IMG/VR virus record: IMGVR_UViG_3300033146_002768
Location: 143,112 to 207,111 of that record
Strand: one strand, 5' to 3'
Length of the DNA: 64,000 nt
Below are positions 1-64,000 of the stretch, one piece after another. The position numbers were made by a program, and so were the translations under genes. The notes under the pieces are model-generated. The model ran no database searches. It saw only the letters and a list, made by a program, of their open reading frames with translations, and was not told where the DNA came from. Each line of letters starts with the position of its first letter. Positions within the stretch are counted from its first letter, which is position 1.

Positions 1-657
1 ATCATTATTAGGCATAAATATTAAACCATTATTTGGTTCAGTTATATCATCTACTAAATCAATTATGCCATCACCAGCTGCTGGTATAACCATGTATCCA
101 CCATACAAATTATAATTAGTATTAGTACCAGAAACTATATTAGTAACTCTTGGTACAATTTCAACAGTTAATGAATCCATCTCACAATCTTTCCATGTCA
201 AATAACCTTCATGTAACCAAGTTTCATTATTAACTATATTAAAATCAATATATTGTGATTCAGGATCACCTTCATTTAAATCATGTTGAATATCAAATGG
301 GATGCCGCCACCTACTGTATGAACATTTGAGGTATCATCACCTACTCCAGTCCACATTATTCTTAAACCTAATTTTCTAGATGTTTGATGTACTCTTTGT
401 TTTCCTGATATATCAGTAATAGCAGAAATAGTATGTTCTGTTATATGTCTAATACCATTTGATTTAGTTAAATCTTTATCACCATCATTAACAGTTAAGA
501 TATCTAAAGCAATTTTATTTACAACATTATCTGATTTTGCTAATTCTATATTATTACAAAAATCAATAGTATTAATAGATTCATCTGGAGGAATTGTTAT
601 TCCTAAATCATCAATAGTTACAATTGTGTTAGTATTATTTTTAAGATATATAGTCAT
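1..657 (-). CDS. Virion structural protein (runs off window start; not in ORF track)
   Basis: Manual translation from ATG at 657: MTIYLKNNTNTIVTIDDLGITIPPDESINTIDF..., open to position 1. The N-terminus is paralogous to those of 994..3150 and 3154..4596. Confidence 0.75.
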   Translation of the reverse strand, partial: MTIYLKNNTNTIVTIDDLGITIPPDESINTIDFCNNIELAKSDNVVNKIALDILTVNDGDKDLTKSNGIRHITEHTISAITDISGKQRVHQTSRKLGLRIMWTGVGDDTSNVHTVGGGIPFDIQHDLNEGDPESQYIDFNIVNNETWLHEGYLTWKDCEMDSLTVEIVPRVTNIVSGTNTNYNLYGGYMVIPAAGDGIIDLVDDITEPNNGLIFMPNND

Positions 658-659
658 TA

Positions 660-992
660 TTACTCCTTACTATCATCAGTATCAATAGAACCAGAATATG
701 TATTCATAGTTTTTAACCATTCGTAGCTTTGAGAAATCATATTATTATCAACATTATTTAATATAGAAAGAGAAAAAAATAATGAGAAATTAGGGTCAGT
801 ACATTTATAAATAAATTTAGCTACTTCAGGTTTTCCATCTAATCTTGCCTGTTGATCTTTAAATATATTTACTTCAATTTTTGCATAACTATTATCACCA
901 GCTTTATTATAAAATTTAAATGTTTCTATTTTAATATAAGCCTCAGATAAAATTATACCATTTTCCAATTCTATTTGTTTTATTAAAGCCAT
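660..992 (-). CDS. Small tail-associated hypothetical protein (possible fibre assembly protein)
   Basis: 110 aa ORF tightly packed between fibre genes. Confidence 0.45.
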   Translation of the reverse strand: MALIKQIELENGIILSEAYIKIETFKFYNKAGDNSYAKIEVNIFKDQQARLDGKPEVAKFIYKCTDPNFSLFFSLSILNNVDNNMISQSYEWLKTMNTYSGSIDTDDSKE

Positions 993-993
993 T

Positions 994-3150
994 TTAATCC
1001 TCTCTTATTAATTCTAATATTAACCAACATTCGTCTGTTATTGAATATGCATTACCTGACGAACCTTCTCTTACATTCATTAATTCAATATATATTCCAG
1101 AATCTAAATGAATTATTGTTTCAATTGAATTAGTTGCTTTATCATCAGTACTATTTCTTGAATAAGCATAACAGCTAGTTAAAATTAAATTATTACTTCC
1201 ATTAGATCTTATATATGAATGAACATTTCTTCTATTTGATTCTCCATCATAATTTACAACATATGTTAGTTTATAATATCCACTTTTAGAAGTATATATT
1301 CTTGAATTATTTGTTGTTTTATTATGTGTAAAGATACTATCAACAATTTGTTGTTCATTAAAAGGTAATGCAACTGGCGTAGAATTATTTACATTTATAG
1401 AATTTGAATGATGATATACAGAACATAAATTTTTAGATGCAATATTAACATTTACTTTTGATCCAGAACTTGTATCAACTTCTACATCACCTTCAAAGTT
1501 AATAATAGCAACATTAGTCATAATAGTACTATCATCTTTCTGTACTGTTACAAAATTTCCATCATCACCATCATTACCTTGTATACCTTGAGGTCCGCTT
1601 AAATTACCTATACTACTCCATGAACCAGATATTTTTTTAAATATTTCACCACTTGTTGTATTTAAATAATGATCATCGTTTTCATATAAACCACTAGTTG
1701 GATCTATAGAACCTGAAAACCAACCATGACCATCATTCCCATCATTACCTGCAACACCAGTAAATTGTCCAAAATCATACCAAGAAGAACCATCATACAT
1801 TAATATATGTCCTGTCATATCTCCAGTAATACTAGATGGTAAATTCTGATTAGATCTATTATCATCAACAACTACTATAAAATAAACATCAGATGAAGAA
1901 GCTCCAGAATTATCTTGTATATCAGTAACCTTAGCTTCATCTAAATCATTATATTCATCTATTGAAAATGATTCACCTCTTGGTCCTGTTGCACCAATTG
2001 AACCAGTATCACCTTTTGCTCCTTGAAGTTTTGTTATAGTTACATGCGATAATTCTATATGTGTATTTGAAGATTCACCTTTTACTTGAACAGTAATAAA
2101 ATCATTATCATTTTCTATATGAACTATTGTGTTATTATAAATTCCACCTTCATCACTTGAAGAAGGATCATTATATGAATAACTACCATCAACTTCATCA
2201 ATATTATTTATTAATATTTTAGTTTCAACTTTTCCATCATCAAGTACTAAATTATTTGTTACTAAATAATATCCACTTTCTTTACATATAATTCTGTCAT
2301 TATTAGAATTATCATGTTCTAAAATATTAGAATGACTTTCAATATCAGTATAAATATATGGAATATTAGACCATGATGTTCCAGTATAAATATGATCATC
2401 AGATCTTATTTCAGCACCTGTTGATCCAGCTTCACCACTATCTCCTTTAACACCATCCATTTTAAATATATTTAAAACAAAATCTGCATAAGCAGTTATT
2501 GGAGTAGAACCAGATGCTACTTGAAGTGTTATATAGTCACCATCATTTAAAGATATTGAAAGTGAAGTATCTTGTTGATGAGTTTCATTTTTATATAAAT
2601 TTTGTAAAACATATGAACCATCTGCAATATAATCATCATTTACTCTTATTCTTGATAAACAATCTCTGGTAGCATTGAATGATCTAGCTGTGAATGAATA
2701 AGATATAAAATAAACACCATTCGATTTAATTAATATTCTATCTGTATTAGTATTATCATGCTCTATAACAATTGAATTATTTTCTAAATTAGTTAAATTA
2801 AAAGTAACATCTTGCCAAGATGTGGATAAAGAAATATCAGTAGTTCTTCTAACTTGTATAGCAGATAAATCACTTCCTACACCTGACCCTCCACCATCTT
2901 CAAAGGAATCTTCATAAACAGTTTGATGATAAATATGTAACAAACTATTGGATTTTGATAAATCAGAAGTTCCATCATTAATAATAAAAGTATCATTATT
3001 AACTAAATCTTTTAAATCATTAGAACCACTTATATCTTCAAATTCAAAAAGTTCTGATAAAATTAATTGATCATTTCCAAGAACTTCAATACCAAGGTCT
3101 TCTATAAAAATAGAAGACCCTGTAATATTTTTAACAATGACTGTTGCCAT
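994..3150 (-). CDS. Collagen-like tail fibre/spike with three C1q/BclA-CTD-like domains
   Basis: G-X-Y runs (GVKGDSGEAGSTG, GAKGDTGSIGATGPRG, GPQGIQGNDGDDG) separate three repeats of the pattern F/Y...HD/HN..N..RI....GYY/GVY. Confidence 0.7.
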   Translation of the reverse strand: MATVIVKNITGSSIFIEDLGIEVLGNDQLILSELFEFEDISGSNDLKDLVNNDTFIINDGTSDLSKSNSLLHIYHQTVYEDSFEDGGGSGVGSDLSAIQVRRTTDISLSTSWQDVTFNLTNLENNSIVIEHDNTNTDRILIKSNGVYFISYSFTARSFNATRDCLSRIRVNDDYIADGSYVLQNLYKNETHQQDTSLSISLNDGDYITLQVASGSTPITAYADFVLNIFKMDGVKGDSGEAGSTGAEIRSDDHIYTGTSWSNIPYIYTDIESHSNILEHDNSNNDRIICKESGYYLVTNNLVLDDGKVETKILINNIDEVDGSYSYNDPSSSDEGGIYNNTIVHIENDNDFITVQVKGESSNTHIELSHVTITKLQGAKGDTGSIGATGPRGESFSIDEYNDLDEAKVTDIQDNSGASSSDVYFIVVVDDNRSNQNLPSSITGDMTGHILMYDGSSWYDFGQFTGVAGNDGNDGHGWFSGSIDPTSGLYENDDHYLNTTSGEIFKKISGSWSSIGNLSGPQGIQGNDGDDGNFVTVQKDDSTIMTNVAIINFEGDVEVDTSSGSKVNVNIASKNLCSVYHHSNSINVNNSTPVALPFNEQQIVDSIFTHNKTTNNSRIYTSKSGYYKLTYVVNYDGESNRRNVHSYIRSNGSNNLILTSCYAYSRNSTDDKATNSIETIIHLDSGIYIELMNVREGSSGNAYSITDECWLILELIRED

Positions 3151-3153
3151 TTA

Positions 3154-4596
3154 TTATAATCTCCATGCAATTTCAATAACAATAATTGGATCATTAACTG
3201 CTGTTGTAGCACCAATTTGACATTGAATATAATCACCACTATTTAAATCAGTATTTTTAGAAATATCTTCATTACCTATTGCTGCGGTTATAGTAAGATT
3301 TTCAATATTAGTTGCAGTATCATTTCTTCTAACATTAAATGTACATGTTCCAGAAGCATCTATTTGTCCAGCCATTGAAACAATAGTTGCTGCTCTTGCT
3401 AATCTAAGACCAGAATTATTTGAAACTAATCTAGAACCATAAAAACCTAAATATTGATTTCTTGAATTTCCTCTTCTACCGAATACTAAAAACTGTCTTT
3501 GAACAGATAGCCATTTTGATCTATTAGAATCATAAATACAAAGTATACCGTCTTTAATATCTAGTTGACCATCAGATAAACCTGTAGTTGGTAAATTAGA
3601 TTTTGGAACAATCTCAAATGAAGCTCCAGTAGATGCGCCTCTATCAATTTTAACAGAACCATCTGTTGCATTAATAAGTCTACCAGCACCAGCACCACCT
3701 TGATCATATGCACCATCTAATGTTGTATTTCCAATATCATCTTGTAAATCACCAATAGCTGTATCAATTGCATCAACCACATTTTCTAGATCAGTTGGTG
3801 TTCCAGGTATATTAGCATATGTACCTTCAATATCTATTTCAGAACCATCATGTTTACTAGATCCACCATCAAAATGAGAAGCAAAATCAACATCACCAAT
3901 TTTAAACCATTTACTTGCTGTTGTATCATAAACATATTGTGCTGGATTTCCATCACCATCATCATTAACCATAACAGCATCATTATCAGTTGATACACCC
4001 TCATCTGTCCATGTTTCTGTTCCTAATGTAAATGTATGAATATCTTCTGTACCATCAGCTAAATTAATAACTTTTTTACCATCAGCTATAGCACCAAGAT
4101 CAACCCATGTTGTTCCATTATATTTATAAAGTTTATCTGGACTATCATCTGTATCAATACACATATCATCAGATACAGGAGTAGCAGGTTTACCAGAACC
4201 AATAGTAGTAACTCTTGCTAATACAGGAGACCCCCAATTTACAGATCCAAATGATGGAGCATTTACAACATTTGTCCAATCAACTTCTGCACCACTAGAA
4301 GGTGTTGTTAATTCAGATTTAGAATAATAATCAGTTTCAAGATCATATAAATTTTCTAAACTAAGAAATTTAACACCATTTGCTGGAGATAAATAAGTTC
4401 CTGGATTTTCAGGATCATCAACTCTTAAATCAGCAGAAGCAACTAAAGCTCTAAGATCATCTGATCCAGCTATTTCTTCATAATCAAATTGATTACTAAA
4501 AACAATTGAATCTCCATTAGCCATTTCTACACCAAGATCTTCAATTGTTTGAATTGATCCTGAATTATTATTTATTAAAACTGTCCACATTGCCAT
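3154..4596 (-). CDS. Tail fibre/virion structural protein
   Basis: Shared IEDLG N-terminal module, Gly/Asp/Thr-rich body, and a C-terminal beta domain paralogous to 4619..5089. Confidence 0.65.
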   Translation of the reverse strand: MAMWTVLINNNSGSIQTIEDLGVEMANGDSIVFSNQFDYEEIAGSDDLRALVASADLRVDDPENPGTYLSPANGVKFLSLENLYDLETDYYSKSELTTPSSGAEVDWTNVVNAPSFGSVNWGSPVLARVTTIGSGKPATPVSDDMCIDTDDSPDKLYKYNGTTWVDLGAIADGKKVINLADGTEDIHTFTLGTETWTDEGVSTDNDAVMVNDDGDGNPAQYVYDTTASKWFKIGDVDFASHFDGGSSKHDGSEIDIEGTYANIPGTPTDLENVVDAIDTAIGDLQDDIGNTTLDGAYDQGGAGAGRLINATDGSVKIDRGASTGASFEIVPKSNLPTTGLSDGQLDIKDGILCIYDSNRSKWLSVQRQFLVFGRRGNSRNQYLGFYGSRLVSNNSGLRLARAATIVSMAGQIDASGTCTFNVRRNDTATNIENLTITAAIGNEDISKNTDLNSGDYIQCQIGATTAVNDPIIVIEIAWRL

Positions 4597-4618
4597 TTTT
4601 TAAATCCTCCTAATTAAA

Positions 4619-5089
4619 TTATCTACAAGCATATTCTATTAGTACTATTGGATAATCAACATTACCTGTTAATACTGATAAGAACAACTGTATATAATCA
4701 CCTTTATTTATATCATAATTTAAATTATCTTCTATTATATTAGATCCACCAATTAAATTTACTGTATGTAAATTAGATGTTGAATTATTTATTCTTATAT
4801 TGAATCTTGAATTTATAACAGTATTTTGTGTTTGTATTGAAATAGCCGTTATAGTAGAATTTCTTAAAACTTTATAACCATGTACATTTGAATTAATTTT
4901 ACTAGTTAATCTTAGCCATCTTTTTCCAGTTATATTTTTATGGTTAATACCAAAAGATAAATTCTCTCTAGTTACACTAAGAGTTTTACTTCTAGTACTA
5001 TCTTCAAACAAAATAATTCCATCACTATTTTGTGTTAAATTAATACCAGTAGGAGAACTTGTATTTGGTCTTATAATATCTCTTAACAT
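4619..5089 (-). CDS. Structural protein, stand-alone paralog of the C-terminal domain of 3154..4596
   Basis: Shared motifs FG....N, FN(I/V)R.N, D(I/L)N.GDYIQ, P(I)(V/I).IE.A.R. Confidence 0.6.
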   Translation of the reverse strand: MLRDIIRPNTSSPTGINLTQNSDGIILFEDSTRSKTLSVTRENLSFGINHKNITGKRWLRLTSKINSNVHGYKVLRNSTITAISIQTQNTVINSRFNIRINNSTSNLHTVNLIGGSNIIEDNLNYDINKGDYIQLFLSVLTGNVDYPIVLIEYACR

Positions 5090-5099
5090 TTATTATCCT

Positions 5100-5975
5100 T
5101 TATACAACATTTTTTAAAGCTTTTAAAGTAGTCTCATCTTTATCCAAAACATGTTTCCAATATGATCTAATTGAATCTATATCATCAGATGCAGAAACTT
5201 TTCTATTGTAAGGAATCCCAATACTAAATGTATATATTTGTCCATTTCTAATTCTTGAATTAAACCATTTAACATTTATAGTAGACCCAGTTCTAGTTAC
5301 AATTTTATTAGTTACTTCTCTTAAAAACTTTTGATATTTTTCAGTATCATTAACTACATTTTTATGAACTATATCTAGTTTAGTAATATCTTTTTCTTTT
5401 AAGAATTGTTTCCAATTTAATCCAATCATATCTTCTTCTGAATTATATCCAAGATCTTTTCCTAATTTATAACTACATGATTTTACTTTCATATCATCAT
5501 CAAGTATTAACATATAAATATTAGTATAATCAAAAAGTTCTTTTAAACTCAACTGAAGTTTTGTTTGTTCTATTTTATGTCGTTTATAAGCTTTGGAAAC
5601 TTTTAATAAAACTTTAATTCTGTTTACTAATTTATCTGTATTGAAAGGTTTTAGAATAAAATCATAAGTATATTCATATTTTTCAAAACATTCATATTCA
5701 TAGTTTTTTCCAGACATAAATAAATAAGGAATATTAAATTCATTTTTAAATAATTCATCGGCTATTTCATTTCCTTTTAATTCTGAATTTAATTCTATAT
5801 CAATAATAAATAAATTAGCTTCTGTAATTGCTGAATGCATCATCATATCATTACAACGATTAAAACTATAAATATCTACATTGGGAATTTTTTTTTCTAT
5901 CATCTCTTTCAACATAGTAGTTATTTCTTTATTGTCGTCTAATATAAATATTACTTGTTTTATAACATCACTCAT
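5100..5975 (-). CDS. Response-regulator receiver (REC) plus PAS domain protein
   Basis: IFILDD...FIIDIEL...FMSG...DFILKPF gives a complete REC active-site set. It is followed by PAS-like YMLILDDDMKV...LGY..EEDMIG.NWKQFL. Confidence 0.8.
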   Translation of the reverse strand: MSDVIKQVIFILDDNKEITTMLKEMIEKKIPNVDIYSFNRCNDMMMHSAITEANLFIIDIELNSELKGNEIADELFKNEFNIPYLFMSGKNYEYECFEKYEYTYDFILKPFNTDKLVNRIKVLLKVSKAYKRHKIEQTKLQLSLKELFDYTNIYMLILDDDMKVKSCSYKLGKDLGYNSEEDMIGLNWKQFLKEKDITKLDIVHKNVVNDTEKYQKFLREVTNKIVTRTGSTINVKWFNSRIRNGQIYTFSIGIPYNRKVSASDDIDSIRSYWKHVLDKDETTLKALKNVV

Positions 5976-6004
5976 GATATACTCCTAATTTTTATTCACT
6001 ATAT

Positions 6005-6427
6005 TTATGAAACTCCTATATATTTTGCAACCGCATCTATAATATCACTTTTTGACCACATTTGTTCTAGAGCAGCAATGAGAGTGATAACAATAACTAT
6101 TAGACCACCTGAGATTCCGATTAAATGATATCTTAATTTACTATGTTCTTTAACATTATTAATACGACTTTCAGTTATAGATTTACTAATATCTGTAACT
6201 CCAGTATTACATAATGAATTATGATTAGTTAATGTTTTTATTAATGTTTCTAATTGTAAATTTACTTTTTGTTGTTCTACTGTAATATTCTTTAGATTAT
6301 CAATTACTTTCTCTTGTTCTTTTACTAATACTTCCTGTCTATCATATAACTGAGTATTGTATTTGACATTATTCTCATAAGATTTCATCATTAAGAATAC
6401 ATCTTCTTTACTTAAAAGTTCTGCCAT
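6005..6427 (-). CDS. Putative holin-like membrane protein
   Basis: Coiled coil plus one C-terminal hydrophobic helix (LIGISGGLIVIVITLIAAL), directly downstream of the endolysin. Confidence 0.4.
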   Translation of the reverse strand: MAELLSKEDVFLMMKSYENNVKYNTQLYDRQEVLVKEQEKVIDNLKNITVEQQKVNLQLETLIKTLTNHNSLCNTGVTDISKSITESRINNVKEHSKLRYHLIGISGGLIVIVITLIAALEQMWSKSDIIDAVAKYIGVS

Positions 6428-6439
6428 GATAAAATTCCT

Positions 6440-6934
6440 TTATGATTGATCGTAAATGTTTAGTATATATGGCATAGAAACACTTGCATAACTATGTCTT
6501 TTATCTTTAAGTTTTAATTTTCTAACATTTTTATTTAAACGATATGCAGCATGTACCCAACCACCAGGAAAATACTCAGCAATCAATTCTCGATAATCTA
6601 AGTTAGTATGAATCCATTTAATAATATCAACTAACCTAATGTTTGAACTAACCGGTTCAAAATCGAGAGCTTCACCTCTAGTATGATTTGATTTTGGCGA
6701 ACTACCAATAGCTTGACATAATTCTACTGATCTAAACCCTGAAGTAATTCTTATCATACCAAATTTTTCTCTTACTGGTTGAATAATATTTCCAGCGACT
6801 CTTTCAATGGATTGCCATTGTTGTTCATTAGGTATATTTCTGATACCTAATCTCATTGCAGTATCTGATTTTACAAATTCTCTATATTTAAAATTAGGTG
6901 CCATTGGAAGTTTTTTATTTAAATCGCGTAACAT
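6440..6934 (-). CDS. Peptidase M15A-family endolysin
   Basis: NF...EF..S.TA.R.GI.N.P, ITSGFRS..L..AIG....S.H..GEALD, WVH motifs. Confidence 0.85.
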   Translation of the reverse strand: MLRDLNKKLPMAPNFKYREFVKSDTAMRLGIRNIPNEQQWQSIERVAGNIIQPVREKFGMIRITSGFRSVELCQAIGSSPKSNHTRGEALDFEPVSSNIRLVDIIKWIHTNLDYRELIAEYFPGGWVHAAYRLNKNVRKLKLKDKRHSYASVSMPYILNIYDQS

Positions 6935-6945
6935 AATATATCTCC

Positions 6946-7134
6946 TTAATCTAAACTACACCCAACATCTTTACCTAGTTTTGTTATTGTATAATTTTCT
7001 GACGCAACATCGACATGAACTGGAGATATATGTTTTTTATATGTGTATAATGAACATACAAATTCCATTGGATCTGGAACAGGAATTCTATGAAATAATA
7101 CTTCGTCAGTTGATGTTATTTGAATTTTTAACAT
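6946..7134 (-). CDS. Small hypothetical protein
   Basis: 62 aa ORF with an upstream GGAG Shine-Dalgarno. Confidence 0.55.
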   Translation of the reverse strand: MLKIQITSTDEVLFHRIPVPDPMEFVCSLYTYKKHISPVHVDVASENYTITKLGKDVGCSLD

Positions 7135-7154
7135 GATTTGTCTCCTTTAAAAAA

Positions 7155-8168
7155 TTATTTTTTTAACATTTCTTTGGTTACACTAAGATCTTTAATCTCC
7201 CAGGCATCCCAACAGAAATCTTTAATATAGTTATAAGGTAAATATCCATACCCATCTTGTCCCCAATTAGTTCCCCAAGAATTTTTAAATTTAAACATTC
7301 TTGTTTCTGGGTTCCATCCTACTAAACAAATAGCATGTCCACCATAACATTGATTAGGATCTTTTGGATATGGCACTACCCCATTATTTGTTGTATAAAA
7401 TATTTCTAAATAACAACCAACACCAACAGGTAAAGGTCCATTATTTTTTAAAGAATTTATTATGTTTTCCGGAGTTTCAAGTCTTAAATATTCACCACCT
7501 AATGCCCATTTGGAAACTAGAGTTGCCCAACGTTTTGGTTCACCAACATATGATTCATTGTACGGCCAAGCATTTTCAACTGGAACTCCAACTGTATTTA
7601 AAATTTTCATTGCAAATCTAATTGAGGTGCCTTCTTCATTTGGCCAGTAATCAATATCTTTACATTTGTAATACATCCATTGTTCAGATAGATCATAGTT
7701 TTTCTTTTTTCTTTTATATTTTTTACCTTTAGAAATTTCTTCTAAATGCTCTTGTTGTTCTTGCCATTCTTTCATAGCTACAACAGCAAACCCAACACAA
7801 GACCCTAACGAACCTTGATTCTTTACTGGACTCATTTGTAAGGTATAATCAGTTGCATTAACATTAACAACTTCTCTTAAAATAGTTGAATTTAACTTTG
7901 GTGATTTATGGTCTCTGTCATCTAAATTATCTTTTACATAATTTAATATAAACCCTTCTGGAATTGATAGAATCTCTTTTTGAAAATCATCAGCTTGTTT
8001 CGCTGGATGTTTGGATATAATAGAATAATCTTTAATACCTAAAGCATCTAATTGTAAAGTTATATATTTTACTTGATTTTCAAAACATATAAATTCAGTA
8101 GGGGTTCTTACTAATTTTTGATTAATAACTACTAAAAAACCAGCATCATTTATTTTTATTTGTATCAT
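7155..8168 (-). CDS. Papain-like C1A cysteine protease with N-terminal extension
   Basis: PVKNQGSLGSCVGFA (Q, catalytic C), GHAICLVG (H), KNSWGTNWGQDGY (N). Confidence 0.9.
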   Translation of the reverse strand: MIQIKINDAGFLVVINQKLVRTPTEFICFENQVKYITLQLDALGIKDYSIISKHPAKQADDFQKEILSIPEGFILNYVKDNLDDRDHKSPKLNSTILREVVNVNATDYTLQMSPVKNQGSLGSCVGFAVVAMKEWQEQQEHLEEISKGKKYKRKKKNYDLSEQWMYYKCKDIDYWPNEEGTSIRFAMKILNTVGVPVENAWPYNESYVGEPKRWATLVSKWALGGEYLRLETPENIINSLKNNGPLPVGVGCYLEIFYTTNNGVVPYPKDPNQCYGGHAICLVGWNPETRMFKFKNSWGTNWGQDGYGYLPYNYIKDFCWDAWEIKDLSVTKEMLKK

Positions 8169-8205
8169 ATTATCACCTCTTATAAACGCTACTATTTATA
8201 AAATA

Positions 8206-8496
8206 TTAATCTCTATATATACTTCCCTTATATGATATAGATTCGTAAAGCTTAGATAGTTTAGACCCAATATCATTTTTAGATTCTTTGGCATAACTAC
8301 CAAGATTTCCTTCCAAAATATTTAACCTTTCTATAAAAGAATAAATATTATGGACTAAATTAATTTCAACTGGATCAGGATCTGGTTTACTTTCTAGTTC
8401 TTGTACTAAAGAAATCAGATGTTCAAAGGCACCTTTTGTGCCTGTTTGGTGCAGTCCTTCCAGAAACATTTTAGCTTTGTTATGGGAAGCTGACAT
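8206..8496 (-). CDS. Hypothetical protein
   Basis: 96 aa ORF with GGAG RBS and upstream late-promoter-like motif. Confidence 0.6.
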   Translation of the reverse strand: MSASHNKAKMFLEGLHQTGTKGAFEHLISLVQELESKPDPDPVEINLVHNIYSFIERLNILEGNLGSYAKESKNDIGSKLSKLYESISYKGSIYRD

Positions 8497-8544
8497 AATT
8501 CATAATCTCCTAATTAAATCTTTATTTGTAAAATAGTAGCAGCA

Positions 8545-8561
8545 TTTTATATTTGTTCTAA
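8545..8561 (-). promoter_or_regulatory. Putative late promoter AGAACAWA-(W)TAWWAA
   Basis: Minus-strand TAGAACAAATATAAAA upstream of 8496. Confidence 0.55.
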
Positions 8562-8582
8562 ACTTTCGTTTATATTATACAC

Positions 8583-9413
8583 TCACTTTATATCGTTTAT
8601 TAATAAACCAAAGTTGTGAAAACATGCTTGACAAATGTTATTATTTTTTTCACAAGGAAATATATTATGTGTAAATAATATTTTTAAAACTAATTTATGT
8701 AAAGGCGAAGAATCAATATCATTTGTATTACCAGCACAACAACGATATATTTTATTTTCAATTAAATCAAGCCTTGGTACTAATATAGATGAATTACAAA
8801 TTCTTTGTGATTTTTTAATTAAATCTTTATTTAAAATATTACTAAAATGTTTTATTTTATCTTTACTATTTGAATCGATATTTAAATTAATAATTTCATA
8901 TAATAATTTAATGTCACTTATAGTTAATATTAAATCTTTATCATTTCCCACATAAAATTTAATAGTAAAATTAATATGATCATTTGTTTTTATGAATGAT
9001 TTTATATATTTTAAATTTTGTTTATGAACTATAATAATATAATCAATCGGAATATCATTATCTTTTATTACATTAATTTTTGTTGGTTCATTTATTTCTG
9101 AAATTACATGGTATGAAATATTATTAATATATGATCTAAATATTTCATGATAATTATTTTCTAAAAATGTACCATTTGTTGCTATCTCACAAGGATGATT
9201 TAATTCATTGAATATTTCTTGTAAATAATCTTTAGATAATAAACCTGGTTCACCTCCAGATAATGAGATTAATATATTAGGATTATATGTTTGAAGTAAA
9301 TTAATATAGTTTTTAACTTTTTCAATTGGAGATGTTTTATTATCAACATTATCGCAATAGTTACATGACCAGTTACATTTATTTGTTATTTTTAATACTA
9401 CTGATTCTATCAT
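8583..9413 (-). CDS. Radical SAM protein (paralog family A)
   Basis: CNWSCNYC, SGGEPG, TNG motifs. Confidence 0.9.
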   Translation of the reverse strand: MIESVVLKITNKCNWSCNYCDNVDNKTSPIEKVKNYINLLQTYNPNILISLSGGEPGLLSKDYLQEIFNELNHPCEIATNGTFLENNYHEIFRSYINNISYHVISEINEPTKINVIKDNDIPIDYIIIVHKQNLKYIKSFIKTNDHINFTIKFYVGNDKDLILTISDIKLLYEIINLNIDSNSKDKIKHFSNILNKDLIKKSQRICNSSILVPRLDLIENKIYRCCAGNTNDIDSSPLHKLVLKILFTHNIFPCEKNNNICQACFHNFGLLINDIK

Positions 9414-10246
9414 ATTTTAGACCTACAATTCCATGCTCCATTGTAACATGAAGAGCATATTATATTAGTTTTATTTTTATGTGTAAACAAATCGTTTTTA
9501 ATAAGTAATCTTAAATTTATTTTGTTAAATGTTATATTATCAATTGTATTAGAAAGTCCAGCACAACATCTAAATATCTTTTCTTTTATTAAATCTAATC
9601 TAGGCATGTATGATATAGTATTGCAATATTCTTGAGCTTTAATAATATTATTATAATTATCTATATTACTAAAGTATTTTATTCTTTCTTTATAATCATC
9701 AATAATATTCATATCACATATACCTTCATAATATAAAGTTGCAATACGTGATTGTGTTAATACATAATTTTGATCTGCTCCAATATAAAATCTCGGACTA
9801 AATTGTATATGACTATTTCTTTGAATGAATGGAATCACTTGGTTTATGTTTCTATTATGGATGACAAAAATATATTGTATTGGGAGATCAGTTTCTATAT
9901 TATCATATATTGTATTGTCATCATTTATCTCAGGAGTTACATGATACCAAAATTCTTTTAGTTTCGATTTAAATAAGTTATGATAATCTTTTTCAAAAAA
10001 TGTACCATTCGTTGCTATCTCACAAGGATTATTAATATGTTTAAATACTTGTTCTAAATACTTCTCAGATAACATACCTGGCTCACCACCTGATAATGAA
10101 ATTGTTATATATGGATTTAATGATTGTAATGAATTAATACATTCTATTAATTTATCAAGTTCTACATTTTGAGAATCAACATTATCACAATATGAACAAT
10201 CCCAATTACATTGATTTGTTACTTTTATTACCATAGTATTAATCAT
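9410..10246 (-). CDS. Radical SAM protein (family A, tandem duplicate of 8583..9413)
   Basis: CNWDCSYC, SGGEPG, EIATNGTF, PRLDLI...RCCAG shared with its neighbour. Start moved to the ATGA overlap at 10246. Confidence 0.9.
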   Translation of the reverse strand: MINTMVIKVTNQCNWDCSYCDNVDSQNVELDKLIECINSLQSLNPYITISLSGGEPGMLSEKYLEQVFKHINNPCEIATNGTFFEKDYHNLFKSKLKEFWYHVTPEINDDNTIYDNIETDLPIQYIFVIHNRNINQVIPFIQRNSHIQFSPRFYIGADQNYVLTQSRIATLYYEGICDMNIIDDYKERIKYFSNIDNYNNIIKAQEYCNTISYMPRLDLIKEKIFRCCAGLSNTIDNITFNKINLRLLIKNDLFTHKNKTNIICSSCYNGAWNCRSKI

Positions 10247-11265
10247 AAATTTTCTTGTCTCCATTCATAAATTTTTGTTAGTGTAATAGGATCAGCATTA
10301 GTAATATCCTTAGAGCTAACATCTTCATAACTATTACAGACTTTACAATGTTCATGATCAGATAAATTTAAATAAGCATTAGAACTATATACTTCATCTA
10401 ATTTCTGAATATTTAAATTTCCTATCTTTGTTTTAAAATATATATCACCAGAGCATCCACACCCTATCATAATACCTGTTGATGAAATAAAATTTTTAGT
10501 AAGAAAGTATTGACACATCTTAGGTCTTTCTTTAACATTAGCAGTTAATTTAAAATTTTCAGACTCTAATACTTCATTACTAATTAATGATCTACGACTA
10601 CAAAAATCATCTCTTGGAAATAACATAGAATTTGTCATTCGACTAATCTGAAATAATAACTTATAAGTTTCAGATGTTATTAGTAATTTATGATGTATTT
10701 TTGTTTTTGTATAAATAGGAATGTTTAAGTTTATATTTATATTATTATCAATTAAATATTTTAAATTATTTTTGAAATTTAAATAAAAGGTTTTTGTACT
10801 TCTGGCAAACCTTTCAAATTCAGAAAAATGTAAACCATAACAACTAATGCCTAACCAACTTATTTTTTTTAATGACAAGAGTTTATCTAAATATTTATTA
10901 TTATCAATTGTTAAATTTGTATAAAAATGATATCCATCAACATTGGGATGATTTTCTAATATATCTAATTTCTCAATAAATGTTTTATCTAAAAAAACTT
11001 CGCCATTCATTGGAGTTAATGAAAAATAAGTAAATCCAAAATCACAACATTGATTCAATATATCTTTAAACATATCAATTGACATACTCATTGACTTCTC
11101 TGTTTTCTTTTCACCTCTTTCTTTTTGATTACAATGGATACAATTTAAATTACATATATTGATAGATTCGATTGCAATATAGTTATAAAACATATTTCCA
11201 TTTTTAGTAAATGATTTATATCTAATATTCTTTTCTATATTAGGAAATTTTGAGAATGTAATCAT
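10243..11265 (-). CDS. Radical SAM protein with Twitch/SPASM-like C-terminus
   Basis: CNLNCIHC, MNGEVFL, C-terminal C...GCGC...IGNL...C..C. Confidence 0.85.
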   Translation of the reverse strand: MITFSKFPNIEKNIRYKSFTKNGNMFYNYIAIESINICNLNCIHCNQKERGEKKTEKSMSMSIDMFKDILNQCCDFGFTYFSLTPMNGEVFLDKTFIEKLDILENHPNVDGYHFYTNLTIDNNKYLDKLLSLKKISWLGISCYGLHFSEFERFARSTKTFYLNFKNNLKYLIDNNININLNIPIYTKTKIHHKLLITSETYKLLFQISRMTNSMLFPRDDFCSRRSLISNEVLESENFKLTANVKERPKMCQYFLTKNFISSTGIMIGCGCSGDIYFKTKIGNLNIQKLDEVYSSNAYLNLSDHEHCKVCNSYEDVSSKDITNADPITLTKIYEWRQENL

Positions 11266-12809
11266 TAGTCTTCCTTGTAGTAAGTATTTTTATTTATTAC
11301 TAATAAATCTATTTTATTATTATCTAACATTTCAAATGCATCTTCATACCAGTTAATAATTGTCTGTCCTTTTATATTAAAGCTTGTATTTAATAAACAA
11401 GGGATACCAGTTCTTTCTTTGAATTTTTTTAATAACTTATATATAAAAATATTATCTTTTGTAATTGTTTGGATTCGTGTTGTATTGTCTATATGTTTAA
11501 CTGCTTTAAAAAGATCAGTTTTATTATACCCCACAATATTCATATAAGGAAAATCTCCTTCTATATCAAAATATTTTGAAAGGTCATCTTTCAAAATCAT
11601 AATACCAAACGGTCTAAATTCTTCTCTATGTTTTACTCTTTTATTTAAAATATCTTTCATTTCTTTATTTCTTGGATCACATATTATAGATCTATTACCT
11701 AAAGATCTTGGTCCAATTTCTATTTCACCTTGAATTAAACCAACTATTTTTTTGTTAATTAATTCATCAATAAGTTTATCTAAGTTTAATGGTTCATTAG
11801 GTTTATTTGAATTTCCATTTAATTCTGGGCCAGTTATTGGAATAGAAATTTTATTCTTATAACAATTTAGTGCAGCACCTAAACATTGTCCAACATCACT
11901 TGGATAAGGAGTAAAATGATAATGTTCAAACATACCAGATTTTATTAATTTATAATTTAACATAACATTCAAAAAAGAACCTCCGGATAAACATATGTTA
12001 TTACTTAAGTATGAATATTTTTTAATTAAAAGAATAATCCTTTTAATCCATTCAACTTGAAATGTATAAGAAAAATCTTTTAAGTTTTTAACACGTTTAA
12101 CAATATAAGTATCAACTATATCGATTATTCTTTTATTTATTTTATCACCCATTATAAAAGGATTACTATTTAATATTAAATTAATTATATTTAAATATTT
12201 ATCATTATATTTTCCATAAGAACAATATGCCATAAATTTACCAGCTACATGTCCCTTATGATTAATCCCTTCAACATATTCTGGATTTATTTTTTCTAAA
12301 ACTTTAAATGATACTTTGGAAAAATGATTACCTAAAGGAAATTCAATTTTATCAATTTCTTTAATATTATTATCTTTACCATGAAAAATTCCACCATGAT
12401 TAAATTCTATTGAACCATCACTTCCTCCGTCTAAACTAATAATTAAAGAATCATTAAAATTGCTTGTATAGTATGAACTAGCTCCATGACATAAATGGTG
12501 AGAATAATATTTAACTTCTTTATATTTAATTTTTCCATTTAAAAAATATTTATCAAATAAATGTTTACTAAAAAATCTTTTTTCTTTTGCCATTAAATAA
12601 TTTGGAGAAACACAAATATAATCAAAATCATTTTCTACTTCTATTATTTTTTCAATGAATTTATTTATTATATCTTCTGTCCAATGTTTAACTTCAAAGT
12701 ATTTAATCTTAAAATATTTTTCTGCCTCAAAAAAATATTTGACTTTATTATCATTTATAATAACAAACCCACAATCATGAGGAACTAAATGTACGCCTAA
12801 TATTTTCAT
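11265..12809 (-). CDS. Carbamoyltransferase, CmcH/NodU/TobZ family (copy 1)
   Basis: HD, HHLCHGASSY, SLDGG, GKFMA, LSGGSFLNV, PYPSDVGQCLGA, EIGPRSLGNRSI, KHREEFRPF, NTSFN. Confidence 0.92.
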   Translation of the reverse strand: MKILGVHLVPHDCGFVIINDNKVKYFFEAEKYFKIKYFEVKHWTEDIINKFIEKIIEVENDFDYICVSPNYLMAKEKRFFSKHLFDKYFLNGKIKYKEVKYYSHHLCHGASSYYTSNFNDSLIISLDGGSDGSIEFNHGGIFHGKDNNIKEIDKIEFPLGNHFSKVSFKVLEKINPEYVEGINHKGHVAGKFMAYCSYGKYNDKYLNIINLILNSNPFIMGDKINKRIIDIVDTYIVKRVKNLKDFSYTFQVEWIKRIILLIKKYSYLSNNICLSGGSFLNVMLNYKLIKSGMFEHYHFTPYPSDVGQCLGAALNCYKNKISIPITGPELNGNSNKPNEPLNLDKLIDELINKKIVGLIQGEIEIGPRSLGNRSIICDPRNKEMKDILNKRVKHREEFRPFGIMILKDDLSKYFDIEGDFPYMNIVGYNKTDLFKAVKHIDNTTRIQTITKDNIFIYKLLKKFKERTGIPCLLNTSFNIKGQTIINWYEDAFEMLDNNKIDLLVINKNTYYKED

Positions 12810-13687
12810 ATATATCCTCGTTCTCTTATATTACACCAGTAACTATTAAAATATCTTAAACAATCATTACATCTTATACAACTCAAATCATTAGCCGCAG
12901 AAGGGAATAAAATAAAATTCATCATCTTTAGCATATTACTTTCATTCAATTTAGCTCTATCAGAATATGTCCAACTAATAGGACATCTTAATATCTCTTC
13001 ATTTACAAAATCAAGTGTGGGGTGTATTTGAGAATTACCACATGCTTGTCTATGTAATGATAATGTTTTTTCGCTTGAACTAAATGCTTTCTTTAACATA
13101 TCAAAGGTATCAGGTAATACATTATCTAACTTATAAACAGAATCATATAATTCTTTAAACTGAGATCTAGTTATTATATAATCTAAATCTCCATCAAACT
13201 CTCCCTTTTGTAAAAATGGAATTAAGTTAAATTTCATTAAAGGATATCTCTGACATTTATTTAAAACATCTTTATAATTCTTTGCATGAACTGGTTGAAA
13301 TATTTGTATTTTTTCATCGCAAATATCATGTGGTATATCTTCCTTAACTTCTATATTAGGATGATACCCAACCCAATCAATTTTATCATACCATCTATCA
13401 AAATAACCTTTATCAATAAATAGTCCATTAGTGTTAACTCTTATTTTATGACAATCACATACTTCTTCAAATATGTATTCAAGAATATCAATATCAACTA
13501 ATCCAGGTTCTCCGCCTGTTAATGTAAACACAGGAAATAGATCATCTCTACCATTAACCATTGGAAAATATTTTTCAATTAATGATTTATTAGCTTGTTT
13601 TGGATTTACTAATTGTCCTATATCACAATAGAAGCAATCCTTATCACATTCTTCAGTTAGAAATAAAACTAGTCTATGAGCTTTCAT
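12806..13687 (-). CDS. Radical SAM protein (family A-like)
   Basis: CDKDCFYCD, TGGEPGL, VNTNGLF. Confidence 0.88.
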   Translation of the reverse strand: MKAHRLVLFLTEECDKDCFYCDIGQLVNPKQANKSLIEKYFPMVNGRDDLFPVFTLTGGEPGLVDIDILEYIFEEVCDCHKIRVNTNGLFIDKGYFDRWYDKIDWVGYHPNIEVKEDIPHDICDEKIQIFQPVHAKNYKDVLNKCQRYPLMKFNLIPFLQKGEFDGDLDYIITRSQFKELYDSVYKLDNVLPDTFDMLKKAFSSSEKTLSLHRQACGNSQIHPTLDFVNEEILRCPISWTYSDRAKLNESNMLKMMNFILFPSAANDLSCIRCNDCLRYFNSYWCNIRERGYI

Positions 13688-14654
13688 TTATCCATCCTGG
13701 TATAAAATTAAATACTTTTATACACTTTTCTTTATTTGTTAATAAATCTAAATGACTCCAGAAAAATTTAGGTGTCGAATGTTCATATGCACAATGTTTT
13801 GAAGTGCATAAAATTTTATCTGTTTTATTTATTATATCTTTATATGAATAATCTAAATTATAATTTCTATTTCTTATACTAAAACAAGGATTTATAGAAC
13901 CATCAACTTCAATTAATAAACTTCTAGTATAGGCTAAACATATAAACCCTTTAAAATTTCTATTATAAATTCTTTTATGTTTTAAAATGTATTTATCATT
14001 TTTAAAATAAACACTCTTAATAAAATCAGTTCTTAATTCTACATCATCTTTTATATCAGGATCTATTTTAGTACTTTCATATAGATTATCTCTAACAGTT
14101 TTATATACTAATAAAAAATCTGAATCATCCTTAAAAATATCTTTCATTTTATTATACTCTGAAATACATTCTTTTGATTCAATCATAAATGCTAATTCTA
14201 TTGGGATATTTAAATCTCTTAATTGTTTACATTTATATATAAACTTATTAAAATTAATAAATTTTTTATGATAACTAACATACATATTAAAATCTATATC
14301 ATTCATTATATGAGCAAGTGTTTTATAAGTATGTAAATTAGCAGTAGCATTAGTTAGTAAACATAACGATGCTTTTTTAAATTTTAATACAGAGGATAAA
14401 TTTTTCATGAATGGTATAAAATAAGGATATATAGTAGGTTCACCACCTGTAATTAAAATATCTAATTCTATATTGTTATCAATATCTTCAATAAAATTTA
14501 AAAATTTATTAGTTATATCATAGTCGGTTTTAATTGAGTTATCTCTTATACCACAATAATCACATTTATAATTACAATTCAATGTAAGGTGATATGTTAT
14601 TCTTAACTTTTTAGATTCTGCATCACCATAGTATATTAAATTATCAGTTCTCAC
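13674..14654 (-). CDS. Radical SAM protein with Twitch-like C-terminus
   Basis: CNYKCDYC, TGGEPT, C.A....L.I..DG.I.PC, C....C. Confidence 0.88.
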   Translation of the reverse strand: MRTDNLIYYGDAESKKLRITYHLTLNCNYKCDYCGIRDNSIKTDYDITNKFLNFIEDIDNNIELDILITGGEPTIYPYFIPFMKNLSSVLKFKKASLCLLTNATANLHTYKTLAHIMNDIDFNMYVSYHKKFINFNKFIYKCKQLRDLNIPIELAFMIESKECISEYNKMKDIFKDDSDFLLVYKTVRDNLYESTKIDPDIKDDVELRTDFIKSVYFKNDKYILKHKRIYNRNFKGFICLAYTRSLLIEVDGSINPCFSIRNRNYNLDYSYKDIINKTDKILCTSKHCAYEHSTPKFFWSHLDLLTNKEKCIKVFNFIPGWINESS

Positions 14655-14664
14655 AATATCTTCC

Positions 14665-15384
14665 TTAATATAAATTTAGAATAGGTTTTTCTTTTTTATA
14701 ATTTCCAAGAGCTTCTTTCCAAGTTTTAGATATATGATGTTTTGTTGTTATTACTTTATTCTTTTTAGAGTTATCTAATATGCCACAAAATTTACATATC
14801 TTTTTTTTCTGTTGTAATATAGTTGATTGATTAATATCTTTCATTCTTTTAATTCCTATATCAAATCCAAATACTCTATCAATTGTTGCAGCAACTCCAC
14901 AAACATAAAATCCATATCTATTAAATCCTAGTCCACAATCAATTTCATTTATACATATTTCTTTATAATTATTTTTGATTTTAGAATATTCATCGTTATC
15001 AACAGGCGCTTCAAAGAAATTAAAAAAAGGATCGGGTCCTAATTTCTTATTAGTATTTTCTAAAATAATATTTTTAGAACGATGTAATATATTTAATCTA
15101 CTTGATTCTTTTACTCCATTTGTTATAACTGTAATATTTGAAGATGTATCGTTTAACATTGTTATGATATATATTAAATCATTTCTCAATGTAGGTTCGC
15201 CACCCAATAAATTTATATTAGTCCATTTAAAATTTAAATCATACGTTTCAATAACAAACTTCTCTAATTGTTTTATTGACATCTCTTCATCACTCGGAGC
15301 TAAATCTTTACTACATGCTCTATTACAATTAAAGCAAGATAAATTACATTTTATTAATAATTCTATTTCAATATTAGTTAACAT
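14665..15384 (-). CDS. Radical SAM protein
   Basis: CNLSCFNCNR, LGGEPTL, ITNG, CGLG....GFYVC, C..C. Confidence 0.88.
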   Translation of the reverse strand: MLTNIEIELLIKCNLSCFNCNRACSKDLAPSDEEMSIKQLEKFVIETYDLNFKWTNINLLGGEPTLRNDLIYIITMLNDTSSNITVITNGVKESSRLNILHRSKNIILENTNKKLGPDPFFNFFEAPVDNDEYSKIKNNYKEICINEIDCGLGFNRYGFYVCGVAATIDRVFGFDIGIKRMKDINQSTILQQKKKICKFCGILDNSKKNKVITTKHHISKTWKEALGNYKKEKPILNLY

Positions 15385-15387
15385 TAT

Positions 15388-16188
15388 TTATACCTTTATA
15401 TTATTAATAAAATGAAAGCAGGTGTTACATACATCACTATTATCAAATTTTATTTTTAACATGTCATTTAAATTATTGATTGTTAAATCTATACTTGCTG
15501 AATTTGTATGACTACAAACACATTTTTTAATTTTACCATAAACTAAATCTATAGAAAAATCATTACTTTTCTCTCGACAAATTTTTCGATATTTTTCTTG
15601 TTTATTCCATATCATTAAAATTTTAAAAAATAAGTTTTTAGAATAAATAGTCGCATTTTTATTTTTTATAATTTTATAAATAGTTTGATAATCATCATGA
15701 TTCAATTCAAATTTAGATTGTTTTAATTTAGAATCATATGGAGATATTTCAAAAGTTATATCTTTATATCTATTTAAAAAATCATCTAACAAATAAATAT
15801 TTTGTTTATGAACTGGAAAATGATAATTTATATTTTTAATATCATATGGATTAAATTCTTCATTTATTTCAGATACTGGATGACACATTATAGTGTTGAT
15901 GTATTCTTTATATTTCTTATAATATCTTTGAATAAATAATCCATTTGTATTAACATGTATATTTTTAGTTTGTAATATTTCAAATATATAATCTAAAATA
16001 GTTTCACTTAATAATCCTATTTCTCCACCAGTTAAAACAACTTTATCTATACTAGATTTATCTCTAATAATTGGTAGGTATTTTTTTAAATATATTAACG
16101 GAGGTTTATTGCGTTTCTTTAAATTTCCTATATCACAATATTTACATTTTCTATTACATTGTTCAGTTAAGAAAAGTGTTAGTTTCAT
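15388..16188 (-). CDS. Radical SAM protein (family A-like)
   Basis: CNRKCKYCD, TGGEIGLL, VNTNGLF. Confidence 0.88.
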   Translation of the reverse strand: MKLTLFLTEQCNRKCKYCDIGNLKKRNKPPLIYLKKYLPIIRDKSSIDKVVLTGGEIGLLSETILDYIFEILQTKNIHVNTNGLFIQRYYKKYKEYINTIMCHPVSEINEEFNPYDIKNINYHFPVHKQNIYLLDDFLNRYKDITFEISPYDSKLKQSKFELNHDDYQTIYKIIKNKNATIYSKNLFFKILMIWNKQEKYRKICREKSNDFSIDLVYGKIKKCVCSHTNSASIDLTINNLNDMLKIKFDNSDVCNTCFHFINNIKV

Positions 16189-16835
16189 AATAAATTTACC
16201 TTTTTCATTTCATCATATATTACATTTGCCCAATAATAATGACCTTCTTCAAGAGGATGATCCCACGGTGCCTTTGGAAATTTTCTTAATCTATAAAACA
16301 TATCACAATTTTTTTTATTAAAATCTAAGTAAAATTTTAAATTAATATTCTTCATAAAAATATTATCATCTTCTATATTATTAGATAAAGCATTAAAGAA
16401 AAAATATTTTATATTTCTAGACTTTAAAAATTCTTGAAATAAAAATAATTTATAACTAAATTCAATATCGGTAGTTTTTTTATCATATATATATTTATAA
16501 AATGATTTAGCTTTTAATTTAATTATTGAATCATTGGTACTTGTTTCATGAGAGTTATGAAGTATTTGTTTAAATTTACCTTTATACATTATTTCAAATC
16601 TATCTGGGTTTGACCAACCAATTATAATAATTAATTTTTTAGGATTATTATTTAAAATCCATTCAGTTGTTGTTCTTATTATTCTATTATTACTACTCCC
16701 AGATTTAGCATCATTCAATATTATTGTATTTATTTTTTTTGATAAAATACCTGGCCAGCAAAATTTTTCTCTATGAAGATTTTCTTCTTTTAATTCTTCA
16801 CCATAAGTAAAACTACAACCATTAACATATATCAT
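16185..16835 (-). CDS. SGNH/GDSL-like esterase or acyltransferase
   Basis: NGCSFTYG block I, SGSSN..I, C-terminal DHP...GH. Confidence 0.7.
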   Translation of the reverse strand: MIYVNGCSFTYGEELKEENLHREKFCWPGILSKKINTIILNDAKSGSSNNRIIRTTTEWILNNNPKKLIIIIGWSNPDRFEIMYKGKFKQILHNSHETSTNDSIIKLKAKSFYKYIYDKKTTDIEFSYKLFLFQEFLKSRNIKYFFFNALSNNIEDDNIFMKNINLKFYLDFNKKNCDMFYRLRKFPKAPWDHPLEEGHYYWANVIYDEMKKVNLL

Positions 16836-16943
16836 TATTAAATTCCTTATTTATAAATAAATGGATCTTTTTTTTTAGATTTTCTTTTTTTAATTATATA
16901 TTTAATTTCTAAAATAAAGTCTATCCATAATTCTATTATTTTT

Positions 16944-18401
16944 TTAATCATGATTAAATACCTTTATATTGTGGTCTATTCCAAATTGGATTGCATCCGA
17001 TGAATTATTTACTAATGGTTGTCCTTTAACATTTAAACTAGTATTTAATAACATTGGGCATCCAGTCTTTTTATAAAATTCATTTATTAAATTCCAATAA
17101 CCAGGACTTTCTTTTTTATTAACTGTATGAACTCTTGATGTATTATCAACATGAACTATAGCAGGAAATTTATCAGGATACTTACATGTCATTACATATT
17201 GCATGTAAGGACTTTTAGAAATAATCATATTAAAATATTCAGCGGCATATTCCTCTAATATAGATGGTGAAAAAGGTCGAAACTTTTGACGATGTTTAAT
17301 GTCGTTAATTTTATCTTTTATATTATTCCCACGAGGATCAGCTAATAAAGATCTATTACCAAATGCTCTTGGTCCAAATTCTGCTCGACCATTTGCAACT
17401 CCAACAATATTACCTTTTAACAATTCTTCTAATAAAGATTTAACTGGATAATCACCTTTAATATTATGACCAAGATAAGGTCCTTTCCAATTTAATCTTC
17501 CATTAATTAATGAAGCGGCTCCTATAGAAGACCCCGAATCACCTGGATTAGGCATTATCCAAATGTCATTAAAATATTTAGGTATTAATCTATTAGCTAA
17601 ACAATTTAAAGCAACTCCGCCACAATAAACTAAATTTTTTGAATTAGATATATGTTTAGATTGTTTAATAATATTTTCAATTACTTCTTCTGTAACTTGT
17701 TGAATTGAAGCTGCTATATCTTTTAGATAAGCTCCTTGTAGATAATCATTTGGAATTCCTTTATGACAATTTATTTTAAGTTTAAAAAATTTATCTTTAA
17801 TAAAATCCTTTTTAATTTTATCAGCATAAGATGGATACCCCCAACCAGCCATTCCCATTAAAATATATTCATCTTCATTTGGTTTTAAACCACATCGTTG
17901 AGAAAATGCTGAATATAATATTCCTAATGAATGAGGATAATTAACTTTTTTCAATAATTTTAAATCATCTTTATTTCCTTCCCATATACTTAAAGTAGAC
18001 CATTCACCAATAGAATCTATACAAACAATAACAGCATTATCAAATGGAGAAGTAAAATAACTTGCAGCAGCATGACATTTATGATGATCCAAATATTTAA
18101 TTGGAGTTTTAGGAAAATCAAATTGTTTAAAATAATTATGAAATATATTTTTAGTTTGAAATACTTCATTATATTGACCAGCAAATAACTGTCTTGTTTT
18201 CTTTAAATATGGTTTTTCATAAAAAGCTATAACATCAGGAGTACCAAATCTTAAAGATTCATTTAATATTTCTTGGTTTAAATATAGATCATTTTTTATA
18301 CCAGAATATCGTTCTGAATGAGCAGCAAATAATATTTCATTGTCGTCTATTAATGCAATTGATGCATCATGACTTAGTGCATTTATTCCTAATACTTTCA
18401 T
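16944..18401 (-). CDS. Carbamoyltransferase, CmcH/NodU/TobZ family (copy 2)
   Basis: HDASIA, HHKCHAA, DSIGE, EYILMGMA, YCGGVALNC, PGDSGSSIGA, EFGPRAFGNRS, RQKFRPF, NTSLN. Confidence 0.93.
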   Translation of the reverse strand: MKVLGINALSHDASIALIDDNEILFAAHSERYSGIKNDLYLNQEILNESLRFGTPDVIAFYEKPYLKKTRQLFAGQYNEVFQTKNIFHNYFKQFDFPKTPIKYLDHHKCHAAASYFTSPFDNAVIVCIDSIGEWSTLSIWEGNKDDLKLLKKVNYPHSLGILYSAFSQRCGLKPNEDEYILMGMAGWGYPSYADKIKKDFIKDKFFKLKINCHKGIPNDYLQGAYLKDIAASIQQVTEEVIENIIKQSKHISNSKNLVYCGGVALNCLANRLIPKYFNDIWIMPNPGDSGSSIGAASLINGRLNWKGPYLGHNIKGDYPVKSLLEELLKGNIVGVANGRAEFGPRAFGNRSLLADPRGNNIKDKINDIKHRQKFRPFSPSILEEYAAEYFNMIISKSPYMQYVMTCKYPDKFPAIVHVDNTSRVHTVNKKESPGYWNLINEFYKKTGCPMLLNTSLNVKGQPLVNNSSDAIQFGIDHNIKVFNHD

Positions 18402-19321
18402 AATATATCCATTATTAATTCATGTTCATTATAAACTAATTTATCGAGTATATCTTCTTGAGATAAATTTATGATTTGTTCTTTGTTATCATCAATGTTA
18501 AACAGTTTTAAATAGTAATGGAGTCCATCATTAAACGTTTTATTTTTTGGAGAGTAATATACAGGTTTATTTAAATAACAAAACTCAAATATTAACTTAC
18601 CTATATTCTCCACAAAAATTCCTGTACATACTTCGATCCATCTTTGATATATGTATGAATTACAACCATGAGGTAATAACTTATCATTACTAATATTTAA
18701 ATGAGTTAAGTCACACCAGCTTATAATTTTTTGTTCATTAAAATAACTTTTGAATGTCCCCATATGTGCTTGTTTATTTTCATTTATATCTCTACTAGTA
18801 ACTAAATCTTTATCAATACTAGTTAATGACTTTTCAATATGATTTAATCTATTAATACTAAATTTATGATAATGAATAATAAACTTATCTACATATTGTT
18901 CGAATCGTTTATTGCTTGGGTTACCTAGAAGTGTTATTTGATCACAAAATATATGATTCTTAATATCAAACATATCATCAATATAATTATTATGATATGA
19001 AATATATAATTGAGAAGTATCTAATAATATTAAGTGGTTACAATATATTTTAAAATTTGTCTTCTTTAAAAATCTTAATGTATTTGTTGTTGTGATAATA
19101 GTATCCGATCTCACTTCATCAGTTACTAATCTATCAACAAATTTTTGTGGAGAATCTTGAAGATTCTTTTTAATTTGATTCATCAATGATTTAAAATCTG
19201 TGTTATATAATTTTAATACAAATTCTACATTAATCTGTTTTCTTAAACATAAATATAAATCTATAATTGTAGTATCAGATCCAGATATAGATCCTTTAAA
19301 AAATTCAAATATAGTTATCAT
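18398..19321 (-). CDS. Hypothetical protein, possibly degenerate GT-B glycosyltransferase-like
   Basis: Paralog of 19318..20208 (HGC.S..YQRW....N.F(V/I)ENIGKLIFEF.Y...VYY); fold is inferred only. Confidence 0.4.
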   Translation of the reverse strand: MITIFEFFKGSISGSDTTIIDLYLCLRKQINVEFVLKLYNTDFKSLMNQIKKNLQDSPQKFVDRLVTDEVRSDTIITTTNTLRFLKKTNFKIYCNHLILLDTSQLYISYHNNYIDDMFDIKNHIFCDQITLLGNPSNKRFEQYVDKFIIHYHKFSINRLNHIEKSLTSIDKDLVTSRDINENKQAHMGTFKSYFNEQKIISWCDLTHLNISNDKLLPHGCNSYIYQRWIEVCTGIFVENIGKLIFEFCYLNKPVYYSPKNKTFNDGLHYYLKLFNIDDNKEQIINLSQEDILDKLVYNEHELIMDIL

Positions 19322-20208
19322 AATAACTCCAATATAAAATCATCATTATTATATACCAGTTTTTGTTCTATATCATATGGAGATATATTTAAAGATTGAT
19401 CTATTGAGTCATCAATATTAAATAAACTTAAGTAATGATGAAGTCCGTCATCAATGGATTTATTCTTACATGAATAATAAACAAATTTATTAAAATATAG
19501 AAATTCAAAAATTAACTTCCCAATATTTTCTATAAAAACATTTGGTTGTATTTCATACCATCGTTGATATAAGAATGATGAACACCCGTGAGGATATGTA
19601 GTATAACTATTTTTTAAATGACTAAAATCATAATTATTTATACTCTTATTATATTTATTAAAATATTTTTTAAATTGAACAACATGACAATAATCTTCTT
19701 CATCAAAATTTAATTTAGTTGTTAATGATTTACTAATAGGAGTAAACTTATCCATTATATATTCTAATCGGTCACTGCTAAATTTATGATAATATTCAAC
19801 AAAATCAATATCTTCAAATAAATCATTACTAGGATTTCCAAAGAAAATTATTTTGTTAGCATAAATATTCTCCATAGGAAATTCTTTATAATTCATAACA
19901 CCTGCTGAATCTAGAATGATTAATTTATCGCAATATAATTTAATATCAGTTTGAGTTAATGTATAGAAATTAGTTATAATAGTATTTGTATTATCAATTC
20001 TACTTTTTACAAATTCATTTATTATTCCTAAATGAGATTCACAAAAATTTTTATGAAAGTCATCTAATAAATTTCTAAAGTCATTTGGTGTTGATAGTTT
20101 ATATGCCAACTTCACATCAAACTTATCTCTAAGAAAGAAGTATAAATCTATCATAGAAGTATTAGTTCCATTAATACCTCCAGAGTATAAATCAAATATT
20201 GTAATCAT
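19318..20208 (-). CDS. Hypothetical protein, tandem paralog of 18398..19321
   Basis: Near-identical start MITIF and C-terminal block ENIGKLIFEF...DGLH.YL.LFNIDD. Confidence 0.4.
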   Translation of the reverse strand: MITIFDLYSGGINGTNTSMIDLYFFLRDKFDVKLAYKLSTPNDFRNLLDDFHKNFCESHLGIINEFVKSRIDNTNTIITNFYTLTQTDIKLYCDKLIILDSAGVMNYKEFPMENIYANKIIFFGNPSNDLFEDIDFVEYYHKFSSDRLEYIMDKFTPISKSLTTKLNFDEEDYCHVVQFKKYFNKYNKSINNYDFSHLKNSYTTYPHGCSSFLYQRWYEIQPNVFIENIGKLIFEFLYFNKFVYYSCKNKSIDDGLHHYLSLFNIDDSIDQSLNISPYDIEQKLVYNNDDFILELL

Positions 20209-20777
20209 AATAACACCTCAATATCTATTCTTTCTCCACCTTGAAATTCAGTAATTCCAAAATTAGTTTCTAATATACCTTTATAAAATCTATCAGAAAC
20301 ATTATATGGAAAAGTAAATATACTTGGAGATATTTGTAAATGTTTTTCAAATTCTTTAAACATTTTCTCTGAATCATTATTTATATATTCGCATTTGTAT
20401 CTTAAATTATTTATTAATCTAAGGTCTGTATGACTGTGACTATGTCCACTTATAATAGTATTGTCTAAAGAATTAATAAATTTTATCTGACTCCAATTCA
20501 TATAATTTTCATAGTTTCCTGATTTAGCTTTTAACATAGCATCTTGACAAGTTATAAAGTCCCAACTTTGTGGTTCGCCTGTTGAGTTAACTACCCCTGT
20601 AGGTATATTAAAAATAAGTGTAGTATCTAAATCATATAAATCAGGAAGAAATAAATATTGAGTCATTAATGCATCATCAAAACTAAGAATATAATCCTCT
20701 AAAGACAAACATAAATATTCTTCTTTAAATTCATGTATCATTAATACTGGTTTATCTATATTCTTTTTTGTATACAT
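20205..20777 (-). CDS. Polysaccharide deacetylase (NodB/CE4-like)
   Basis: LSFDD, MNWSQI, GHSHSH, FTFPY motifs. Confidence 0.8.
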   Translation of the reverse strand: MYTKKNIDKPVLMIHEFKEEYLCLSLEDYILSFDDALMTQYLFLPDLYDLDTTLIFNIPTGVVNSTGEPQSWDFITCQDAMLKAKSGNYENYMNWSQIKFINSLDNTIISGHSHSHTDLRLINNLRYKCEYINNDSEKMFKEFEKHLQISPSIFTFPYNVSDRFYKGILETNFGITEFQGGERIDIEVLL

Positions 20778-21324
20778 ACCATAACCCCGATTTATTTCCT
20801 TGATCTAAAAAAATTTTATTATAATTAATAAATAAACTATTTAATGTTTTAATTATATCTTTTGGATTTTTTAATCCAATCGGTCCACATATTATAGACT
20901 CTTTAGATTTTAATTTTGGTTTACTTAATATCAATAATTTAGATAATCTTTTAAAATCATAAAATGAATCAACCATAATTAAATCTATACTCTTATCACT
21001 AAAATTATTTATTGAGTTTAATACATCATCTTTTATTGTTTTTACATATTTATTAATTTTATATTTTTTGATATTTTTTTTCAAAGTATTTTTCATATTA
21101 TATTCATCTATATCTATACAATAAACTTCTAATTTCTTATAAATAATATATGGAGATATACTACAAATTGATCTACCTTTATAATTGCCACATTCTACTA
21201 ATGTTGAATTATCTGGGATCAAATCTAATAGCGCCCAATATCCTAATACTGATGTATAATCAAACCACCCTTCTGGCAATCCTTCATATAATATTTTTGG
21301 ATATATATTGCGAGCTTGAATCAT
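20752..21324 (-). CDS. Class I SAM-dependent methyltransferase (Methyltransf_24-like)
   Basis: VECGNYKGRS motif I, YCID, DLIMVDS. Confidence 0.7.
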   Translation of the reverse strand: MIQARNIYPKILYEGLPEGWFDYTSVLGYWALLDLIPDNSTLVECGNYKGRSICSISPYIIYKKLEVYCIDIDEYNMKNTLKKNIKKYKINKYVKTIKDDVLNSINNFSDKSIDLIMVDSFYDFKRLSKLLILSKPKLKSKESIICGPIGLKNPKDIIKTLNSLFINYNKIFLDQGNKSGLWYVYKKEYR

Positions 21325-22145
21325 ATAAATTGCCTCACTATTTCATCGTCTTTATTTAAGTATCTATTTTTTAATCCGTTCATATTTAAATCAATATTTC
21401 TATAATAACTTCCATCCTTCCATATCGGTATATTATTATAGATTATATTTTTTTCATAAAAATAAGATTCATGCATTAATCTTGGTCTTGGATCCCACCA
21501 TTTAGCTGCATGGTAATACCAAAAAATATCAAACAATTCAAATAAATTATTTTTATGTTTATGAGTTTTAAATATACATTGTTTTTTAGAAATTCCCCAT
21601 TCTTTTAAAAAACTATAATCATCGCTTTCAGGAGAATGTATAAAAAATTTATCGTCAGATTTTCTTAATGGTTTATATCTATCAAATAAAAATTTCATAT
21701 TATATTGAAAATCTTTATAAACGAATGGCATTTCCCCATAATAATTTACACAACCTTCTGGATATAAATTTTTATTAATTAAATACTTTTTATCCTCAGT
21801 ATGTAAATCTGATAAAATAAAAATTTTTGATTTATTATCTTTGATATTAATAAGACCTTGAACTGCATTTATAGTTCCATAATCTAAAATTAACAATTTA
21901 TTGAATTTAAATTTTAATAGATCTTTTTTCTTTATAGAAATAATGTTAATCTCCCAATCTAAATCATCTAAGTAATATCTTTCTTTAATAATACTAATGA
22001 GTTCTTTTTGAAAAATTGAATTATAATTAATAATTAATAATTTAAAATCTTTATTAAATTCTAAAATACTTAAATAATATTCAACAAGATCTATTACGGC
22101 ACCATGTATATTATTTATATAATTATTAAATAAAATAGCATTCAT
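21321..22145 (-). CDS. Glycosyltransferase-like hypothetical protein
   Basis: N-terminal HGAVIDL, similar to the 18398/19318 pair; C-terminal DPRPRLMHE resembles a GT-B nucleotide-sugar motif. Confidence 0.4.
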   Translation of the reverse strand: MNAILFNNYINNIHGAVIDLVEYYLSILEFNKDFKLLIINYNSIFQKELISIIKERYYLDDLDWEINIISIKKKDLLKFKFNKLLILDYGTINAVQGLINIKDNKSKIFILSDLHTEDKKYLINKNLYPEGCVNYYGEMPFVYKDFQYNMKFLFDRYKPLRKSDDKFFIHSPESDDYSFLKEWGISKKQCIFKTHKHKNNLFELFDIFWYYHAAKWWDPRPRLMHESYFYEKNIIYNNIPIWKDGSYYRNIDLNMNGLKNRYLNKDDEIVRQFI

Positions 22146-22163
22146 TATAGTTCCTTATATTCT

Positions 22164-23063
22164 TCATAATACTTCTCCCTCAATCCAATCTGAGAAATAT
22201 TTATATTTAGTTCTATCTAAAATATGTTCAAAATTATTATCAAATACTTTTAAAAAGAATTTTTTAAAAACCTTACTACTAAAAATTGTATTTATATTAT
22301 CTAATTTATAATCTAATATTAATTTATTGTGATGTCTTGTAACTTCACATATATCATCAATACCATCTTTATGATTTCTGCCAAAAACTTCAGGACAAAT
22401 AATTTGACAATCGGACTGGATAGCTTCTATTAAAGTATGAGGAAATGGGTCTTGGAATTGTTTTGATTTAGGATAAATATAATGAGTTACTTTTTTAAAA
22501 AACTCAATATTATTAAAGGTATGAGTATATTGTTTAATATGCTTATTAGAAATGTTTAAAGAACCGATATTATTTCCCATAGTATAAATATTAACATCTT
22601 GTTTTATATCTTTTAAAATATCAGTTATACATTTAAAACTATCTGGCGTTAACCAGTTTCTTATATAGAATCCAACACAAGGAATGTTAGATGAATTTTT
22701 TTTATTTATTTTAAAATCTGTTATGAAAGGAATGTAATGTTTTATTTTTCTTGCTGACGTATAGTAAAAACCATTATTACATGTATCATATAAAATAGAA
22801 TGATCTCTAGAATACATTAAATAATTTAAGTTTCTTAAACTAATTATATTCAATGGAAATGAATAATTAGAAGCATCTTGTGTATTAAATATAATTCTTT
22901 GATATTGCTCATTCAATTCTCTTAAATGAGCAATATCTCGAATTTGTTTACAATGAATAGTATCTATATAATCACTATGTTCTTCAGCTAATCTTTGAGA
23001 TGCAGTAAATGCTCCTCTTTTTAAATTGTCGTACTTCACGGATATAACTAAATATTTTTTCAT
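22164..23063 (-). CDS. GT4-like glycosyltransferase
   Basis: HYIYPKS..FQDPFPHTLIEAIQSDC resembles the GT4 E/D-x7-E motif. Confidence 0.55.
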   Translation of the reverse strand: MKKYLVISVKYDNLKRGAFTASQRLAEEHSDYIDTIHCKQIRDIAHLRELNEQYQRIIFNTQDASNYSFPLNIISLRNLNYLMYSRDHSILYDTCNNGFYYTSARKIKHYIPFITDFKINKKNSSNIPCVGFYIRNWLTPDSFKCITDILKDIKQDVNIYTMGNNIGSLNISNKHIKQYTHTFNNIEFFKKVTHYIYPKSKQFQDPFPHTLIEAIQSDCQIICPEVFGRNHKDGIDDICEVTRHHNKLILDYKLDNINTIFSSKVFKKFFLKVFDNNFEHILDRTKYKYFSDWIEGEVL

Positions 23064-23087
23064 TTATATTCTGGTGAAACCTTCTTT

Positions 23088-23681
23088 TTAATTAAATGCT
23101 GAATAGAATGTAGCTAACCTTGCTTCAATATCTTCAACAGTTGTTAGTAATATAACTTCATCTGAGAAAATTTTGTAAATATCATAAGTTGATTTTCTCT
23201 CATCTAATTTATCTCTAAGATCTAAATAAATATCTAAAGCATCAATTATTGCTTGATCCCCTGCATTTATTATTTCAAGATATTTAGCTTCTCTATTTTC
23301 ATCAGTAATTACATAACCAAGATCAATCAATCTATTATTTATAATAGTAAATCCATAAAAATCAAACATTGAAAGACTACCAACTCTGTTTGATGTAAAT
23401 TGTCTAGCTTGATTTCTTGCACCAAGAGCTGCTGCAACAATTGCATCTTCTGCTGCCTGAATTATTAGATCACCTTCGACTAATGGATTGATTAAATTTT
23501 TAGCAAAGAATACTGATTGATTAGCTTCTAAAGAAGTTTCAATTGCGTTATAGCATTCAATTGATGAAATTTCATATAGTCTAACTCCGCCAAATTCAAA
23601 GATAGTTTCTTCATCCCCTTGAAATACAGATACTATTTGGTAATTAACACCAACATCATTAATACCAGCTATAAGTTTCAT
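23088..23681 (-). CDS. Hypothetical protein heading the glycan-enzyme block
   Basis: 197 aa ORF with GGAGG RBS and late-promoter-like motif at 23778. Confidence 0.6.
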   Translation of the reverse strand: MKLIAGINDVGVNYQIVSVFQGDEETIFEFGGVRLYEISSIECYNAIETSLEANQSVFFAKNLINPLVEGDLIIQAAEDAIVAAALGARNQARQFTSNRVGSLSMFDFYGFTIINNRLIDLGYVITDENREAKYLEIINAGDQAIIDALDIYLDLRDKLDERKSTYDIYKIFSDEVILLTTVEDIEARLATFYSAFN

Positions 23682-23765
23682 AACTACGCCTCCGTTTATT
23701 ATTTTTAGAATTAATTTGATTATTTAAATGAATTTTTTTACATTAGTTAATAACTAACACTTTCT

Positions 23766-23785
23766 TATTTATAAATATGTTCTAT
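23766..23785 (-). promoter_or_regulatory. Putative late promoter
   Basis: TAGAACATATTTATAAATA upstream of 23681. Confidence 0.6.
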
Positions 23786-23808
23786 ATTTTTTAATAATCT
23801 AACCTTAA

Positions 23809-24921
23809 TTATTTTCTATCAAAAACTCCATTTATTTTTCCCCAAATAGGAGACAAACCTTCATGATATGATTCTTTTGGATTTGACATTCTCCATTTAT
23901 AAAGAGGACCGCTTACACAATGAGTCTCTGTTGAATTATTTAAATATTTTGTATTAACAACCATACTTCCATATTTAATCGCTTCTTCAACAATTGTAGT
24001 TCTCCACATAGGTAATATGGCTGTTACTATATTACCTGTATCAGGATTATCTGTTTTATCAAATCTTAAAATTGATAAACACTGTTGATGAAATCTAGCA
24101 TTATCTAAATAATAACTTTTATCTAAATCTCTTGATTTACAAATAAATTTTATTAATTGAGATAACATTGGAAAATATGTTCCATGCAACTGATCTGAAA
24201 TTCCTCTATACCTAATTTCTTGAGGTTTATATTCTCTACATACTTTATCAAGTTTTAACATTGGCTCTGTAGTATCACAACTTAATAATACTCCATAAGA
24301 ATATTCTTGATTAGGTTTTAAAGTTATAATATTTTCAGTTATATCTCTAATGTATTTAGGATCAGTTTCACTATCTACACTTAACGCCCAATTAACTTGA
24401 TTACTATCTGGAAATTTATTTATATAAGTATGATCTAATAATTTAATACCATTAGTATAAATATGTATTTTATTATTTGTATTTTCACAAATCCAATGAA
24501 CTAATTTATCAAGATCTTTAAACATAGTTGGTTCTCCACCAACCATTCTAATCACTGGATGATATCCATCATAATGATATTCTTTATATGGTCTTGAACC
24601 ATAACCTCTTAGATCATTAGGAACAAATTCTTTTATATTACTTATAAAATCTTCAAGGGTATTGTTACCAGGATGTTTAACAATCAAATCTTTTTCATAA
24701 CAATATTTACAATTTTTATTACAATCATTTGTCATATGAAAAAATGATGTGAAGTAACCTCCTGCTGTTTCTTCGGGATGAAATTGTTTTTCCCAAATAC
24801 TAAAATCTTCTTCTAATAATACTTTATCATCTTCTGATACTAACCATACTCCATTCATATCATAAACAATTTTCTTTTCTATTATATCTCTAAATTTATT
24901 TAAACCATGTATATTAGTCAT
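23809..24921 (-). CDS. Radical SAM protein
   Basis: CNKNCKYC, VGGEPT, YTNG. Confidence 0.88.
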   Translation of the reverse strand: MTNIHGLNKFRDIIEKKIVYDMNGVWLVSEDDKVLLEEDFSIWEKQFHPEETAGGYFTSFFHMTNDCNKNCKYCYEKDLIVKHPGNNTLEDFISNIKEFVPNDLRGYGSRPYKEYHYDGYHPVIRMVGGEPTMFKDLDKLVHWICENTNNKIHIYTNGIKLLDHTYINKFPDSNQVNWALSVDSETDPKYIRDITENIITLKPNQEYSYGVLLSCDTTEPMLKLDKVCREYKPQEIRYRGISDQLHGTYFPMLSQLIKFICKSRDLDKSYYLDNARFHQQCLSILRFDKTDNPDTGNIVTAILPMWRTTIVEEAIKYGSMVVNTKYLNNSTETHCVSGPLYKWRMSNPKESYHEGLSPIWGKINGVFDRK

Positions 24922-25951
24922 TACTAATTTCTCCTGTATGAAAATTCTGATTATAATAATATGTTATTGGACATATATCATAAATACTATTTTTAATATT
25001 ATCTATTAAATATCGTTGAATTAAAAACAACTTAGACTGGTATATATCGTCTATGCTGGTGTATAATTCTGGATCTATATTAAGGTCATCATTAAATTTA
25101 TATGGCGCAAAAAACGGACATTGGACTATTGTATTGTTATAAGTATAGATAGCCTTTAATGGAAATCTATGACAACCATTAACATGATAAGATACATCAA
25201 CATTATCTAATTTTATAATATCTTGAAATTCAGAGTATGTTTTTTGTATTGTATTAAAATTATTACAAGGGTTTTCTAATTCTTCATAATCCTTTAATAA
25301 TTGCAAGACATAAGTTAAATTTAATGGTTTATACTTTTCCATTATATATAATAATTCATCTCTATTTTTTATTACAGTATTAGCTATAACTTTAATTCCT
25401 ATGTCTTGTAATCGTTTTATATTTTTATAATGCTCTTCAAAGAAACCTTTATCAAAATGATAGTAATCTATTGAAGTATAAAAAGTAAATTCCTTACCAA
25501 CAGCATCACATATATCTTTACATAAAATAAAAAACATTAAATTATTTCCAATGTTTTTTAAGTTAGAATTAATTCTAAAACTTAATTTCATTTTATGTCT
25601 TGTATAAATATTTAAACAACGATCTAAAAATTTTAATAAATCATTTGCTGGCAATAAGGTTAACTCACCACAATTGAAATGAAGTTTTAAAGAATCATGA
25701 CCGTCATTTTTAAATTCAATTAAATACTTTTCTAAAAAAATATAAAATTTTTCATAATCAAATTCTTCATCTTGATTTAAATATTCTTTGAAGCAACAAT
25801 GTTCGCAATTCATATTACATTTACTAGTTAAATTCACCCCAAGGTTAGGAGTGAATTTAACTATATTATTTTCTTGTAATATAATTTTATTACACCAACT
25901 TTGAAAATCATTGCTATTCTCTATATGTCTAAACAATTCTTTTATATGCAT
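24914..25951 (-). CDS. Radical SAM protein
   Basis: CNMNCEHCC, NCGELT, INSN, C-terminal CHRF...CPF. Confidence 0.85.
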   Translation of the reverse strand: MHIKELFRHIENSNDFQSWCNKIILQENNIVKFTPNLGVNLTSKCNMNCEHCCFKEYLNQDEEFDYEKFYIFLEKYLIEFKNDGHDSLKLHFNCGELTLLPANDLLKFLDRCLNIYTRHKMKLSFRINSNLKNIGNNLMFFILCKDICDAVGKEFTFYTSIDYYHFDKGFFEEHYKNIKRLQDIGIKVIANTVIKNRDELLYIMEKYKPLNLTYVLQLLKDYEELENPCNNFNTIQKTYSEFQDIIKLDNVDVSYHVNGCHRFPLKAIYTYNNTIVQCPFFAPYKFNDDLNIDPELYTSIDDIYQSKLFLIQRYLIDNIKNSIYDICPITYYYNQNFHTGEISND

Positions 25952-25958
25952 ATGTTTC

Positions 25959-26519
25959 CTATAGATATTCTATATCATATTTTAATCTAATATCACTTTT
26001 AGCTGAATAGTTACAGTTACATGTGCAAGCATAATTACAATTACATGTACAAGCATAATTACATTGACATGTACATGCATAATTACATTGACATGTACAT
26101 GCATAATTACAATTACATGTACAAGAATAATTACAATCACAAACACATATTGCTTCTATAACATTAACTCTATCTCTCATTGCATTATATTGTTGAGCTT
26201 CAATTTCATCATCTGTACCAGTATCAGTATCAGCTAAATATGACGGCCATGTCCATGCAGTAGCAGCATTGATGCCATCACGAAGTCTTCTAACATGTAA
26301 ACTACTAGCATTAGTTGCAGTAGTAACAGCACCTGGATCTGCTGGCCAGCTAGCACTTCTTCTTGTTAATTCTGCAGCAATAGCTGTTCTTAATTCATTA
26401 TGATAAATAGCTTTAATTGAGTTAGTTGTTAATGGATCGTCGCTCCAAGTAGTAGGAGTTATACCTGGTATATACCCTCCATGTGCTGGGCAACTATTTG
26501 TGTGTCCTCCGCAAGCCAT
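25959..26519 (-). CDS. Cys-rich repeat fibre-like protein A (candidate radical SAM substrate)
   Basis: Six C-x-C-x-C-N-Y units, three internal W..D...H/Y..(L/M)R..(I/V) repeats, and terminal SDIRLKYDI. Confidence 0.85.
   Translation of the reverse strand: MACGGHTNSCPAHGGYIPGITPTTWSDDPLTTNSIKAIYHNELRTAIAAELTRRSASWPADPGAVTTATNASSLHVRRLRDGINAATAWTWPSYLADTDTGTDDEIEAQQYNAMRDRVNVIEAICVCDCNYSCTCNCNYACTCQCNYACTCQCNYACTCNCNYACTCNCNYSAKSDIRLKYDIEYL
26007..26147 (-). repeat. 24-bp-period coding tandem repeat encoding (x)CTCxCNY
   Basis: Plus-strand units such as gcataattacaattacatgtacaa repeated without spacers. Confidence 0.95.
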
Positions 26520-26531
26520 AGTATTATCTCC

Positions 26532-27107
26532 TTATTTAGTGCCTGAATAGTTACAATCACATGTACATGAATAATTACAATTACATGTGCAATAGTTACA
26601 ATTACAAGTACAATAGTTACAATTACAAGTACAAGCATAATTACAATCACAAGTACAATTATAATTACATTGACATGTACAAGCATAATTACAATCACAA
26701 ACACATTCAGTTTCCATTGTATTGACTTGCGATCTAATAGCATTATATTGATCTACTTGAATTAGATCTCCAACTTCTGTATCTGGATCGTCTAAATAAG
26801 ATGGCCATGTCCATGCTTTAGCAGCATTTACTCCATTTCTTAATTGTCTTACATGATTACTTTCAATTATATTTGTAGTAGCTACTGTTCCTGGGTCAGT
26901 TGGCCAACTTTGACTACGTCTAATTAATTCATCATCAATAGCATTTCTAAGTTCGTTATGATGTGTTGTTATAAACTTAGTAGATGTGGTTAACGGTTGT
27001 GTAGTCCACACAGTAGGAGATTCTGGGTATATTCCCTGAACATTAGATAGACAAGTGTTACTATGGTCTTCGCATGAAGATGGTGTTGTATGTCCTGTAC
27101 ATGCCAT
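26532..27107 (-). CDS. Cys-rich repeat fibre-like protein B (paralog of A)
   Basis: Seven C-x-C-x-C-N-Y units; shares HNELR.AI..EL.RRS.SWP.DPG and AWTWPSYL.D with A. Confidence 0.85.
   Translation of the reverse strand: MACTGHTTPSSCEDHSNTCLSNVQGIYPESPTVWTTQPLTTSTKFITTHHNELRNAIDDELIRRSQSWPTDPGTVATTNIIESNHVRQLRNGVNAAKAWTWPSYLDDPDTEVGDLIQVDQYNAIRSQVNTMETECVCDCNYACTCQCNYNCTCDCNYACTCNCNYCTCNCNYCTCNCNYSCTCDCNYSGTK
26547..26705 (-). repeat. 21/24-bp-period coding tandem repeat encoding CTCxCNY
   Basis: Seven units, directly readable. Confidence 0.95.
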
Positions 27108-27110
27108 AAT

Positions 27111-28259
27111 TTATCCTCCGTTTTGTTGCAATAATTTTCTTATCGCAAAAACTATTTTTCCATTTATTTTATAAAAATTGCATAATCTTGGTTGTGTAGT
27201 ATAATCTCTCCATTTCTCAAAATAGTCTTTCTTTTCACTTCGGTCAAATTTAACCGGATTACATCTTAAACAAAATGTCGCTAAGCAATTTTTACATTCC
27301 TCAGGTTCCCAACCAAAATTATTATTATGTAACTTATTAGTTATATCTAAATTTGTTATAAAGGATTCATTTTTAATATCAATAATTAAATGTTCACCTT
27401 TTTTATCATCGTACATACTTCCATGACATTTGAAAATATTACCATCCCAATTAACACAAACCATATCTCGACCTGCGCAACATAAAGCTTTATTAGGATT
27501 AAACCAACTAAAGAAGAATTTATTATTTGTTTTGAAAAATTCTATTTCTTCCTTAGCAATTTTAATTAAAGACTCATTCAGTTCTTTATTGAATACTTCT
27601 ATTTCTTTATTATTATATTTTTCTAAGTTATAATAATCTATTGTTGGAAAATAATTATCACTTCTAAAGAAATTATTTTCAGGCATTTCTTTATAAAGAT
27701 TTAATACATCTTCTCTTGCTTCAGGAAGATATTTAAATGCTTCAGGTGATATAGTAGATTTTATAACTGATGGTATTTTTCTTTTCCATAAGTCTTTAAT
27801 AACATTTCTTATTTTAGTACCAGTTAATTTATTCTTTTTAGTTTTTCTAAAGATATCATGAACTGGCATACCATCATATGATACTTGAACACAAAACTTT
27901 GGATGACCAAACAAAGATTTATTTTTAGATTCTTCAAATATATCCATATAACGATCTAATAAATATCCATTGCTATAAATAAAAAACTTTACTCTATCAT
28001 CTGTTTTAAAAGCAGTGTATATTTTTCTAATTGCTTTTTCATTAAGAGTAGGTTCCCCACCCCAAAATCCAATATTAAGTAAATCATAATTCTTTTTAAA
28101 GAAATCAGAATTTAAAAGTTGATTCATTTTTATAATAAACAATTCATGATCTTTAAATTCTTTATGTTCAAAAAATTCATGTTCAAAACAATAGGTACAA
28201 TTGAAATTACAATTTGCTGTAACCGTTAAGTCGATATTATATATTCTTATATTTTGCAT
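27111..28259 (-). CDS. Radical SAM/SPASM peptide-maturase-like protein
   Basis: CNFNCTYC, GGEPTL, SPASM-like CCAG...V...DGNIFKCHG...CKNC.ATFCLRC. Confidence 0.9.
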   Translation of the reverse strand: MQNIRIYNIDLTVTANCNFNCTYCFEHEFFEHKEFKDHELFIIKMNQLLNSDFFKKNYDLLNIGFWGGEPTLNEKAIRKIYTAFKTDDRVKFFIYSNGYLLDRYMDIFEESKNKSLFGHPKFCVQVSYDGMPVHDIFRKTKKNKLTGTKIRNVIKDLWKRKIPSVIKSTISPEAFKYLPEAREDVLNLYKEMPENNFFRSDNYFPTIDYYNLEKYNNKEIEVFNKELNESLIKIAKEEIEFFKTNNKFFFSWFNPNKALCCAGRDMVCVNWDGNIFKCHGSMYDDKKGEHLIIDIKNESFITNLDITNKLHNNNFGWEPEECKNCLATFCLRCNPVKFDRSEKKDYFEKWRDYTTQPRLCNFYKINGKIVFAIRKLLQQNGG

Positions 28260-28269
28260 TATTCACCTT

Positions 28270-29265
28270 TTAGAATTGTCTAAATTCATGCTTTGTTTCT
28301 TTTTCATCATATGTAATTCCTGTTGTAGGAGATAAATATGAATTACCTATAAAATTATCTTTTTCACATATTCTGCATATATCACATACATGTCCACAAA
28401 TAGGAATTTTATATCTTTCAAAAATAGATTTTAAATATGGAAGATTTTTTTCTTTAATTGTTTTGCCTACATGTGATTGTTTTAAAGTATCATCAAGTTC
28501 TTGATAAGCATATCCAATAGTAATCCTACTTAAATAATCACTATTAAATTTTTCTAATATATAAATAGTATCGTCAATTACTTTATCATAATTACCAGAA
28601 TGAACTGTATAACTAATTTTAAAAGGAATTTTATATTTAGATAATGTTTTAATAGATTCTTCAACTATATCTTTACTATTAGTTCCATCTGGAAATTTTC
28701 TTTTGAATTGTCCAGAACCATCATAACTTATTTCCAAATTAAAACTTATATTATAGTGTTTACCATATTCTATTAAACTTTTTAAAGCATTTAATTTGAT
28801 AGAATTAAATAAGGTAGCATTAGTTATTAAACTTAATCCAAATCCTTTTGCTTTACCTTGAGAAACTAATTCTATTGTTTTAGCTATTGTATATTGTATT
28901 AAATCAAATTTTAAAAAGGGTTCTCCGCCCATAATAACAATAGTTGATATACAGTCTTTTTCTCTTACGCAAATTTCATTTAAAAAATCATCAATCATTT
29001 TAGGAGTACAATTAGCTTGATCTTCAAGACCATTCTTACTACTAGATTCATAGCAATATGTACATCTTAAATTACAATCAGTATTTAAATAAATAACATT
29101 AGTTCTTTGACTATTATTCATTTTAATTTTATTTGTTGGCAGATTGATACAAGTGTCAAATTCACAAGAGTTACATTCACCATTACATTTTTGAGATTCA
29201 TTCTTTGATAATATATCACTCATATCATTAAAGAATGAATCTATATGTTTATCTATTTGATACAT
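28270..29265 (-). CDS. Radical SAM protein with Cys-rich N-terminal extension
   Basis: CNLRCTYC, MGGEPFL, ITNA; N-terminal CNGECNSCEFDTC; C-terminal C...CD.C..C. Confidence 0.88.
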   Translation of the reverse strand: MYQIDKHIDSFFNDMSDILSKNESQKCNGECNSCEFDTCINLPTNKIKMNNSQRTNVIYLNTDCNLRCTYCYESSSKNGLEDQANCTPKMIDDFLNEICVREKDCISTIVIMGGEPFLKFDLIQYTIAKTIELVSQGKAKGFGLSLITNATLFNSIKLNALKSLIEYGKHYNISFNLEISYDGSGQFKRKFPDGTNSKDIVEESIKTLSKYKIPFKISYTVHSGNYDKVIDDTIYILEKFNSDYLSRITIGYAYQELDDTLKQSHVGKTIKEKNLPYLKSIFERYKIPICGHVCDICRICEKDNFIGNSYLSPTTGITYDEKETKHEFRQF

Positions 29266-29693
29266 TAGTTTCCAATACTTTGTCTAATTTTATCTACTAA
29301 AGATGTAATTTCATCATCAATGTTTTCTTGTACTATTGGCGGTGTAGTTCCATCTGGAATATTTGAATGTCCATGACAATTAAATGCCGGGTCTTCATTG
29401 TTTTCTATATTAGTAACTGGACGTTTAAATAATTCTGAGGCTTCTTGAACAGGGTGATTAGAAACTGGGTGTTTAAATAGTTCTGAGGATTCTTGAATAG
29501 GTTGACTAAAAATTTCTGGTTCATTACATTTACAATTGTCATCTTCTAATAATTTCAATACTTTATCACTTAATTGCAAAGCTTCAAAACTAACTTCATC
29601 ATTAATTTCTTTCATTGCATGTGTGATTTTTAAAAGACCTTTAGCACAATTAAAAATAATTTCATTTTGTTCTGGTGTATTATTACAACTCAT
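29265..29693 (-). CDS. Hypothetical protein with short internal duplication
   Basis: PIQESSELFKHPVSN / PVQEASELFKRPVTN. Confidence 0.6.
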   Translation of the reverse strand: MSCNNTPEQNEIIFNCAKGLLKITHAMKEINDEVSFEALQLSDKVLKLLEDDNCKCNEPEIFSQPIQESSELFKHPVSNHPVQEASELFKRPVTNIENNEDPAFNCHGHSNIPDGTTPPIVQENIDDEITSLVDKIRQSIGN

Positions 29694-29708
29694 TTTCGTT
29701 TCTCCTTC

Positions 29709-30824
29709 TTAACCTACATTTTTTATTGAATTAATTAATGTTTCTTTAAACATTTTATTTTCTTTTAGTTCTTTGGTAATTCTCATTGTATTTTTATAAG
29801 TAATTTTTAATATCTTACATAAATTATCAATCGGTTCTGCATACTCTTCTGGTGATGATGAATTTTTTAATTGACTATTCATACACCCACCATTACAGTA
29901 TTTATATAATTCACATTCTAAACATTTTTTAAATGTCTTAGGATTTATTAGATTTGGATTTCTAAGTAATTGAATTTCTTTAGTAAATTCTTGATTAAAT
30001 GAATTTCCTATTTTCTTTTCTTTACAGCTACCAAATCTTGCACATGGATATATATCTCCATTAGGCATAAACCCAGCTCCACCAGTTCCAGCAAAACAAC
30101 CAAAAGGTCTTTTACCAAAACTCTTACCAAATAAAAGGTCTAAAGTATATAGTTGAAAGAATCCAACATTAGCATTAATGCCTTCGTTATAATATTTGAT
30201 TACTTGGTTAGCTAATAAATGACATTCAATTTCATAATTAGCAACATCATAATCTGTCCATATATCATCTCGAACTAATGTAAAATCAGGGTTGTTGACA
30301 TTTAATTCTTCAACAAACCATTTAAAATTATCAACCATTGTAGGAACACAATCAGGTGATACCATTACTTTACACCCACCACCACGTCCAAAGAAATATG
30401 ATTTTAATGGTTCAGTTAAATATAAATCTAAACTAGAACCACCATGTTTCAATTTACGATTTTTTTCATTCCACAATCCATCAAATGATAAAGACAATGC
30501 AATCTGATTATCATCAATGTATTGTCTTTTATAATCATCTTGTAATACTAAACCATTTGTCATTGCTATAATAAATTTACAATGAGAATCATTTTTTAAA
30601 ATTGGAATTATATATTCAATAAGCTCCCAATTTAATAATGGTTCACCACCAAACAATGCAGCAGTATATTCATGTTGTCCATAAAAGTCCATTATCTTTG
30701 GGAGCATCTTAAAATGTTTATCAAATATTTCGTTTGTCATATTATTCGGTTGTTGATTAATATAACAATATTCACAAGCTAAATTACAATCTTCAGTCGT
30801 TACTATCTGAAATTCAAATCCCAT
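29709..30824 (-). CDS. Radical SAM/SPASM (anSME-like) maturase
   Basis: CNLACEYC, FGGEPLLN, SFDG, full SPASM-like CFAG...G.IYPC...CLECELYKYCNGGC...C. Confidence 0.92.
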   Translation of the reverse strand: MGFEFQIVTTEDCNLACEYCYINQQPNNMTNEIFDKHFKMLPKIMDFYGQHEYTAALFGGEPLLNWELIEYIIPILKNDSHCKFIIAMTNGLVLQDDYKRQYIDDNQIALSLSFDGLWNEKNRKLKHGGSSLDLYLTEPLKSYFFGRGGGCKVMVSPDCVPTMVDNFKWFVEELNVNNPDFTLVRDDIWTDYDVANYEIECHLLANQVIKYYNEGINANVGFFQLYTLDLLFGKSFGKRPFGCFAGTGGAGFMPNGDIYPCARFGSCKEKKIGNSFNQEFTKEIQLLRNPNLINPKTFKKCLECELYKYCNGGCMNSQLKNSSSPEEYAEPIDNLCKILKITYKNTMRITKELKENKMFKETLINSIKNVG

Positions 30825-30834
30825 TATATTTCCT

Positions 30835-31359
30835 TTATTTCACGAATCCTAATACTAATTTTTCATCTGGATTATCATTAGTTTCTAATGCAATAGCCAC
30901 TTTAAATATATGTTCTAATACATTAGTTGCTGATCTTAAACAACCATTACCTGCAGAAATAAGAATATCTTTTTTATAAACTGGTCCGATTGTTCTAACT
31001 GGAACTCTACCAACTAAACCAACAACTGCTCCATCTTCCATTTTTGTATTCATTTCGAAACCAGGTGCTTTAGAAATAATACCAACTACAAATTCAGATG
31101 CATCTTTATCACAAATCTCTGCATCAAATTCACTATCAGATATTTCCATTACTGTCCCAATAGGAAGAGAAATATCTGGATTAACAGAATATCTCTCAGC
31201 AAGGTCACCGTAATATGCTCCAGTTGTATCACCTTGAAATGTAGCACAAAAAATATTATTAAATCTATCAGTTAGACCGCTACCTATATTGTATGCTCCA
31301 TTGCCAACATCAGTAGTAGTTTCATCTTTACCAATTTTTTGTCTTATTTTATAATTCAT
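30835..31359 (-). CDS. Stand-alone tail-spike chaperone-like domain (Peptidase G2/IMC-like)
   Basis: GDLAERY...GTV.....VGIIS..P...VGLVGRVPV...G.V.K.D.L. Confidence 0.6.
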   Translation of the reverse strand: MNYKIRQKIGKDETTTDVGNGAYNIGSGLTDRFNNIFCATFQGDTTGAYYGDLAERYSVNPDISLPIGTVMEISDSEFDAEICDKDASEFVVGIISKAPGFEMNTKMEDGAVVGLVGRVPVRTIGPVYKKDILISAGNGCLRSATNVLEHIFKVAIALETNDNPDEKLVLGFVK

Positions 31360-31370
31360 AATATATCTCC

Positions 31371-32195
31371 TTATACCTCAATCCAAACGTTACCAGCAGA
31401 ATAAGGTGCTAAAGAAACAACGTCAAATTGATTAGCTAAAGTAACAGTTGTATTTCCTTCAATAGTATCACTACCTTGTCTTTGAACAGTTACAGTGTTG
31501 GCATCAGAAGAAAGTTTCATTATTCTAATAACTCTATCTGATGTAGATGCTAAAGGTAATTCAACTATAGTGTTTCCAGCAGCAGTACTTACAACTACAG
31601 TATCATCTTCTGATGTAGCGGTATATGTTCCACCGCCAGTAACCTCAGAATAAACTACAGATGTTCCTGCTCCACCACCACCAGCTGTTGATGTTCCAAT
31701 GCTTGGATTTTCTGGATCATAATTAAATACTGCATCAACTTGTTCAACTCCACCTGGAGCACTTACTTCTATAGCACCAAGGAAAAGGTGTGTACCTGGA
31801 TTATAAACAGATGCTCTTTGTGAAGGTTTAATAATCTTAACAGATGCTTCTGGTGGAGGAGATATCTTTGCATATTCATAATGAAGGACTAGATAATAAT
31901 ATCCAACCTCATTCCAAACACCACCTGCTCCATCTACATAAAAATCGACATCTGTCATATCAACATTAATGTTTTCAATTTCAATTAATACATCATCCAT
32001 TATTGCTTTGCCAGCATTTGCTCTTGAAGTAGTATTGTTAACTATTTCTACAGTTATAGGAGATGGCATTAATAATACATTTGCACCATCTGATATAATT
32101 CTAGTAAGTTTATTTACTACATCTGAGTTGTAGCTTGAATAAGGATCAACACTTCTGACTTGTGTAGGAATTGGGTTCCCCATAATTTCCTCCAA
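31371..32195 (-). CDS. Tail/baseplate-associated structural protein
   Basis: C-terminal T4 fibre-type beta module (VVSTAAGN.I.LP....R.I.I.K....N.VTV...G.DTIEG). Confidence 0.55.
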   Translation of the reverse strand: MEEIMGNPIPTQVRSVDPYSSYNSDVVNKLTRIISDGANVLLMPSPITVEIVNNTTSRANAGKAIMDDVLIEIENINVDMTDVDFYVDGAGGVWNEVGYYYLVLHYEYAKISPPPEASVKIIKPSQRASVYNPGTHLFLGAIEVSAPGGVEQVDAVFNYDPENPSIGTSTAGGGGAGTSVVYSEVTGGGTYTATSEDDTVVVSTAAGNTIVELPLASTSDRVIRIMKLSSDANTVTVQRQGSDTIEGNTTVTLANQFDVVSLAPYSAGNVWIEV

Positions 32196-32267
32196 TTTAT
32201 TTTACTTTCTAAGTGAACTTTAATCTTATGAGTTTCTAAAGTGGCAAAAACCACTAAAATCGACAAA

Positions 32268-32286
32268 TATTTATAATATGTTCTAT
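32268..32286 (-). promoter_or_regulatory. Putative late promoter
   Basis: TAGAACATATTATAAATA upstream of tail gene 32195. Confidence 0.6.
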
Positions 32287-32326
32287 TTCAATTTACATGC
32301 TAGATTTATATTTTAATAGTATGATT

Positions 32327-32342
32327 CTATATATATTAATAA
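32327..32342 (+). promoter_or_regulatory. CTATATATATTAATAA motif (putative early/host-RNAP promoter), copy 1
   Basis: Same 16-mer at 49658..49673 and a one-mismatch copy at 49418..49433. Confidence 0.5.
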
Positions 32343-32359
32343 ACATAATATAACACAAA

Positions 32360-32453
32360 GCAATTGTACCGACGGAATATTTGGGATAATGCAAGGTGTT
32401 TGACATCTTACATTATCCCAAAAGTAACATCATCCGTATTTAGTAAATTGTGC
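32360..32453. ncRNA. Candidate structured non-coding RNA (long hairpin)
   Basis: TTGGGATAATG (32381-91) pairs with CATTATCCCAA (32411-21); inner AAGGTGT/ACATCTT; outer ACGGA/TCCGT; no ORF. Confidence 0.4.
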
Positions 32454-32501
32454 AAAATAACTGATTAGTAATTTATAATATGTTCTATATGTTTGGTTAA
32501 C

Positions 32502-33125
32502 TTAGTCACTTATTATATCAGTGTCCTCAAATACATCTTGAACAGTAGGATAGTGTTTATCTACTGTTACAATTATCCAGCCATCATCTTTTAATTTTTG
32601 ATTTTTATGTGGATCAGGAAATGGATCTTCATTATGCCAAAAAGAATTAGGAAAGTCAAATGCTACTTTCTTAATAGGGTCAGCCATATCAGTAATATAT
32701 TTCCATAATAATGCATCATCATGAAAATGTCTTTTCTCTATACTATAATTATTTTCTAAGTAAGGATAAGCATCATGAAGGAATGTTAGAATATCAGCTT
32801 TATTTTTTGATACTCCTTCTAAGTTTATATGTGAAAACTTATCATTCAATAAAGGATTATCAATATCTATTTCTTCATCTAATGGTTCAGATGGTATTCC
32901 TTCTGTATCTTGAAATAGAATACTATCTTTGAATTTATATCTTGTCGCTTGATATTGTGTGCTAGATATAGGACAATCTGGATACTTTAATTTATACTCA
33001 GCGAAGGTCATTCCATCATGTTTCTTTTTTAAATGTTTAGGTGTTATAAGTCTGAATGCTTCGCCACACTCTTGGCATATAACTTTACCATTTATACCTT
33101 TAGGATATTGCAACTCAATAGTCAT
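32502..33125 (-). CDS. Zn-finger plus degenerate DUF559/Vsr-like endonuclease
   Basis: CQEC...HLKKKH finger; YITDMADPIKKVAFDFPNSFWH where active enzymes have D....IE.DG..WH. Confidence 0.6.
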   Translation of the reverse strand: MTIELQYPKGINGKVICQECGEAFRLITPKHLKKKHDGMTFAEYKLKYPDCPISSTQYQATRYKFKDSILFQDTEGIPSEPLDEEIDIDNPLLNDKFSHINLEGVSKNKADILTFLHDAYPYLENNYSIEKRHFHDDALLWKYITDMADPIKKVAFDFPNSFWHNEDPFPDPHKNQKLKDDGWIIVTVDKHYPTVQDVFEDTDIISD

Positions 33126-33244
33126 TAATTTTCCCCTTAATCAAATCATTACATTTATTTAATTATATGTTCTATATTTGGAACATTATTACATATAAAA
33201 GAACAAATCTAAAATATAAACATATAATATATAAGGAGTTTAAA

Positions 33245-33787
33245 TTGAATACTTTTTTCACATCAGATCAACATTTTGAACACAGAGCTATTATAGATCA
33301 TTGTCAACGACCATTTGTTAGTACCAAACATATGAAAAACATTATTAAAAAATGTTGGAATAGAGTTGTTAAAGAAGAAGATAAGGTATATGTGGTTGGA
33401 GATTTTTCTTTACAATCTCCAAAATTAAGACAAATATTTAAACAAATTTTAGACAATCTAAATGGAAGAAAAATATTAGTTGTTGGCAATCATGAAGTTG
33501 ATAAAATATTCTTTTATGCTGGAGATCATGGAATAGGATTTGAACAAGTAGTATATCCTTATTTAGAAGTTGAGGAATTTGTGCTTTGTCATGATCCAAC
33601 ATTATCAATAGTATTGCCTGATAGACCTTTCATAGTTGGTCATGTTCATCAAATGTGGCATACATTAAGAAATTGTTATAATGTCGGAGTTGATGTAAAT
33701 GACTTCACTCCAGTTTCAATTGAAACTATAAGAGAACATTTTAGAAACAATACAGACATTAAAGTGGAGGCAAAAATTGAAACTTGA
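33245..33787 (+). CDS. Calcineurin-like metallophosphoesterase
   Basis: SDQHFEH, VGDF, GNHE, CHDP, GHVH. Probable TTG start after AAGGAG. Confidence 0.85.
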   Translation: MNTFFTSDQHFEHRAIIDHCQRPFVSTKHMKNIIKKCWNRVVKEEDKVYVVGDFSLQSPKLRQIFKQILDNLNGRKILVVGNHEVDKIFFYAGDHGIGFEQVVYPYLEVEEFVLCHDPTLSIVLPDRPFIVGHVHQMWHTLRNCYNVGVDVNDFTPVSIETIREHFRNNTDIKVEAKIET

Positions 33788-34154
33788 ATTGAAACAAAAG
33801 TTAGTAGATAACTATCCTGAAATAATTGATAATGTAGATCATATTATTTATTGTGGAGATGGATGGTACTGGTTGATTGATCACATTTGTGATTGTATTC
33901 AAAGTTATCTTGATAACAATCCACAGGAGCAAATTAAAGCTTTACAAATTAAATCAAAATTTGGTGAGTTAAGTTTTTATATAAATAGTAAGAATGAAAT
34001 TGTAAAAGGAATGATCTGGTTTGCTTCATTTTTATCAAGTCATATGTGTGAGAATTGTGGAACAAGAAAAGATGTATCCAGAGCTAAAGGTAATTGGGTT
34101 ATATACTTATGTCCATCATGTCAAATTATAAGGGAGAAATTAAAAAATGAATGA
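33777..34154 (+). CDS. Phage hypothetical protein with C-terminal CxxC pairs
   Basis: GDGW..LI, QIK.KFG.L.FY, CENCG, CPSC. Confidence 0.6.
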   Translation: MKLELKQKLVDNYPEIIDNVDHIIYCGDGWYWLIDHICDCIQSYLDNNPQEQIKALQIKSKFGELSFYINSKNEIVKGMIWFASFLSSHMCENCGTRKDVSRAKGNWVIYLCPSCQIIREKLKNE

Positions 34155-34635
34155 TTCAAAAACTATTGATTCATTTTCAGGCGAGTATGATTGGCTAAGT
34201 AATTTTTATCCAGTTAGTATTTACTATAAAGGATTATACTGGCAAACATCTGAACATGCTTATCAAGCTTCTAAAACAATGATTCCTGGTGAAATGGATT
34301 GGGTTAGAAATTGTAGAACGCCAGGTCAAGCTAAACGAATGGCATCAAAGAAAAAAGGAAAGATTACTTTAAGACCTGGTTGGGATTCTATGAGATATGA
34401 TGTTATGGTTGAAGTACTTAGAGAGAAATTTAAAAATCCTACTCTTTGGGAAAAACTTTGTTTAACTTTTGGGAAAGTTTTAATTGAAGGTAATCAATGG
34501 CATGATAATTATTGGGGTAATTGTTACTGTCCAGAGTGTGAAAATATAGAAGGATTGAATATGTTAGGTATGGCTTTAACACAAGTTAGGGGTGAACTAT
34601 TTGGTTCAAATGTAAAGAATAAATATGAAACGTAA
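34147..34635 (+). CDS. NADAR (YbiA-like) family protein
   Basis: F....DWLSNFYP, SEHAYQA.K, LIEGN.WHD.YWG, N.LG..L..VR. Confidence 0.92.
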   Translation: MNDSKTIDSFSGEYDWLSNFYPVSIYYKGLYWQTSEHAYQASKTMIPGEMDWVRNCRTPGQAKRMASKKKGKITLRPGWDSMRYDVMVEVLREKFKNPTLWEKLCLTFGKVLIEGNQWHDNYWGNCYCPECENIEGLNMLGMALTQVRGELFGSNVKNKYET

Positions 34636-34804
34636 AGTGGACTTTGTAACTAATAGTTCATCGTGTAGTTATATACTTGGGGTTACAATAAAACAAGTAT
34701 GTAAAAAATATAAACCTGACTGTATAGTTTTTGCAATATGTACACAACCATGCAAAGGAGCTATAAAATATGCTAGAGACCATGGAGAGGAAATAGGATT
34801 ATGA
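34625..34804 (+). CDS. Small protein with MKxxxDFVTNSSS N-terminal motif (not in ORF track)
   Basis: Manual translation MKRKVDFVTNSSSCSYILG...GEEIGL; overlaps both neighbours in typical operon fashion. Confidence 0.65.
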   Translation: MKRKVDFVTNSSSCSYILGVTIKQVCKKYKPDCIVFAICTQPCKGAIKYARDHGEEIGL

Positions 34805-35631
34805 AAGTTTTATATGCAACCGACCTACATGGTCAAACAAATAAGTTCGAAGCAGTATTAAAAGTTATTGATAACCATGATATTTTAATTCTTGGAGCTG
34901 ACATACTCCCAAAAGGTGAAGGAGCTACAGAAAAAAAGATACAAGATTTTATGCACAATTATCTTTTTAATTTCTTTCTAACAGTTAAAATTCCTATTAT
35001 TATAGATTTTGGAAATGATGATTGGGTAATGTATTATAAAAATTTCAAAAAAGTTATTGATATATTTCCTAATGTTCATATATCTCATTTAAATGAGATT
35101 AAAATAGATGAGTATATCTTTATAGGAATGCATTATGTTCCTGATTATCCATTTGGTATTAAAGACTGGTGTAGAATTGATGGTCCGAAAATATGTGACG
35201 ATATTCAATTCGGTGCTCCTTATACTTCAGAGAGTGGTGAGATTAAAATGATTAATGGATTGAGAAAATACTTTCTTGAGAAAAAATCAATCTATGATGT
35301 ATTGAATAGTCTTTCAAAACCAACTGATAAAACAGTTTATTTAATTCATTCACCGCCAAAGTTTTCAGGGTTGGATGTTTGTTTTAGATCAGGTCCAGTT
35401 GGATCAAATGATGTATTTAAATGGATAGAAAAAGAACAACCGTTCTTAACTCTTCATGGTCATATACATGAAAGTTATGAAATGACAAATACAGCAATAA
35501 CAAACATCGGTAAGTCTATTTGTATTAATCCTGGTCAAAAAGGAGGATATGGTTTCACTAATTTTGTATGGTGTGAATTTGATTTGGATGATGTTCAAGA
35601 AACATTCATAAGAAAGGAAATAAAAGAATGA
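34801..35631 (+). CDS. Icc/CpdA-like metallophosphoesterase
   Basis: TDLHG, GAD, GNDD, HSPP, LHGHIHE. Confidence 0.85.
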   Translation: MKVLYATDLHGQTNKFEAVLKVIDNHDILILGADILPKGEGATEKKIQDFMHNYLFNFFLTVKIPIIIDFGNDDWVMYYKNFKKVIDIFPNVHISHLNEIKIDEYIFIGMHYVPDYPFGIKDWCRIDGPKICDDIQFGAPYTSESGEIKMINGLRKYFLEKKSIYDVLNSLSKPTDKTVYLIHSPPKFSGLDVCFRSGPVGSNDVFKWIEKEQPFLTLHGHIHESYEMTNTAITNIGKSICINPGQKGGYGFTNFVWCEFDLDDVQETFIRKEIKE

Positions 35632-36095
35632 ATAAAATGTATTTAGTATTAGGTGACTGGTCAGATGATGGTCATGGTAAGTCTGAGAAGGTTTTAGTTG
35701 AAGTTAATAAAACAGTTGAAGAAGTTCAGAATGCTTATAAAGATTCTTGTAAATTGACTGGTATTTCTTTTAATGGAAATGAAGATTATACTGAAACTGG
35801 AAGACATTGGGAAATAGCTAACAAATATAGAATCGCAGTTGAATATGAAGATTATAAACTATCCGATGCAGTTCTTGAAGTATTAGAAAAGTTTAAATGC
35901 CCAAAAGAAATAATTGAAAATTACAATGAAGAAGCATATGAAGGAAATTATATTCCTTTATGGTTTTGGTTTATTGGACTTTATCTTCCAGATCTTGATT
36001 ACAAAATAATTAAAGAGGGTGATGGAATACCTTGTATAAATGGTTATTGGGATAAAAATTTGAATGTGGGGTTTGGATACGGATTATATCAATAA
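35628..36095 (+). CDS. Hypothetical protein
   Basis: 155 aa ORF in operon. Confidence 0.65.
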   Translation: MNKMYLVLGDWSDDGHGKSEKVLVEVNKTVEEVQNAYKDSCKLTGISFNGNEDYTETGRHWEIANKYRIAVEYEDYKLSDAVLEVLEKFKCPKEIIENYNEEAYEGNYIPLWFWFIGLYLPDLDYKIIKEGDGIPCINGYWDKNLNVGFGYGLYQ

Positions 36096-36105
36096 AGGAG
36101 AAAGG

Positions 36106-36354
36106 ATGGATAAAGATAAAGTACAAAAGATTATAGATTTTTATAACCAAGATGATGTTATAATAATGTATCTTTTAAGAAATGATGATTACCAAGGTTT
36201 GATCGAGGTTGATATCGAAGAAGATGATAGCGGAGATGAACCTATATTTCTTTCACGATCCTCTCACCCAAGAGCTAAAGAATATAATTATTTACATGAA
36301 TGTAATATAGAAGATTTTAGATTTTATAAAAGAGTTGATCTTGAAGGAGATTAA
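36106..36354 (+). CDS. Hypothetical protein
   Basis: Start adjusted to the ATG after an AAGGAG/AGGA RBS. Confidence 0.6.
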   Translation: MDKDKVQKIIDFYNQDDVIIMYLLRNDDYQGLIEVDIEEDDSGDEPIFLSRSSHPRAKEYNYLHECNIEDFRFYKRVDLEGD

Positions 36355-36765
36355 ATGCATTCTAGAGTGAGAGGAGTTAATTGTAAACAACAACAATTGT
36401 TAATGTTAAAACCAGGTATGTTACATTCTCATGCTGTTAGAATAAGAACCCATCGAGGTGAATCTATTTGGTCTTTATTGAAAAATTATATTAATAAAAT
36501 AGACATTAATACTATATTCAATAGAACTGAATTGTTGTCGTGTGTATATGTTCATGAAGTTGTTATAGGCGGAATAACTGCATGCCAAACTACAGTTGAT
36601 CAATATAAAAGATATTTAGTATTAGCTGAGATAGTAGAATCAGCAGGTTGGGGTAAATATAAAAAACTTAAAAACATACCCGAACATTTATCAATAAAAA
36701 AATTACAAAAACATGTATATAATTACGACTGGAGAAGTTGGTTTATATTAATAGAAGATTTATAA
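36355..36765 (+). CDS. Hypothetical protein
   Basis: 136 aa ORF. Confidence 0.55.
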   Translation: MHSRVRGVNCKQQQLLMLKPGMLHSHAVRIRTHRGESIWSLLKNYINKIDINTIFNRTELLSCVYVHEVVIGGITACQTTVDQYKRYLVLAEIVESAGWGKYKKLKNIPEHLSIKKLQKHVYNYDWRSWFILIEDL

Positions 36766-36775
36766 AGGAGAAAAA

Positions 36776-38611
36776 ATGGCTACACAAAGAACAGCGGAAG
36801 CAATTCAGTTAGAGAATGAAGTTAAAACTCATGATCAAGCATACTGGGTTAAAAACAAACCTCTTGTTAATGATGATATTTATGATCAGATTGTCAGGAG
36901 ACTTTTAAAAATCGAACCGGATAATGTATACCTTAATAAACCAAAAGCTCCAAAGGTTGATTCCCAAGGTAAGGTAACTCATTCAATCCCTATGTTAAGT
37001 CTTGATAAAGAATATGACTTTGATGGTATTCTAAAATTCTGTAAAAGAGTATGTAGAAGTTTGGATGAAAAACTTAAAGTAATGTTTAAGTTTGATGGAG
37101 TATCTGGTCAACTTATGTTTGATATTCTTGCCTCAAGAGGTGACGGTGATATCGGAGAAGACATTACACATAAACTTCCTTTTATGAATATTCTTACAAA
37201 AGGAGATCCAAACTTTGTACGAGGAGAAATTCTTTTCACCAAATCAAAGTTTAAAGAGATCAAAGGTGTCGTTACCAGAAAGAATGGTGAAGATTATAAG
37301 AATGAAAGAAACGCCGTTGGTGGTGTATTGAGTCGGGATGATATGGAACCTGTTCAAGTCCTTACCTTTGTTGACTTTGAATATATTTGCAAAGAGTTTA
37401 CTCATGCTGAAATTATTGAACTTGGTGCTTATGGATGGCAAGGTATTGTTGAAGAAGCAAAGGAATCAAATTTTCCAACTGATGGACTTGTTATAAAAGT
37501 TGCTGATGAAGAATATGCAAAAACTCTCGGTGAAACAAGACATCATTCAAAATCTGCTACTGCATTTAAATTTGCTAATCCTGGTGCCTGGTCTGTATTA
37601 AGAAGTGTTTTATTCAGTCCTGGTAAACATGATATAACTCCAGTTGGTAAGATTGATCCTGTTGAAATAACAGGTGTATCAGTTGCTAGTCCATCTCTCC
37701 ATAACTGGAAAAATATTCTTGACCGTGATTTACAAATTGGAGATGAGATTTGGGTTGAAAGAGCAGGTGATGTTATACCTTATATTTCAGCATCTAAACC
37801 AGGTAAAGAAAGAACTCCAATTGAGATACCTCCATGTCCTGTATGTGGTGGAGATGTTGCATATGTAGACCCTCAGTTGGTTTGTGTTAATGATGATTGC
37901 CCGGGTAAACTCTTAAATAAATTATCTGATGCAGTTATTAGAATTGGGATTGACCGTCTTGGTAAACCCACTATTCAAAAGATGATTGATACACATAACA
38001 TTGAAAACTTGGTTGATATATTCTCATTATCAATGGATGATCTTTTAAAGATGGAAAGATTTGGAAAAACATCTGCTGCTAATCTTTATAATGAAATTGA
38101 TAAGGTTAGACAAGGTGGAGCATATGAATGGCAGTTCCTTGCATGTTTAAATATTCAAGGAATCGGAAGAAGTTTAAGTAAAGATCTTTTGGTTGATAGA
38201 TCAATTTCTGATCTTGCTAAAATGACTGACGATATGTTAACTAAACTTCCAAATATTGGGGATGAGCGAGCTCATGTTTTAATTGAAGGAATTAGAAATA
38301 ACTGGGAGTATCTCAAAATATTAAATCAGATAATTCCTTTAAAAGTTGCTGAGGTTAAAGAAGATATTAATGAAGATGCTATAAAGATTTGTTTCACTGG
38401 TCGATTCCCTGAAAATAAAAAAGTTTATTATGATCTCTTAGAAGAGAAAGGTGGATATGATATTATGAATAAAGTTACAACTCTTACTGAAGTTTTAGTT
38501 GTTGCTGATCCATCTAAGGAATCAAATAAAACAAAATCAGCAAAGAAGAAAGGGATTAAAATTATTGGGATTGATGAATTGTTTGGAGGTGTAGATATTG
38601 GATCAGCTTAG
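36776..38611 (+). CDS. ligA: NAD-dependent DNA ligase
   Basis: H..PMLSL, KFDG adenylation motif, SRGDG..GEDIT, DGLVIK, A.K, ERAGDVIP, C..C zinc finger, HhH, BRCT. Confidence 0.96.
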   Translation: MATQRTAEAIQLENEVKTHDQAYWVKNKPLVNDDIYDQIVRRLLKIEPDNVYLNKPKAPKVDSQGKVTHSIPMLSLDKEYDFDGILKFCKRVCRSLDEKLKVMFKFDGVSGQLMFDILASRGDGDIGEDITHKLPFMNILTKGDPNFVRGEILFTKSKFKEIKGVVTRKNGEDYKNERNAVGGVLSRDDMEPVQVLTFVDFEYICKEFTHAEIIELGAYGWQGIVEEAKESNFPTDGLVIKVADEEYAKTLGETRHHSKSATAFKFANPGAWSVLRSVLFSPGKHDITPVGKIDPVEITGVSVASPSLHNWKNILDRDLQIGDEIWVERAGDVIPYISASKPGKERTPIEIPPCPVCGGDVAYVDPQLVCVNDDCPGKLLNKLSDAVIRIGIDRLGKPTIQKMIDTHNIENLVDIFSLSMDDLLKMERFGKTSAANLYNEIDKVRQGGAYEWQFLACLNIQGIGRSLSKDLLVDRSISDLAKMTDDMLTKLPNIGDERAHVLIEGIRNNWEYLKILNQIIPLKVAEVKEDINEDAIKICFTGRFPENKKVYYDLLEEKGGYDIMNKVTTLTEVLVVADPSKESNKTKSAKKKGIKIIGIDELFGGVDIGSA

Positions 38612-38621
38612 GAGGAATTAA

Positions 38622-38750
38622 GTGGATAGTATAATTATTACTTGGAATCAAATAGCTATAGCTATGACAGTAAGCTATTTGTTAGGATTATCAACTTTCT
38701 ATATTTCATGGAAATGGATTGATAGAAAAATTAAAAATAGAGTTAATTAA
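38622..38750 (+). CDS. Small membrane protein (GTG start, not in track)
   Basis: AGGAGG RBS; 42 aa with one hydrophobic helix. Confidence 0.5.
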   Translation: MDSIIITWNQIAIAMTVSYLLGLSTFYISWKWIDRKIKNRVN

Positions 38751-38763
38751 AGGAGAGTAAAAA

Positions 38764-39588
38764 ATGGACGTTAGATTACTAGTTATTGATGCACAAGTAG
38801 ATTTTTGTGAACCAGGTGATGTTGATAAAGGAATACCACCAGGAGCACTTTATGTTACTGGAGCAGAAGATGATTGTGAAAGAACTGCTTTAATGATTGA
38901 TAGACTTGGTAAACGGATCAATATGATTTATGCTACATATGATAGCCATAGTCAATTTCAGATTTTTCATCCTATGTTCTGGATGCGAAAAGATGGACAG
39001 TCAGTTAATCCGTTTGATCTTATTACATATGCTGATATTGAGTCCGGTGATATCAGTCCGGTGAATCCTGCTTTAAGAGACTGGTGTTTGTTTTATACTA
39101 AATCTCTTGAAGATGGTGGAAGATATCCTCTTGTAATTTGGCCATACCATTGTCTAATTGGAACACCTGGCTGGAACATGAATAAACAAATTATGGCTTC
39201 TATCCATCAGTGGGAAAGAGATACTTATCGTATCTACAAACCGATTACCAAAGGATCCAACTTTAAAACTGAACATTATTCAGCAGTTAAAGCTGAGGTT
39301 GAAGTACCTGAAGATGTTACAACTCAGTTGAATGATAAAGGTCTTATTAAACCTTTGGAACAAGCAGATGTTATTGCAATTTGTGGTCAGGCGCGTAGTC
39401 ATTGTGTTGCTAATACTGTTCGTGATATTATGGCAAACTTTTCCGATCCTTCTTATATCAAGAAGCTTTATATTCTTGAAGATGCAATGTCTGATGTTGC
39501 TACGTTTGAACATCTCGGTGATACCTTCTTTGAAGATTTTTTGAAGGCTGGCGGAAATATTACAACAACAAAGAAATTTCTTGTATAG
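38764..39588 (+). CDS. pncA: Nicotinamidase/isochorismatase-family hydrolase
   Basis: LLVIDAQVDFC, GALYV, DSH, WPYHC..GT.G, KG, SHCV catalytic set. Confidence 0.8.
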   Translation: MDVRLLVIDAQVDFCEPGDVDKGIPPGALYVTGAEDDCERTALMIDRLGKRINMIYATYDSHSQFQIFHPMFWMRKDGQSVNPFDLITYADIESGDISPVNPALRDWCLFYTKSLEDGGRYPLVIWPYHCLIGTPGWNMNKQIMASIHQWERDTYRIYKPITKGSNFKTEHYSAVKAEVEVPEDVTTQLNDKGLIKPLEQADVIAICGQARSHCVANTVRDIMANFSDPSYIKKLYILEDAMSDVATFEHLGDTFFEDFLKAGGNITTTKKFLV

Positions 39589-39597
39589 GAGAAAAAA

Positions 39598-40335
39598 ATG
39601 GAATTTGAAATACCTGAAAATACTGCGTTTACTTTTTCTGGAGATGACCCAGAAGATATTAAAGATCCTTCTGATGAATATACACTGGTTTCAATTGCAG
39701 AAGATGTAAGTCCTTCAACCAGTGGTGTAAGACAATTGATGTGTGATGGAAAAAAGATTGTTAACCAGGCATGTAAGAAAAATCCAAGAGTTGATAAATT
39801 GATGATTCATTACACAAAGTTTGGATCCAGCATTGAAGAAGATCATGGATTTAAACCAGTTTCTGAAATTGATGAAAATGATTATCAACCTTCCATGACT
39901 ATCGGTGGATCAACTTGTCTTTATGATGCTACATATAATTCTCTTGCAGCACTTCAAAGATATGCAGAGATCCTTGATAAATCTGATATCGGTTGTAATG
40001 GTATTGCTTTTGTTTATACTGACGGGATGGATAATGCTTCAACCCTTGGTCCTCAGTCAATTGTTGATAAACTTGAGGAAATCAAAATGAAGGAAATCAT
40101 GGAATCCGTGAAAATTATTGTTATTGGATTTTATGATTCAAATGCATCTTATGCTGCAGAGATTAAACAATATCTTGAAGACTTTGTACATGATATTGGG
40201 CTTGATCAATTTGTTGATATTGGAAGTTTGACTCCAGCTCAGGCAGCCAAAACATTTGGATTTGTCAGTCAATCAATCTCTTCTCAAAGTCAACATCTTG
40301 GTACAGGCGGTCCTTCACAGAACCTAACATTTTAA
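39598..40335 (+). CDS. vWA domain protein (TerY-like)
   Basis: DVSPS (MIDAS-like), GG.T.LYDA, TDGMDN.S. Confidence 0.8.
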   Translation: MEFEIPENTAFTFSGDDPEDIKDPSDEYTLVSIAEDVSPSTSGVRQLMCDGKKIVNQACKKNPRVDKLMIHYTKFGSSIEEDHGFKPVSEIDENDYQPSMTIGGSTCLYDATYNSLAALQRYAEILDKSDIGCNGIAFVYTDGMDNASTLGPQSIVDKLEEIKMKEIMESVKIIVIGFYDSNASYAAEIKQYLEDFVHDIGLDQFVDIGSLTPAQAAKTFGFVSQSISSQSQHLGTGGPSQNLTF

Positions 40336-40345
40336 TTAAACATTT

Positions 40346-40381
40346 GGGGAGTCTTAGAGGATTAGAGACTCCCCATTTTTC
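40346..40381 (+). terminator. Rho-independent terminator
   Basis: GGGGAGTCT...AGACTCCCC followed by ATTTTTT. Confidence 0.75.
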
Positions 40382-40392
40382 CGGAGGTAGAA

Positions 40393-40842
40393 ATGAAAAT
40401 AATTGTTAAAAAACCGATTCCAACAAAAGAACTCCCAACTGATACATATCAAATTCATATTAAAAGTATGCATGGCGATGCTGATGCATATACCGAGCAA
40501 ACAAGATTACTTTCAACTATTGATGATGTCATTCAGTATATTAAATTCTTATCAACTGTTTGGACAATGACTGGTGATGAATATAATGATAGTGAAGTTA
40601 GAAAAGCAGTAAAGGAATCCGCAGAAGAATTGGACATACCTGGACATGGTGAAGATATGTGGATGGATTTAGTTGATTTTGATCAGACACGTAATAGCTC
40701 ATATGCTGCTGTAGATGAAATTTGGGTAACTTACTTTAATAGTCGTGGTGTGGAATTTACTGTTGAAATAGAACTTGGTGATAAAGTTCATGATAAGATA
40801 TGTGATTATAAATATAAGGAATATTTTAAAAATGAACATTGA
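40393..40842 (+). CDS. Hypothetical protein
   Basis: 149 aa with GGAGG RBS. Confidence 0.65.
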   Translation: MKIIVKKPIPTKELPTDTYQIHIKSMHGDADAYTEQTRLLSTIDDVIQYIKFLSTVWTMTGDEYNDSEVRKAVKESAEELDIPGHGEDMWMDLVDFDQTRNSSYAAVDEIWVTYFNSRGVEFTVEIELGDKVHDKICDYKYKEYFKNEH

Positions 40843-41716
40843 TACTTTTTTAAAAATAGGACATAGTCATACTATATGTCAGGATTATATCTTGTCTGGT
40901 GATGACCCTTGTCCTTATATCATTCTCGCTGATGGTTGTTCACAAGCAAAGGATAGTGATATAGGAGCAAGGATTTTATGTCATTCAGCTTTAGAAGTTT
41001 TAACAACAATTCAAAGTTATATGGCTTCTGTTGATCCTGTTGAATTAGGTCAATGGATTATTAATCGAGCTATGAATGTTAAAAAATATTTTCATACTAA
41101 AGTTGATTGTCTTGATGCGACTTTGATTATAGCATATCAATTTAATAAAGATTATTATGTTTATATGTATGGAGATGGAGTAATATATACTATTGATCAC
41201 GATGGTAATAGTAGAGCATACAGAAGATATTACAAACCAAATGCTCCAGCGTATCTTAGATATAGAGTTGCTGGTTATGGTAATTACAAAAACTCTAATA
41301 TTGCTTCATTTATGGAAATATCTGGAATATGTGATCAAGTTGAAGATGATATTATGACTCCATACTTCCATAAGTTTTATAAAGGTGATGTGAAAGATTT
41401 AATGATAGCAAGTGATGGTGTTGAATCGTTTGTGTATAAAGAGAAAGTTAGATATAAAACTCTTTATTTTGAATTATTGAAAGCAATGAAAGATAGTAAT
41501 CCTCATTTGATTAGTGGAGTTGATATTCCAAATATTTATAGACCCGACACTTTGGAAATGGATTATCAAAAAGTTATAAGTGACATGTCAACTTTCAAAT
41601 TGACTAAAGGTACCTTCTTAAGTAGACGAGTAAAGAAGGTTATGAGAAATTATCTAAAAGAAGGTTTTATAAATGATGATGACCTTTCGATAGGTTGTTT
41701 TCATGAGGAAAATTAA
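40832..41716 (+). CDS. PP2C-like protein phosphatase
   Basis: G.SH..CQDY, ILADGCS, D.GA, YGDG, IASDG, DDLS. Start adjusted to 40832. Confidence 0.85.
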   Translation: MNIDTFLKIGHSHTICQDYILSGDDPCPYIILADGCSQAKDSDIGARILCHSALEVLTTIQSYMASVDPVELGQWIINRAMNVKKYFHTKVDCLDATLIIAYQFNKDYYVYMYGDGVIYTIDHDGNSRAYRRYYKPNAPAYLRYRVAGYGNYKNSNIASFMEISGICDQVEDDIMTPYFHKFYKGDVKDLMIASDGVESFVYKEKVRYKTLYFELLKAMKDSNPHLISGVDIPNIYRPDTLEMDYQKVISDMSTFKLTKGTFLSRRVKKVMRNYLKEGFINDDDLSIGCFHEEN

Positions 41717-42067
41717 ATGCAGTATAATATCAATATTAGTTATCAAACTGGTAGTAGTTTTCATACTGAAGAATGTGAGGAACTCATAGAACGTGACTGG
41801 AAAGATGTTGATAAAGTAAAAGAATGTTTACAACGAATACAAAATCATTATGAATTTTATCAAAAATATAGTAATATGTATTCAAAACCAAAAGTTAAAA
41901 TTCCAAAAGGTGTTGTATGGGACGAGGATTATAAACAAATTTCATTAGAATTAATAGATGATAATGGAAAACCTTTTCGATATTCAAATTTTTGGACTGG
42001 ATATTTTGAAAAACTTCATATTGCTGAAATTATAATATCGGATAAAGGAATGAGGTATGAACCATGA
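41717..42067 (+). CDS. Hypothetical protein
   Basis: 116 aa ORF. Confidence 0.6.
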   Translation: MQYNINISYQTGSSFHTEECEELIERDWKDVDKVKECLQRIQNHYEFYQKYSNMYSKPKVKIPKGVVWDEDYKQISLELIDDNGKPFRYSNFWTGYFEKLHIAEIIISDKGMRYEP

Positions 42068-43779
42068 AATATTCTATAAAAGGAAAACCAGATGTTAAAC
42101 TTGTTGGTAACGATTTTGTAACATCAGGTGGAGAAGCTAAGATATTTAGAAGGAACAATATTATATATAAAATATATCATACTCCTTCTGAGATGATTCC
42201 TGACGCCAAAATATATGAACTCCAAGAGATAACCGAACCTAATGTATTAATCCCTAAAGAAATAATAACTGACGTTAAGGGGGTTAGGGTAGGGTTTACA
42301 ATGGATTTCGTTGATAACGTTACCCCTTTATGTAAACTATTTACAAACGCGTTTATAAACCAAAATAACGTGTCCAATGATACAATCGTTGCTTTAGTTG
42401 CTGGGATGCAAGAAACAATTTTAAAGATTCATGAAACCAAATCCAAGTGTATTCAAGTGGATGGTAATGAATTAAATTATCTTGTAAGTGAAAGAGATTT
42501 TAAAAAATGTTATTTCATTGATGTAAATTCTTACCAAACTAAATCATTTCCTGCCACCGTTATAATGCCTTCCATTCGTGACTGGTCATCAAAAGTATTT
42601 AATGAATTAACTGACTGGTTTTCATTTGCTATAATTGCATGTCAATTGTTTGTCGGGACTCATCCGTATAAAGGAAAACACCCTGACTTTAAAAGACATG
42701 ATATGATAAATAGAATGAAAGCAAATGTTTCTATATTTAATCAATTTGTCACGACACCAAAGTCTGTTAGAAATTATGACAGAATACCAGTAAAGTATAT
42801 GGACTGGTTCCTTGATTTGTTTGAAAAAGGTAAACGGTTATTGCCTCCAAAAGATTATGGAGAATGGAACTCTAAGGTGAGTTATATAGTAGTAACATCA
42901 ACTGATAACTTTGTTATTGAAGAGATCAATACTCATATAGCATATGATGAAGCTATTATTGCTCATACTAATATAAATGGAAACCCAATAACTAGAACTA
43001 AAAAATCTATTTATGCTGGGTCTCAGAAACACAGAGTGGGTACTAATGTTGATGTAGTCCATACACCAACTTCAATGTGTCCTGTAGTAGTTAAAATAGA
43101 ACATGATATGCTTCATATTTTATCTTTAGATCCAACAAAAAATGTTGATTTAGGATCTCAGATATCTGCTGAAAAAATCATGATTGTTGATGATACTATT
43201 TATCTTAAATCAGAAGGTAATTTAGTAGAGATGAGATTTATGGATGGAACACATCTCTCTCAAATTTTATTAATTACAAAAACAGTTTGGTCTATATCTG
43301 AAAAATCATCTCAATTATTTAAAAATATAATAGTTGAAGATTTATTAGGATCGAAGCATGTTTCTATTCCATTACCAAATAAAGCTCAGAGTCAACTTAT
43401 AAGAAAACGAGTTGTTGAGCTTGATGATTATAAAGTGTTGGATGGAAAATATAGACAAGATGTTGCAATATTTTCTGTGTTCAATCAAACATCTTTGGAA
43501 TATAAATTGTTGGTATTAACTGGTATTACAACTAATCAGTATAATGTTAGAATCATAAATACTGTAGATTCAAATGCAGTTAACTTTGTTACACTTGACA
43601 ATGGTATTGTTATTTTAATTTATGATGATCAGATGGAAATCTTTAGTAATAAGCCATCATCTACAAAAGTTAAAATAATAAAAGATAAAGAATTAAATTC
43701 TGATATGACTCTTTGTAAACGAGGAGTATCAACAAGATTCTTTAGTGGTACTAAACTTTATAGTATCGGAATGAAATAA
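42064..43779 (+). CDS. Ser/Thr protein kinase-like protein (TerY-P kinase type) with long C-terminal region
   Basis: SGGEAKI, YKIYH, VDGNELNYLV, FIDVNSYQ, DWFSFAII..QLF.G.HPYKG. Confidence 0.85.
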   Translation: MKYSIKGKPDVKLVGNDFVTSGGEAKIFRRNNIIYKIYHTPSEMIPDAKIYELQEITEPNVLIPKEIITDVKGVRVGFTMDFVDNVTPLCKLFTNAFINQNNVSNDTIVALVAGMQETILKIHETKSKCIQVDGNELNYLVSERDFKKCYFIDVNSYQTKSFPATVIMPSIRDWSSKVFNELTDWFSFAIIACQLFVGTHPYKGKHPDFKRHDMINRMKANVSIFNQFVTTPKSVRNYDRIPVKYMDWFLDLFEKGKRLLPPKDYGEWNSKVSYIVVTSTDNFVIEEINTHIAYDEAIIAHTNINGNPITRTKKSIYAGSQKHRVGTNVDVVHTPTSMCPVVVKIEHDMLHILSLDPTKNVDLGSQISAEKIMIVDDTIYLKSEGNLVEMRFMDGTHLSQILLITKTVWSISEKSSQLFKNIIVEDLLGSKHVSIPLPNKAQSQLIRKRVVELDDYKVLDGKYRQDVAIFSVFNQTSLEYKLLVLTGITTNQYNVRIINTVDSNAVNFVTLDNGIVILIYDDQMEIFSNKPSSTKVKIIKDKELNSDMTLCKRGVSTRFFSGTKLYSIGMK

Positions 43780-43858
43780 ATGAAAGTTATGGATCATTGA
43801 AGAAATTCTGATACAGATGAAACTAAAAAAATTAAGAACTTGAAAAAGGAGAAAAAGA

Positions 43859-44203
43859 ATGATAACATTTATGTTAGGTGTTTTAGGAAGTGTGATGTTT
43901 TGGTGTATATTTATTCCGATTGATTTTGTTATTGCCATGATGGTTTTAAAGAATATATTTCCAAATGCTTTAAGACCTTTTACAGAAAATAAAAGAGTAT
44001 ATAATTCTTGTTGGGGAGCAAATTGTGATTCATATTTATTTGCTGCTCTTATGGTATTAGTATATACATTATTTTGGTATATAATTATTGTAGGGTTTAT
44101 ATTTTATAAACTTTGTTGTTTCATTTTCCCAGCATTTAAAACTCTTTTTATAAAATTAATAAAAGCAATTCCTGTTATTACAATTAATAAAGTGGAGGAG
44201 TAA
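43859..44203 (+). CDS. Membrane protein
   Basis: Two long hydrophobic segments. Confidence 0.65.
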   Translation: MITFMLGVLGSVMFWCIFIPIDFVIAMMVLKNIFPNALRPFTENKRVYNSCWGANCDSYLFAALMVLVYTLFWYIIIVGFIFYKLCCFIFPAFKTLFIKLIKAIPVITINKVEE

Positions 44204-44208
44204 GAAGA

Positions 44209-45381
44209 ATGATTAAATCATTATGTGATACCGACCTGTATAAATTTACAATGATGCAGGTCGTATTTGAAAAGTATACTTCTGCTCATGTTCGTTATGA
44301 TTTTAAATGTAGAAGTGGTAATATTCTGGAAAATCTTGGTAATAATAAATTTAGATTTATAGTTGATGTAACTAAGGCTATACATGAGTTATGTGAATTA
44401 AAATTCATAAAAGAAGAATTAGAATATTTTGAAAAGATTAGATTTTTCAAACCAAACTTTATTGAATTTCTTAGAACATTTCAACTCAATGAAAATTATA
44501 TTAGAATCAATGAAGAGAATGATGATTTAAGTATTATCATTGAAGGACCTTGGATTTCAACAATTCTTTTTGAGGTTCCAATTCTTGCAATTGTAAGTGA
44601 AACATATCATAAATATCATGATACAGTTGCTACTGCATTGATAACAGGTCAAGAAAAATTTAAAGAAAAAATACAATATCTTGATAATCATATTCATAGA
44701 GATTCTGATTTGAGAATTAATGACCTTGGAACCAGAAGAAGATTTTCATATGATCATCAGTTGGAAATATTGAGAAATGCATGTCATAGTAGATATATTA
44801 AAGGAACATCAAATGTTCACTTTGCAATGAAACTTGGTTTAACTCCAGTTGGTACTATGGCTCATGAGTATATTTGTGCACATCAACAATTAGGTCGTGT
44901 TGAGGATTCTCAGAAAACTGCATTTCAAGTTTGGTCAGATGTATACCGCGGAGAAAATGGTATTGCTTTATCTGATACTGTTGGGTCTAATGCTTTTTTT
45001 AGAGACTTTGATTTATATTTTGCAAAGTTATTCGATGGAGCAAGACATGATTCAGGTGATCCTTACTGGTGGTGTGAACGACTTATTAACCATTATAATA
45101 GTTTAGGAATTGACCCAAAATCTAAGATAGCAGTATTTAGTGATGGATTAACTTTTCCAATTATTGTTGATTTATTTAAAGTTTTTAATAACCAAATAAA
45201 AACATCATTTGGTATTGGGACTAATCTAACTAATGATTGTGGGGTTGACCCTTTACAAATAGTTATGAAAATGACTGAATGTAATGGGAGACCTGTGGCT
45301 AAAATATCCGACTCAGAAGGTAAAGGTATGTGTCGTGATGCTGGATTTGAAAGATATATAAAAGGAATATTTGATGTCTGA
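44209..45381 (+). CDS. pncB: Nicotinate phosphoribosyltransferase
   Basis: DTDLYKFTM, DLGTRRR, GTSN, GTMAHE, LSDT, G.RHDSGDP, FSDGL, FGIGT.L, K....NG.PVAK.SD. Confidence 0.93.
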   Translation: MIKSLCDTDLYKFTMMQVVFEKYTSAHVRYDFKCRSGNILENLGNNKFRFIVDVTKAIHELCELKFIKEELEYFEKIRFFKPNFIEFLRTFQLNENYIRINEENDDLSIIIEGPWISTILFEVPILAIVSETYHKYHDTVATALITGQEKFKEKIQYLDNHIHRDSDLRINDLGTRRRFSYDHQLEILRNACHSRYIKGTSNVHFAMKLGLTPVGTMAHEYICAHQQLGRVEDSQKTAFQVWSDVYRGENGIALSDTVGSNAFFRDFDLYFAKLFDGARHDSGDPYWWCERLINHYNSLGIDPKSKIAVFSDGLTFPIIVDLFKVFNNQIKTSFGIGTNLTNDCGVDPLQIVMKMTECNGRPVAKISDSEGKGMCRDAGFERYIKGIFDV

Positions 45382-45491
45382 AGAAAAAAAGATTGATATC
45401 ACTAAAATTAAATTGAGGGTTAGTGATATTCCAGGAACTGGAAAAGAAATATTTGCTTTCATTGATCAGCCAATAGACATAGGAGAAGACT

Positions 45492-46382
45492 ATGAACGAT
45501 TATAATTTACTTACTATTCAAAATATTGCCCGTGTAAGACATAATATTATTTTAAATACATGTGATTATCTAAAAAAATATTCAAATATTGAATGTCTTG
45601 TTTTGGGTGTTTCTGGTGGAGCTGATAGTGCTCTTGTTGCTCAACTGGCACATGAAGTTTGTGAAATGATGAAAACTGATTATTATGGTCGTAGAAACAT
45701 TCAATTAATTGGGCGAAGTTTACCTATCATGACTAATAAAGTAGATGAACTTAAAAGAGCTAATCAAGTTGGAACATTGATATGTGATGATTTTGATACT
45801 ATTAGTTTAGATGCTTCTTATGAACATTTAGCTGAAACATGTGGGTTTGAGGGTAATTCAAAAAGAGAAACTGCACGCACCAAAGCTATTCGATATGGAA
45901 ATATTAAAGCAAGAATTAGAATGGTTTATCTTTATAATCTTGCCCAACTTAATAGAGGTATGGTATTATCAACTGATAACTATACTGAATATATTCTTGG
46001 GTTTTGGACGCTTCATGGAGATGTTGGTGATTTTGGAATGATTCAAAATTTGTGGAAAACTGAAGTATATATTATGTTAGATTCTATTAGTCGTCATTAT
46101 GTTTATAGTGAGATGAAAGAACTTTCTGATACCTTGAAGTCATGTCGTGATGCTATACCAACTGATGGTCTTGGTATAACTGAATCTGATCTTGATCAGT
46201 TTGGAGGAATTAATTCTTATGAAGAAATTGATTTAATCTTTATTGAGATGATGAATAATGGTTATAGTAAGTTTATTCAACAGGGTGAAATTCCAGAAGT
46301 ATTAACTATGTTTGAAAGGACTAAATATAAAAGAGAAAATCCTTTTAACATTCCACGAAAAAATATGCTGGAGAAATTATGA
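45492..46382 (+). CDS. nadE: NH3-dependent NAD+ synthetase
   Basis: LGVSGGADS, NIKARIRM..LY, STDN.TE...GFWT..GD, L.K.EV, PTDGL. Confidence 0.93.
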   Translation: MNDYNLLTIQNIARVRHNIILNTCDYLKKYSNIECLVLGVSGGADSALVAQLAHEVCEMMKTDYYGRRNIQLIGRSLPIMTNKVDELKRANQVGTLICDDFDTISLDASYEHLAETCGFEGNSKRETARTKAIRYGNIKARIRMVYLYNLAQLNRGMVLSTDNYTEYILGFWTLHGDVGDFGMIQNLWKTEVYIMLDSISRHYVYSEMKELSDTLKSCRDAIPTDGLGITESDLDQFGGINSYEEIDLIFIEMMNNGYSKFIQQGEIPEVLTMFERTKYKRENPFNIPRKNMLEKL

Positions 46383-46813
46383 AAGTAGCATTTGATGTTC
46401 ATGGTACGATTGATGATGCCTCATTTATATCTAAATCTACCATGCGAATGATGTTGAAAATCTTTATGGATTCTGGTTTAGATATTTATATTATCTCAGG
46501 ACCGCCAGAAGAGCAAATTCATAAAGAATTAAAAAAGCTTGGGTATATTGAGGGAACTCATTTTCATTATGATAATGTATTTTCTGTTGTTGACTTTATC
46601 AGATTTAATACTGATGTTAAAATGACTCAAGATGAAAAAGGGTACTGGTGGTGTGATGAAACCTTTTGGTGGGATTCAAAGGGAATAATATGTGAAAAGT
46701 TTGGTATTGATATTATGTTTGATAATGATATTAGATATAAAAAGAATATGCCACACATAACAAAATTTATTCATTGGGAGAAATATAGTGGGAAAAAAAA
46801 TAATAACATATAA
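46379..46813 (+). CDS. HAD-superfamily-like hydrolase
   Basis: VAFDVHGTID motif I variant, ISG, MFDND. Confidence 0.6.
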   Translation: MKVAFDVHGTIDDASFISKSTMRMMLKIFMDSGLDIYIISGPPEEQIHKELKKLGYIEGTHFHYDNVFSVVDFIRFNTDVKMTQDEKGYWWCDETFWWDSKGIICEKFGIDIMFDNDIRYKKNMPHITKFIHWEKYSGKKNNNI

Positions 46814-47210
46814 CGACTATGATCATTTGCTTGATAAACTCATTGATAAAATTGATGGTCATTCTATTCATGGAGAATTAAAATATGTATACGGTCCTCC
46901 AAGAGGAGGATTGCCAATAGCAGTTCATCTTTCACATCATCTTGGTCTTGAATTTGTAACTAAACGAGATATATGTGAATGGTTAAATATGGACGAATTG
47001 CAAAAAGTATTGTTAGTTGATGATATAGCAGATACTGGTAAAACTTTACATGAAATAAAAGACGAAGAAGGAATTGATTTTATTACAGCAACTCTATATT
47101 ATAAACCAAGATCAATTATTAAACCTGACTTCTTTGTTGAAGAAACTACAGAATGGTGTTGTTTCCCTTGGGAGAGGTTAGATGAAGAACCAAATAGGGA
47201 AGGATATTAA
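46788..47210 (+). CDS. Type I phosphoribosyltransferase (Gpt/Hpt-like)
   Basis: GPPRGGL, LLVDDIADTGKTL, FPWE. Confidence 0.85.
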   Translation: MGKKIITYNDYDHLLDKLIDKIDGHSIHGELKYVYGPPRGGLPIAVHLSHHLGLEFVTKRDICEWLNMDELQKVLLVDDIADTGKTLHEIKDEEGIDFITATLYYKPRSIIKPDFFVEETTEWCCFPWERLDEEPNREGY

Positions 47211-47336
47211 TAATGACTTATTCAGAAGGATTATGGCATGCAATACTTGGTTTAGATCCTCAATATGATCATATGAAAGGTTATAATGAAATTAACAATA
47301 AAGATAAGGAGATAAAAGATAAGGAGATAAAAGATA

Positions 47337-47636
47337 ATGAATATAGTAGTTGATAATTATATGATGACAGATGTAGAAGCTTCAAAAAGGAAATGTCCAT
47401 TTATAAAAGATAGACATGGATATTCAATAAGGTGTGATCCCGCATGTATGTCTTGGATTAAAGCAAGAAAAGAAATTGTAAGAGAAAATCATTCTGGTGC
47501 TATAGATGTTATTACAAAAGAATCTAGTGAAAGAGGGTATCAAAAAATTAAAAGAAGAGGACCAAATGGTTGTCAAGGATATCTTTATTTGGAAGCTCAA
47601 GGATTTTGTTTAAGACTTTGGAGTAATGCAATATGA
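47337..47636 (+). CDS. Hypothetical protein
   Basis: 99 aa; CPF...C.P.CMSW...G.C. Confidence 0.6.
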   Translation: MNIVVDNYMMTDVEASKRKCPFIKDRHGYSIRCDPACMSWIKARKEIVRENHSGAIDVITKESSERGYQKIKRRGPNGCQGYLYLEAQGFCLRLWSNAI

Positions 47637-47824
47637 GTAAATTTAAAAGATATCCAATAACTCACTCTCAAGGTATAATTTCAATAGAGAATCTCCCAAA
47701 AGAAAGACTAATCAAAGGAGATTTAGGAATCCAAATTTCTAATAATGGTAGAGTTTGGGTTTGTATTGATGGAGTAGCATTTATAAGATTTAGACCATAC
47801 ATAAAAGGAGATAAAAGTGGATAA
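47633..47824 (+). CDS. Small hypothetical protein
   Basis: 63 aa ORF in operon. Confidence 0.55.
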   Translation: MSKFKRYPITHSQGIISIENLPKERLIKGDLGIQISNNGRVWVCIDGVAFIRFRPYIKGDKSG

Positions 47825-47996
47825 TAAAGCAAAACTATGGCTTTTTTGGATATATTCAATATTAGGTATTTTAGGTATTTCATCTGGAGTTGGTATTTTA
47901 AGTTCATGTGGTTTTGGTTGGATAACTGAAGGAATTTTATCATTGCTAGCTATTCCTGTTGGATTAGAATATAATAAAAAATTCATGGATGAATAA
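47817..47996 (+). CDS. Small two-helix membrane protein (GTG start, not in track)
   Basis: MDNKAKLWLFWIYSILGILG...; AAGGAG RBS. Confidence 0.55.
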   Translation: MDNKAKLWLFWIYSILGILGISSGVGILSSCGFGWITEGILSLLAIPVGLEYNKKFMDE

Positions 47997-48041
47997 TGTG
48001 GGAATGGGAGAAATCCCCTATATCGCACGTTAAGGAGAAAT

Positions 48042-48449
48042 ATGAACTATAAAGGATATTTTGATGGTTCATCCAAAGGTAATCCAGGACTCGCTCAATG
48101 TGGTTGGGCGATTCTGGATAGCCAGGATAATATCATTGATCATGAATCAACAACTGCTGACAAAAAACGGACTAATAATTATGCTGAGTATATGGGGTTG
48201 ATAACTCTATTTAAATATTTGATTACTGCTGATGAAATAGTTAATATAGAAATTTTCGGAGATTCAGCATTAGTAATTAATCAGGTGAATAAAAAATGGA
48301 AATGTAAATCACCTAACCTAAAACCATTATGGATGAATGCTGTTAAATTATTTGAATACTTAGCTACATTTAAATATATTAAATTAACTTGGGTTCCAAG
48401 AGAACAAAATACTATAGCCGATTCTCTTGCCCAGAAAGGAATATTATGA
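48042..48449 (+). CDS. rnhA: Ribonuclease HI
   Basis: FDGSSKGNPG, TNNYAE, GDS.LV..Q, WVPREQN..AD.LA. Confidence 0.93.
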   Translation: MNYKGYFDGSSKGNPGLAQCGWAILDSQDNIIDHESTTADKKRTNNYAEYMGLITLFKYLITADEIVNIEIFGDSALVINQVNKKWKCKSPNLKPLWMNAVKLFEYLATFKYIKLTWVPREQNTIADSLAQKGIL

Positions 48450-49108
48450 AGGATGATATCTCTGTAGATCATGAAAGTTTTGGTTTATTATCTTTTGCAA
48501 GAACTTCATCTAATATGAATAAACATCTTTTTGGTAGTTCTATTAAACATCAGAATACTATTCATTTACGAATTAATACATGTCAAGAGAATCGAGGTTT
48601 GAATAGATACTGGTATTATCCAAAAGAAACTATCATTGAGGTTGAGATGTCTTATTCTCAGTTCGCTGAAGCAATAGTTAGTATGAATACAACTGGTATT
48701 CCATGTACTATTAGAAGCGTTTTAGATAAACGGATGGAAGATTGTCCTGGCGAATCCCAAAGAGAATTATTTGAGAAAGAGTTTAAAGGTAAAGTATTAG
48801 ATATTACTGATAGACTTGTCACAATGAAAAAGATCGCTGATGATATTCTTGAAAAGAAAGGAGCTTTGAAGGTAGCTGATAAGAAAGAAATTGCACATCA
48901 ACTACATATGATGGCAATGGAAGTTAGATCTAATTTACCATTTATTCAATCTTCTTATAATGAAGCAATGGATAAAACTACAATGGAAGCTAAATCTGAA
49001 ATAGAAGCATTTGTTAACCACCAAGTTCATAGTCTTGGACTTGAAGCATTTAAAAAACAATTTGCTCAAATAGCTTCTAATGAAACAATTGAAATTGAAA
49101 AGGATTAA
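48446..49108 (+). CDS. Phage hypothetical protein
   Basis: Long ORF; start adjusted to the ATG at 48446. Confidence 0.65.
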   Translation: MKDDISVDHESFGLLSFARTSSNMNKHLFGSSIKHQNTIHLRINTCQENRGLNRYWYYPKETIIEVEMSYSQFAEAIVSMNTTGIPCTIRSVLDKRMEDCPGESQRELFEKEFKGKVLDITDRLVTMKKIADDILEKKGALKVADKKEIAHQLHMMAMEVRSNLPFIQSSYNEAMDKTTMEAKSEIEAFVNHQVHSLGLEAFKKQFAQIASNETIEIEKD

Positions 49109-49109
49109 A

Positions 49110-49307
49110 ATGGCAAAGAAATATAGAGCTCTTAAATTTGGAGGAGATGATTTATACTCTTGGGCAGTATTTCATGCAAAAGATATTAAAGGATTGAGAA
49201 GTCCAATTAGTGATCTTGGAAATATTAAACCTTTAGTATCTGGTTGTATGAGAAAGGAAGCATATGATTATGTCAAAACATTTGAAGAAGCTGATAACAA
49301 GAAGTAA
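49110..49307 (+). CDS. Small hypothetical protein
   Basis: AGGA RBS before ATG at 49110. Confidence 0.55.
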   Translation: MAKKYRALKFGGDDLYSWAVFHAKDIKGLRSPISDLGNIKPLVSGCMRKEAYDYVKTFEEADNKK

Positions 49308-49417
49308 TGTTTTTTTAATTATTCTTTTTATTGAATTTATCGTTGCTGATATATATGCAACTAAATGGTTTCTTAAAGAATACTTTCAAATTTTCTAATC
49401 CAGTTTAGGTTACTTAA

Positions 49418-49433
49418 CTATATATATTATTAA
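49418..49433 (+). promoter_or_regulatory. CTATATATATTA(T)TAA motif, copy 2
   Basis: Upstream of the 49486 mini-ORF. Confidence 0.5.
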
Positions 49434-49485
49434 GTAATATGTAAGAGATTATTGTAACTTAATTCTTAACAGAAGGGAGTCAAAG

Positions 49486-49584
49486 ATGAAAAAATTAGTA
49501 TCGTTTATTTATGAAAGATTGATTAAAGGATTTTTTACAAAAGAGTATTGGATAGCTCCATATCCATACAAAGATGATATGTAG
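49486..49584 (+). CDS. 32-aa peptide MKKLVSFIYERLIKGFFTKEYWIAPYPYKDDM
   Basis: GAAGGGAG RBS, upstream motif, downstream terminator. Confidence 0.55.
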   Translation: MKKLVSFIYERLIKGFFTKEYWIAPYPYKDDM

Positions 49585-49600
49585 AATATCACTTTGATTT

Positions 49601-49634
49601 AAAAGAGAGACCTCATTTGTTGGGGTCTTTTTTT
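49601..49634 (+). terminator. Rho-independent terminator
   Basis: AGACCTCA-TTTGT-TGGGGTCT plus T-run. Confidence 0.7.
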
Positions 49635-49657
49635 GTATTAATTTAATGAGTTACCTT

Positions 49658-49673
49658 CTATATATATTAATAA
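49658..49673 (+). promoter_or_regulatory. CTATATATATTAATAA motif, copy 3
   Basis: Exact match to 32327..32342. Confidence 0.5.
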
Positions 49674-49744
49674 GTGTTTAGGGACTTGTCCTAATTTATT
49701 ATTTAAATGTGACAAGAATTTTATTTAACCTTAGGAGGTTATCT

Positions 49745-49762
49745 ATGCTAATCGTGGTCTAA
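49745..49762 (+). CDS. Pentapeptide minigene MLIVV (tentative)
   Basis: AGGAGG then ATG CTA ATC GTG GTC TAA, then a terminator. Confidence 0.3.
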   Translation: MLIVV

Positions 49763-49773
49763 ACTCCACATTA

Positions 49774-49812
49774 AAAAGAGTCAAATATTTATTTATTTGA
49801 CTCCTTTTTTTT
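49774..49812 (+). terminator. Rho-independent terminator
   Basis: GAGTCAAATA/TATTTGACTC stem plus T-run. Confidence 0.75.
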
Positions 49813-49820
49813 GTATGTTT

Positions 49821-49840
49821 TTAGAACATATTAATAAATA
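49821..49840 (+). promoter_or_regulatory. Putative late promoter
   Basis: TAGAACATATTAATAAATA upstream of the PrsW-like gene. Confidence 0.55.
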
Positions 49841-49857
49841 TAAATAAGGATATAAAT

Positions 49858-50640
49858 ATGGATATATTAGCTGAACATTATTTACAATATTTAGAATTAA
49901 CATCTTTGAATGAACAAGAATTAATGGAACAATTTGATACTATGTTATTAGAAAGTAAATTTTCAAAAGCAAGTTTATTAAAATCTTATAAAACTAATAT
50001 AAAAGCTGCTGAGAAATTTTTAAAAAGTTATCATGTAGATATAGGATTTATTAAAAGTCAAGGAAAAAAAGCTGGAGAATATATTTCTAAAAAACATAAA
50101 GCAGGAGTACCTCCTAAGAAAGTAGCTAAAGAAATAGTCGATGTTATTGGAAAGAAAACTGTAGGAAATTCTATCGCTAAAGTAAAAAAGTATGCTGAAT
50201 CTAAAGGTATACCATTATCAGAAGCAGTGATAAAATCAATCGCTGTATTCATAGTATTGATTTGGGTGGTTTCTATATTTGGAGCATTGGGTGGTGCTAT
50301 TTTAAGTCCTACTATGGCATTAATATTTGGTGCATGTATTGTAGCTCCTTTAGCAGAAGAATACGCTAAAAGATTTGCTTTAATAGGAAAATATCCTTTT
50401 GTTTATACTGGAATTTTTGCAGGGATAGAGGCTTTATTATATATTAATATGGGCGCTGCTGTTCTACCTAGAATTATAGTTATAGGTGTTCATTTTGCAA
50501 CAACAGCAGTACAAAAATCGTTTGCTGATAAAGAAGCAGAAGAAGGTAAACCTCATCCAAGTATGACTGGTTATATTGTAGCAGTAGGTATGCATACTAT
50601 GTGGAACACAATGGCTGTTATAGCTGAACTTTCATCATAA
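49858..50640 (+). CDS. PrsW/CPBP-like intramembrane metalloprotease with soluble N-terminal region
   Basis: APLAEEYAK, GIEA, VH, MHTMWN in transmembrane helices. Confidence 0.7.
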   Translation: MDILAEHYLQYLELTSLNEQELMEQFDTMLLESKFSKASLLKSYKTNIKAAEKFLKSYHVDIGFIKSQGKKAGEYISKKHKAGVPPKKVAKEIVDVIGKKTVGNSIAKVKKYAESKGIPLSEAVIKSIAVFIVLIWVVSIFGALGGAILSPTMALIFGACIVAPLAEEYAKRFALIGKYPFVYTGIFAGIEALLYINMGAAVLPRIIVIGVHFATTAVQKSFADKEAEEGKPHPSMTGYIVAVGMHTMWNTMAVIAELSS

Positions 50641-50645
50641 ATAAT

Positions 50646-50686
50646 AAAAAGAGTCCAATGTATTAATTTGCATTGGACTCTTTTTT
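50646..50686. terminator. Bidirectional terminator at convergent genes
   Basis: AAAAAGAGTCCAATG...CATTGGACTCTTTTTT. Confidence 0.85.
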
Positions 50687-50699
50687 CCGTTTATACTAT

Positions 50700-51527
50700 T
50701 TAAGAAATTATATTTAATTTAGTTTTTAATTCATTTATAGATGGTATATAATCTTCAAATCTTAATGTAGTCCAACCTCGGGTTTTTAATAAACGATCTC
50801 TAACCTTATCTTTTTCTTTATCATGCCAGTAACTTCCATCGTATTCTATTGCTATTTTTAAATCAGGTATAGCTATATCTAAACAATAATCAAATATAGG
50901 ATACTCCATTATAGCGGTGGAATATAATTTCTTAACTAAATTAAATAATTCTTTTTGAGGACATGATATAAATGTATTAAGAGATTGACCATAAGATCCT
51001 GATGCACGAAGTTCTTTAAGACGAGACGCTGCTCTTTCTGACCCCATAATTTCAGTATAAGTTTTACCTTTTGTATGATGATCATTTTTAGCATAATATT
51101 CTTTTAATGTTTCACTTGTTCTTTTTCTAACATCAGGATTATGTTGAGGATTATTAATTCCTTCAAATTTAGATGAAACTTGTTTTGATTTCATTACATT
51201 TCTAACCCCATATTTTTTTTGAATGGTATTTCTTGTTTTATTTTCTAATTCTTTGCTAGAATAACCTACACCACCATATTTCTTATTACAAGTTTCAGCT
51301 ATTTGTTTATTACATTTAATTCTTGCATTACTTCTATTGTCAGATTCTTGTTTAGTCATAGTTGGTATATTAGGAAAATCTTTTAATATATCTTCTAATT
51401 TTTTATTATGTATTTTTTTAAGATGTGCCCAATGAAGCATTTTAAATTTTTTAGAGTTTTCACAATATGGACATAAAACATATTCAACATTTTTAATATT
51501 ATGTTTACATGGTCTTCGTTTACTCAT
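50700..51527 (-). mobile_element. Free-standing Zn-finger/DUF559 (Vsr-like) homing-endonuclease-type gene
   Basis: CPYC...HLKKIH finger; LDIAIPDLKIAIEYDGSYWH...RD..L...GW..LRF; located next to the capsid gene. Confidence 0.75.
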
Positions 51528-51575
51528 AGATATAACCTTTTTATAATATGTTCTTATAAAATATTTTGCCTACGG

Positions 51576-51617
51576 AAAAAAGAGCCACAGATTCCCCGAC
51601 AAACCTGTGGCTCTTTT
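51576..51617 (-). terminator. Terminator after major capsid gene
   Basis: AGAGCCACAG/CTGTGGCTCT stem with T-run on the minus strand. Confidence 0.8.
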
Positions 51618-51677
51618 AACGTTGCCCGACTTAAATGAGAAGAAGATTATTCAGTCAGTGGCTCGGCATATCTTTAA

Positions 51678-53129
51678 TTATGCAGTAATTGTACAAGCAC
51701 AAATACCATTACTTCTGATAAGAGCAGTTGCATATCTTGACAGGATAGTCAAGCTAGGTGTTGCTCCTAACGGATATGGGTGTAAAACTGCTGGCACATA
51801 TGGGGCATATATGTAAACAGATTTTAATTCTTCTACTGGTTTATAAACCATCAACATTGTTCCTTGAGGAATAACTGCTGAAGTCAATACTTTCCATTTT
51901 CCACCAGCAACTGTTGCACTTCTATAACCCATGTCGCCATCTACTGAAGAAGTTCCAGTATAGTTGAAGCCTTGAAGATCTTCAAGAATAGCTACGTCAA
52001 GAGGGTTAGCAGCAATAACATTTGCAGCTTCCATGTTAGTATCAGTATAAACTTGAGCTGATAGTTTATTCAATACTGGGATGATATTTTCATGCCAATA
52101 TTTGTCGCCCCAAGTATATCCAGATGGAGCTGTTCTAGCAAATGTACCAGTATGATCTGAAGTATTAAGTCTTGCATTTGCAGTAATAAGTGCATTAACA
52201 ATCTCTCTATCAATATCAAGAGCAATTTGTTGTCCAAGAACATTAACAATTTCAGCTTGCATAGAAAGATCAAAAAGAGCTCTCATGTCTTGTTCCATGT
52301 TAATAGTCCAGTTAGCACTGATCTGTCTGTCTTTAGCATATAGACGTACTTTGTCTACACTTAATTTAACAGATGGATTAATTTTATTTTCTTCTAGTGA
52401 GAAAGTTACTTTATACTTAACAAATTTGACTGTACCAGTAGTACTAGATACATCAACAACACCGTCAAGATAATTAACTTTACCAGAAATAACATCACTA
52501 GTTGAGTTTACAGTTACGCTTGAAGAAAAATGACCTTCAACAGCAGGAACAATAGATACGTTTGTCCAAGCAGTACCATCGTCAGAAACAGCTGTGATTT
52601 CAAAATCTCTTTCAAGATGTGCTTCATTAGAAGTAACACCAGCTACTGCAAGTACGTCAAATGCATCACTTGGAACTGGGAGTTGAGCTGAAACAGGAGT
52701 ACCAACAATAGGTCCATTTGAAATATCTTGACCTGTAACAGGTGCTGGATATTGAGTAGAACTATTAGATGGAGCAAAAGTTGCTTTTAAGAATGCTTTA
52801 ATTGTTTCTGGTTTGTCCATTGGAGAAACAGTAATAAGTTCTTTAGCAATAAGTTTTGGATAGAAAACTCTAAGAATAGGAAGAGTCAAAGTTTCGTAAG
52901 GATTGATCTGAAACATTGAATTTTCAAGTAAATTAACTCTTGTGTTTTCTGCTAACATTACAAATTGTTCTCTGTCTTTTTTGTTTTCAATACTTTCTGC
53001 TAGACCAGTAACATAAGCATCAAAAGCAACGTCATCGACTAAGACTTGTTTCATATTTCCAGGTTTAGATGGATCGACACCAGAAATTTTCTTAGTTGTT
53101 GCGTATACTTCTTGAAGAAGTTCTTTCAT
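51678..53129 (-). CDS. Major capsid protein (T4 gp23-like)
   Basis: IA.ELI.V.PM, W..E..QD...L..L....E....L...I...IDREI, C-terminal Y.PYVP...P..T..SRYA. Confidence 0.9.
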   Translation of the reverse strand: MKELLQEVYATTKKISGVDPSKPGNMKQVLVDDVAFDAYVTGLAESIENKKDREQFVMLAENTRVNLLENSMFQINPYETLTLPILRVFYPKLIAKELITVSPMDKPETIKAFLKATFAPSNSSTQYPAPVTGQDISNGPIVGTPVSAQLPVPSDAFDVLAVAGVTSNEAHLERDFEITAVSDDGTAWTNVSIVPAVEGHFSSSVTVNSTSDVISGKVNYLDGVVDVSSTTGTVKFVKYKVTFSLEENKINPSVKLSVDKVRLYAKDRQISANWTINMEQDMRALFDLSMQAEIVNVLGQQIALDIDREIVNALITANARLNTSDHTGTFARTAPSGYTWGDKYWHENIIPVLNKLSAQVYTDTNMEAANVIAANPLDVAILEDLQGFNYTGTSSVDGDMGYRSATVAGGKWKVLTSAVIPQGTMLMVYKPVEELKSVYIYAPYVPAVLHPYPLGATPSLTILSRYATALIRSNGICACTITA

Positions 53130-53181
53130 GATAATACCTCCTATGGTAGATATAATTATTTAACATAATATTCCGTGTAAG

Positions 53182-53200
53182 AATTTATATTATGTTCTAA
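53182..53200 (-). promoter_or_regulatory. Putative late promoter of major capsid gene
   Basis: TAGAACATAATATAAATT. Confidence 0.6.
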
Positions 53201-53241
53201 AGGAAGTTTAGACTTAGAAAGTAACAGAGTGGAAAATTTGA

Positions 53242-53280
53242 TTGGGTTTGTTTCTCAAGTAGTTTAAGAAACAAACCCAA
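53242..53280. terminator. 14-bp perfect inverted repeat upstream of the capsid promoter
   Basis: TTGGGTTTGTTTCT / AGAAACAAACCCAA. Confidence 0.55.
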
Positions 53281-53292
53281 ATTTGATAGGTT

Positions 53293-53712
53293 TTATATAT
53301 TTGTAGGAAAGCGCTTTGATATAGTATTCATAGTTTCTTTCAGATGATAGTTTAACTTTTCTATTGTCAATTTGTCTATAATTTTTAACAATACAATAGT
53401 TTCTTGTTTTCTTTGACCCTCATTCACAATACCCAAAGAAACTAACTTATCAATTCTTTCAATTAATTTTTTAACTTTTTGTTTTCTTTTATAATGTTCA
53501 AACATAGTTTCAATTTCAGATTTATTTGAAAGGACTGTTGTCTTTATTTTTTTAAATTTAGTAGCCTTAGTTTTAAACTCTTCCATTTTAATTTGACGTA
53601 AATCATCAAACAATGGATTTATATTTTGAATAATTTTATCAGCTAAAATTACTTTTGATTGATCTATATTACTAACATCTATATCGGGTATTTTTGTTTC
53701 TATTATATTCAT
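53293..53712 (-). CDS. Head-region hypothetical protein
   Basis: 139 aa, helical and Lys-rich. Confidence 0.6.
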   Translation of the reverse strand: MNIIETKIPDIDVSNIDQSKVILADKIIQNINPLFDDLRQIKMEEFKTKATKFKKIKTTVLSNKSEIETMFEHYKRKQKVKKLIERIDKLVSLGIVNEGQRKQETIVLLKIIDKLTIEKLNYHLKETMNTISKRFPTNI

Positions 53713-54005
53713 TAGTCACTTCCTAAAGTTTCGAGTATTCTACATTTAACTTTAAAACTTTCATCATCAACTCTTTTAATTTTTTCAGCTAAATCTTTTT
53801 TGATTTTTTTAGATTGAATTAATAAAGATTCTTGTTTAGTTATTTTTTTATCTACCATTAATAATTTTTCATCAACTAATCCAATATCACTTTTCACATT
53901 AAAATTTTTATCTTCTTTGCAAATAGTAAATATGTGATCAATAACAGTTGGTATTAATTCATGTTTTTTTATTCTCGTAATTTCTTCACATTCAGTTATA
54001 ATCAT
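53712..54005 (-). CDS. Head-region hypothetical protein
   Basis: 97 aa. Confidence 0.6.
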   Translation of the reverse strand: MIITECEEITRIKKHELIPTVIDHIFTICKEDKNFNVKSDIGLVDEKLLMVDKKITKQESLLIQSKKIKKDLAEKIKRVDDESFKVKCRILETLGSD

Positions 54006-54322
54006 ACTTTATTCTCCTTAGCTGCTAACTTTTTATTTCTTGCTATATTCTTTTTAAATTTTTTCATATTTCTTTTAGTTTTAGATTTTCGTCTCATTTG
54101 ATTAAATCTATTTTTAATAGAATTAGCCATTGAATTTCCGGCTGTAGACATTCCTTTTTTAATACCTCGACTAGCTTTTTTAGCTGCCCAACCACCAACT
54201 TTTCTAAACGGTTTACTTAATGTACCTGCAGTTTTATAAGCAGCATAACCAGCGGCTTTAGTATTAAGCCATGCATTACCTTCATGTAAACATTTTAAAT
54301 AGTCGTCAGTTAGCTTACTCAT
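54002..54322 (-). CDS. Basic putative internal head protein
   Basis: MSKLTDDYLKCLHE N-terminus followed by Lys/Arg-rich body. Confidence 0.5.
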   Translation of the reverse strand: MSKLTDDYLKCLHEGNAWLNTKAAGYAAYKTAGTLSKPFRKVGGWAAKKASRGIKKGMSTAGNSMANSIKNRFNQMRRKSKTKRNMKKFKKNIARNKKLAAKENKV

Positions 54323-54323
54323 T

Positions 54324-54980
54324 TTAATACCATTTATCAAAAAATGTAACTACTTTAGATTCAACTAATTTATCAAAATAGTCAGGTAAGAAGCATCTAC
54401 CATCTATACAAACTTGTCCCGCGCTCTCAGTTAACATTGAAGATTCAAATCTCATTTCATTGAAATTAACAACTGCAGCTTTATGAGAAGGTTGAGATAC
54501 AGCATCAAATGCTATAATAGTTAATGGTCCTTTAACTCGATTATACTCAGTTAATCTTTCTAATTCAGCAAGACCTCTCATAGAGAACCCAATACCAGAT
54601 TTATCCTTTAGAAGACCATAAAGAATTCCGCCATTAGGAGTTGAAGTAGTTTCCATTTCACCAACTAGATGATTACCTTTCCATTCGTAATCTCTTATAA
54701 TATGAGATACTTGACTTAATTGTACTGTAGTTTGTCTAATTTGATCAAACGTTCCACCTTGTGGAATTGGGTGATCTAACTCTGATAAAAATGCTCTTGT
54801 TTTCATTCTTGGAGTACAATTTTGCATACCATTTTCAAGAACTGACATCGGATACATTCTTTTATTAGCATTAATATCATCTGCTGTTTGAATTGTGCAT
54901 CTGAAAATTGCTTTACCAGGAGTTTCTGAAACTATCTTTGCCTCCTGCATAAGAGCATTTTCCATTATAAATGAACTCAT
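54324..54980 (-). CDS. Prohead protease (T4 gp21-like)
   Basis: N.N.R.YP, ELDHP, VSH.I, TPNG, G.S.RG, FD.VS.PSH. Confidence 0.92.
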   Translation of the reverse strand: MSSFIMENALMQEAKIVSETPGKAIFRCTIQTADDINANKRMYPMSVLENGMQNCTPRMKTRAFLSELDHPIPQGGTFDQIRQTTVQLSQVSHIIRDYEWKGNHLVGEMETTSTPNGGILYGLLKDKSGIGFSMRGLAELERLTEYNRVKGPLTIIAFDAVSQPSHKAAVVNFNEMRFESSMLTESAGQVCIDGRCFLPDYFDKLVESKVVTFFDKWY

Positions 54981-54990
54981 ATTTTATCTC

Positions 54991-55710
54991 CTATTCAACG
55001 GCTTTAACCATCCTGCCGGTATTATTATCTTTGTAATATTTAGATAGAATCATATATACATTATCAACTACTTTATAAAATATAACAATAATCTCATCTA
55101 TTCTATCTTTATATAAAGCAATATTAGAAATTAATGTTCTAAATAAATCCATAGTATTAGAGACATAATTTCTTAATTTAATTAAATTTATATCAGTTGT
55201 TCCAGCTAAATATGATTGCATAGATACTAGTCGTGAATATATTTTTTTAAGTTCATATACTCTACCAACTTCTTGAGTAGTCGAAGGACCAGGCGTTTCC
55301 ATTCCCATCCCCATCATAGAAGGATCTCCGCCTGCCATACTTGGATCCATTCCTGACATAGAAGGATCTCCACCCATACTGCCAGATGATACTTTCATAT
55401 CTGGTGTAGCCATTGAAGGTGTTTTTGGTGGTTTAGGTTTTGGTGGAGTAGCAGGTGAAGTAGTACTAACCGGATCGCCAGGTGCTTCCTTAACTACTTT
55501 AGTTCTATCAGCTCCAGGAATATTTTGAGGATCAGTTGGACCTTGAGTAAAATTATTTATTTCAGTACCTGTTCCACTTGGTCCATTATCATTCCCAACT
55601 AAATTTTCTACATCTTCTGGACTTCCTTCTGGCGCTGGAAGTGGATCATTAGTACTTAAATTGCCAGTAGACCATACTTCCAATATATCTTTTAAATCAT
55701 ATTTTTTCAT
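54991..55710 (-). CDS. Head-region protein with Pro/Gly/Met-rich low-complexity segment
   Basis: GGDPSMSGMDPSMAGGDPSMMG repeats. Confidence 0.6.
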   Translation of the reverse strand: MKKYDLKDILEVWSTGNLSTNDPLPAPEGSPEDVENLVGNDNGPSGTGTEINNFTQGPTDPQNIPGADRTKVVKEAPGDPVSTTSPATPPKPKPPKTPSMATPDMKVSSGSMGGDPSMSGMDPSMAGGDPSMMGMGMETPGPSTTQEVGRVYELKKIYSRLVSMQSYLAGTTDINLIKLRNYVSNTMDLFRTLISNIALYKDRIDEIIVIFYKVVDNVYMILSKYYKDNNTGRMVKAVE

Positions 55711-55770
55711 ATATCACCCACATGAAAATTAAGGAAGGGAGTTGTGAATAACAACCCCCGACCACCGGAT

Positions 55771-55983
55771 TTATTTTAAAGGACCTTGAACAACACCGCT
55801 GTTATAAGTTCCGCCAGTAGATTCATAAGGAACTGTTTCTGTTTCTTTAAAACCACAGTAAGGACAAGTCCATTCAGTTATTTGAGCTGCTTCTGTAGCC
55901 ATATCAAATTCTTGAATTACTTCACCTTTCATATATGGTAGAGTATTTCCTCCACCACATTTTGTACATATTTGAGTAGCCAT
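55771..55983 (-). CDS. Small zinc-ribbon protein (paralog 1)
   Basis: CTKC...WTCPYCG. Confidence 0.7.
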   Translation of the reverse strand: MATQICTKCGGGNTLPYMKGEVIQEFDMATEAAQITEWTCPYCGFKETETVPYESTGGTYNSGVVQGPLK

Positions 55984-56007
55984 ATTAATTCTCCCTATTA
56001 ATTTTGA

Positions 56008-56202
56008 TTATGATTTAGGATTATACATTCCACCTTTTTCAGTCATATAACTTTCATCTTGGTCTGTGTAACCACAAAAACCGCAAGTCCAATTAATGAT
56101 TTCAGGTGTATTTGAAGGTCCGTCATAAAGTTGAGCAACTTCGCCCTTCATTAAATTTAAACCGCCACGACTTTCACATTGTGGACATTGTTTAGTAGCC
56201 AT
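56008..56202 (-). CDS. Small zinc-ribbon protein (paralog 2)
   Basis: CPQC...WTCGFCG; MKGEV and GG.YN shared with paralog 1. Confidence 0.7.
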   Translation of the reverse strand: MATKQCPQCESRGGLNLMKGEVAQLYDGPSNTPEIINWTCGFCGYTDQDESYMTEKGGMYNPKS

Positions 56203-56253
56203 AGTAATACCCTCCTATAAAGATTTATTTATTAATTTGTTCTAGAAAATTGT

Positions 56254-58149
56254 TTAGTAACTGCCCATACCTCCACCCATTGCATCCATTCCATCTTCTT
56301 TCTCAGTACCTAATTCTTTCTCAATTTTCTCACCTACTTCATAATTCTTTAAATCTTCCCAATCAATATTAGATAAGTATTTCTTTTTAGTATATTCTCT
56401 TGGAATACCAACTCTTTCAAGAGTTTCAATAAGGTTAGCAATCTCACTCATGTATCTAGCTTCTCTTTCATATTGAAGAGATTTTGGGCTAGGTAATGCT
56501 ATTAATACATTATCAAGAATTGATAGAGCTTCATCTGGACTTATAATATCATAAACTTTTTGTATAAGTTTATTTATTTGGTGTGATATATATTTTTGAT
56601 GACTAACAATTGTTCTAGCGAATAAAATATTCTCTTCTGTAAGAGCTGCTTTATTAGATAAGTTTTCCTCAATATTAATAAAACTTGGAGGAACTCCTAA
56701 ACTAGCAACAACACTGTCTCTCAAAAATTTTAATTCTTCTACTTTATTTCTAATATCAACATTACCCTCATTGAATGTACTAATATCAACAAATGGTTTT
56801 CCATCTTTCTGAGGAATATAAACATCTTCAAATGTTGTTATCATAGAAGGAATAGTATCAACAGTACCAAAATTATCAAGAGTAATCTTTCTTTTTCTTA
56901 ATTCCTCTTTTAATTTTTCAATCATTTTTCTGGCATCTCTTGGAAGTCCAATTTCAACAGCAATTTTTCTTTTCTCTGTTGAACGTGCTAGACGTTGTAC
57001 TGCTAATGCTGTTTCCATTGCTACAAGACATTTAGCAGAAAATTGTGATGCATCAAATATAGATTCACCATAAGGTTCATACTTAGTAGATGGTCTCATA
57101 AAATGTTGAACTTTATCGGGTGGGACATATCTAATATTCATAGCTTTACTTTGGTCTTGTCCAGAAGCAACCATTTGAGCTACTATATCTTTTAATTCTT
57201 TACTATTAAATTCAGCTACTTGAGGAACTTTTTTAGAAAGATTTTTTAATATTGAATTACAAATATCATTAACCGCTTGATCTTGGACTGATAAATGAGG
57301 AACTGTATTAGCTTTAGGAAATATTAAATATCCAAAACATACTGGATATAATTCACTTTGTAATTTAACAACTCTTGAAGGATCATGAAATAATAATACA
57401 ACATCTGATTTATTTGATTTGCCATCAGTTTCTATTTCTTCATCTGCTTCACTTAATACACTTGATTCTTTTGAATCTGCGAATGATTCATAGTTCATTG
57501 TTATATTCCAAGTACCTTCATCCTTAGTAGCTACTTCAAGAGTTTCTATATATCCTTCTTCTATTATTTTTGCTTGTTCTGCTAAATAAGAAGAACTAGT
57601 TAAAGCTGTTTTTGGAGATGCTATTTCACAAAAATAATCTCCAAACAATAAAGTATTTCTTACTATTAATGATAAATGTTCTTCAAGTTTTAATTTATTA
57701 ACTAATCCTTTTACTTGAACTGTTTTTGCTTCTGTCGGAGTTTCATCTTCTAAAAACTTTTTAGGTTTAATTTCTAATGTCGTTTTTGTAATATCATCTG
57801 GCGAACAAATATTGTCTGTTAAAACATCTAATGCTCTATAACAATAATCAATAGTTCTAATAGTTCCATCATATGATTTATATCGAATCATTCTTTTTTG
57901 TTGACCGAACATAGCTGGTGAAGTATTACCTTGACCAAATATTCCTTTAGATGATGAATCAATATTAAACGAACCGGTGGATTTAGAAATTAAATTTCTT
58001 ACAAGATCAATATAACCATTTCTACCGCTCTGAGATTTATAGTTAGTAATGGATGTTACTGCATCATCTAACTTAGCATCAATGTCAGTAGTTTTAGTAC
58101 CGATTATAGTTTTCTTTAGTGCTTCGAAGTTATCTTTAAGACCAGCCAT
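56254..58149 (-). CDS. Portal protein (T4 gp20-like)
   Basis: R.L.RL.RSTE.R...V..G, ED..IP..DG, LGVP.SF, upstream of the prohead protease. Confidence 0.88.
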   Translation of the reverse strand: MAGLKDNFEALKKTIIGTKTTDIDAKLDDAVTSITNYKSQSGRNGYIDLVRNLISKSTGSFNIDSSSKGIFGQGNTSPAMFGQQKRMIRYKSYDGTIRTIDYCYRALDVLTDNICSPDDITKTTLEIKPKKFLEDETPTEAKTVQVKGLVNKLKLEEHLSLIVRNTLLFGDYFCEIASPKTALTSSSYLAEQAKIIEEGYIETLEVATKDEGTWNITMNYESFADSKESSVLSEADEEIETDGKSNKSDVVLLFHDPSRVVKLQSELYPVCFGYLIFPKANTVPHLSVQDQAVNDICNSILKNLSKKVPQVAEFNSKELKDIVAQMVASGQDQSKAMNIRYVPPDKVQHFMRPSTKYEPYGESIFDASQFSAKCLVAMETALAVQRLARSTEKRKIAVEIGLPRDARKMIEKLKEELRKRKITLDNFGTVDTIPSMITTFEDVYIPQKDGKPFVDISTFNEGNVDIRNKVEELKFLRDSVVASLGVPPSFINIEENLSNKAALTEENILFARTIVSHQKYISHQINKLIQKVYDIISPDEALSILDNVLIALPSPKSLQYEREARYMSEIANLIETLERVGIPREYTKKKYLSNIDWEDLKNYEVGEKIEKELGTEKEDGMDAMGGGMGSY

Positions 58150-58380
58150 TTATTTCCTCGCTTGTGCTTTAACTTTTGAACTATATTTATTAAGTATTTG
58201 TTGTTTATAATATTTATATTTATCTCTATGAAATTTCATTCTTTTATGCAACGAATCTTCTTTATCTCTTGAAACTTGAACTGATAGTCTTCCAACTTCC
58301 CTATCAATTTTTTTATTTCTGGTTACATAAGAAGTAGTAGGTTTTTTAACTTCTTGAAAAAATTGTTTAAACAATTTCAT
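58150..58380 (-). CDS. Basic putative internal head protein
   Basis: MKLFKQFFQE N-terminus resembles the T4 capsid targeting sequence. Confidence 0.5.
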   Translation of the reverse strand: MKLFKQFFQEVKKPTTSYVTRNKKIDREVGRLSVQVSRDKEDSLHKRMKFHRDKYKYYKQQILNKYSSKVKAQARK

Positions 58381-58813
58381 TATTTGACCCACCTTCCATT
58401 ATTTGATCTATGGATGCTTGTTTAATTTCATCATGTTCTGCTTTAGTATTAAAATATTCTACTAAAGTAAACATGAAAGTTTCTTCATCGCCATATAAAT
58501 ATTCAAACTCTTTTGTTAAAGTTGGACCTAATAATTTTAATGTTAATTTTCCAAAGTCAATTGAATTTTGTTTAATTATATCATCGTCTGGTTTAGTACC
58601 AGAAATTGAATATACTAATATTTTATCTTTATATATTATATCAAATGCTTTCTCCATATAATATTCAAGTATAGCAACATAAAGAGTATGTTTATCAACA
58701 TAAGATTGTCTTTTTTTATATTCTAAATAATTAGAAACAACTTTTAAACTTGGTATATATAGAATAAAAATTGTTAATATAATAATTCCTGTTATAATAT
58801 AAAGATTATCCAT
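58367..58813 (-). CDS. Protein with N-terminal membrane anchor
   Basis: Hydrophobic N-terminal helix. Confidence 0.6.
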   Translation of the reverse strand: MDNLYIITGIIILTIFILYIPSLKVVSNYLEYKKRQSYVDKHTLYVAILEYYMEKAFDIIYKDKILVYSISGTKPDDDIIKQNSIDFGKLTLKLLGPTLTKEFEYLYGDEETFMFTLVEYFNTKAEHDEIKQASIDQIMEGGSNNEIV

Positions 58814-59096
58814 CTGTTATAATATCCTCTGTTTTACTATCTGATTTTTTTGGTTCTTCTTTAGGAGTTCTTTTCTTATATACTCTTTTTCTTTTACCTT
58901 CCTCATTTACAACAATAGAAGTTATTTGATGTGGTCTTATAATAACATTTGAATTACTAGTTTCTAAAATAACAACATTACCAACAGATAATAATTTAGA
59001 AAGTTCCTGAGTATATTCATTAAGATTATCATCATTTTCATCTTCGATTATAAGAGGTTCAGTATTCGGTTGTAGAATTTTGATAATTTTTTTCAT
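58806..59096 (-). CDS. Hypothetical protein
   Basis: 96 aa. Confidence 0.6.
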   Translation of the reverse strand: MKKIIKILQPNTEPLIIEDENDDNLNEYTQELSKLLSVGNVVILETSNSNVIIRPHQITSIVVNEEGKRKRVYKKRTPKEEPKKSDSKTEDIITDG

Positions 59097-59115
59097 CTCT
59101 TATTCCTATAGTTTG

Positions 59116-59400
59116 TTATTCAGTTTCTTTTGATAATTTCTCAAGTATTGTTTTAGGAGTTGAAGTTTTCTTTTTTACTTTAGATGTTTTGTTAGTAGTC
59201 ATTGGCTTAACAGCAGGTTTTTTCTCAACAGGTTTATAATCTTCTATCTCAAAATTAATTGCTTGATGACTCATTGAAGCTTTTAATAGATTTAATTCAT
59301 TTTCATATGTAATAACAATTTCTAATGGAGTTCTAACTAAACGCCCTTTAAGAAAAAGCATTTTATTCGGTGTAATTACTTTTACTAATTGTGGTTTCAT
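59116..59400 (-). CDS. Hypothetical protein with LVRTP motif
   Basis: Start adjusted to MKPQ after GAGAGG. Confidence 0.6.
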   Translation of the reverse strand: MKPQLVKVITPNKMLFLKGRLVRTPLEIVITYENELNLLKASMSHQAINFEIEDYKPVEKKPAVKPMTTNKTSKVKKKTSTPKTILEKLSKETE

Positions 59401-59420
59401 AAATTCCTCTCTACGGATTA

Positions 59421-59456
59421 ATATACACACGGACACGTTAGCATCCGTGTGTATAT
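59421..59456. terminator. 13-bp perfect hairpin after the scaffold-like gene
   Basis: ATATACACACGGA / TCCGTGTGTATAT. Confidence 0.6.
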
Positions 59457-59461
59457 AATTG

Positions 59462-60370
59462 TTAGACTATAATATCGTCATCATCAAGATCAACTACATC
59501 GTCATCTTCCATAGACTCTGCGAAGATATCAAAAGCTTCTTCTAAAGCTTCTAATTCATCTGCGGTTCCTGGATTTCCAATTGGAGCACCAGATTCTTTG
59601 ATTTCTTTATCAACGTCAAGATCTTCTTCTTTATCATCATCGCCTTCTTTTTCTTCTGCTTTTTCTTCTGGAGTTTCTTTTCCGCCAGCAGTCATATCAT
59701 CTTCCATTTCAAGAAGTTCGTCGAACTCATCTAAGAGATCCATGTCTTCTTTCATAGCTGCTTTGATACCTTTACCAACACCATCAGAACCAGCAGGGAA
59801 TGTAGCAGGTTTTACTGCACCTTCTCCACCTTCATGTTTATCACCATCAATTAAACCAGATGAATCTTTTTCTGGATCTCCAGATGGTTCATGAACTTTT
59901 GTTTTACCGACAGGATCTTGCTCTATGTCTTCTTCAAGAAGTTCGTCTTCTTCCATCTCAGCAATCAATCTTTCAATGACAGCATTTTCAACATCGTCTT
60001 CTAGAAGTTCATCTTCTTCAAGTAGATCACCATCAAGATCAACATCTTCTTGTTTTACAGCATCAGCAATCTTTTTCTTTGCTGCATCTACTTCAATAGT
60101 CTCATCTGGTAATGCCGCTTTATCTTTTCCAACTTGTGGAATAGAAGCATCTTCATTAGTTACTGAAACACCTTTATCCGAATCTTGGTTAAAATAATAT
60201 CTTTCAAGAATTGATGCTGCGTCTTTATGTGTAGGTAGTTCTCCACCACCATCATAACCTAAAATTGGGTCTAAGAATGGACCATTAACATCGACAGTTT
60301 TTGTAGTATCATGACCTCGGTCACCTACTGATTCTTTTAATAGTTCCATATAATTAACTCTTTTACTCAT
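59462..60370 (-). CDS. Very acidic prohead core/scaffold-like protein
   Basis: Asp/Glu-rich with many LLEE/L-x-E sites; lies in the head module. Confidence 0.6.
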   Translation of the reverse strand: MSKRVNYMELLKESVGDRGHDTTKTVDVNGPFLDPILGYDGGGELPTHKDAASILERYYFNQDSDKGVSVTNEDASIPQVGKDKAALPDETIEVDAAKKKIADAVKQEDVDLDGDLLEEDELLEDDVENAVIERLIAEMEEDELLEEDIEQDPVGKTKVHEPSGDPEKDSSGLIDGDKHEGGEGAVKPATFPAGSDGVGKGIKAAMKEDMDLLDEFDELLEMEDDMTAGGKETPEEKAEEKEGDDDKEEDLDVDKEIKESGAPIGNPGTADELEALEEAFDIFAESMEDDDVVDLDDDDIIV

Positions 60371-60472
60371 GACAAATCCTCCTTATAAGGGTATAAATAC
60401 AAATAAATGATTTATTAGTTTAACTTTATTATTTGTTCTTATAAGGAAGGTTACTTAAAGTGAGTTTGTTTC

Positions 60473-62059
60473 TTAAAATGCTTCGCCCATACCTCCAAAG
60501 TCTTTTAGTGGCGGTGGCGGTTTAGTAACTGTAAATTTATTAGATCCAAAATCTATTTTAGTACCTTGAGGAAGTGGTTGTTGTTGTTGTGCTCCATTTG
60601 GGTTTAATGCATCAGGAGAATTTTCATTATTAACTTTTCTACAACTTATAAATCTAAAGTGAGCATAATTAACTTTAAATTCCAAGCTAACATTACTAAC
60701 CCCACTTCTATTTTTACCTACTTTAGCATATACTATAGTATCATCAACCGGATTTCTAGATAATAAAATTACAAAATCTGCATGCTCAACTTTCTTTACT
60801 GATTCTGAAATCTGATCTAAACTTAATTCACCTGCATTTTGAACTCTATATGCACCTCTACCGAGTTGTGTAGGTAACCATACAGGAATATTATATTCAA
60901 CTGCTATTGTTTTCATTGATAAAGTAATATGTCCTAACTCAAGTCTATACATATCATATTTAGTATCACATTTTAATAGATCTAAATAATCTACATATAA
61001 TCCTTTAATAGTACCAGGTCCATATTCAGAAATTGCATCATCAAGAATTCCAACTATATCAAGAGGTGATACACTCATTGCAGGAAAGTATTTCATAATA
61101 ATAGTTGAATTACAAGCTTGCATTCTATCAAGAAGTTTTTGTTTAATATTAACTCCACCTGATATATCTCTTAACACATCATTTTTATCTCTTTGAAATA
61201 AAGGTTGATATGTTCTTAATAAAGATTCTTCAATAGTATTTTCAAGAGTTATGTAAATATAAACATTCTCAACACCATCTTTTTTAGGTTTAGGTTTATC
61301 TTCTGGTGCATCAAATATATTTGGATTAGAGGTTGCGGCATTAATAATTATATTATTTAAAAATGTCGATTTACCAGAACCCGGAGCTCCACCGATAACA
61401 TATAATCTTGATGGTTCTCCACCTCCATTCAATATTTCATTATCAAGTATTTGGTATCCGGTAGGTGTAGTATTTTTTCTTTCATATTTTTTAACAATTA
61501 ATTCTAATACACTTTCATAATCATCTGCTACTAAATCAAGAGAAGCAGCTGCTTCAATAGAAACCCCTCTCTTCTCATTCATCATATTTAGATACATTGT
61601 TTGAATAACATTTTCATAATCCAGTGCTAAATCATCCAAACTATCAAATGACCCATCTCTAAATTGATTTACGAATTTACTTAAATCATCGTAATTTTCA
61701 AATAATGAATTATAAGTCTTTTTTAATCTTAATTGTTTTACTATATCGACAGCAGCACTATCTTTAATTACTTCAGTTCTTTTAAACTCTAAAAAATCTT
61801 GAAGCATATTAAATTTCTTGCTATACATTAAACTATCAATAGCATTTTGGGTAGATTTATCATCCATCTTCATTTGACATATTTTCTTTAAACAATCAAA
61901 TTTAGTCTTAACATTCATAGGAATTTCTAACTGTTCTTTAGATTCATGAAAACCTAGAACAGATAAGACATCTCTATATAAAGCTTTATTCTTTTTTATT
62001 TTAATAGACTTATTTATAACAACACTAAAACAAGAATTTAAAAAAGATTCTGTTATCAA
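60473..62059 (-). CDS. DnaB/gp41-like replicative helicase
   Basis: TPTGY..LD, GGAPGSGKST, YITLE, VDYLDL, PTQL.R, ES..K...AD, K.R.G. Confidence 0.9.
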   Translation of the reverse strand: MITESFLNSCFSVVINKSIKIKKNKALYRDVLSVLGFHESKEQLEIPMNVKTKFDCLKKICQMKMDDKSTQNAIDSLMYSKKFNMLQDFLEFKRTEVIKDSAAVDIVKQLRLKKTYNSLFENYDDLSKFVNQFRDGSFDSLDDLALDYENVIQTMYLNMMNEKRGVSIEAAASLDLVADDYESVLELIVKKYERKNTTPTGYQILDNEILNGGGEPSRLYVIGGAPGSGKSTFLNNIIINAATSNPNIFDAPEDKPKPKKDGVENVYIYITLENTIEESLLRTYQPLFQRDKNDVLRDISGGVNIKQKLLDRMQACNSTIIMKYFPAMSVSPLDIVGILDDAISEYGPGTIKGLYVDYLDLLKCDTKYDMYRLELGHITLSMKTIAVEYNIPVWLPTQLGRGAYRVQNAGELSLDQISESVKKVEHADFVILLSRNPVDDTIVYAKVGKNRSGVSNVSLEFKVNYAHFRFISCRKVNNENSPDALNPNGAQQQQPLPQGTKIDFGSNKFTVTKPPPPLKDFGGMGEAF

Positions 62060-62072
62060 AAACTACCTCCTA

Positions 62073-62444
62073 TCATCTACTAAGGTTGTATGCTATTTTT
62101 CGCTCTAATTTTTTTCTATAATCTTTATCAATACTTTGTTTAATTTCTTCACTTGATTTTTTAAATGGGACATCATCTTCTGGAAACCAACAAGACCATT
62201 CCATAAATATTTGAGAGTTAATATTCCTCTCTACTTCTTCATTTATTCTTTTACCAACAACATTTTCAATCCAATCAAGTTTTCCGTCTCCATAACATTT
62301 TTGACATGATATATGAGATGAAAAAAATCTTTGATACTTTTTATCTTTCTTAATCTCTATTTGACCAGTACCTTTACACACTTTACATTCTGATTCGCCT
62401 GTTTTTAGTTCATCATATGCTTTATAATCTTTTTTAATATCCAT
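62073..62444 (-). CDS. Protein with DnaJ-type CxxCxGxG zinc-finger pair
   Basis: CKVCKGTG and CQKCYGDG. Confidence 0.7.
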   Translation of the reverse strand: MDIKKDYKAYDELKTGESECKVCKGTGQIEIKKDKKYQRFFSSHISCQKCYGDGKLDWIENVVGKRINEEVERNINSQIFMEWSCWFPEDDVPFKKSSEEIKQSIDKDYRKKLERKIAYNLSR

Positions 62445-62446
62445 AA

Positions 62447-63820
62447 CTACACCGTTAACAATCTAGTTGTATGATCTAAATCAGAAAACTCATCTTTAGC
62501 TAAATGTTTATTAACAATATACTTACAATAATCTTCATCAAGATCAATTAACATTTTAATTGAATTAACTAATGAGTGAGTTTTGGCTTTTTGTTTTCTA
62601 GTTATTTTTCCTTGATTAACATTTTGAGTTACTAAACCACATTGTTTATTAAACTCTTCTAAGTCACCTGATTGATATATTGGGAATACTTCACTTGCTT
62701 TTTGTCTTAGTAATAATTGAGTATCAGCATATGTTCTTAACACCAAACACGCTGCATATAATCTAAAATCATCTGGAAATGTTCCTGTAACTTTATTATA
62801 AATTTCAAAAGTTTTAAGTCTTTTTAAATTATAACGATCCGACATATTATTTATTCTATCTTCAATAATATCAGTAACACTTGTTGTAGTATTAGGATGA
62901 AATCTTTTATCAAGACATGCTGTTCGTAAATCAACTTTTCTTATAATTTTATCATTATCTAATATATGTATTGTTCTACCTCTCATTAGACCTTTAAACA
63001 CACCAGAACTATCATAACTAATTCTTAATTCAACATCGTGAGTTTCTTTAACAACCTTTTGGAATATCTCATAAAAGAAAATGTCTCTAAAATTAGCTCC
63101 ACCTAATATATGAAAGTCTAATTCTTTTCGACCAGCTGCAATAGCTTTTTTAAGGACAGGAATCAAAGGAAGAACATAAATTATACAAGGTATAGCAGTA
63201 TCAGAACTCATATTAGCAACTATACCGCCAGTACCAAAATGAGTAAATGCATCTAATTCTGTATAGATATCCCACAGTTTAGGAGTTCTAAAATGATGAA
63301 TATAAATCACTTTATCTCTTACCTCTTTAGGTAACTGTCTTGCCATATTATAAGTTCGTTCATTACCATAAAAAATATCATCAAAGTTTTTAAATAATTT
63401 ACAACCAGGACCAGGAGGCAAATCTAATATAAATGCTTTATCAATACAATCATGTTCTTCTCTTAAAAATTGATGATATAATTGAATTAAGTTTTCAGTT
63501 TCATGTTCATCTATTCTTCCTATAGATGCTTGGAATCCGCCGCTATCAACTATAAAATTACAATTATCAAATATTCCTAATGATCTGCAATCTCTAAATA
63601 GAGCTGCTTCCTTTGCAACATATTTATCATATTTCTTTTTACCAGTAAAATTTTGACCAAATGAATGTAGGAAACCATGACATGTTTCGGATAGAAAATT
63701 CGACATAATATCTGGTGTGAAATTATCATCCCAATTATCCTGCATATTTTTAATCGAGAAATTTTTCACATAGGTTGCCATAGTCTCAAAACCGGCTAAC
63801 ACATAATTACTATCTGACAT
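62447..63820 (-). CDS. tRNA-guanine transglycosylase-like (DpdA-like) protein
   Basis: VDSGGFQ TGT signature, LDLPP, GGI, HILG, YDSS. Confidence 0.7.
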   Translation of the reverse strand: MSDSNYVLAGFETMATYVKNFSIKNMQDNWDDNFTPDIMSNFLSETCHGFLHSFGQNFTGKKKYDKYVAKEAALFRDCRSLGIFDNCNFIVDSGGFQASIGRIDEHETENLIQLYHQFLREEHDCIDKAFILDLPPGPGCKLFKNFDDIFYGNERTYNMARQLPKEVRDKVIYIHHFRTPKLWDIYTELDAFTHFGTGGIVANMSSDTAIPCIIYVLPLIPVLKKAIAAGRKELDFHILGGANFRDIFFYEIFQKVVKETHDVELRISYDSSGVFKGLMRGRTIHILDNDKIIRKVDLRTACLDKRFHPNTTTSVTDIIEDRINNMSDRYNLKRLKTFEIYNKVTGTFPDDFRLYAACLVLRTYADTQLLLRQKASEVFPIYQSGDLEEFNKQCGLVTQNVNQGKITRKQKAKTHSLVNSIKMLIDLDEDYCKYIVNKHLAKDEFSDLDHTTRLLTV

Positions 63821-63888
63821 AGTTTCACCTTTCGCTTATATTTAATATTTATAATATGTTACAATTGTTCATTATATTTTCTATTTCA

Positions 63889-64000
63889 TTATTCATCATC
63901 TCTTAATTCTGCAACTGTTGGAGTTTCATCATTATATGATACTCGTTTATGATAAATACTTTCAAGTTCTTTAATGAGAATTTTTTTAGTAGTATTTAAC
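63889..64000 (-). CDS. 3' end of a gene entering from outside the window
   Basis: ...LNTTKKILIKELESIYHKRVSYNDETPTVAELRDDE-stop. Confidence 0.5.
   Translation of the reverse strand, partial: LNTTKKILIKELESIYHKRVSYNDETPTVAELRDDE

What the first reader, a model, noticed from the sequence alone, without database searches (positions are those of the whole stretch)
8545..63860. Recurrent extended late-promoter motif AGAACAWA(W)TAWWAA
Seen: AGAACA followed 2-4 nt later by an AT-rich, often TATAAA-like box. It lies in intergenic DNA and faces the downstream gene, except the 32481 copy, which faces the 32360 hairpin. TGTTCT/AGAACA positions: 8554, 23778, 32279, 32481, 33168, 49823(+), 51549, 53193 (capsid), 56238, 60434, with a variant near 63846-63861. 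A further copy lies inside the IMC-like gene at 30911, just upstream of the first SPASM rSAM. Established: T4 late promoters are TATAAATA read by gp55. Inference: an extended late promoter for a phage sigma factor, which would make the modification island late-expressed (virion maturation, not DNA replication).
Basis: partly seen in the sequence, partly recalled or inferred. Interest (0 to 1): 0.6.

Follow-up and report, generated by a model that had tools for sequence, protein, structure and literature searches.

The report
Jumbo-phage late promoter motif RGAACA-N8-AA
The repeated AGAACA...AAA box is a real, gene-facing promoter signal shared by a whole clade of uncultivated jumbo phages, and it is most likely read by the phage's own RNA polymerase, as in Bacillus phage AR9, not by a T4-style late sigma factor on the host enzyme.

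Summary
All twelve listed copies are present, and I found two more (18468-18482 minus, 33200-33214 plus). The extended motif occurs 10 times in the window against 0.2 expected. In the whole 207-kb record, 22 intergenic copies occur against 0.3 expected, and 27 of 28 intergenic copies face the next gene. They precede the capsid, portal operon, terminase, sheath, tail and head genes.

The motif recurs upstream of the capsid gene in 16 of 23 distinct relatives (65-95% capsid identity) while the flanks diverge. The TATAAA-like half is not conserved there. What is conserved is R-GAACA-W-A-N4/5-AA.

The T4/gp55 interpretation is not supported:
- No gp55 or sigma region 2 was found, here or in complete relatives.
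- The phage and its relatives encode two sets of RNA polymerase beta/beta' genes.
- A second motif, CTATATATATTA (13 copies, all intergenic), marks the other transcription units.

The two motifs resemble AR9's early (AAATATATATTAT) and late (AACA-6N-TA/G) promoters. Ribosome-binding sites often abut the A-run, so transcription probably starts there.

No transcript data exist. The start site, the timing and the recognising factor are therefore inferred. This is a new variant of a known kind, of moderate interest.

The parts
8545..8559 (-). Late-type motif AGAACAAATATAAAA, 63 nt before the 96-aa gene 8206-8496; the next gene downstream, 7155-8168, is peptidase-like
18468..18482 (-).
23768..23783 (-). 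Late-type motif of the N5 spacing class, 102 nt before gene 23088-23681
30901..30916 (-). Late-type motif inside gene 30835-31359, 92 nt before the radical SAM/SPASM gene 29709-30824
32270..32284 (-). Late-type motif at the head of the minus-strand modification island, 101 nt before the start my gene caller chose for gene 31371-32195
32472..32486 (-). Late-type motif 200 nt upstream of the previous copy; it reads into the structured non-coding stretch 32340-32472 and then the same operon
33158..33173 (-). Late-type motif 48 nt before gene 32502-33125; stands back to back with the plus-strand copy in a 119-nt divergent gap
33200..33214 (+).
49823..49838 (+). Late-type motif 35 nt before gene 49858-50640
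51540..51554 (-). Late-type motif 27 nt before the homing-endonuclease-like gene 50700-51527; the ribosome-binding site follows the A-run directly
53184..53198 (-). Late-type motif 69 nt before the major capsid gene 51678-53129 (Gp23 family); kept at the same place in 16 of 23 distinct relatives
56228..56243 (-). Late-type motif 41 nt before small gene 56008-56202, just downstream of the portal gene
60425..60439 (-). Late-type motif 69 nt before gene 59462-60370, heading the operon that ends with the portal gene 56254-58149
63847..63862 (-). Variant that keeps AACA but has GT in place of AG, about 27 nt before gene 62447-63820; the DnaB-like helicase 60473-62059 lies downstream
32327..32338 (+). 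Early-type motif CTATATATATTA pointing into the plus-strand block (phosphoesterase, ligase, NAD genes)
49418..49429 (+). Early-type motif CTATATATATTA in the 550-nt non-coding stretch before gene 49858-50640
49658..49669 (+). Early-type motif CTATATATATTA, the second copy in the same stretch

Best explanation
The motif is the promoter of the non-early (middle plus late) gene class of a jumbo phage that transcribes itself with its own multisubunit RNA polymerases. Its conserved form is R-GAACA-W-A-N4/5-AA. The GAACA block occupies the position of a -10 element, about -12 to -8. The conserved A pair is the initiation site, the geometry of the AR9 late promoter A(-11)ACA-6N-TA/G(+1).

A second motif, (w)C-TATATATATTA, marks the early units. 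It probably serves a virion-borne polymerase. The early units include the replication genes and one beta'/beta pair, and that pair would then read the RGAACA promoters.

Shown: the motif, its enrichment, its orientation, its gene set, its conservation across the clade, the two polymerase gene sets, and the absence of gp55 and sigma region 2. Inferred: the start site, the timing, which polymerase reads which motif, and the recognising subunit, which remains unidentified.
For: 1. Enrichment and orientation.
2. Downstream genes are the capsid, portal operon, large terminase, tail-tube-like protein, a virion protein followed by the sheath, a tail protein and a head protein. Only one copy, inside a gene, lies in the 15.6-63.3 kb replication block.
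3. Clade-wide footprint. 16 of 23 distinct relatives keep the motif before the capsid gene while the flanks diverge. Logos anchored only on GAACA in three independent sets all show R-1, A6, A12 and A13. T7, T8 and A9 are conserved only in this genome. De novo 6-mer enrichment finds the motif again in the complete 277-kb relative. Orthologous copies stand before the terminase gene and its upstream neighbour in both genomes.
4. Polymerases. There are two Rpb2_6 beta genes (1366 and 1028 aa), one intact beta' (906 aa) and pieces of a second. Both complete relatives carry two beta genes of the same two sizes.
5. The second motif has 13 exact 12-mers, all intergenic, against 0.09 expected, and is kept in relatives. 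14 of 16 sides of real divergent gaps carry one motif or the other, usually late on one side and early on the other.
6. Start site. In 88 oriented copies the Shine-Dalgarno core never starts before position 12 (counting the G of GAACA as 0). In 13 copies it starts at 12-20, upstream of the +1 that a T4-type reading predicts at position 21.
7. AR9 precedent: early AAATATATATTAT-6N-G and late AACA-6N-TA/G, read by the virion and non-virion polymerases (PMC5312081, PMC7598289; the AR9 sequences were checked).
Against: No transcript 5' ends or expression timing exist for this phage or any relative, and no sequencing run was listed.

The polymerase subunits are unsplit and far closer to bacterial RpoB (1e-86) than to the AR9 enzyme (2e-22). 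No homologue of the AR9 specificity subunit gp226 was found. The AR9 parallel therefore rests on motif shape alone, and AACA is only four bases.

A bacterial-like core could still use a sigma too divergent to detect. A cultured phage with similar polymerase genes, YerA41, packages a sigma factor (PMC7354516).

The record is about 66% complete. Which polymerase set is virion-borne is unknown. In the complete relative the first set lies behind both an early and a late motif.
Confidence: 0.6

Rival explanations
1. T4-type late promoter. The TATAAA-like box is the -10 element, read by a gp55-like phage sigma on the host RNA polymerase, and AGAACA is an upstream extension.
For: The capsid, terminase and sheath are T4-like (Gp23 family 3.9e-33; T4-type terminase). 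In this genome many copies read TATAAAT, close to T4's TATAAATA.
Against: The gp55 profiles (phrog_234, phrog_12791) and T4 gp55 by phmmer find nothing here, and phrog_234 finds nothing in 7 relatives, two of them complete. No Sigma70_r2 was found, and phmmer finds no gp45. The TATAAA bases are not conserved in relatives, which show forms such as AGAACATAATCCAAAA and AGAACAAACAACAAAT. In 13 of 88 copies the ribosome-binding site would lie upstream of the predicted start. The phage has its own polymerases.
Confidence: 0.1
2. The phage's own sigma-like protein (genome 125025-125642, 205 aa, outside the window) reads AGAACA as a duplex, -35-like element through its region 4 helix-turn-helix. It would direct the host or a phage core polymerase to these sites.
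For: The protein matches Sigma70_r4 at 1.8e-9. A profile of its family matches region 4 of SigA at 4e-25. The AlphaFold model (pLDDT 81) matches primary sigma factors over about 180-195 columns, the sigma3-sigma4 part. SigA-type region 4 reads TTGACA, which shares ACA with AGAACA (my own knowledge). An early-type motif lies about 400 nt upstream of its operon.
Against: It is absent from all 16 relatives searched, including both complete genomes and the closest relative, although they keep the motif. The same search finds it in the phage's own genome at 7.6e-71. It has no detectable region 2. No second conserved block lies about 17 bp downstream of AGAACA, and in copies 26-28 nt from the start codon there is no room for one.
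Confidence: 0.1
3. The element acts after or beside initiation. It would be an RNA-level signal in 5' leaders (a processing site or translational operator), or the operator of a DNA-binding regulator, and not the polymerase recognition site itself.
For: It always lies in leaders or in the 3' ends of upstream genes in the sense orientation. An RNA signal would do the same.
Against: It stands at the heads of divergent units, where no upstream transcript can arrive. One example is the back-to-back pair at 33158-33214. It is compact and has no dyad symmetry. The other gaps carry a second, equally oriented motif, as expected of two promoter classes.
Confidence: 0.07

Closest known systems
Late promoters of Bacillus phage AR9/PBS2, A(-11)ACA-6N-TA/G(+1), read by the non-virion RNA polymerase with gp226 (PMC5312081, PMC5449584, PMC9209446)
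   Same: Both are compact single-block promoters with an AACA core and no -35 element. Six bases after the core comes the base before the start; the start itself is a purine in AR9 and, here, the conserved A12 taken as the start. Both are paired with an AT-rich, near-invariant early motif of almost the same sequence (AAATATATATTAT in AR9, CTATATATATTA here). Both phages carry two beta/beta' polymerase gene sets, and in both some genes have early and late motifs together. The capsid's best GenBank match is phiR1-37, an AR9 relative, at 26%.
   Different: Here the core extends to R-G-AACA with a further conserved A6, and the base before the start is A, not T. The polymerase subunits are unsplit and bacterial-like. 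No gp226 homologue was found. Uracil DNA and template-strand recognition are untested. No start site has been mapped.
T4 late promoter TATAAATA, read by gp55 with gp33 and the gp45 clamp on host RNA polymerase
   Same: It is a single AT-rich block with no -35 element in front of virion genes, and this genome's copies often contain TATAAAT. The structural genes are T4-like.
   Different: The TATAAA bases are not conserved across the clade. No gp55 was found, and phmmer finds no gp45. The phage has its own polymerases. Ribosome-binding sites sit too close for a start 6-7 nt after the box.
Multisubunit-RNAP-encoding Caudovirales, mReC (Weinheimer and Aylward 2020, PMC7481178)
   Same: The phage has unsplit beta and beta' genes, a Gp23-family capsid and a T4-type terminase. 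It is a jumbo-sized, uncultivated genome from IMG/VR.
   Different: That paper does not contain the words promoter or sigma. Placement of this phage in their tree was not tested.
phiKZ late promoters (TATG at the start site) and AT-rich early promoters of the virion polymerase (PMC7598289)
   Same: The scheme is the same: two polymerases, with an invariant AT-rich early motif.
   Different: The phiKZ late signal is only TATG overlapping the start. The review states that middle and late promoters of these phages cannot be predicted from sequence, whereas here the late motif is easily predicted.

Membership tests
T4-type late promoter system | A conserved TATAAATA box as the only promoter element | tested here: not met
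   The TATA positions (7-10 after the G) are conserved only in this genome. In the complete relative and 22 other loci they sit at background level.
T4-type late promoter system | A gp55 late sigma encoded by the phage | tested here: not met
   phrog_234, phrog_12791 and T4 gp55 by phmmer give no match here. phrog_234 also gives none in 7 relatives, two of them complete. Caveat: this record is about 66% complete.
T4-type late promoter system | Start site 6-7 nt downstream of the box | tested here: inconclusive
   No transcript data. Indirectly disfavoured: in 13 of 88 copies the Shine-Dalgarno core lies upstream of that position.
AR9-type late promoter (non-virion RNAP) | AACA followed by six bases, then the base before the start and a purine start | tested here: met
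   As a sequence pattern: AACA at positions 1-4, and A at position 12 in 34 of 37 copies and at position 13 in 32 of 37. That position 12 is the actual start is not shown.
AR9-type late promoter (non-virion RNAP) | Two phage-encoded multisubunit RNA polymerases | tested here: met
   Two beta genes, one beta' and fragments of a second are present. Both complete relatives have two beta genes. The subunits are unsplit, unlike those of AR9.
AR9-type late promoter (non-virion RNAP) | A gp226/gp68-family specificity subunit | tested here: not met
   phrog_25005 and AR9 gp226 by phmmer give no significant match. The control genomes gave no match either, and this family is known to be invisible to sequence searches, so the test is weak.
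AR9-type late promoter (non-virion RNAP) | Uracil DNA and template-strand recognition | not testable with these tools
   This needs nucleoside analysis and in vitro transcription.
Sigma70-type bipartite promoter | Two conserved blocks about 17 bp apart | tested here: not met
   There is no conservation from position 15 to 34 after the motif or upstream of it.
mReC phage clade | Beta and beta' genes together with a Gp23-family capsid and a T4-type terminase | tested here: met
   PF00562, PF00623, PF04998, PF07068 and PF03237 all match. Phylogenetic placement was not done.

The most novel reading that the evidence does not exclude
A deep-branching clade of uncultivated jumbo phages with two bacterial-like, unsplit RNA polymerases uses the same two-promoter grammar as the split-polymerase, uracil-DNA phage AR9: an AT-rich TATATATATTA early box and an AACA-centred late box with the start about 11 nt downstream of its first A. 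This would mean that the grammar, and possibly template-strand recognition by an undetected sigma-like subunit, predates the splitting of the polymerase genes and is ancestral to polymerase-encoding jumbo phages.
Probability: 0.3. Interest if true: 0.75.

Novelty: new variant of a known kind. Interest (0 to 1): 0.55.

Why it matters
A 2020 review states that middle and late promoters of polymerase-encoding jumbo phages cannot be predicted from sequence (PMC7598289). Here both promoter classes can be read directly from the DNA and are conserved across many uncultivated genomes. That gives a ready temporal map of genes for a phage clade with no cultured member. It also supplies defined templates for testing how a deeply branching viral RNA polymerase finds promoters without a recognisable sigma factor. 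Finally, it allows a check of whether the AR9 mechanism is general. It corrects the T4-based reading of the locus as well.

Tried and rejected
- Bare AGAACA is not enriched: 55 copies against 48 expected.
- An iterated position-weight matrix drifted into AT-rich sequence and was dropped.
- Megablast of the capsid region against GenBank phages gave no match.
- No public sequencing run was listed for the capsid region, so no reads could be laid.
- gp55, AR9 gp226 and Sigma70_r2 searches were blank. A phmmer search with T4 gp45 was also blank.
- A weak gp55/gp226 hit on window ORF 16185-16835 was not backed by PHROGs.
- The sigma3-sigma4-like protein was considered as the specificity factor and rejected, because all 16 relatives lack it.
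- Neighbours of the polymerase genes were screened for a hidden factor. They turned out to be ThiF-like, JAB-like, a polynucleotide kinase-like protein and a FolE2-like GTP cyclohydrolase. No candidate emerged.
- One literature search was mis-specified and returned nothing useful. No paper combines AGAACA, late promoter and phage.
- There are no tRNA genes and no Rfam matches in the window.
- Divergent-gap counts for the complete relative are unreliable, because my simple ORF caller makes spurious small genes there.

Full report
**Setting**

The window is the last 64 kb (143112-207111) of a 207,111-bp IMG/VR virus record. The record has 29% G+C, is linear, and CheckV estimates it at 66% complete. 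My own ORF caller gives 260 genes covering 94% of the record. Gene numbers g001-g260 refer to that call.

The hexamer alone is not enriched: 55 copies against 48 expected. The extended motif is:
- AGAACAWAWWWWWAAW gives 10 hits in the window against 0.21 expected.
- RGAACAWANNNNAAA gives 8 hits against 0.94 expected.
- In the whole record, RGAACAWA-N4-AAA occurs 28 times, 22 of them in the 13.4 kb of intergenic DNA. A second-order Markov model of intergenic composition expects 0.30 there. The one-base-longer spacing class occurs 20 times, 12 intergenic, against 0.28 expected.

A search with no prior assumption also finds the motif. Among all 6-mers in upstream gaps oriented with the downstream gene, AGAACA ranks highest once Shine-Dalgarno words and TA repeats are set aside: 26 copies in 25 of 91 gaps against 6 expected.

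Of 28 intergenic copies, 27 point at the adjacent gene. Most of the 14 copies inside genes lie in the 3' end of a co-oriented gene, within about 100 nt of the next start. So is an unlisted copy at 18468-18482. A second unlisted copy lies at 33200-33214 on the plus strand.

The flanks of the copies are not alike, so this is not a dispersed repeat.

**What the motif looks like**

I anchored only on GAACA in oriented gaps and counted the G as position 0. The conserved positions are R at -1, A at 6, and A at 12 and 13 (34 and 32 of 37 copies). T, T and A at positions 7-9 are weaker.

**Which genes follow it**

- In the window: the Gp23-family capsid gene, the operon ending in the portal gene, a peptidase-like gene, and the radical SAM island.
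- Elsewhere in the record: the large terminase, a tail-tube-like protein, a virion protein followed by the sheath, a tail protein and a head protein.
- The stretch from 15.6 to 63.3 kb has a single copy, inside a gene. It holds topoisomerase, helicase and SbcCD-like genes and one beta'/beta pair.

**Relatives**

The capsid protein finds 27 IMG/VR loci at 65-95% identity. In 16 of 23 distinct relatives an RGAACA motif (TGAACA in one) stands before the capsid gene, although the surrounding sequence has diverged completely. In the rest the capsid gene mostly follows another gene directly.

The copies in relatives often lack any TATAAA. Examples are AGAACATAATCCAAAA, AGAACAAACAACAAAT and AGAACATAATTGAAAG.

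Anchored logos from this genome, from a complete 277-kb relative (G005, 37% G+C, fetched whole) and from 22 further loci agree on R-1, GAACA, A6, A12 and A13. Positions 7-10 are conserved only in this genome. In G005 the motif is again found de novo. It also stands before the orthologues of the terminase gene and of its upstream neighbour.

**Who reads it?**

I found none.
- T4 gp55 by phmmer, the gp55 profiles phrog_234 and phrog_12791, and Sigma70_r2 are all blank in this record.
- phrog_234 is blank in 7 relatives and Sigma70_r2 in 10, including both complete genomes.

Instead the record encodes its own RNA polymerase genes:
- Two beta genes of 1366 and 1028 aa.
- An intact beta' of 906 aa next to the shorter beta.
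- Pieces of a second beta' at the start of the record, separated by HNH endonuclease genes. The orthologue in G005 is one gene of 1001 aa.
- Both complete relatives carry two beta genes of the same two sizes.

These subunits are unsplit and much closer to bacterial RpoB (1e-86, 2e-72) than to the AR9 enzyme (2e-22). With the Gp23 capsid and the T4-type terminase, this fits the multisubunit-RNAP-encoding Caudovirales of Weinheimer and Aylward (PMC7481178). That paper does not mention promoters or sigma factors.

**A second motif**

The gaps without RGAACA share (w)C-TATATATATTA. There are 13 exact 12-mers, all intergenic, against 0.09 expected. No conserved -35 block accompanies them. The motif is kept in relatives, and in G005 it extends to TATATATATTAATTAMT.

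In 14 of 16 sides of real divergent gaps one of the two motifs is present. The usual arrangement is late on one side and early on the other. In the window the early-type copies lie at 32327, 49418 and 49658, all on the plus strand. They point into the block with the phosphoesterase, NAD-dependent ligase and NAD-salvage genes. That block also has a late-type copy at 33200.

**Comparison with AR9**

In Bacillus phage AR9, early promoters read AAATATATATTAT-6N-G and late promoters A(-11)ACA-6N-TA/G(+1). Genes expressed throughout infection carry both (PMC5312081, PMC7598289). I confirmed the AR9 sequences in the record.

The present pair of motifs matches both in sequence and in layout. If the first A of AACA is -11, the conserved A12 is +1.

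**Where does transcription start?**

There are no transcript data. One sequence argument bears on it. In 88 oriented copies from this genome, G005 and the other loci, the Shine-Dalgarno core never begins before position 12. In 13 copies it begins at 12-20, for example AGAACAAATAAAAAAGGGAG before the terminase gene. A T4-type reading puts +1 at position 21, which would leave these ribosome-binding sites out of the mRNA. A start in the A-run keeps them in.

**The sigma-like gene**

A search for Sigma70 region 4 found one gene at genome 125025-125642, outside the window. A profile of its family matches region 4 of SigA at 4e-25. Its AlphaFold model (pLDDT 81) matches primary sigma factors over the sigma3-sigma4 part. 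No region 2 is detectable.

It is absent from all 16 relatives searched, although the same search finds it in the phage's own genome. It therefore cannot explain a motif shared by the clade.

AR9 gp226 is itself a sigma-like protein that no sequence search recognises (PMC9209446). An undetected factor of that kind remains likely. My screen of the polymerase neighbours found only metabolic proteins.

**Verdict**

'Promoter of a non-early class' is well supported by position, orientation, gene content and conservation. 'T4-like, gp55' is not supported. The best reading is a phage-polymerase promoter with AR9-like geometry.

The timing, the start site and the reader of the motif are inferences.

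The claim that the modification island serves virion maturation is not settled. The island has five copies, but the same class also precedes a helicase operon and the ligase/NAD block.

Noticed in passing
window 32327-32338, 49418-49429, 49658-49669 (all +); 10 further exact 12-mer copies in the record outside the window (13 in all, every one intergenic): A second, near-invariant motif (w)C-TATATATATTA, all 13 exact 12-mers intergenic. It is conserved in relatives and resembles the AR9 early promoter. It probably marks the early transcription units.
   Followed up: yes
window 32340-32472: A 300-nt non-coding gap holds a strong hairpin (stems GGGATAATG / CATTATCCC; folding z about -4 on both strands). 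It lies between an early-type motif reading rightwards and a late-type motif reading leftwards. No T-run follows, so it is not a standard terminator. It may be a small RNA or an attenuator.
   Followed up: partly
genome 125025-125642 (+), outside the window (L010:5025-5642): A 205-aa protein with a sigma3-sigma4 fold and no region 2. It is present in this phage but in none of 16 relatives. Its role is unknown.
   Followed up: yes
genome 1-5353 (L004), outside the window: The second beta' gene is broken into pieces (324 aa and 237 aa) by genes with HNH endonuclease domains, and it is cut by the start of the record. The orthologue in the complete relative is a single 1001-aa gene.
   Followed up: partly
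window 14665-16188, 16944-18401, 23809-30824, 62447-63820; genome 51824-52669: The modification island holds at least five radical SAM proteins (two of them QueE-like, one with a SPASM domain) and a Nol-like carbamoyltransferase. A weak queuine tRNA-ribosyltransferase-like match and a FolE2-like GTP cyclohydrolase lie elsewhere in the record. Together they hint at a 7-deazaguanine-type DNA modification. Cultured phages with similar polymerase genes (YerA41, Carin-5) instead have hypermodified thymidine.
   Followed up: partly
window 36776-38611, 44209-46382: An NAD-dependent DNA ligase lies near nicotinamide phosphoribosyltransferase-like and NAD synthetase-like genes. This could be an NAD-replenishing set.
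   Followed up: no
genome 40185-41309 and 43588-44463 (L006): JAB-like and ThiF-like (E1-like) genes lie a few kb upstream of the beta'/beta pair, suggesting a ubiquitin-like conjugation pair.
   Followed up: no
genome 128-138 kb (L010): A cluster of very small genes in alternating orientation. Each has an early-type motif followed by a shared leader (GTAATAGTAAAGGATTATTAATTT...), and many stand back to back with late-type motifs.
   Followed up: no
window 50700-51527: A homing-endonuclease-like gene sits directly downstream of the capsid gene and has its own late-type motif 27 nt upstream.
   Followed up: no
relative G014 (312-kb complete record reached through L035): Seventeen ORFs, mostly of about 180-290 aa, match the Sigma70 region 4 helix-turn-helix. 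No other relative shows such an expansion.
   Followed up: no

Follow-up and report, generated by a model that had tools for sequence, protein, structure and literature searches.

We find that a very divergent, 207-kb T4-like jumbo phage carries, among its late virion genes, three radical-SAM (rSAM) enzymes that almost always sit beside a cysteine-repeat, fibre-type protein and, by inference from sequence, probably staple it with covalent sulfur bridges. We found no description of such chemistry acting on a virus particle. The DNA studied (the window) is a stretch of 64,000 nucleotides, positions 143,112 to 207,111 of IMG/VR record IMGVR_UViG_3300033146_002768. A preliminary description, made from the sequence alone, had noted in it a co-directional block of about 22 kb with 12 rSAM ORFs, two carbamoyltransferases, four GT-like ORFs, a NodB deacetylase, a methyltransferase, an SGNH protein and two paralogous Cys-repeat proteins, and had read the whole as a RiPP-like assembly line that builds a crosslinked, glycosylated virion appendage rather than a free peptide. 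The observation itself is confirmed. The interpretation is supported only in part, as the 22 kb is not one uniform assembly line: a conserved core that recurs in about 25 viral lineages is combined with a lineage-specific set of accessory genes. The features are collected in Table 1.

Table 1. Features of the island and its surroundings (positions in the window; handles of the form L030 denote related viral loci).
Position	Strand	Feature	Support and remarks
51678..53129		gp23 capsid gene	Preceded by the late-promoter-like motif (53184-53198)
32270..32486	-	Two perfect copies of the late-promoter-like motif AGAACATATTATAAA (32270-32284 and 32472-32486)	At the head of the co-directional block
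31371..32195	-	Fibre-type structural ORF "f" (274 aa)	In L030 its N-terminal region matches the start of a 537-aa ORF that ends in the 30835-like domain; no Pfam or PHROG hit
30835..31359	-	"F" domain protein	Homologous to the extreme C-terminal module (always C-terminal) of 199-2007-aa proteins in relatives; the two scanned (856 and 2007 aa) are tail-fibre proteins (phrog_19602 tail fiber and phrog_22593)
29709..30824	-	rSAM A, radical SAM/SPASM enzyme, no N-terminal RRE	PapB model 140 bits (cutoff 340), SCIFF 92, SPASM domain TIGR04085 45.6 (cutoff 27); closest PDB entry 5wgg/5why; CX3CX2C, GGEP and 7 SPASM Cys invariant in 20 orthologues
29265..29693	-	Small helical ORF "s"	Poorly conserved; variable middle often carries C-x-G-H; no RRE/PqqD signal
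28270..29265	-	rSAM B, radical SAM enzyme	Invariant C-terminal CX3CX2CX2C cluster (not SPASM); PapB 64 bits, CefB 55 bits
27111..28259	-	rSAM C, radical SAM/SPASM-type enzyme	Component most tightly linked to the Cys-repeat gene; PapB 81 bits over the full length; 7 invariant C-terminal Cys; CP220 orthologue gp136
26532..27107	-	Cys-repeat fibre-type protein R1 (191 aa)	N-terminal CxxH motifs, a 110-aa core and 7 repeat units of C-T-C-x-C-N-Y
25959..26519	-	Cys-repeat fibre-type protein R2 (186 aa)	54% identical to R1; ends in SDIRLKYDIEYL, the first strand of an S74 chaperone
23809..25951	-	Two further rSAM ORFs (24914-25951 and 23809-24921)	Inserted between the Cys-repeat genes and Z; not part of the conserved core; 23809 shared only with the L007/L008/L042 lineage
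23088..23681	-	"Z" protein (197 aa), conserved module member	phrog_25260; present in 42/51 rSAM-C loci; preceded by a variant of the promoter motif
22164..23063	-	299-aa ORF	Family present in 9/51 related loci
21321..22145	-	"G" protein, conserved module member; 18398/19318/21321 family (weak GT-B-like predicted fold)	Present in 33/51 rSAM-C loci and directly after Z in 23; hhalign to the 18398 family gives prob 99.3% (A3 contains 21321 itself, which inflates the score)
20752..21324	-	SAM-dependent methyltransferase, lineage-specific	Pfam Methyltransf_24
20205..20777	-	Polysaccharide-deacetylase-like ORF	phrog_26430, E 4e-14; no Pfam hit; homologous to CP220 gp156; syntenic ORFs of similar size (184 and 186 aa) in L042 and L043 have faint or weak Polysacc_deac_1 hits
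18398..20208	-	Two paralogous ORFs (19318-20208 and 18398-19321)	Weak GT-B-like predicted fold
16944..18401	-	O-carbamoyltransferase of the NodU/CmcH/TobZ type	Both Pfam domains
16185..16835	-	DUF6071 protein (preliminarily described as SGNH)	Pfam DUF6071 only
12806..16188	-	Four rSAM ORFs: 15388, 14665, 13674 and 12806	15388 and 12806, small paralogue group; 14665, MoaA-like N-terminus only; 13674, weak STM4011-like
11265..12809	-	Second O-carbamoyltransferase	Both Pfam domains; 31% identical to 16944
8583..11265	-	Three rSAM ORFs: 10243, 9410 and 8583	10243, sub-threshold SPASM-like C-terminus; 9410 and 8583, small paralogue group, 47% identical to each other
7155..8168	-	C1 peptidase	

All genes from 660 to 33125 lie on the minus strand. 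Within the island, gene junctions are overlaps or gaps of at most 24 nt, except for 108 nt before 16185 and 127 nt before 23088. Each of the 12 rSAM ORFs (named here, like other ORFs, by start position) has a CxxxCxxC motif near its N-terminus; the motif occurs in 12 of 25 island ORFs and in 0 of 45 ORFs outside (Fisher p=5e-7). Pfam Radical_SAM scores above the gathering threshold for nine of them, is sub-threshold for 12806 and 14665, and is absent for 24914, which has only weak NCBIfam hits. The two carbamoyltransferases match their Pfam domains with E values of 1e-23 to 1e-55, and their closest solved structures are NovN, GdmN and TobZ. The four ORFs that had been called GT-like (18398, 19318, 21321 and 22164) have no sequence-level support as such. 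The first three form one family, whose AF2 model gives weak GT-B matches (E 0.009-0.15, TM 0.3-0.45).

The block also shares a promoter-like motif with the capsid gene, as the preliminary description had claimed. The motif, AGAACAWATWATAAA, has 9 hits against 0.62 expected, all on the coding strand; two lie upstream of 31371 and one upstream of gp23. The tail-fibre-type ORFs 31371 and 30835 flank the island upstream on the coding strand, and a papain-like peptidase, an M15 peptidase and a 718-aa fibre-like protein lie downstream. In the relative L042, the island runs straight into the portal, protease, scaffold and gp23 genes.

The conserved core consists, in order, of a tail-fibre-type gene, rSAM A, the small helical ORF, rSAM B, rSAM C, the Cys-repeat protein, the Z protein and the weakly GT-B-like ORF. 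The link between the enzymes and the Cys-repeat ORFs is real and conserved in both search directions. Starting from the Cys-repeat gene, orthologues of C, A and B lie within 5 kb in 21, 19 and 16 of about 25 dereplicated lineages, and three long metagenome contigs looked up from the protein side show the same order. Starting from the enzyme, 41 of 51 loci with a full-length rSAM C orthologue have an ORF with the Cys-repeat protein's core domain directly downstream, against 5 of 29 for weak partial rSAM hits. Routine absence of the Cys-repeat ORF from homologous rSAM arrays had been named beforehand as an outcome that would refute the reading, and it was not observed. There are exceptions, however. 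Three lineages show the repeat protein without nearby rSAMs: L021 has 10 kb on both sides, whereas L019/20 and L028/29 are cut off downstream.

The three core enzymes are the peptide-maturase-like members of the set. Their best NCBIfam hits are the PapB, SCIFF, CXXX-repeat and Cys-every-fifth families, the best matches being thioether-forming peptide maturases, and the closest solved structure is the SCIFF maturase CteB (5wgg). The matches to the ranthipeptide and SCIFF maturases extend over the rSAM core and SPASM region. The catalytic and auxiliary Cys are invariant across 14-23 orthologues. Nevertheless, all three score far below every curated family cutoff, and no RRE was detected in the enzymes or in the small ORF; the N-terminal RRE of CteB (residues 1-100) is missing. 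The substrates of the ranthipeptide and SCIFF maturases also have repeated Cys-Xn-Asp/Asn motifs, but here the putative substrate is a folded virion protein and no export or leader protease is present. The other nine rSAMs belong to small, non-RiPP-like or solitary families.

The Cys-repeat family is virus-restricted: a search of 185,579 species genomes returned only 2 short MAG contigs. Its core domain never occurs without a Cys repeat. Each C-T-C-x-C-N-Y unit holds two overlapping C-x-x-[N/D/Q] motifs. C1-x-x-[NDQE] and C3-x-x-[NDQE] are both present in 87% of 615 units, against a 14% background, and divergent repeat types keep N/D/Q/E at Cys+3 at 57-64%, against 27±3% when shuffled. This Cys(i)-Asn/Asp(i+3) spacing is the register of ranthionine-forming systems (CrpA/CrpC, PapB), and the same C-X-X-Q/D logic was shown experimentally for CrpA/CrpC of Methanococcus voltae (Dieter et al. 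2026, PMC13692751). In that system, too, a SPASM rSAM enzyme with seven auxiliary-cluster Cys is encoded next to a 20-30 kDa protein with an N-terminal recognition region and C-terminal tandem Cys repeats; the product is a modified protein rather than a peptide, and a small second partner is present (CrpB there, ORF "s" here). The phage system differs in being viral, in its location in a tail-fibre/late module, in having three enzymes instead of one, in the lack of a detected RRE, in its repeat (7-8 residues with two overlapping CxxN motifs) and in the S74 chaperone remnants of the putative substrate. None of the three enzymes reaches the CrpC family model (TIGR04463, 37-42 bits against a cutoff of 525). 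A further precedent is QhpD/QhpC, from the maturation of the quinohemoprotein amine dehydrogenase gamma subunit, in which a SPASM enzyme makes Cys-to-Asp/Glu thioethers in a protein subunit that stays part of a larger assembly (cited as a precedent in PMC13692751). The weak hits to TIGR03906 (45 and 63 bits, cutoff 453) do not make the phage enzymes members of that family, and QhpC is a small enzyme subunit with three bridges, not a tandem-repeat fibre protein.

The three enzymes could instead modify the Cys-repeat protein by other radical chemistry, such as sactionine (Cys to C-alpha) bridges, epimerisation, C-methylation, Cys-to-formylglycine conversion or Cys-Tyr/His cross-links, and each may do something different. 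In favor of this possibility, there are weaker NCBIfam hits to anaerobic sulfatase maturase, sactipeptide, cyclophane-forming and epimerase families, Tyr7 of the repeat is 96% conserved, N-terminal C-x-x-H motifs occur in 85 of 95 family members, and B lacks a SPASM domain. We consider it unlikely, though the least so of the alternatives. The best full-length matches for all three enzymes are to the ranthipeptide maturase PapB, with SCIFF also prominent for A and CefB for B, and the one feature shared by all repeat variants is Asn/Asp at Cys+3, the ranthionine register (PMC13692751).

It is also conceivable, but unlikely, that the Cys repeat is a purely structural element that binds metals or forms disulfides, with the rSAMs acting on sugars, nucleotides or cofactors and co-localizing only because all are late genes. 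Alternating CxCxC would put three thiols on one face of a beta-strand, T4 fibre tips bind iron through HxH repeats, a few lineages lack nearby rSAMs, and the island is rich in sugar-type enzymes. Against this view, the linked enzymes are specifically the peptide-maturase-like SPASM types, they stay next to the Cys-repeat gene even where the sugar cassette differs or was not detected within the 6-kb flanks, and the intergenic gaps are 3-12 nt.

Several lines of evidence support a folded, fibre-type virion protein rather than a free peptide. Relatives of the Cys-repeat protein end in a Pfam-valid S74 domain, the intramolecular chaperone of endosialidases and tail fibres, which starts at the SDxRLK motif directly after the last CNY unit. 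The window's proteins keep at most the first strand of this domain (profile positions about 1-14), and in several relatives the rest is a separate downstream ORF. The upstream neighbors scanned in two relatives (L003, L019) are tail-fibre proteins. Finally, gene 3-9 of Campylobacter phage IBB_35, the Cys-repeat homologue, is in the published virion mass-spectrometry list, albeit with only 2.6% coverage, while the adjacent rSAM gene 3-5 is not. Release of a RiPP-type peptide (for example, a bacteriocin-like or signalling product), cut out by the nearby papain-like protease or by S74-type autocleavage, seems very unlikely. The layout does resemble a leader (N-terminus and core) followed by a C-terminal Cys-rich core region, a C1 peptidase is encoded nearby, and S74 domains self-cleave at the SD motif. 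However, a confidently folded 110-aa domain is always attached, S74 cleavage would remove only the chaperone, no transporter is present, and the C1 peptidase did not appear among the genes annotated in the five relatives' contexts examined.

Our preferred explanation, to which we assign a probability of roughly 0.55, is that the block is a late-expressed part of the virion-morphogenesis region and has two layers. The first is the conserved core (about 32.2 kb down to 21.3 kb), with A and C carrying two auxiliary clusters in their SPASM domains, B carrying one C-terminal Cys cluster, and one or more copies of the Cys-repeat protein. Most likely, the three enzymes would act on this protein in the cytoplasm before assembly, abstracting hydrogen from Asn/Asp (or Gln) side-chain carbons three residues after a Cys and forming Cys-S-to-carbon thioether (ranthionine-type) bridges. 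The product would be a covalently laddered rod that resists reduction and proteolysis; by analogy with the S74 chaperone of relatives, it would be trimeric and mounted on or beside a tail fibre. A point against this model is that the AF2 monomer model leaves the repeat at a pLDDT of about 40-50 and so does not define its geometry. The gene content, the conserved synteny, the intact catalytic motifs, the fibre context and the shared late-promoter-like motif were established here, and the presence of a cultured-phage homologue in virions comes from the literature. In contrast, the identity of the repeat protein as the substrate, the catalysis of thioether formation, trimerisation and any glycosylation are inferences. 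The second layer is an accessory cassette of nine more rSAMs, two O-carbamoyltransferases, the methyltransferase, the deacetylase-like ORF, the GT-B-like paralogues and DUF6071. It probably makes or tailors a sugar-type decoration of the same virion structure, but nothing beyond adjacency links it to the repeat protein. The carbamoyltransferases, the methyltransferase and DUF6071 occur in 0-1 of 51 related loci, and the "glycosylated" element of the preliminary description rests only on the weak GT-B-like fold.

Among the closest known systems are the group II Campylobacter phages (Firehammervirus CP220, CPt10, CP21, IBB_35), whose multiple rSAM genes were described by Timms et al. 2010 (PMC2853527). 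The CP220/CPt10-group phages carry orthologues of rSAM C (34%, E 4e-72) and rSAM A (37%, E 1e-62), a 534-aa protein with the same 21-bp/7-aa CxCxCNY repeat ("Repetitive region x"), small-rSAM homologues and a deacetylase. Unlike in the window, the genes are dispersed, with C about 2 kb and A about 31 kb away, no B orthologue was detected, and the repeat protein has a different N-terminus. The published interpretation of these genes is metabolic ("boosting host metabolism"), and we found no paper linking the rSAMs to the repeat protein. For the present island, a role in metabolism, nucleotide metabolism or DNA hypermodification appears very unlikely. Campylobacter phages carry 7-deazaguanine DNA, and the small rSAMs have weak QueE, MoaA, NrdG and viperin-like hits, but those hits cover only the generic N-terminal rSAM core and lie far below cutoffs. 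Further, no TGT/DpdA-like or DNA-handling ORF was found in the island, the block carries the capsid-type promoter motif and sits in the structural module, and the SPASM enzymes are of the peptide type. Our proposal offers a first testable explanation for some of the rSAM genes in CP220 and CPt10, which have been unexplained since 2010.

Most of the island has a G+C content of 21-25%, rising to as much as 30% around the Cys-repeat genes, against about 30% elsewhere in the window. The window belongs to IMG/VR contig IMGVR_UViG_3300033146_002768 (207,111 bp), a very low-GC phage with a T4-type major capsid protein (Pfam Gp23, E 4e-33) and portal. The capsid protein is only 23-29% identical to that of its nearest cultured relatives, and no tRNA was found in the window. 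From 33125 down to 660 every gene lies on the minus strand, and the genes are tightly packed, with only two gaps over 100 nt. Just outside the island lie a papain-family C1 peptidase, an M15 peptidase and a protein with a response-regulator receiver domain; the first and last of these are unusual in phages. Further afield, a rightward block looks like an NAD salvage/ADP-ribose cluster that could counter NAD-depleting defences. The coordinates of the principal features are collected in the table below.

Coordinates of features in the window and in related viral loci (L-numbers are our handles for those loci; L001 is phage CP220)
Locus	Coordinates	Strand	Feature
window	660-33125	-	co-directional leftward genes
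window	5100-5975	-	protein with a response-regulator receiver domain, just downstream of the island
window	6440-6934	-	M15 peptidase, just downstream of the island
window	7155-8168	-	papain-family C1 peptidase, just downstream of the island
window	12664-60439 (nine sites; perfect copies at 32270, 32472, 51540 and 60425)	-	motif AGAACAwATwATAAA
window	25959-26519	-	Cys-repeat protein (186 aa)
window	25959-26000	-	first strand of S74, at the end of the 25959 protein
window	26532-27107	-	Cys-repeat protein (191 aa)
window	29265-29693	-	small ORF between rSAM A and rSAM B
window	32502-33125	-	ROS/MucR-type zinc-finger protein, just upstream of the leftward late block and next to the switch to the rightward block at about 33.15 kb
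window	34147-47210		rightward block encoding NADAR, an NAD-dependent DNA ligase, a PP2C phosphatase, NAPRTase, NAD synthase and a phosphoribosyltransferase-like ORF
window	50700-51527		DUF559/REase-like ORF (probably a homing-endonuclease type), immediately downstream of the major capsid gene, with its own copy of the promoter motif
window	51678-53129		T4-type major capsid protein
window	55711-56253		543-nt "gap" upstream of 54991, between the portal gene and 54991, holding two tandem small paralogous ORFs, each starting MAT..C..C and with a second C..C pair, like a zinc ribbon
window	56254-58149		portal
L003	10704-10994		split S74 chaperone
L004	10701-10976		split S74 chaperone
L010	10624-10905		split S74 chaperone
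L025	10492-10788		split S74 chaperone
L034	10568-10879		split S74 chaperone
L066	7775-8050		split S74 chaperone, overlapping the stop of the Cys-repeat ORF
L011	10001-11095		Cys-repeat protein of 364 aa
L012-L014	10001-11071		Cys-repeat protein of 356 aa
L001 (CP220)	14404-16008		gp140
L001 (CP220)	15007-15132		"Repetitive region x"

The observation in the preliminary description was confirmed. The twelve ORFs that it listed as radical SAM (rSAM) enzymes all carry CxxxCxxC near the N-terminus. Nine of them exceed the 29.5-bit gathering score of Pfam Radical_SAM (PF04055), two are sub-threshold, and one (24914) has no Pfam hit and only weak NCBIfam hits. The motif occurs in 12 of 25 island ORFs and in none of 45 ORFs elsewhere in the window (p = 5e-7). 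Both carbamoyltransferases are solid: the Carbam_trans_N domains score 82.7 and 157.3 bits and the Carbam_trans_C domains 182.3 and 185.5 bits, above their cutoffs, and the nearest PDB entries are the O-carbamoyltransferases NovN, GdmN and TobZ (E 1e-38 to 1e-49). The methyltransferase is likewise solid. The remaining labels were weaker. The ORF described as "SGNH" is DUF6071 and nothing more. The putative NodB-type polysaccharide deacetylase (20205) has no Pfam hit, to PF01522 or any other family, and is supported only by phrog_26430 (E 4e-14); syntenic ORFs of similar size in two related loci, L042 and L043, are faint or weak. The "GT-like" label has no sequence support, there being no Pfam, NCBIfam, PHROG or PDB sequence hit.

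The two Cys-repeat proteins are 54% identical, and both end in six or seven units of C-T-C-x-C-N-Y with an optional eighth residue. A single search found 606 relatives, all metagenome proteins of 150-300 aa. Two alignments of the family show four parts: a variable N-terminal run of C-x-x-H motifs (0-8 copies, often C-[TN]-G-H-T); a conserved core of about 110 aa; the Cys repeat (2-18 units in the aligned set, up to 28 in the viral loci); and, in 53 of 95 members, the tail SDxRLKxxIxY followed by a stop. The C-x-G-H motif recurs in the variable middle of the small ORF between rSAM A and rSAM B, and may mark a second modification or recognition site. The repeat copy number also appears to vary, because near-identical phages (L011 versus L012-L014) differ by exactly one 8-residue unit. 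AlphaFold places the core, which comprises three helices, at pLDDT above 90, but leaves the repeat at about 40-50. Foldseek searches with the confidently modelled core found no significant structural relative in the PDB (best E 0.66) or BFVD (best E 0.02). Searched alone against 1.84 billion representatives, the core retrieves only members of this same family. The family occurs in only two of 185,579 species genomes, both times on short MAG contigs that also carry the rSAM genes, and it is therefore virus-restricted. A tblastn search of the repeat protein against cultured phages found nothing, probably because of the low-complexity filter, whereas DNA blastn and PHROG searches did find the CP220 group.

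The tail SDxRLK is the start of the Peptidase_S74 intramolecular chaperone (PF13884) of endosialidases and tail fibres. Family members from other loci carry the complete domain above the Pfam threshold of 22 bits (24-41 bits in relatives, counting fused domains and split ORFs), with the fused domain starting at profile position 1 directly after the last C-N-Y. In several relatives the domain is split: the first 14 or so positions end the Cys-repeat ORF, and a separate ORF of 91-103 aa with its own ATG, within about 30 nt downstream, starts at profile position 15-16 and carries positions 15-58 plus a coiled coil. The split pieces were searched separately, without reading through any stop codon. 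The proteins of the window do not carry a complete domain: 25959 has only SDIRLKYDIEYL, 26532 has none, and no remainder exists anywhere in the 64 kb.

Other evidence places the family among fibre and virion genes. Upstream of the module, relatives have proteins ending in a domain like the 30835 product; the two scanned, of 856 and 2007 aa, hit long-tail-fibre and collagen-like tail-fibre PHROGs. In contig L042 the whole arrangement runs co-directionally into the portal, prohead protease, scaffold and gp23 genes. The motif AGAACAwATwATAAA, which ends in a T4-late-like TATAAA, occurs nine times in the window against 0.62 expected, always on the coding strand. Most of the sites lie upstream of genes (the capsid gene, 50700, 59462 and, twice before 31371, the head of the island), whereas three 1-mismatch sites fall inside ORFs. 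It is probably the late promoter of this phage group. Terminator and sigma-70 scans performed no better than chance, so the transcription units rest on this motif only. Finally, in Campylobacter phage IBB_35 the 534-aa protein with the same repeat (gene 3-9, 60,318 Da) is in the published list of virion proteins found by MS, although at 2.6% coverage, and the neighbouring rSAM (gene 3-5) is not in that list (PMC3322345 supplement).

Three long metagenome contigs show one gene order: rSAM A (about 368 aa), a small ORF, rSAM B, rSAM C (about 380 aa) and then the Cys-repeat gene. Across 33 IMG/VR loci, the metagenome contigs and two MAG contigs, which together represent about 25 dereplicated lineages, an orthologue of C lies within 5 kb of the repeat gene in 21, of A in 19 and of B in 16. 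Only three lineages have none, and two of those are cut off just downstream. The preliminary description had specified that its reading would fail if homologous rSAM arrays routinely lacked the Cys-repeat ORF, and we therefore searched in the opposite direction, with rSAM C. Of 51 loci with a full-length orthologue, a simple CxCxC pattern recovered a repeat ORF in only 23. However, the ORF directly downstream in the others proved to be the same family with different repeats, namely CICNSD-CACNNV-CACHND-CGCNY, (CHSN/CHSD)n and CTCNVD. An HMM of the core domain finds the family in 41 of the 51 loci, against 5 of 29 loci with only weak partial rSAM hits. The "Z" protein (23088 type) is present in 42 of the 51, and a 21321-type ORF in 33, directly after Z in 23. 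We found no correlation between the presence of rSAM B and the repeat period or the N-terminal CxxH count.

All three enzymes of the module keep CX3CX2C and a SAM-binding GGE(P) motif, with GGEP (GGE in B) conserved in at least 95% of their orthologues. A has the canonical seven-Cys signature of the SPASM subfamily, which includes CX2CX5CX3C and corresponds to two auxiliary 4Fe-4S clusters: C243, C261, C301-x2-C304-x5-C310-x3-C314 and C336 are invariant in 20 orthologues, and the protein scores 45.6 bits with TIGR04085 against a cutoff of 27. C has seven near-invariant C-terminal Cys (six invariant, C360 in 22 of 23) with the variant spacing CX2CX4CX2C, but no SPASM model appeared among its hits. 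B has only four C-terminal Cys, in an invariant CX3CX2CX2C, and so falls outside the subfamily. The best curated-family matches of the three are thioether-forming peptide maturases, but every score is far below its cutoff. For the PapB family of ranthipeptide maturases (NF047865, cutoff 340 bits), A scores 139.9, C 81.3 and B 63.9 bits; for the SCIFF maturases (TIGR03974, cutoff 425), A scores 91.6, C 39.5 and B 30.5; for the CrpC-type Cys-rich-protein maturases (TIGR04463, cutoff 525), A scores 41.7 and C 37.2. The CXXX-repeat, Cys-every-fifth and QhpD families also follow PapB. None of the three can thus be assigned to the PapB or SCIFF family, nor A or C to that of CrpC.

The module has one hallmark of a RiPP biosynthetic system but lacks two others. 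The putative precursor gene adjoins its maturase genes, with gaps of 3-12 nt in the window, and this arrangement is conserved in both search directions. On the other hand, no PqqD-like RiPP recognition element (RRE) was detected, at the level of sequence only. A and C have no N-terminal extension: their CX3CX2C begins at residue 13-17, alignments to the SCIFF model, a family with an N-terminal RRE of about 100 aa, start at about model position 100, and the nearest solved structure to A, the SCIFF maturase CteB, aligns from its residue 104, that is, without its RRE. Profile searches with the small ORF family against PDB and Pfam found nothing PqqD-like. Nor does the putative substrate resemble a short peptide released from a leader and exported, because it always keeps the 110-aa core domain, no transporter or conserved protease is present, and the IBB_35 homolog was found in virions.

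The spacing of the repeats suggests a particular chemistry. Within 615 repeat units, C1-x-x-[N/D/Q/E] holds in 94% and C3-x-x-[N/D/Q/E] in 93%; both hold in 87%, against 14% for Cys elsewhere in the island proteins. The divergent repeat types keep this one feature, with N/D/Q/E at +3 for 57-64% of their Cys, against 27 ± 3% in composition-matched shuffles. This is the register reported for CrpA (C-X-X-Q/D), a 28.8-kDa Cys-repeat protein in which the SPASM enzyme CrpC was shown to install ranthionine bridges (PMC13692751), and the Cys-Asp/Glu cross-links of PapB are a related case (PMC9413430). Our best explanation is therefore that a fibre-type virion protein undergoes enzymatic Cys-to-Asn/Asp thioether laddering. 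While the gene content and its conservation are observed directly, the chemistry is inferred throughout and none of it is shown here; the pairing of two SPASM enzymes with two overlapping CxxN motifs per unit is suggestive only.

The remainder of the island is less readily tied to this module. The four small rSAMs (8583, 9410, 12806 and 15388) are paralogs belonging to a rare family of 11 database hits, seen on the same kinds of contig and in the variable rSAM module of phage CPt10, whereas 10243, 13674, 14665, 23809 and 24914 are solitary. None of these nine looks like a peptide maturase, a viperin or QueE beyond the generic core. Readings of the small rSAMs as viperin, QueE, MoaA or NrdG were rejected because the hits cover only that core: those to prokaryotic viperin (pVip) or viperin models span about the first 100 of 257 positions, NF038283 scores are at most 49 bits against a cutoff of 180, and the best QueE (7-deazaguanine pathway) score is 32 bits against cutoffs of 206-260. 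ORFs 18398, 19318 and 21321 form one family, whose AF2 model (pTM 0.82) gives many hits to GT-B glycosyltransferases, but only weak ones (E 0.009-0.15, TM 0.3-0.45). The carbamoyltransferases, the methyltransferase and DUF6071 are found in 0-1 of the 51 related loci. Relatives carry other tailoring genes in the same position: a sulfotransferase, an epimerase/dehydratase, Kdo-type synthase and cytidylyltransferase, PIG-L, GT2 and transketolase. Thus, a variable cassette of the sugar-tailoring type habitually accompanies the module, but only the weakly GT-B-like ORF is conserved with it, and its target could be a virion protein, the host surface or a small molecule. Considered as a whole, the interpretation offered in the preliminary description is partly supported. 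It is borne out in proposing a RiPP-like maturation of a Cys-repeat fibre protein, but it over-reaches in treating all 12 rSAMs and the tailoring enzymes as one assembly line and in asserting glycosylation.

Campylobacter group II phages have been known since 2010 to carry 11-12 rSAM genes and one intragenic 21-bp repeat; the enzymes were interpreted as metabolic boosters, and the repeat was left unexplained (PMC2853527). The CP220/CPt10-group phages hold orthologs of rSAM C (E 4e-72, about 2 kb from the repeat gene) and of rSAM A (E 1e-62, about 31 kb away among baseplate, sugar and portal genes), as well as small-rSAM homologs and a deacetylase. In CP220 gp140, the six perfect CxCxCNY units are followed by a C-terminal 200 aa with scattered degenerate CxC(N/D)xN motifs, as if an older repeat array had decayed. 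The window therefore shows, in compact form, a system whose scattered remnants exist in cultured, tractable phages. SPASM-mediated cross-linking of Cys-repeat proteins is already known; what differs here is that the system is virus-encoded, has three enzymes and is, by inference, aimed at a virion fibre component. Validated cases of radical SAM/SPASM cross-linking of whole proteins are very few (QhpC, and CrpA in 2026). In the library searched, which is incomplete, we found no paper that links these enzymes to the repeat protein, and none that reports such a case in a virus or a virion component.

These facts raise a broader possibility, which we regard as somewhat less likely than not: that a widespread group of T4-like and jumbo phages, including the cultured Campylobacter Firehammerviruses, matures a tail-fibre-associated virion protein with RiPP-type radical chemistry. 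In this view, two SPASM enzymes and a third rSAM would write an interlocked ladder of Cys-Asn/Asp thioether bridges along a tandem repeat whose copy number varies between near-identical phages, and a variable tailoring cassette (carbamoyl, sulfo, methyl and sugar groups plus further rSAMs) would then diversify the same appendage. As far as our searches show, this would be the first enzymatically thioether-cross-linked virus structural protein.

The split S74 chaperone is an additional oddity that bears on how fibre-folding domains evolve. If the proposed maturation is confirmed, it would give a first testable explanation for at least some of the 11-12 rSAM genes of Campylobacter phages used in biocontrol, which have been unexplained since 2010, and it would define a new substrate family with no recognisable fold. 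Further, it would supply compact, RRE-less maturases and a programmable repeat scaffold for protein stapling. It would also show that phages use natural-product-style chemistry to build structural parts, and would represent a new way for them to harden or vary a host-contact organelle.

Follow-up and report, generated by a model that had tools for sequence, protein, structure and literature searches.

The window analysed here is a 64,000-nucleotide stretch (positions 143,112 to 207,111) of the uncultured virus record IMGVR_UViG_3300033146_002768, a 207 kb record that is only 66 % complete. Positions 16185-23063 of the window hold eight tightly packed, co-directional genes on the minus strand, and the observation of this gene run in the first-pass annotation was confirmed for all eight open reading frames. 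The genes lie in the middle of a roughly 24 kb island (7155-32195), which that annotation did not report, and which contains twelve radical-SAM (rSAM) genes, a second carbamoyltransferase, a papain-like peptidase and two Cys/Tyr-repeat proteins. In order of transcription, the eight genes encode a GT4-like glycosyltransferase (GT; 22164-23063), a compact 274-aa GT (21321-22145), a class-I SAM methyltransferase (20752-21324), a short CE4 (NodB-homology) de-N-acetylase (20205-20777), two paralogous GTs (19318-20208 and 18398-19321), an O-carbamoyltransferase of the NodU/CmcH/TobZ family (16944-18401) and an SGNH-like DUF6071 protein (16185-16835). A conserved 197-aa protein of unknown function (23088-23681, minus strand; phrog_25260) precedes them.

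None of the four GT genes gave a Pfam hit, no PF00534 match was found anywhere in the genome at an E value of 0.1, and the GT family profile designated A1 found no PDB sequence, so that Glycos_transf_1/Glyco_trans_1_4 membership was not supported at the sequence level and the GT assignments rest on predicted structure, motifs and kinship. The AF2 model of 21321 (pLDDT 96, pTM 0.92) aligned over its full length (residues 1-274) to the GT4 enzymes PglH (Z 14.5) and PimA (Z 14.2) using VIA-align, whereas plain Foldseek matches to the same model were weak (E about 4e-3, TM 0.4-0.5), probably because the domain orientation differs. The model of 22164 was only moderately confident (pLDDT 74, pTM 0.79, from six sequences) and best matched PimA (Z 14.7) and BshA (Z 14.4). 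The GTs 19318 and 18398 are 44 % identical, 19318 matched Glycos_transf_1 clusters in the ESM Atlas with a TM of 0.6, and their family aligned with the 21321 family by hhalign at 94.6 % probability (E 7e-8), so the earlier description of 21321, 19318 and 18398 as three related GT-like genes is right. All four carry a (D/E)x7E motif, invariant as D205-x7-E213 in the 22164 family, D218-x7-E226 in the 21321 family and E227-x7-E235 in the 19318 family, two of the three families having D in place of the first E. The first-pass annotation had named non-GT folds as a result that would count against it, and the predicted GT-B/GT4 folds do not bear this out.

The de-N-acetylase 20205 matched the phrog family 'polysaccharide deacetylase' (E 4e-14), four homologs at 42-48 % identity carry PF01522, and the family profile hit the PgaB/IcaB CE4 de-N-acetylases (E 7.5e-7), which are PNAG deacetylases and its nearest solved relatives. 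Residues F33-D34 are invariant and D35, H112, H114 and H116 are conserved in at least 90 % of sequences, in agreement with the Asp-His-His metal triad. The carbamoyltransferase 16944 has the Carbam_trans_N plus Carbam_trans_C architecture (E 1e-46 and 1e-55 in one tabulation, 9e-46 and 8e-55 in another) and matches phrog_1601 (E 5e-110), its best solved relatives being NovN, GdmN and TobZ (E 1e-49 to 1e-38). The methyltransferase 20752 matched Methyltransf_24 (E 5e-9) with other weak generic methyltransferase hits, and lacks the DNA-methyltransferase (D/N/S)PP(Y/F) motif; PADLOC gave no defence-system hit apart from a weak methyltransferase match. The weakest assignment is that of 16185, which rests on a DUF6071 hit (E 2e-16) plus SGNH-like blocks read by eye (GCSFTYG, NDAKSGSSN, GWSNPD and DHPLEEGH), and which would be an esterase or acyltransferase; this gene also travels with the carbamoyltransferase in Ralstonia phage RsoM2USA. 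Searches of PDB with 20205, 16185 and 20752 using phmmer gave only noise.

The Cys/Tyr-repeat, rSAM, second carbamoyltransferase and peptidase genes of the island are also on the minus strand. Two paralogous Cys/Tyr-repeat proteins of 186 and 191 aa (25959-27107; genes 25959 and 26532) carry (A)CTC(N/Q)CNY repeats, and 25959 ends with an S74-type SDxRLK motif, the S74 intramolecular-chaperone cleavage motif at the end of the Cys-repeat proteins being typical of trimeric fibres. A search with the N-terminal part of 26532 gave only two relatives, and Pfam found nothing for the Cys-repeat proteins, 23088, 30835 or 31371. Three rSAM genes, with a 142-aa reading frame among them, occupy 27111-30824; 29709 has a Pfam SPASM hit, and 27111 and 29709 are nearest to PapB/SCIFF/CXXX-repeat thioether peptide maturases (PapB E 1e-40 and 7e-23) and not to sugar enzymes. 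Two further rSAM genes (23809-25951) lie between the Cys-repeat genes and the GT cassette, and a run of seven rSAM genes with the second carbamoyltransferase (11265-12809, 32 % identical to 16944) occupies 8583-16188. A papain-family (C1) cysteine peptidase (7155-8168) lies at the end of the island. A homolog of a fibre C-terminal domain (30835, phrog tail fiber) lies in the island, and tail-fibre-like and endolysin genes lie just downstream. No island protein has a transmembrane segment, which supports a cytoplasmic acceptor. Motifs resembling T4 late promoters (TATAAATA) occur on the coding strand in each main intergenic gap, including 23766-23773 in the 127-nt gap upstream of 23088-23681, which is the putative start of the transcription unit holding the GT cassette, 16848-16855 in the 108-nt gap upstream of 16185-16835, and 8193 ahead of the peptidase gene. 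Twelve of 44 such motifs fall in the 6 % of the window that is intergenic.

Megablast of the region and tblastn of 21321, 19318, 22164 and 26532 against 50,697 cultured-phage records gave no match, and a search for related loci with the single 21321 protein found nothing, but searches with family alignments recovered thirteen related loci (twelve distinct sequences, as L009 and L010 are copies), all but one of them partial. Each locus shows the part covered by its contig of one core order, namely rSAM 29709, 28270 and 27111, Cys-rich protein, 23088 family, GT 22164, GT 21321, CE4, GT 18398 and small rSAMs. The 23088 family sits directly upstream of the 22164-family GT in eleven of the thirteen loci, and is separated from it by one rSAM gene in the L009/L010 pair. 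A Cys-rich protein is seen in the eight loci L002, L004, L007, L009/L010, L012, L013 and L015 (seven distinct sequences), and in L004 the next reading frame hits Peptidase_S74. L006 begins inside a Cys-repeat reading frame. The remaining four loci do not reach far enough upstream to tell, L005 beginning at a stand-alone S74 chaperone reading frame and L011, L014 and L016 not reaching upstream. The methyltransferase, both carbamoyltransferases and the SGNH-like gene are accessories that are absent from the closest relative, and related islands carry sugar-nucleotide genes (KdsA-like, KdsB-like, DegT and an NAD epimerase/dehydratase) in the variable slots, which supports a glycan chemistry. The 21321 family has 401 representatives (about 400 at 50 % identity in metagenomes), among which almost no domain fusions that could point to the acceptor were found. 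A profile search of genome contigs gave only two contigs, binned as archaeal MAGs, which says nothing secure about the host.

The earlier interpretation, a Nod-factor-like module by which the phage builds a decorated glycan on its virion proteins, either a collagen-like fibre or the Cys/Tyr repeats, to shield them or alter receptor binding, was only partly supported. The predicted GT folds, the setting among fibre-like, endolysin and tail-fibre-like genes, and the synteny of the Cys/Tyr-repeat proteins with the GT genes agree with it, but the Nod-factor framing is an analogy and not membership. The chemical logic of Nod-factor tailoring (de-N-acetylation of a GlcNAc, methylation, O-carbamoylation and O-acylation) is matched, as are the enzyme superfamilies of NodB (CE4) and NodU (carbamoyltransferase). 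However, there is no NodC-type GT2 backbone synthase, the de-N-acetylase has no NCBIfam hit and is nearest to PgaB/IcaB, the methyltransferase is not NodS, and the carbamoyltransferase scores 144.7 bits against a cut-off of 1000 for the NodU equivalog NF041651. The SGNH-like protein is unrelated to the hexapeptide acetyltransferase NodL, no LbH protein was found in the module, and the acceptor is probably a protein and not a free chito-oligosaccharide. Orthology to NodS, NodL and NodU was therefore rejected.

The explanation we favour, which we hold to be about as likely as not, is that the region is the glycosylation part of a conserved, late-expressed, wholly cytoplasmic protein-modification island of a clade of large T4-like phages. 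In this view the four soluble GT-B enzymes would use host nucleotide sugars to build a short glycan containing at least one N-acetylhexosamine on a phage-encoded protein, most likely the Cys/Tyr-repeat fibre-like proteins 25959 and 26532, which are themselves probably cross-linked by the adjacent PapB-like rSAM maturases. The CE4 enzyme would then remove the N-acetyl group and expose an amine, and in this particular phage the accessory enzymes would decorate the glycan further with an N- or O-methyl group, a carbamoyl group, and the addition or removal of an O-acyl group. The analysis itself establishes the enzyme families and (predicted) folds, the conserved gene order, the absence of membrane segments and the division into core and accessory genes, whereas glycosyl transfer, the donor sugars, the order of the steps, the acceptor and the late timing are inferred, the acceptor from gene order only. 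Fold neighbours of 22164 include the cytoplasmic protein O-GlcNAc transferases SdgB (Z 13.6) and GtfA (Z 12.6), but the nearest solved folds also include the small-molecule GT4 enzymes BshA, MshA, AviGT4 and LmbT, and the nearest carbamoyltransferases act on natural products. In Campylobacter phage CP220, three distant members of the 21321 family sit beside rSAM runs with no Cys-repeat protein nearby, and one copy follows ribonucleotide reductase, so a unit of GT plus small rSAM may have a substrate of its own.

Neither DNA nor a small molecule is excluded as the acceptor, although both appear unlikely. Hypermodification of a hydroxylated DNA base to evade restriction, as in T4 glucosyl-hmC, arabinosyl-5hoC, TET-linked glycans or 5-carbamoyloxymethylcytosine, is suggested by the ability of phage NodU-family carbamoyltransferases to carbamoylate 5hmC in DNA (PMC8670742), by the glycosylation of DNA by phage GT-B enzymes, T4 AGT being a fold neighbour at Z 11.4-11.9, and by the CP220 homolog next to ribonucleotide reductase. 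Yet GT4 enzymes score higher than AGT, and no thymidylate-synthase homolog, ThyX, TET/JBP or TGT was found in the incomplete record (no hit to PF00303, PF02511 or PF12851, the TET search having no positive control) or in the Pfam tables of five related loci. The same study reports that carbamoyltransferases flanked by group-1 GT genes lay on contigs without modified cytosine (PMC8670742), the methyltransferase lacks the DNA amino-methyltransferase motif, a CE4 de-N-acetylase has no place in known DNA pathways, and the island sits among fibre and lysis genes. A small-molecule pathway making an aminoglycoside-, bacillithiol/mycothiol- or hopanoid-cyclitol-like glycoconjugate during infection is slightly less improbable, as GT4-then-deacetylase logic is found in BshA/BshB, MshA/MshB, BtrM/BtrD and HpnI/HpnK/HpnJ, and as the fold neighbours, the TobZ, NovN and GdmN hits and the CP220 gene pairs are compatible with it. 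Against this, no scaffold-forming enzyme, exporter or resistance gene was seen in the island or in related loci, synteny with the Cys-repeat proteins and peptide-maturase-type rSAMs is strict, and the position is late and structural. Remodelling of host LOS, capsule or peptidoglycan to block superinfection or help release was rejected as very unlikely, since, although CE4 and SGNH enzymes commonly act on cell-wall and exopolysaccharides (cf. the PgaB/IcaB hits) and phage GTs can change host serotype (PMC12619734), no island protein has a transmembrane segment, no flippase, polymerase, GtrA/B or lipid-carrier GT was found, and the cassette of this large lytic-type phage is linked to phage proteins and not to integration or lysogeny genes.

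Among described systems, mycobacteriophage virion glycosylation (Freeman et al. 2023, cited in PMC12619734) likewise uses phage-encoded soluble GTs, with methyltransferases in some phages, to decorate the phage's own virion proteins in the cytoplasm, but there recognisable GT families act on capsid and tail-tube C-termini, whereas here GT families without a Pfam model are linked to Cys/Tyr-repeat fibre-like proteins and twelve rSAM genes, with de-N-acetylation and carbamoylation added and the acceptor unproven. In cytoplasmic O-GlcNAc glycosylation of bacterial repeat adhesins (GtfA/GtfB with Gtf3; SdgA/SdgB), GT4 GT-B enzymes also act stepwise on short tandem repeats, but these are Ser-rich or Ser-Asp repeats of secreted adhesins, no deacetylase, carbamoyltransferase or rSAM partner is involved, and no sequence similarity was detectable. 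The glycosylation clusters of giant viruses (chlorovirus capsid glycans, Megavirinae fibril glycans) are similarly virus-encoded, host-independent and clade-variable sets of GTs and sugar-modifying genes that decorate capsid or fibril proteins, but belong to eukaryotic viruses with different enzyme families and no rSAM or Cys-repeat component. Ranthipeptide/SCIFF and glycocin RiPP pathways share a Cys-rich precursor next to PapB/SCIFF-like SPASM maturases and a cysteine peptidase in the cluster, and glycocins show that Cys, Ser or Thr of such peptides can be glycosylated, but the putative precursors here are proteins of 170-436 aa with fibre-type features and not short peptides, glycocin GTs are GT2 (GT-A) and not GT-B, and no exporter is present. 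The rSAM genes of Campylobacter group II phages (CP220, CPt10, IBB_35) include, in CP220, a 37 % identical homolog of rSAM 29709 besides the GT-like genes, features noted as unexplained (PMC2853527, PMC3322345), but the CP220 loci are scattered and those examined lack the Cys-repeat proteins, the CE4 enzyme, the carbamoyltransferases and the 22164 family.

A more far-reaching possibility, which remains tentative, is that a clade of large phages runs a RiPP-style assembly line on its own fibre-like proteins, in which PapB-like rSAM enzymes would cross-link (A)CTCNCNY repeats, previously unannotated compact GT-B enzymes would glycosylate them, and a swappable set of tailoring genes (CE4, methyl, carbamoyl, acyl, and Kdo-like or amino-sugar pathways in relatives) would diversify the glycan between strains, much as O-antigen loci do. 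This would be the first virion protein known to be both rSAM-matured and glyco-decorated, and would also explain the rSAM genes of Campylobacter group II phages, a puzzle noted since 2010 on which the distant homologs next to rSAM runs in the cultured phages CP220 and CP20 bear and which they bring within reach of the bench. Phage-encoded glycosylation of the phage's own virion proteins is known from only a few systems, chiefly some mycobacteriophages, and here it would be coupled to de-N-acetylation, carbamoylation and a dense set of rSAM maturases. The three GT families have no Pfam model, and with the 21321 family a sizeable enzyme family gains a predicted fold and a likely role. The core-plus-accessory layout points to strain-level diversification of a surface glycan, which bears on receptor binding, on escape from host or immune recognition, and on phage engineering.

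The island lies in the last 64 kb of a 207,111-base IMG/VR virus record which CheckV rates as 66 % complete, so that the phage genome is probably about 300 kb, with about 310 kb expected for the complete genome. The GC content is 21-25 % (0.21-0.25) across the island (compared over 8000-30000) and 28-33 % (0.28-0.33) in the adjacent plus-strand replication and metabolism region (32000-50000). Ordinary phage genes are carried in the window, including a tail-fibre-like protein, an endolysin, an NAD-dependent DNA ligase and a NAMPT-like gene. No cultured phage matched the window at the DNA level, and the nearest cultured kin for individual genes fall into two groups, the T4-like Campylobacter group II phages, for the radical-SAM gene at 29709 (37 % identity), and the Ralstonia jumbo phage RsoM2USA, for the carbamoyltransferase (47.5 % identity).

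Window 16185-23063 holds eight tightly packed minus-strand ORFs, and the gene run reported in the first-pass annotation is confirmed. The ORF at 16944-18401 is a NodU/CmcH-family O-carbamoyltransferase, with both Pfam halves matched at E 1e-46 and 1e-55 and phrog_1601 at 5e-110, and its best solved relatives are NovN, GdmN and TobZ. The ORF at 20752-21324 is a class-I SAM methyltransferase (Methyltransf_24) that lacks the (D/N/S)PP(Y/F) motif of DNA amino-methyltransferases. The ORF at 20205-20777 has no Pfam hit of its own but matches a PHROG ‘polysaccharide deacetylase’, its homologs at 42-48 % identity carry PF01522, and the family profile finds the CE4 PNAG de-N-acetylases PgaB and IcaB at E 7.5e-7. 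In this family F33-D34 is invariant, and D35, H112, H114 and H116 are conserved in at least 90 % of sequences. The ORF at 16185-16835 is DUF6071 (E 2e-16) and shows SGNH-like blocks, although this assignment rests on motifs read by eye and is the weakest of the eight.

The four remaining ORFs, referred to by their lower coordinates as 22164, 21321, 19318 and 18398, have no Pfam, NCBIfam or PHROG hit and had been described as glycosyltransferase (GT)-like. For 21321, 99 metagenomic homologs were found and used to build an AlphaFold model with pLDDT 96 and pTM 0.92. Plain Foldseek matched this model only weakly, but VIA-align matched it over its full length to the GT4 enzymes PglH (Z 14.5), PimA (14.2), HepE, AviGT4, WaaG and BshA, with T4 alpha-glucosyltransferase scoring lower, at 11.4. 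For 22164, a six-sequence alignment gave a model with pLDDT 74 and pTM 0.79, whose best matches were PimA (14.7), BshA (14.4), SenB, SdgB (13.6) and GtfA (12.6). ORFs 19318 and 18398 are 44 % identical, and their family aligns with the 21321 family over the full length by hhalign (94.6 % probability, E 7e-8), whereas 22164 shares only the motif region with them. Each family keeps an invariant (D/E)x7E motif where GT4 enzymes have EX7E. Non-GT folds had been named in advance as the result that would count against the GT reading, and the ORFs pass this test.

The first-pass annotation did not report that the module is the middle of an island running from about 7155 to 32195. The island contains twelve ORFs with a radical-SAM CxxxCxxC motif or a Pfam, PHROG or NCBIfam radical-SAM hit, a second carbamoyltransferase (11265-12809, 32 % identical to the first), a papain-family C1 peptidase (7155-8168) and two paralogous proteins (25959-26519 and 26532-27107, both on the minus strand). 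The peptidase gene lies directly upstream of an endolysin (6440-6934) and of a small holin-like protein with a strong transmembrane segment (6005-6427), all on the minus strand. The C-terminal halves of the two paralogs are tandem (A)CTC(N/Q)CNY repeats, five to seven in number with three Cys and one Tyr per unit, and one of the two ends in SDIRLKYDIEYL, the start of the S74 intramolecular-chaperone motif of trimeric fibres. Relatives in other phages have up to thirteen repeats plus N-terminal C-H-x-H-type repeats. A 94-aa minus-strand ORF (VIVIMLV...) at 26459-26743 is just another reading frame of the Cys-repeat DNA and is almost certainly spurious.

The radical-SAM enzymes next to the repeat proteins (27111 and 29709, within 27111-30824 on the minus strand) are nearest to thioether-forming peptide maturases, with matches to PapB at E 1e-40 and 7e-23 and to SCIFF and CXXX-repeat maturases, all below the equivalog cut-offs, and the repeat proteins may represent a radical-SAM cross-linked phage fibre protein. 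The small radical-SAM genes interleaved with the GT genes match only generic models, with HxsC, MoaA or STM4011-type models best at E about 1e-7 to 1e-15. At 8583-16188 (minus strand) seven radical-SAM ORFs lie in a row, interrupted by the second carbamoyltransferase, and the small paralogs of about 270 aa among them (8583, 9410, 12806 and 15388) match no specific family, HxsC being the best match at E about 1e-7 to 1e-9. The 174-aa ORF at 30835-31359 (minus strand) is a stand-alone copy of the C-terminal domain of a 490-aa protein encoded elsewhere in the genome (117212-118684, phrog tail fiber protein), and homologs of it lie inside the island in two of the related loci, L009 and L015.

Thirteen related loci (twelve distinct sequences, as L009 and L010 are copies) were retrieved from IMG/VR, JGI, ENA, Logan and two MAGs, and their ORFs were compared with this genome by BLAST. 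One order recurs, with each locus showing only the part that its contig covers: radical-SAM genes of the 29709, 28270 and 27111 families, then Cys-rich protein(s), the 23088 family, GT 22164, GT 21321, the CE4 enzyme, GT 18398/19318, and small radical-SAM genes. A Cys-rich protein is present in every locus that reaches upstream, being seen as a protein in L002, L004, L007, L009/L010, L012, L013 and L015. L006 begins inside a Cys-repeat reading frame, where the frame artefact seen at 26459-26743 also appears, L005 begins at a stand-alone S74 chaperone ORF, and L011, L014 and L016 do not reach upstream. In L015 the Cys-rich module is fused behind a 230-residue domain and a poly-Gly linker. In L004 (2515-3789) the S74 intramolecular-chaperone domain looks split by a stop codon, as the repeat protein ends in SDENLKLEVEYL followed by the stop, and the next ORF, which starts at the following base, hits Peptidase_S74 at positions 16-53 of 58 and then carries more Cys repeats, which could be read-through, a trans-acting chaperone, or decay. 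L015 (JAGXNV010000009.1) and L016 (CBFCXS010000055.1) are deposited inside MAGs labelled Heimdallarchaeota and Woesearchaeota, and are probably mis-binned phage contigs.

The closest relative, L009, is 60-80 % identical at the protein level but lacks the methyltransferase, the second GT paralog, both carbamoyltransferases and the SGNH gene, and those genes are therefore accessories in this phage. Other relatives fill the variable slots with sugar-nucleotide genes (KdsA-like, KdsB-like, transaldolase-like, DegT and an NAD epimerase/dehydratase) and also carry other methyltransferases and an acetyltransferase, which marks the island as glycan chemistry. None of these supply genes was found in the present genome, which would therefore use host nucleotide sugars and tailor the glycan after transfer. 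The pairing of carbamoyltransferase and DUF6071 also occurs in RsoM2USA (MG752970.1, 10996-16572), where the 48 %-identical carbamoyltransferase is preceded by three paralogs of the DUF6071/SGNH-like protein, all annotated as hypothetical. This suggests a mobile two-gene cassette, apparently shared between unrelated jumbo phages.

The acceptor of the predicted glycosyltransferases is inferred from gene order, as is the role of the cassette in protein modification, whereas the gene families, the modelled folds and the recurring gene order are results of the analysis. A protein acceptor fits the strict synteny with the Cys/Tyr-repeat fibre-like proteins, the presence of peptide-maturase-type radical-SAM enzymes and a peptidase, which is RiPP logic, the flanking fibre-domain, tail-fibre-like and lysis genes, and the T4-late-type TATAAATA motifs found in each main intergenic gap on the coding strand. 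This T4 late-promoter consensus is over-represented in the window, with 44 copies against 28 expected, and 12 of the 44 fall in the 6 % of the window that is intergenic. It is concentrated in the few intergenic gaps, in the orientation of the downstream gene (8193, 16848, 23766, 32268, 62011 and 63846 on the minus strand; 33980, 49839 and 49851 on the plus strand). At 16848/16852 and 23766/23770 it forms a palindrome, TATTTATAAATA. The protein-acceptor model is held with only moderate confidence, and its main caveat comes from Campylobacter phage CP220 (NC_027997.1), in which the 21321-family profile finds three distant family members (E 1e-19, 1e-11 and 2e-4), while BFVD has models from phage CP20 with TM 0.77 and 0.71 to the 21321 model. 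Two of the three CP220 members sit next to radical-SAM genes, and no Cys-repeat protein lies nearby. Among the loci examined (68914-75399 and 121565-123342), gp077 and gp184, both annotated as hypothetical, are distant members of the 21321 GT-B family, gp077 lying three short genes upstream of a run of four radical-SAM genes and gp184 directly preceding one, and gp015, next to the baseplate hub, is a weak homolog of the 23088 family. One of the three family members follows the gp5-like and PAAR spike genes, and another follows ribonucleotide reductase. The cultured phages CP220, CPt10 and CP20 carry gp077- and gp184-type homologs, and a 7-deazaguanine base is known from their DNA.

A GT-plus-small-radical-SAM unit may therefore work on something else, such as an amino sugar or a small molecule, although a small-molecule product is considered unlikely for the present island. 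DNA is regarded as a still less likely acceptor, because every known route needs a hydroxylated base and searches of the 207-kb record found no ThyA homolog, ThyX, TET/JBP or TGT, with the reservation that the TET search had no positive control and the record is incomplete. The MetaGPA study found that phage carbamoyltransferases next to ThyA homologs act on 5hmC, whereas those flanked by group-1 GT genes lay on unmodified contigs (PMC8670742). Remodelling of the host surface is very unlikely, as no island protein has a hydrophobic segment that could span a membrane and no flippase, polymerase or lipid-carrier GT is present, from which the acceptor is inferred to be cytoplasmic.

The nearest working analogues are mycobacteriophage virion glycosylation, the cytoplasmic O-GlcNAc glycosylation of bacterial repeat adhesins (GtfA, SdgB) and the clade-variable glycosylation clusters of giant viruses. 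The term ‘Nod-factor-like’, used in the first-pass annotation, describes the chemistry (de-N-acetylate, methylate, carbamoylate, acylate) but not the membership, since NodC, NodS and NodL have no counterpart here and the carbamoyltransferase is far below the NodU cut-off. The interpretation offered there is supported only in part. Literature searches found no paper describing this island, but the many radical-SAM genes of Campylobacter group II phages have been noted as unexplained since 2010 (PMC2853527 and PMC3322345). On the evidence of sequence families, predicted folds and gene order, and with its acceptor inferred, the module is a real glycosylation-and-tailoring cassette of previously unannotated GT-B families, and it forms one part of a larger conserved radical-SAM and Cys-repeat protein-modification island.
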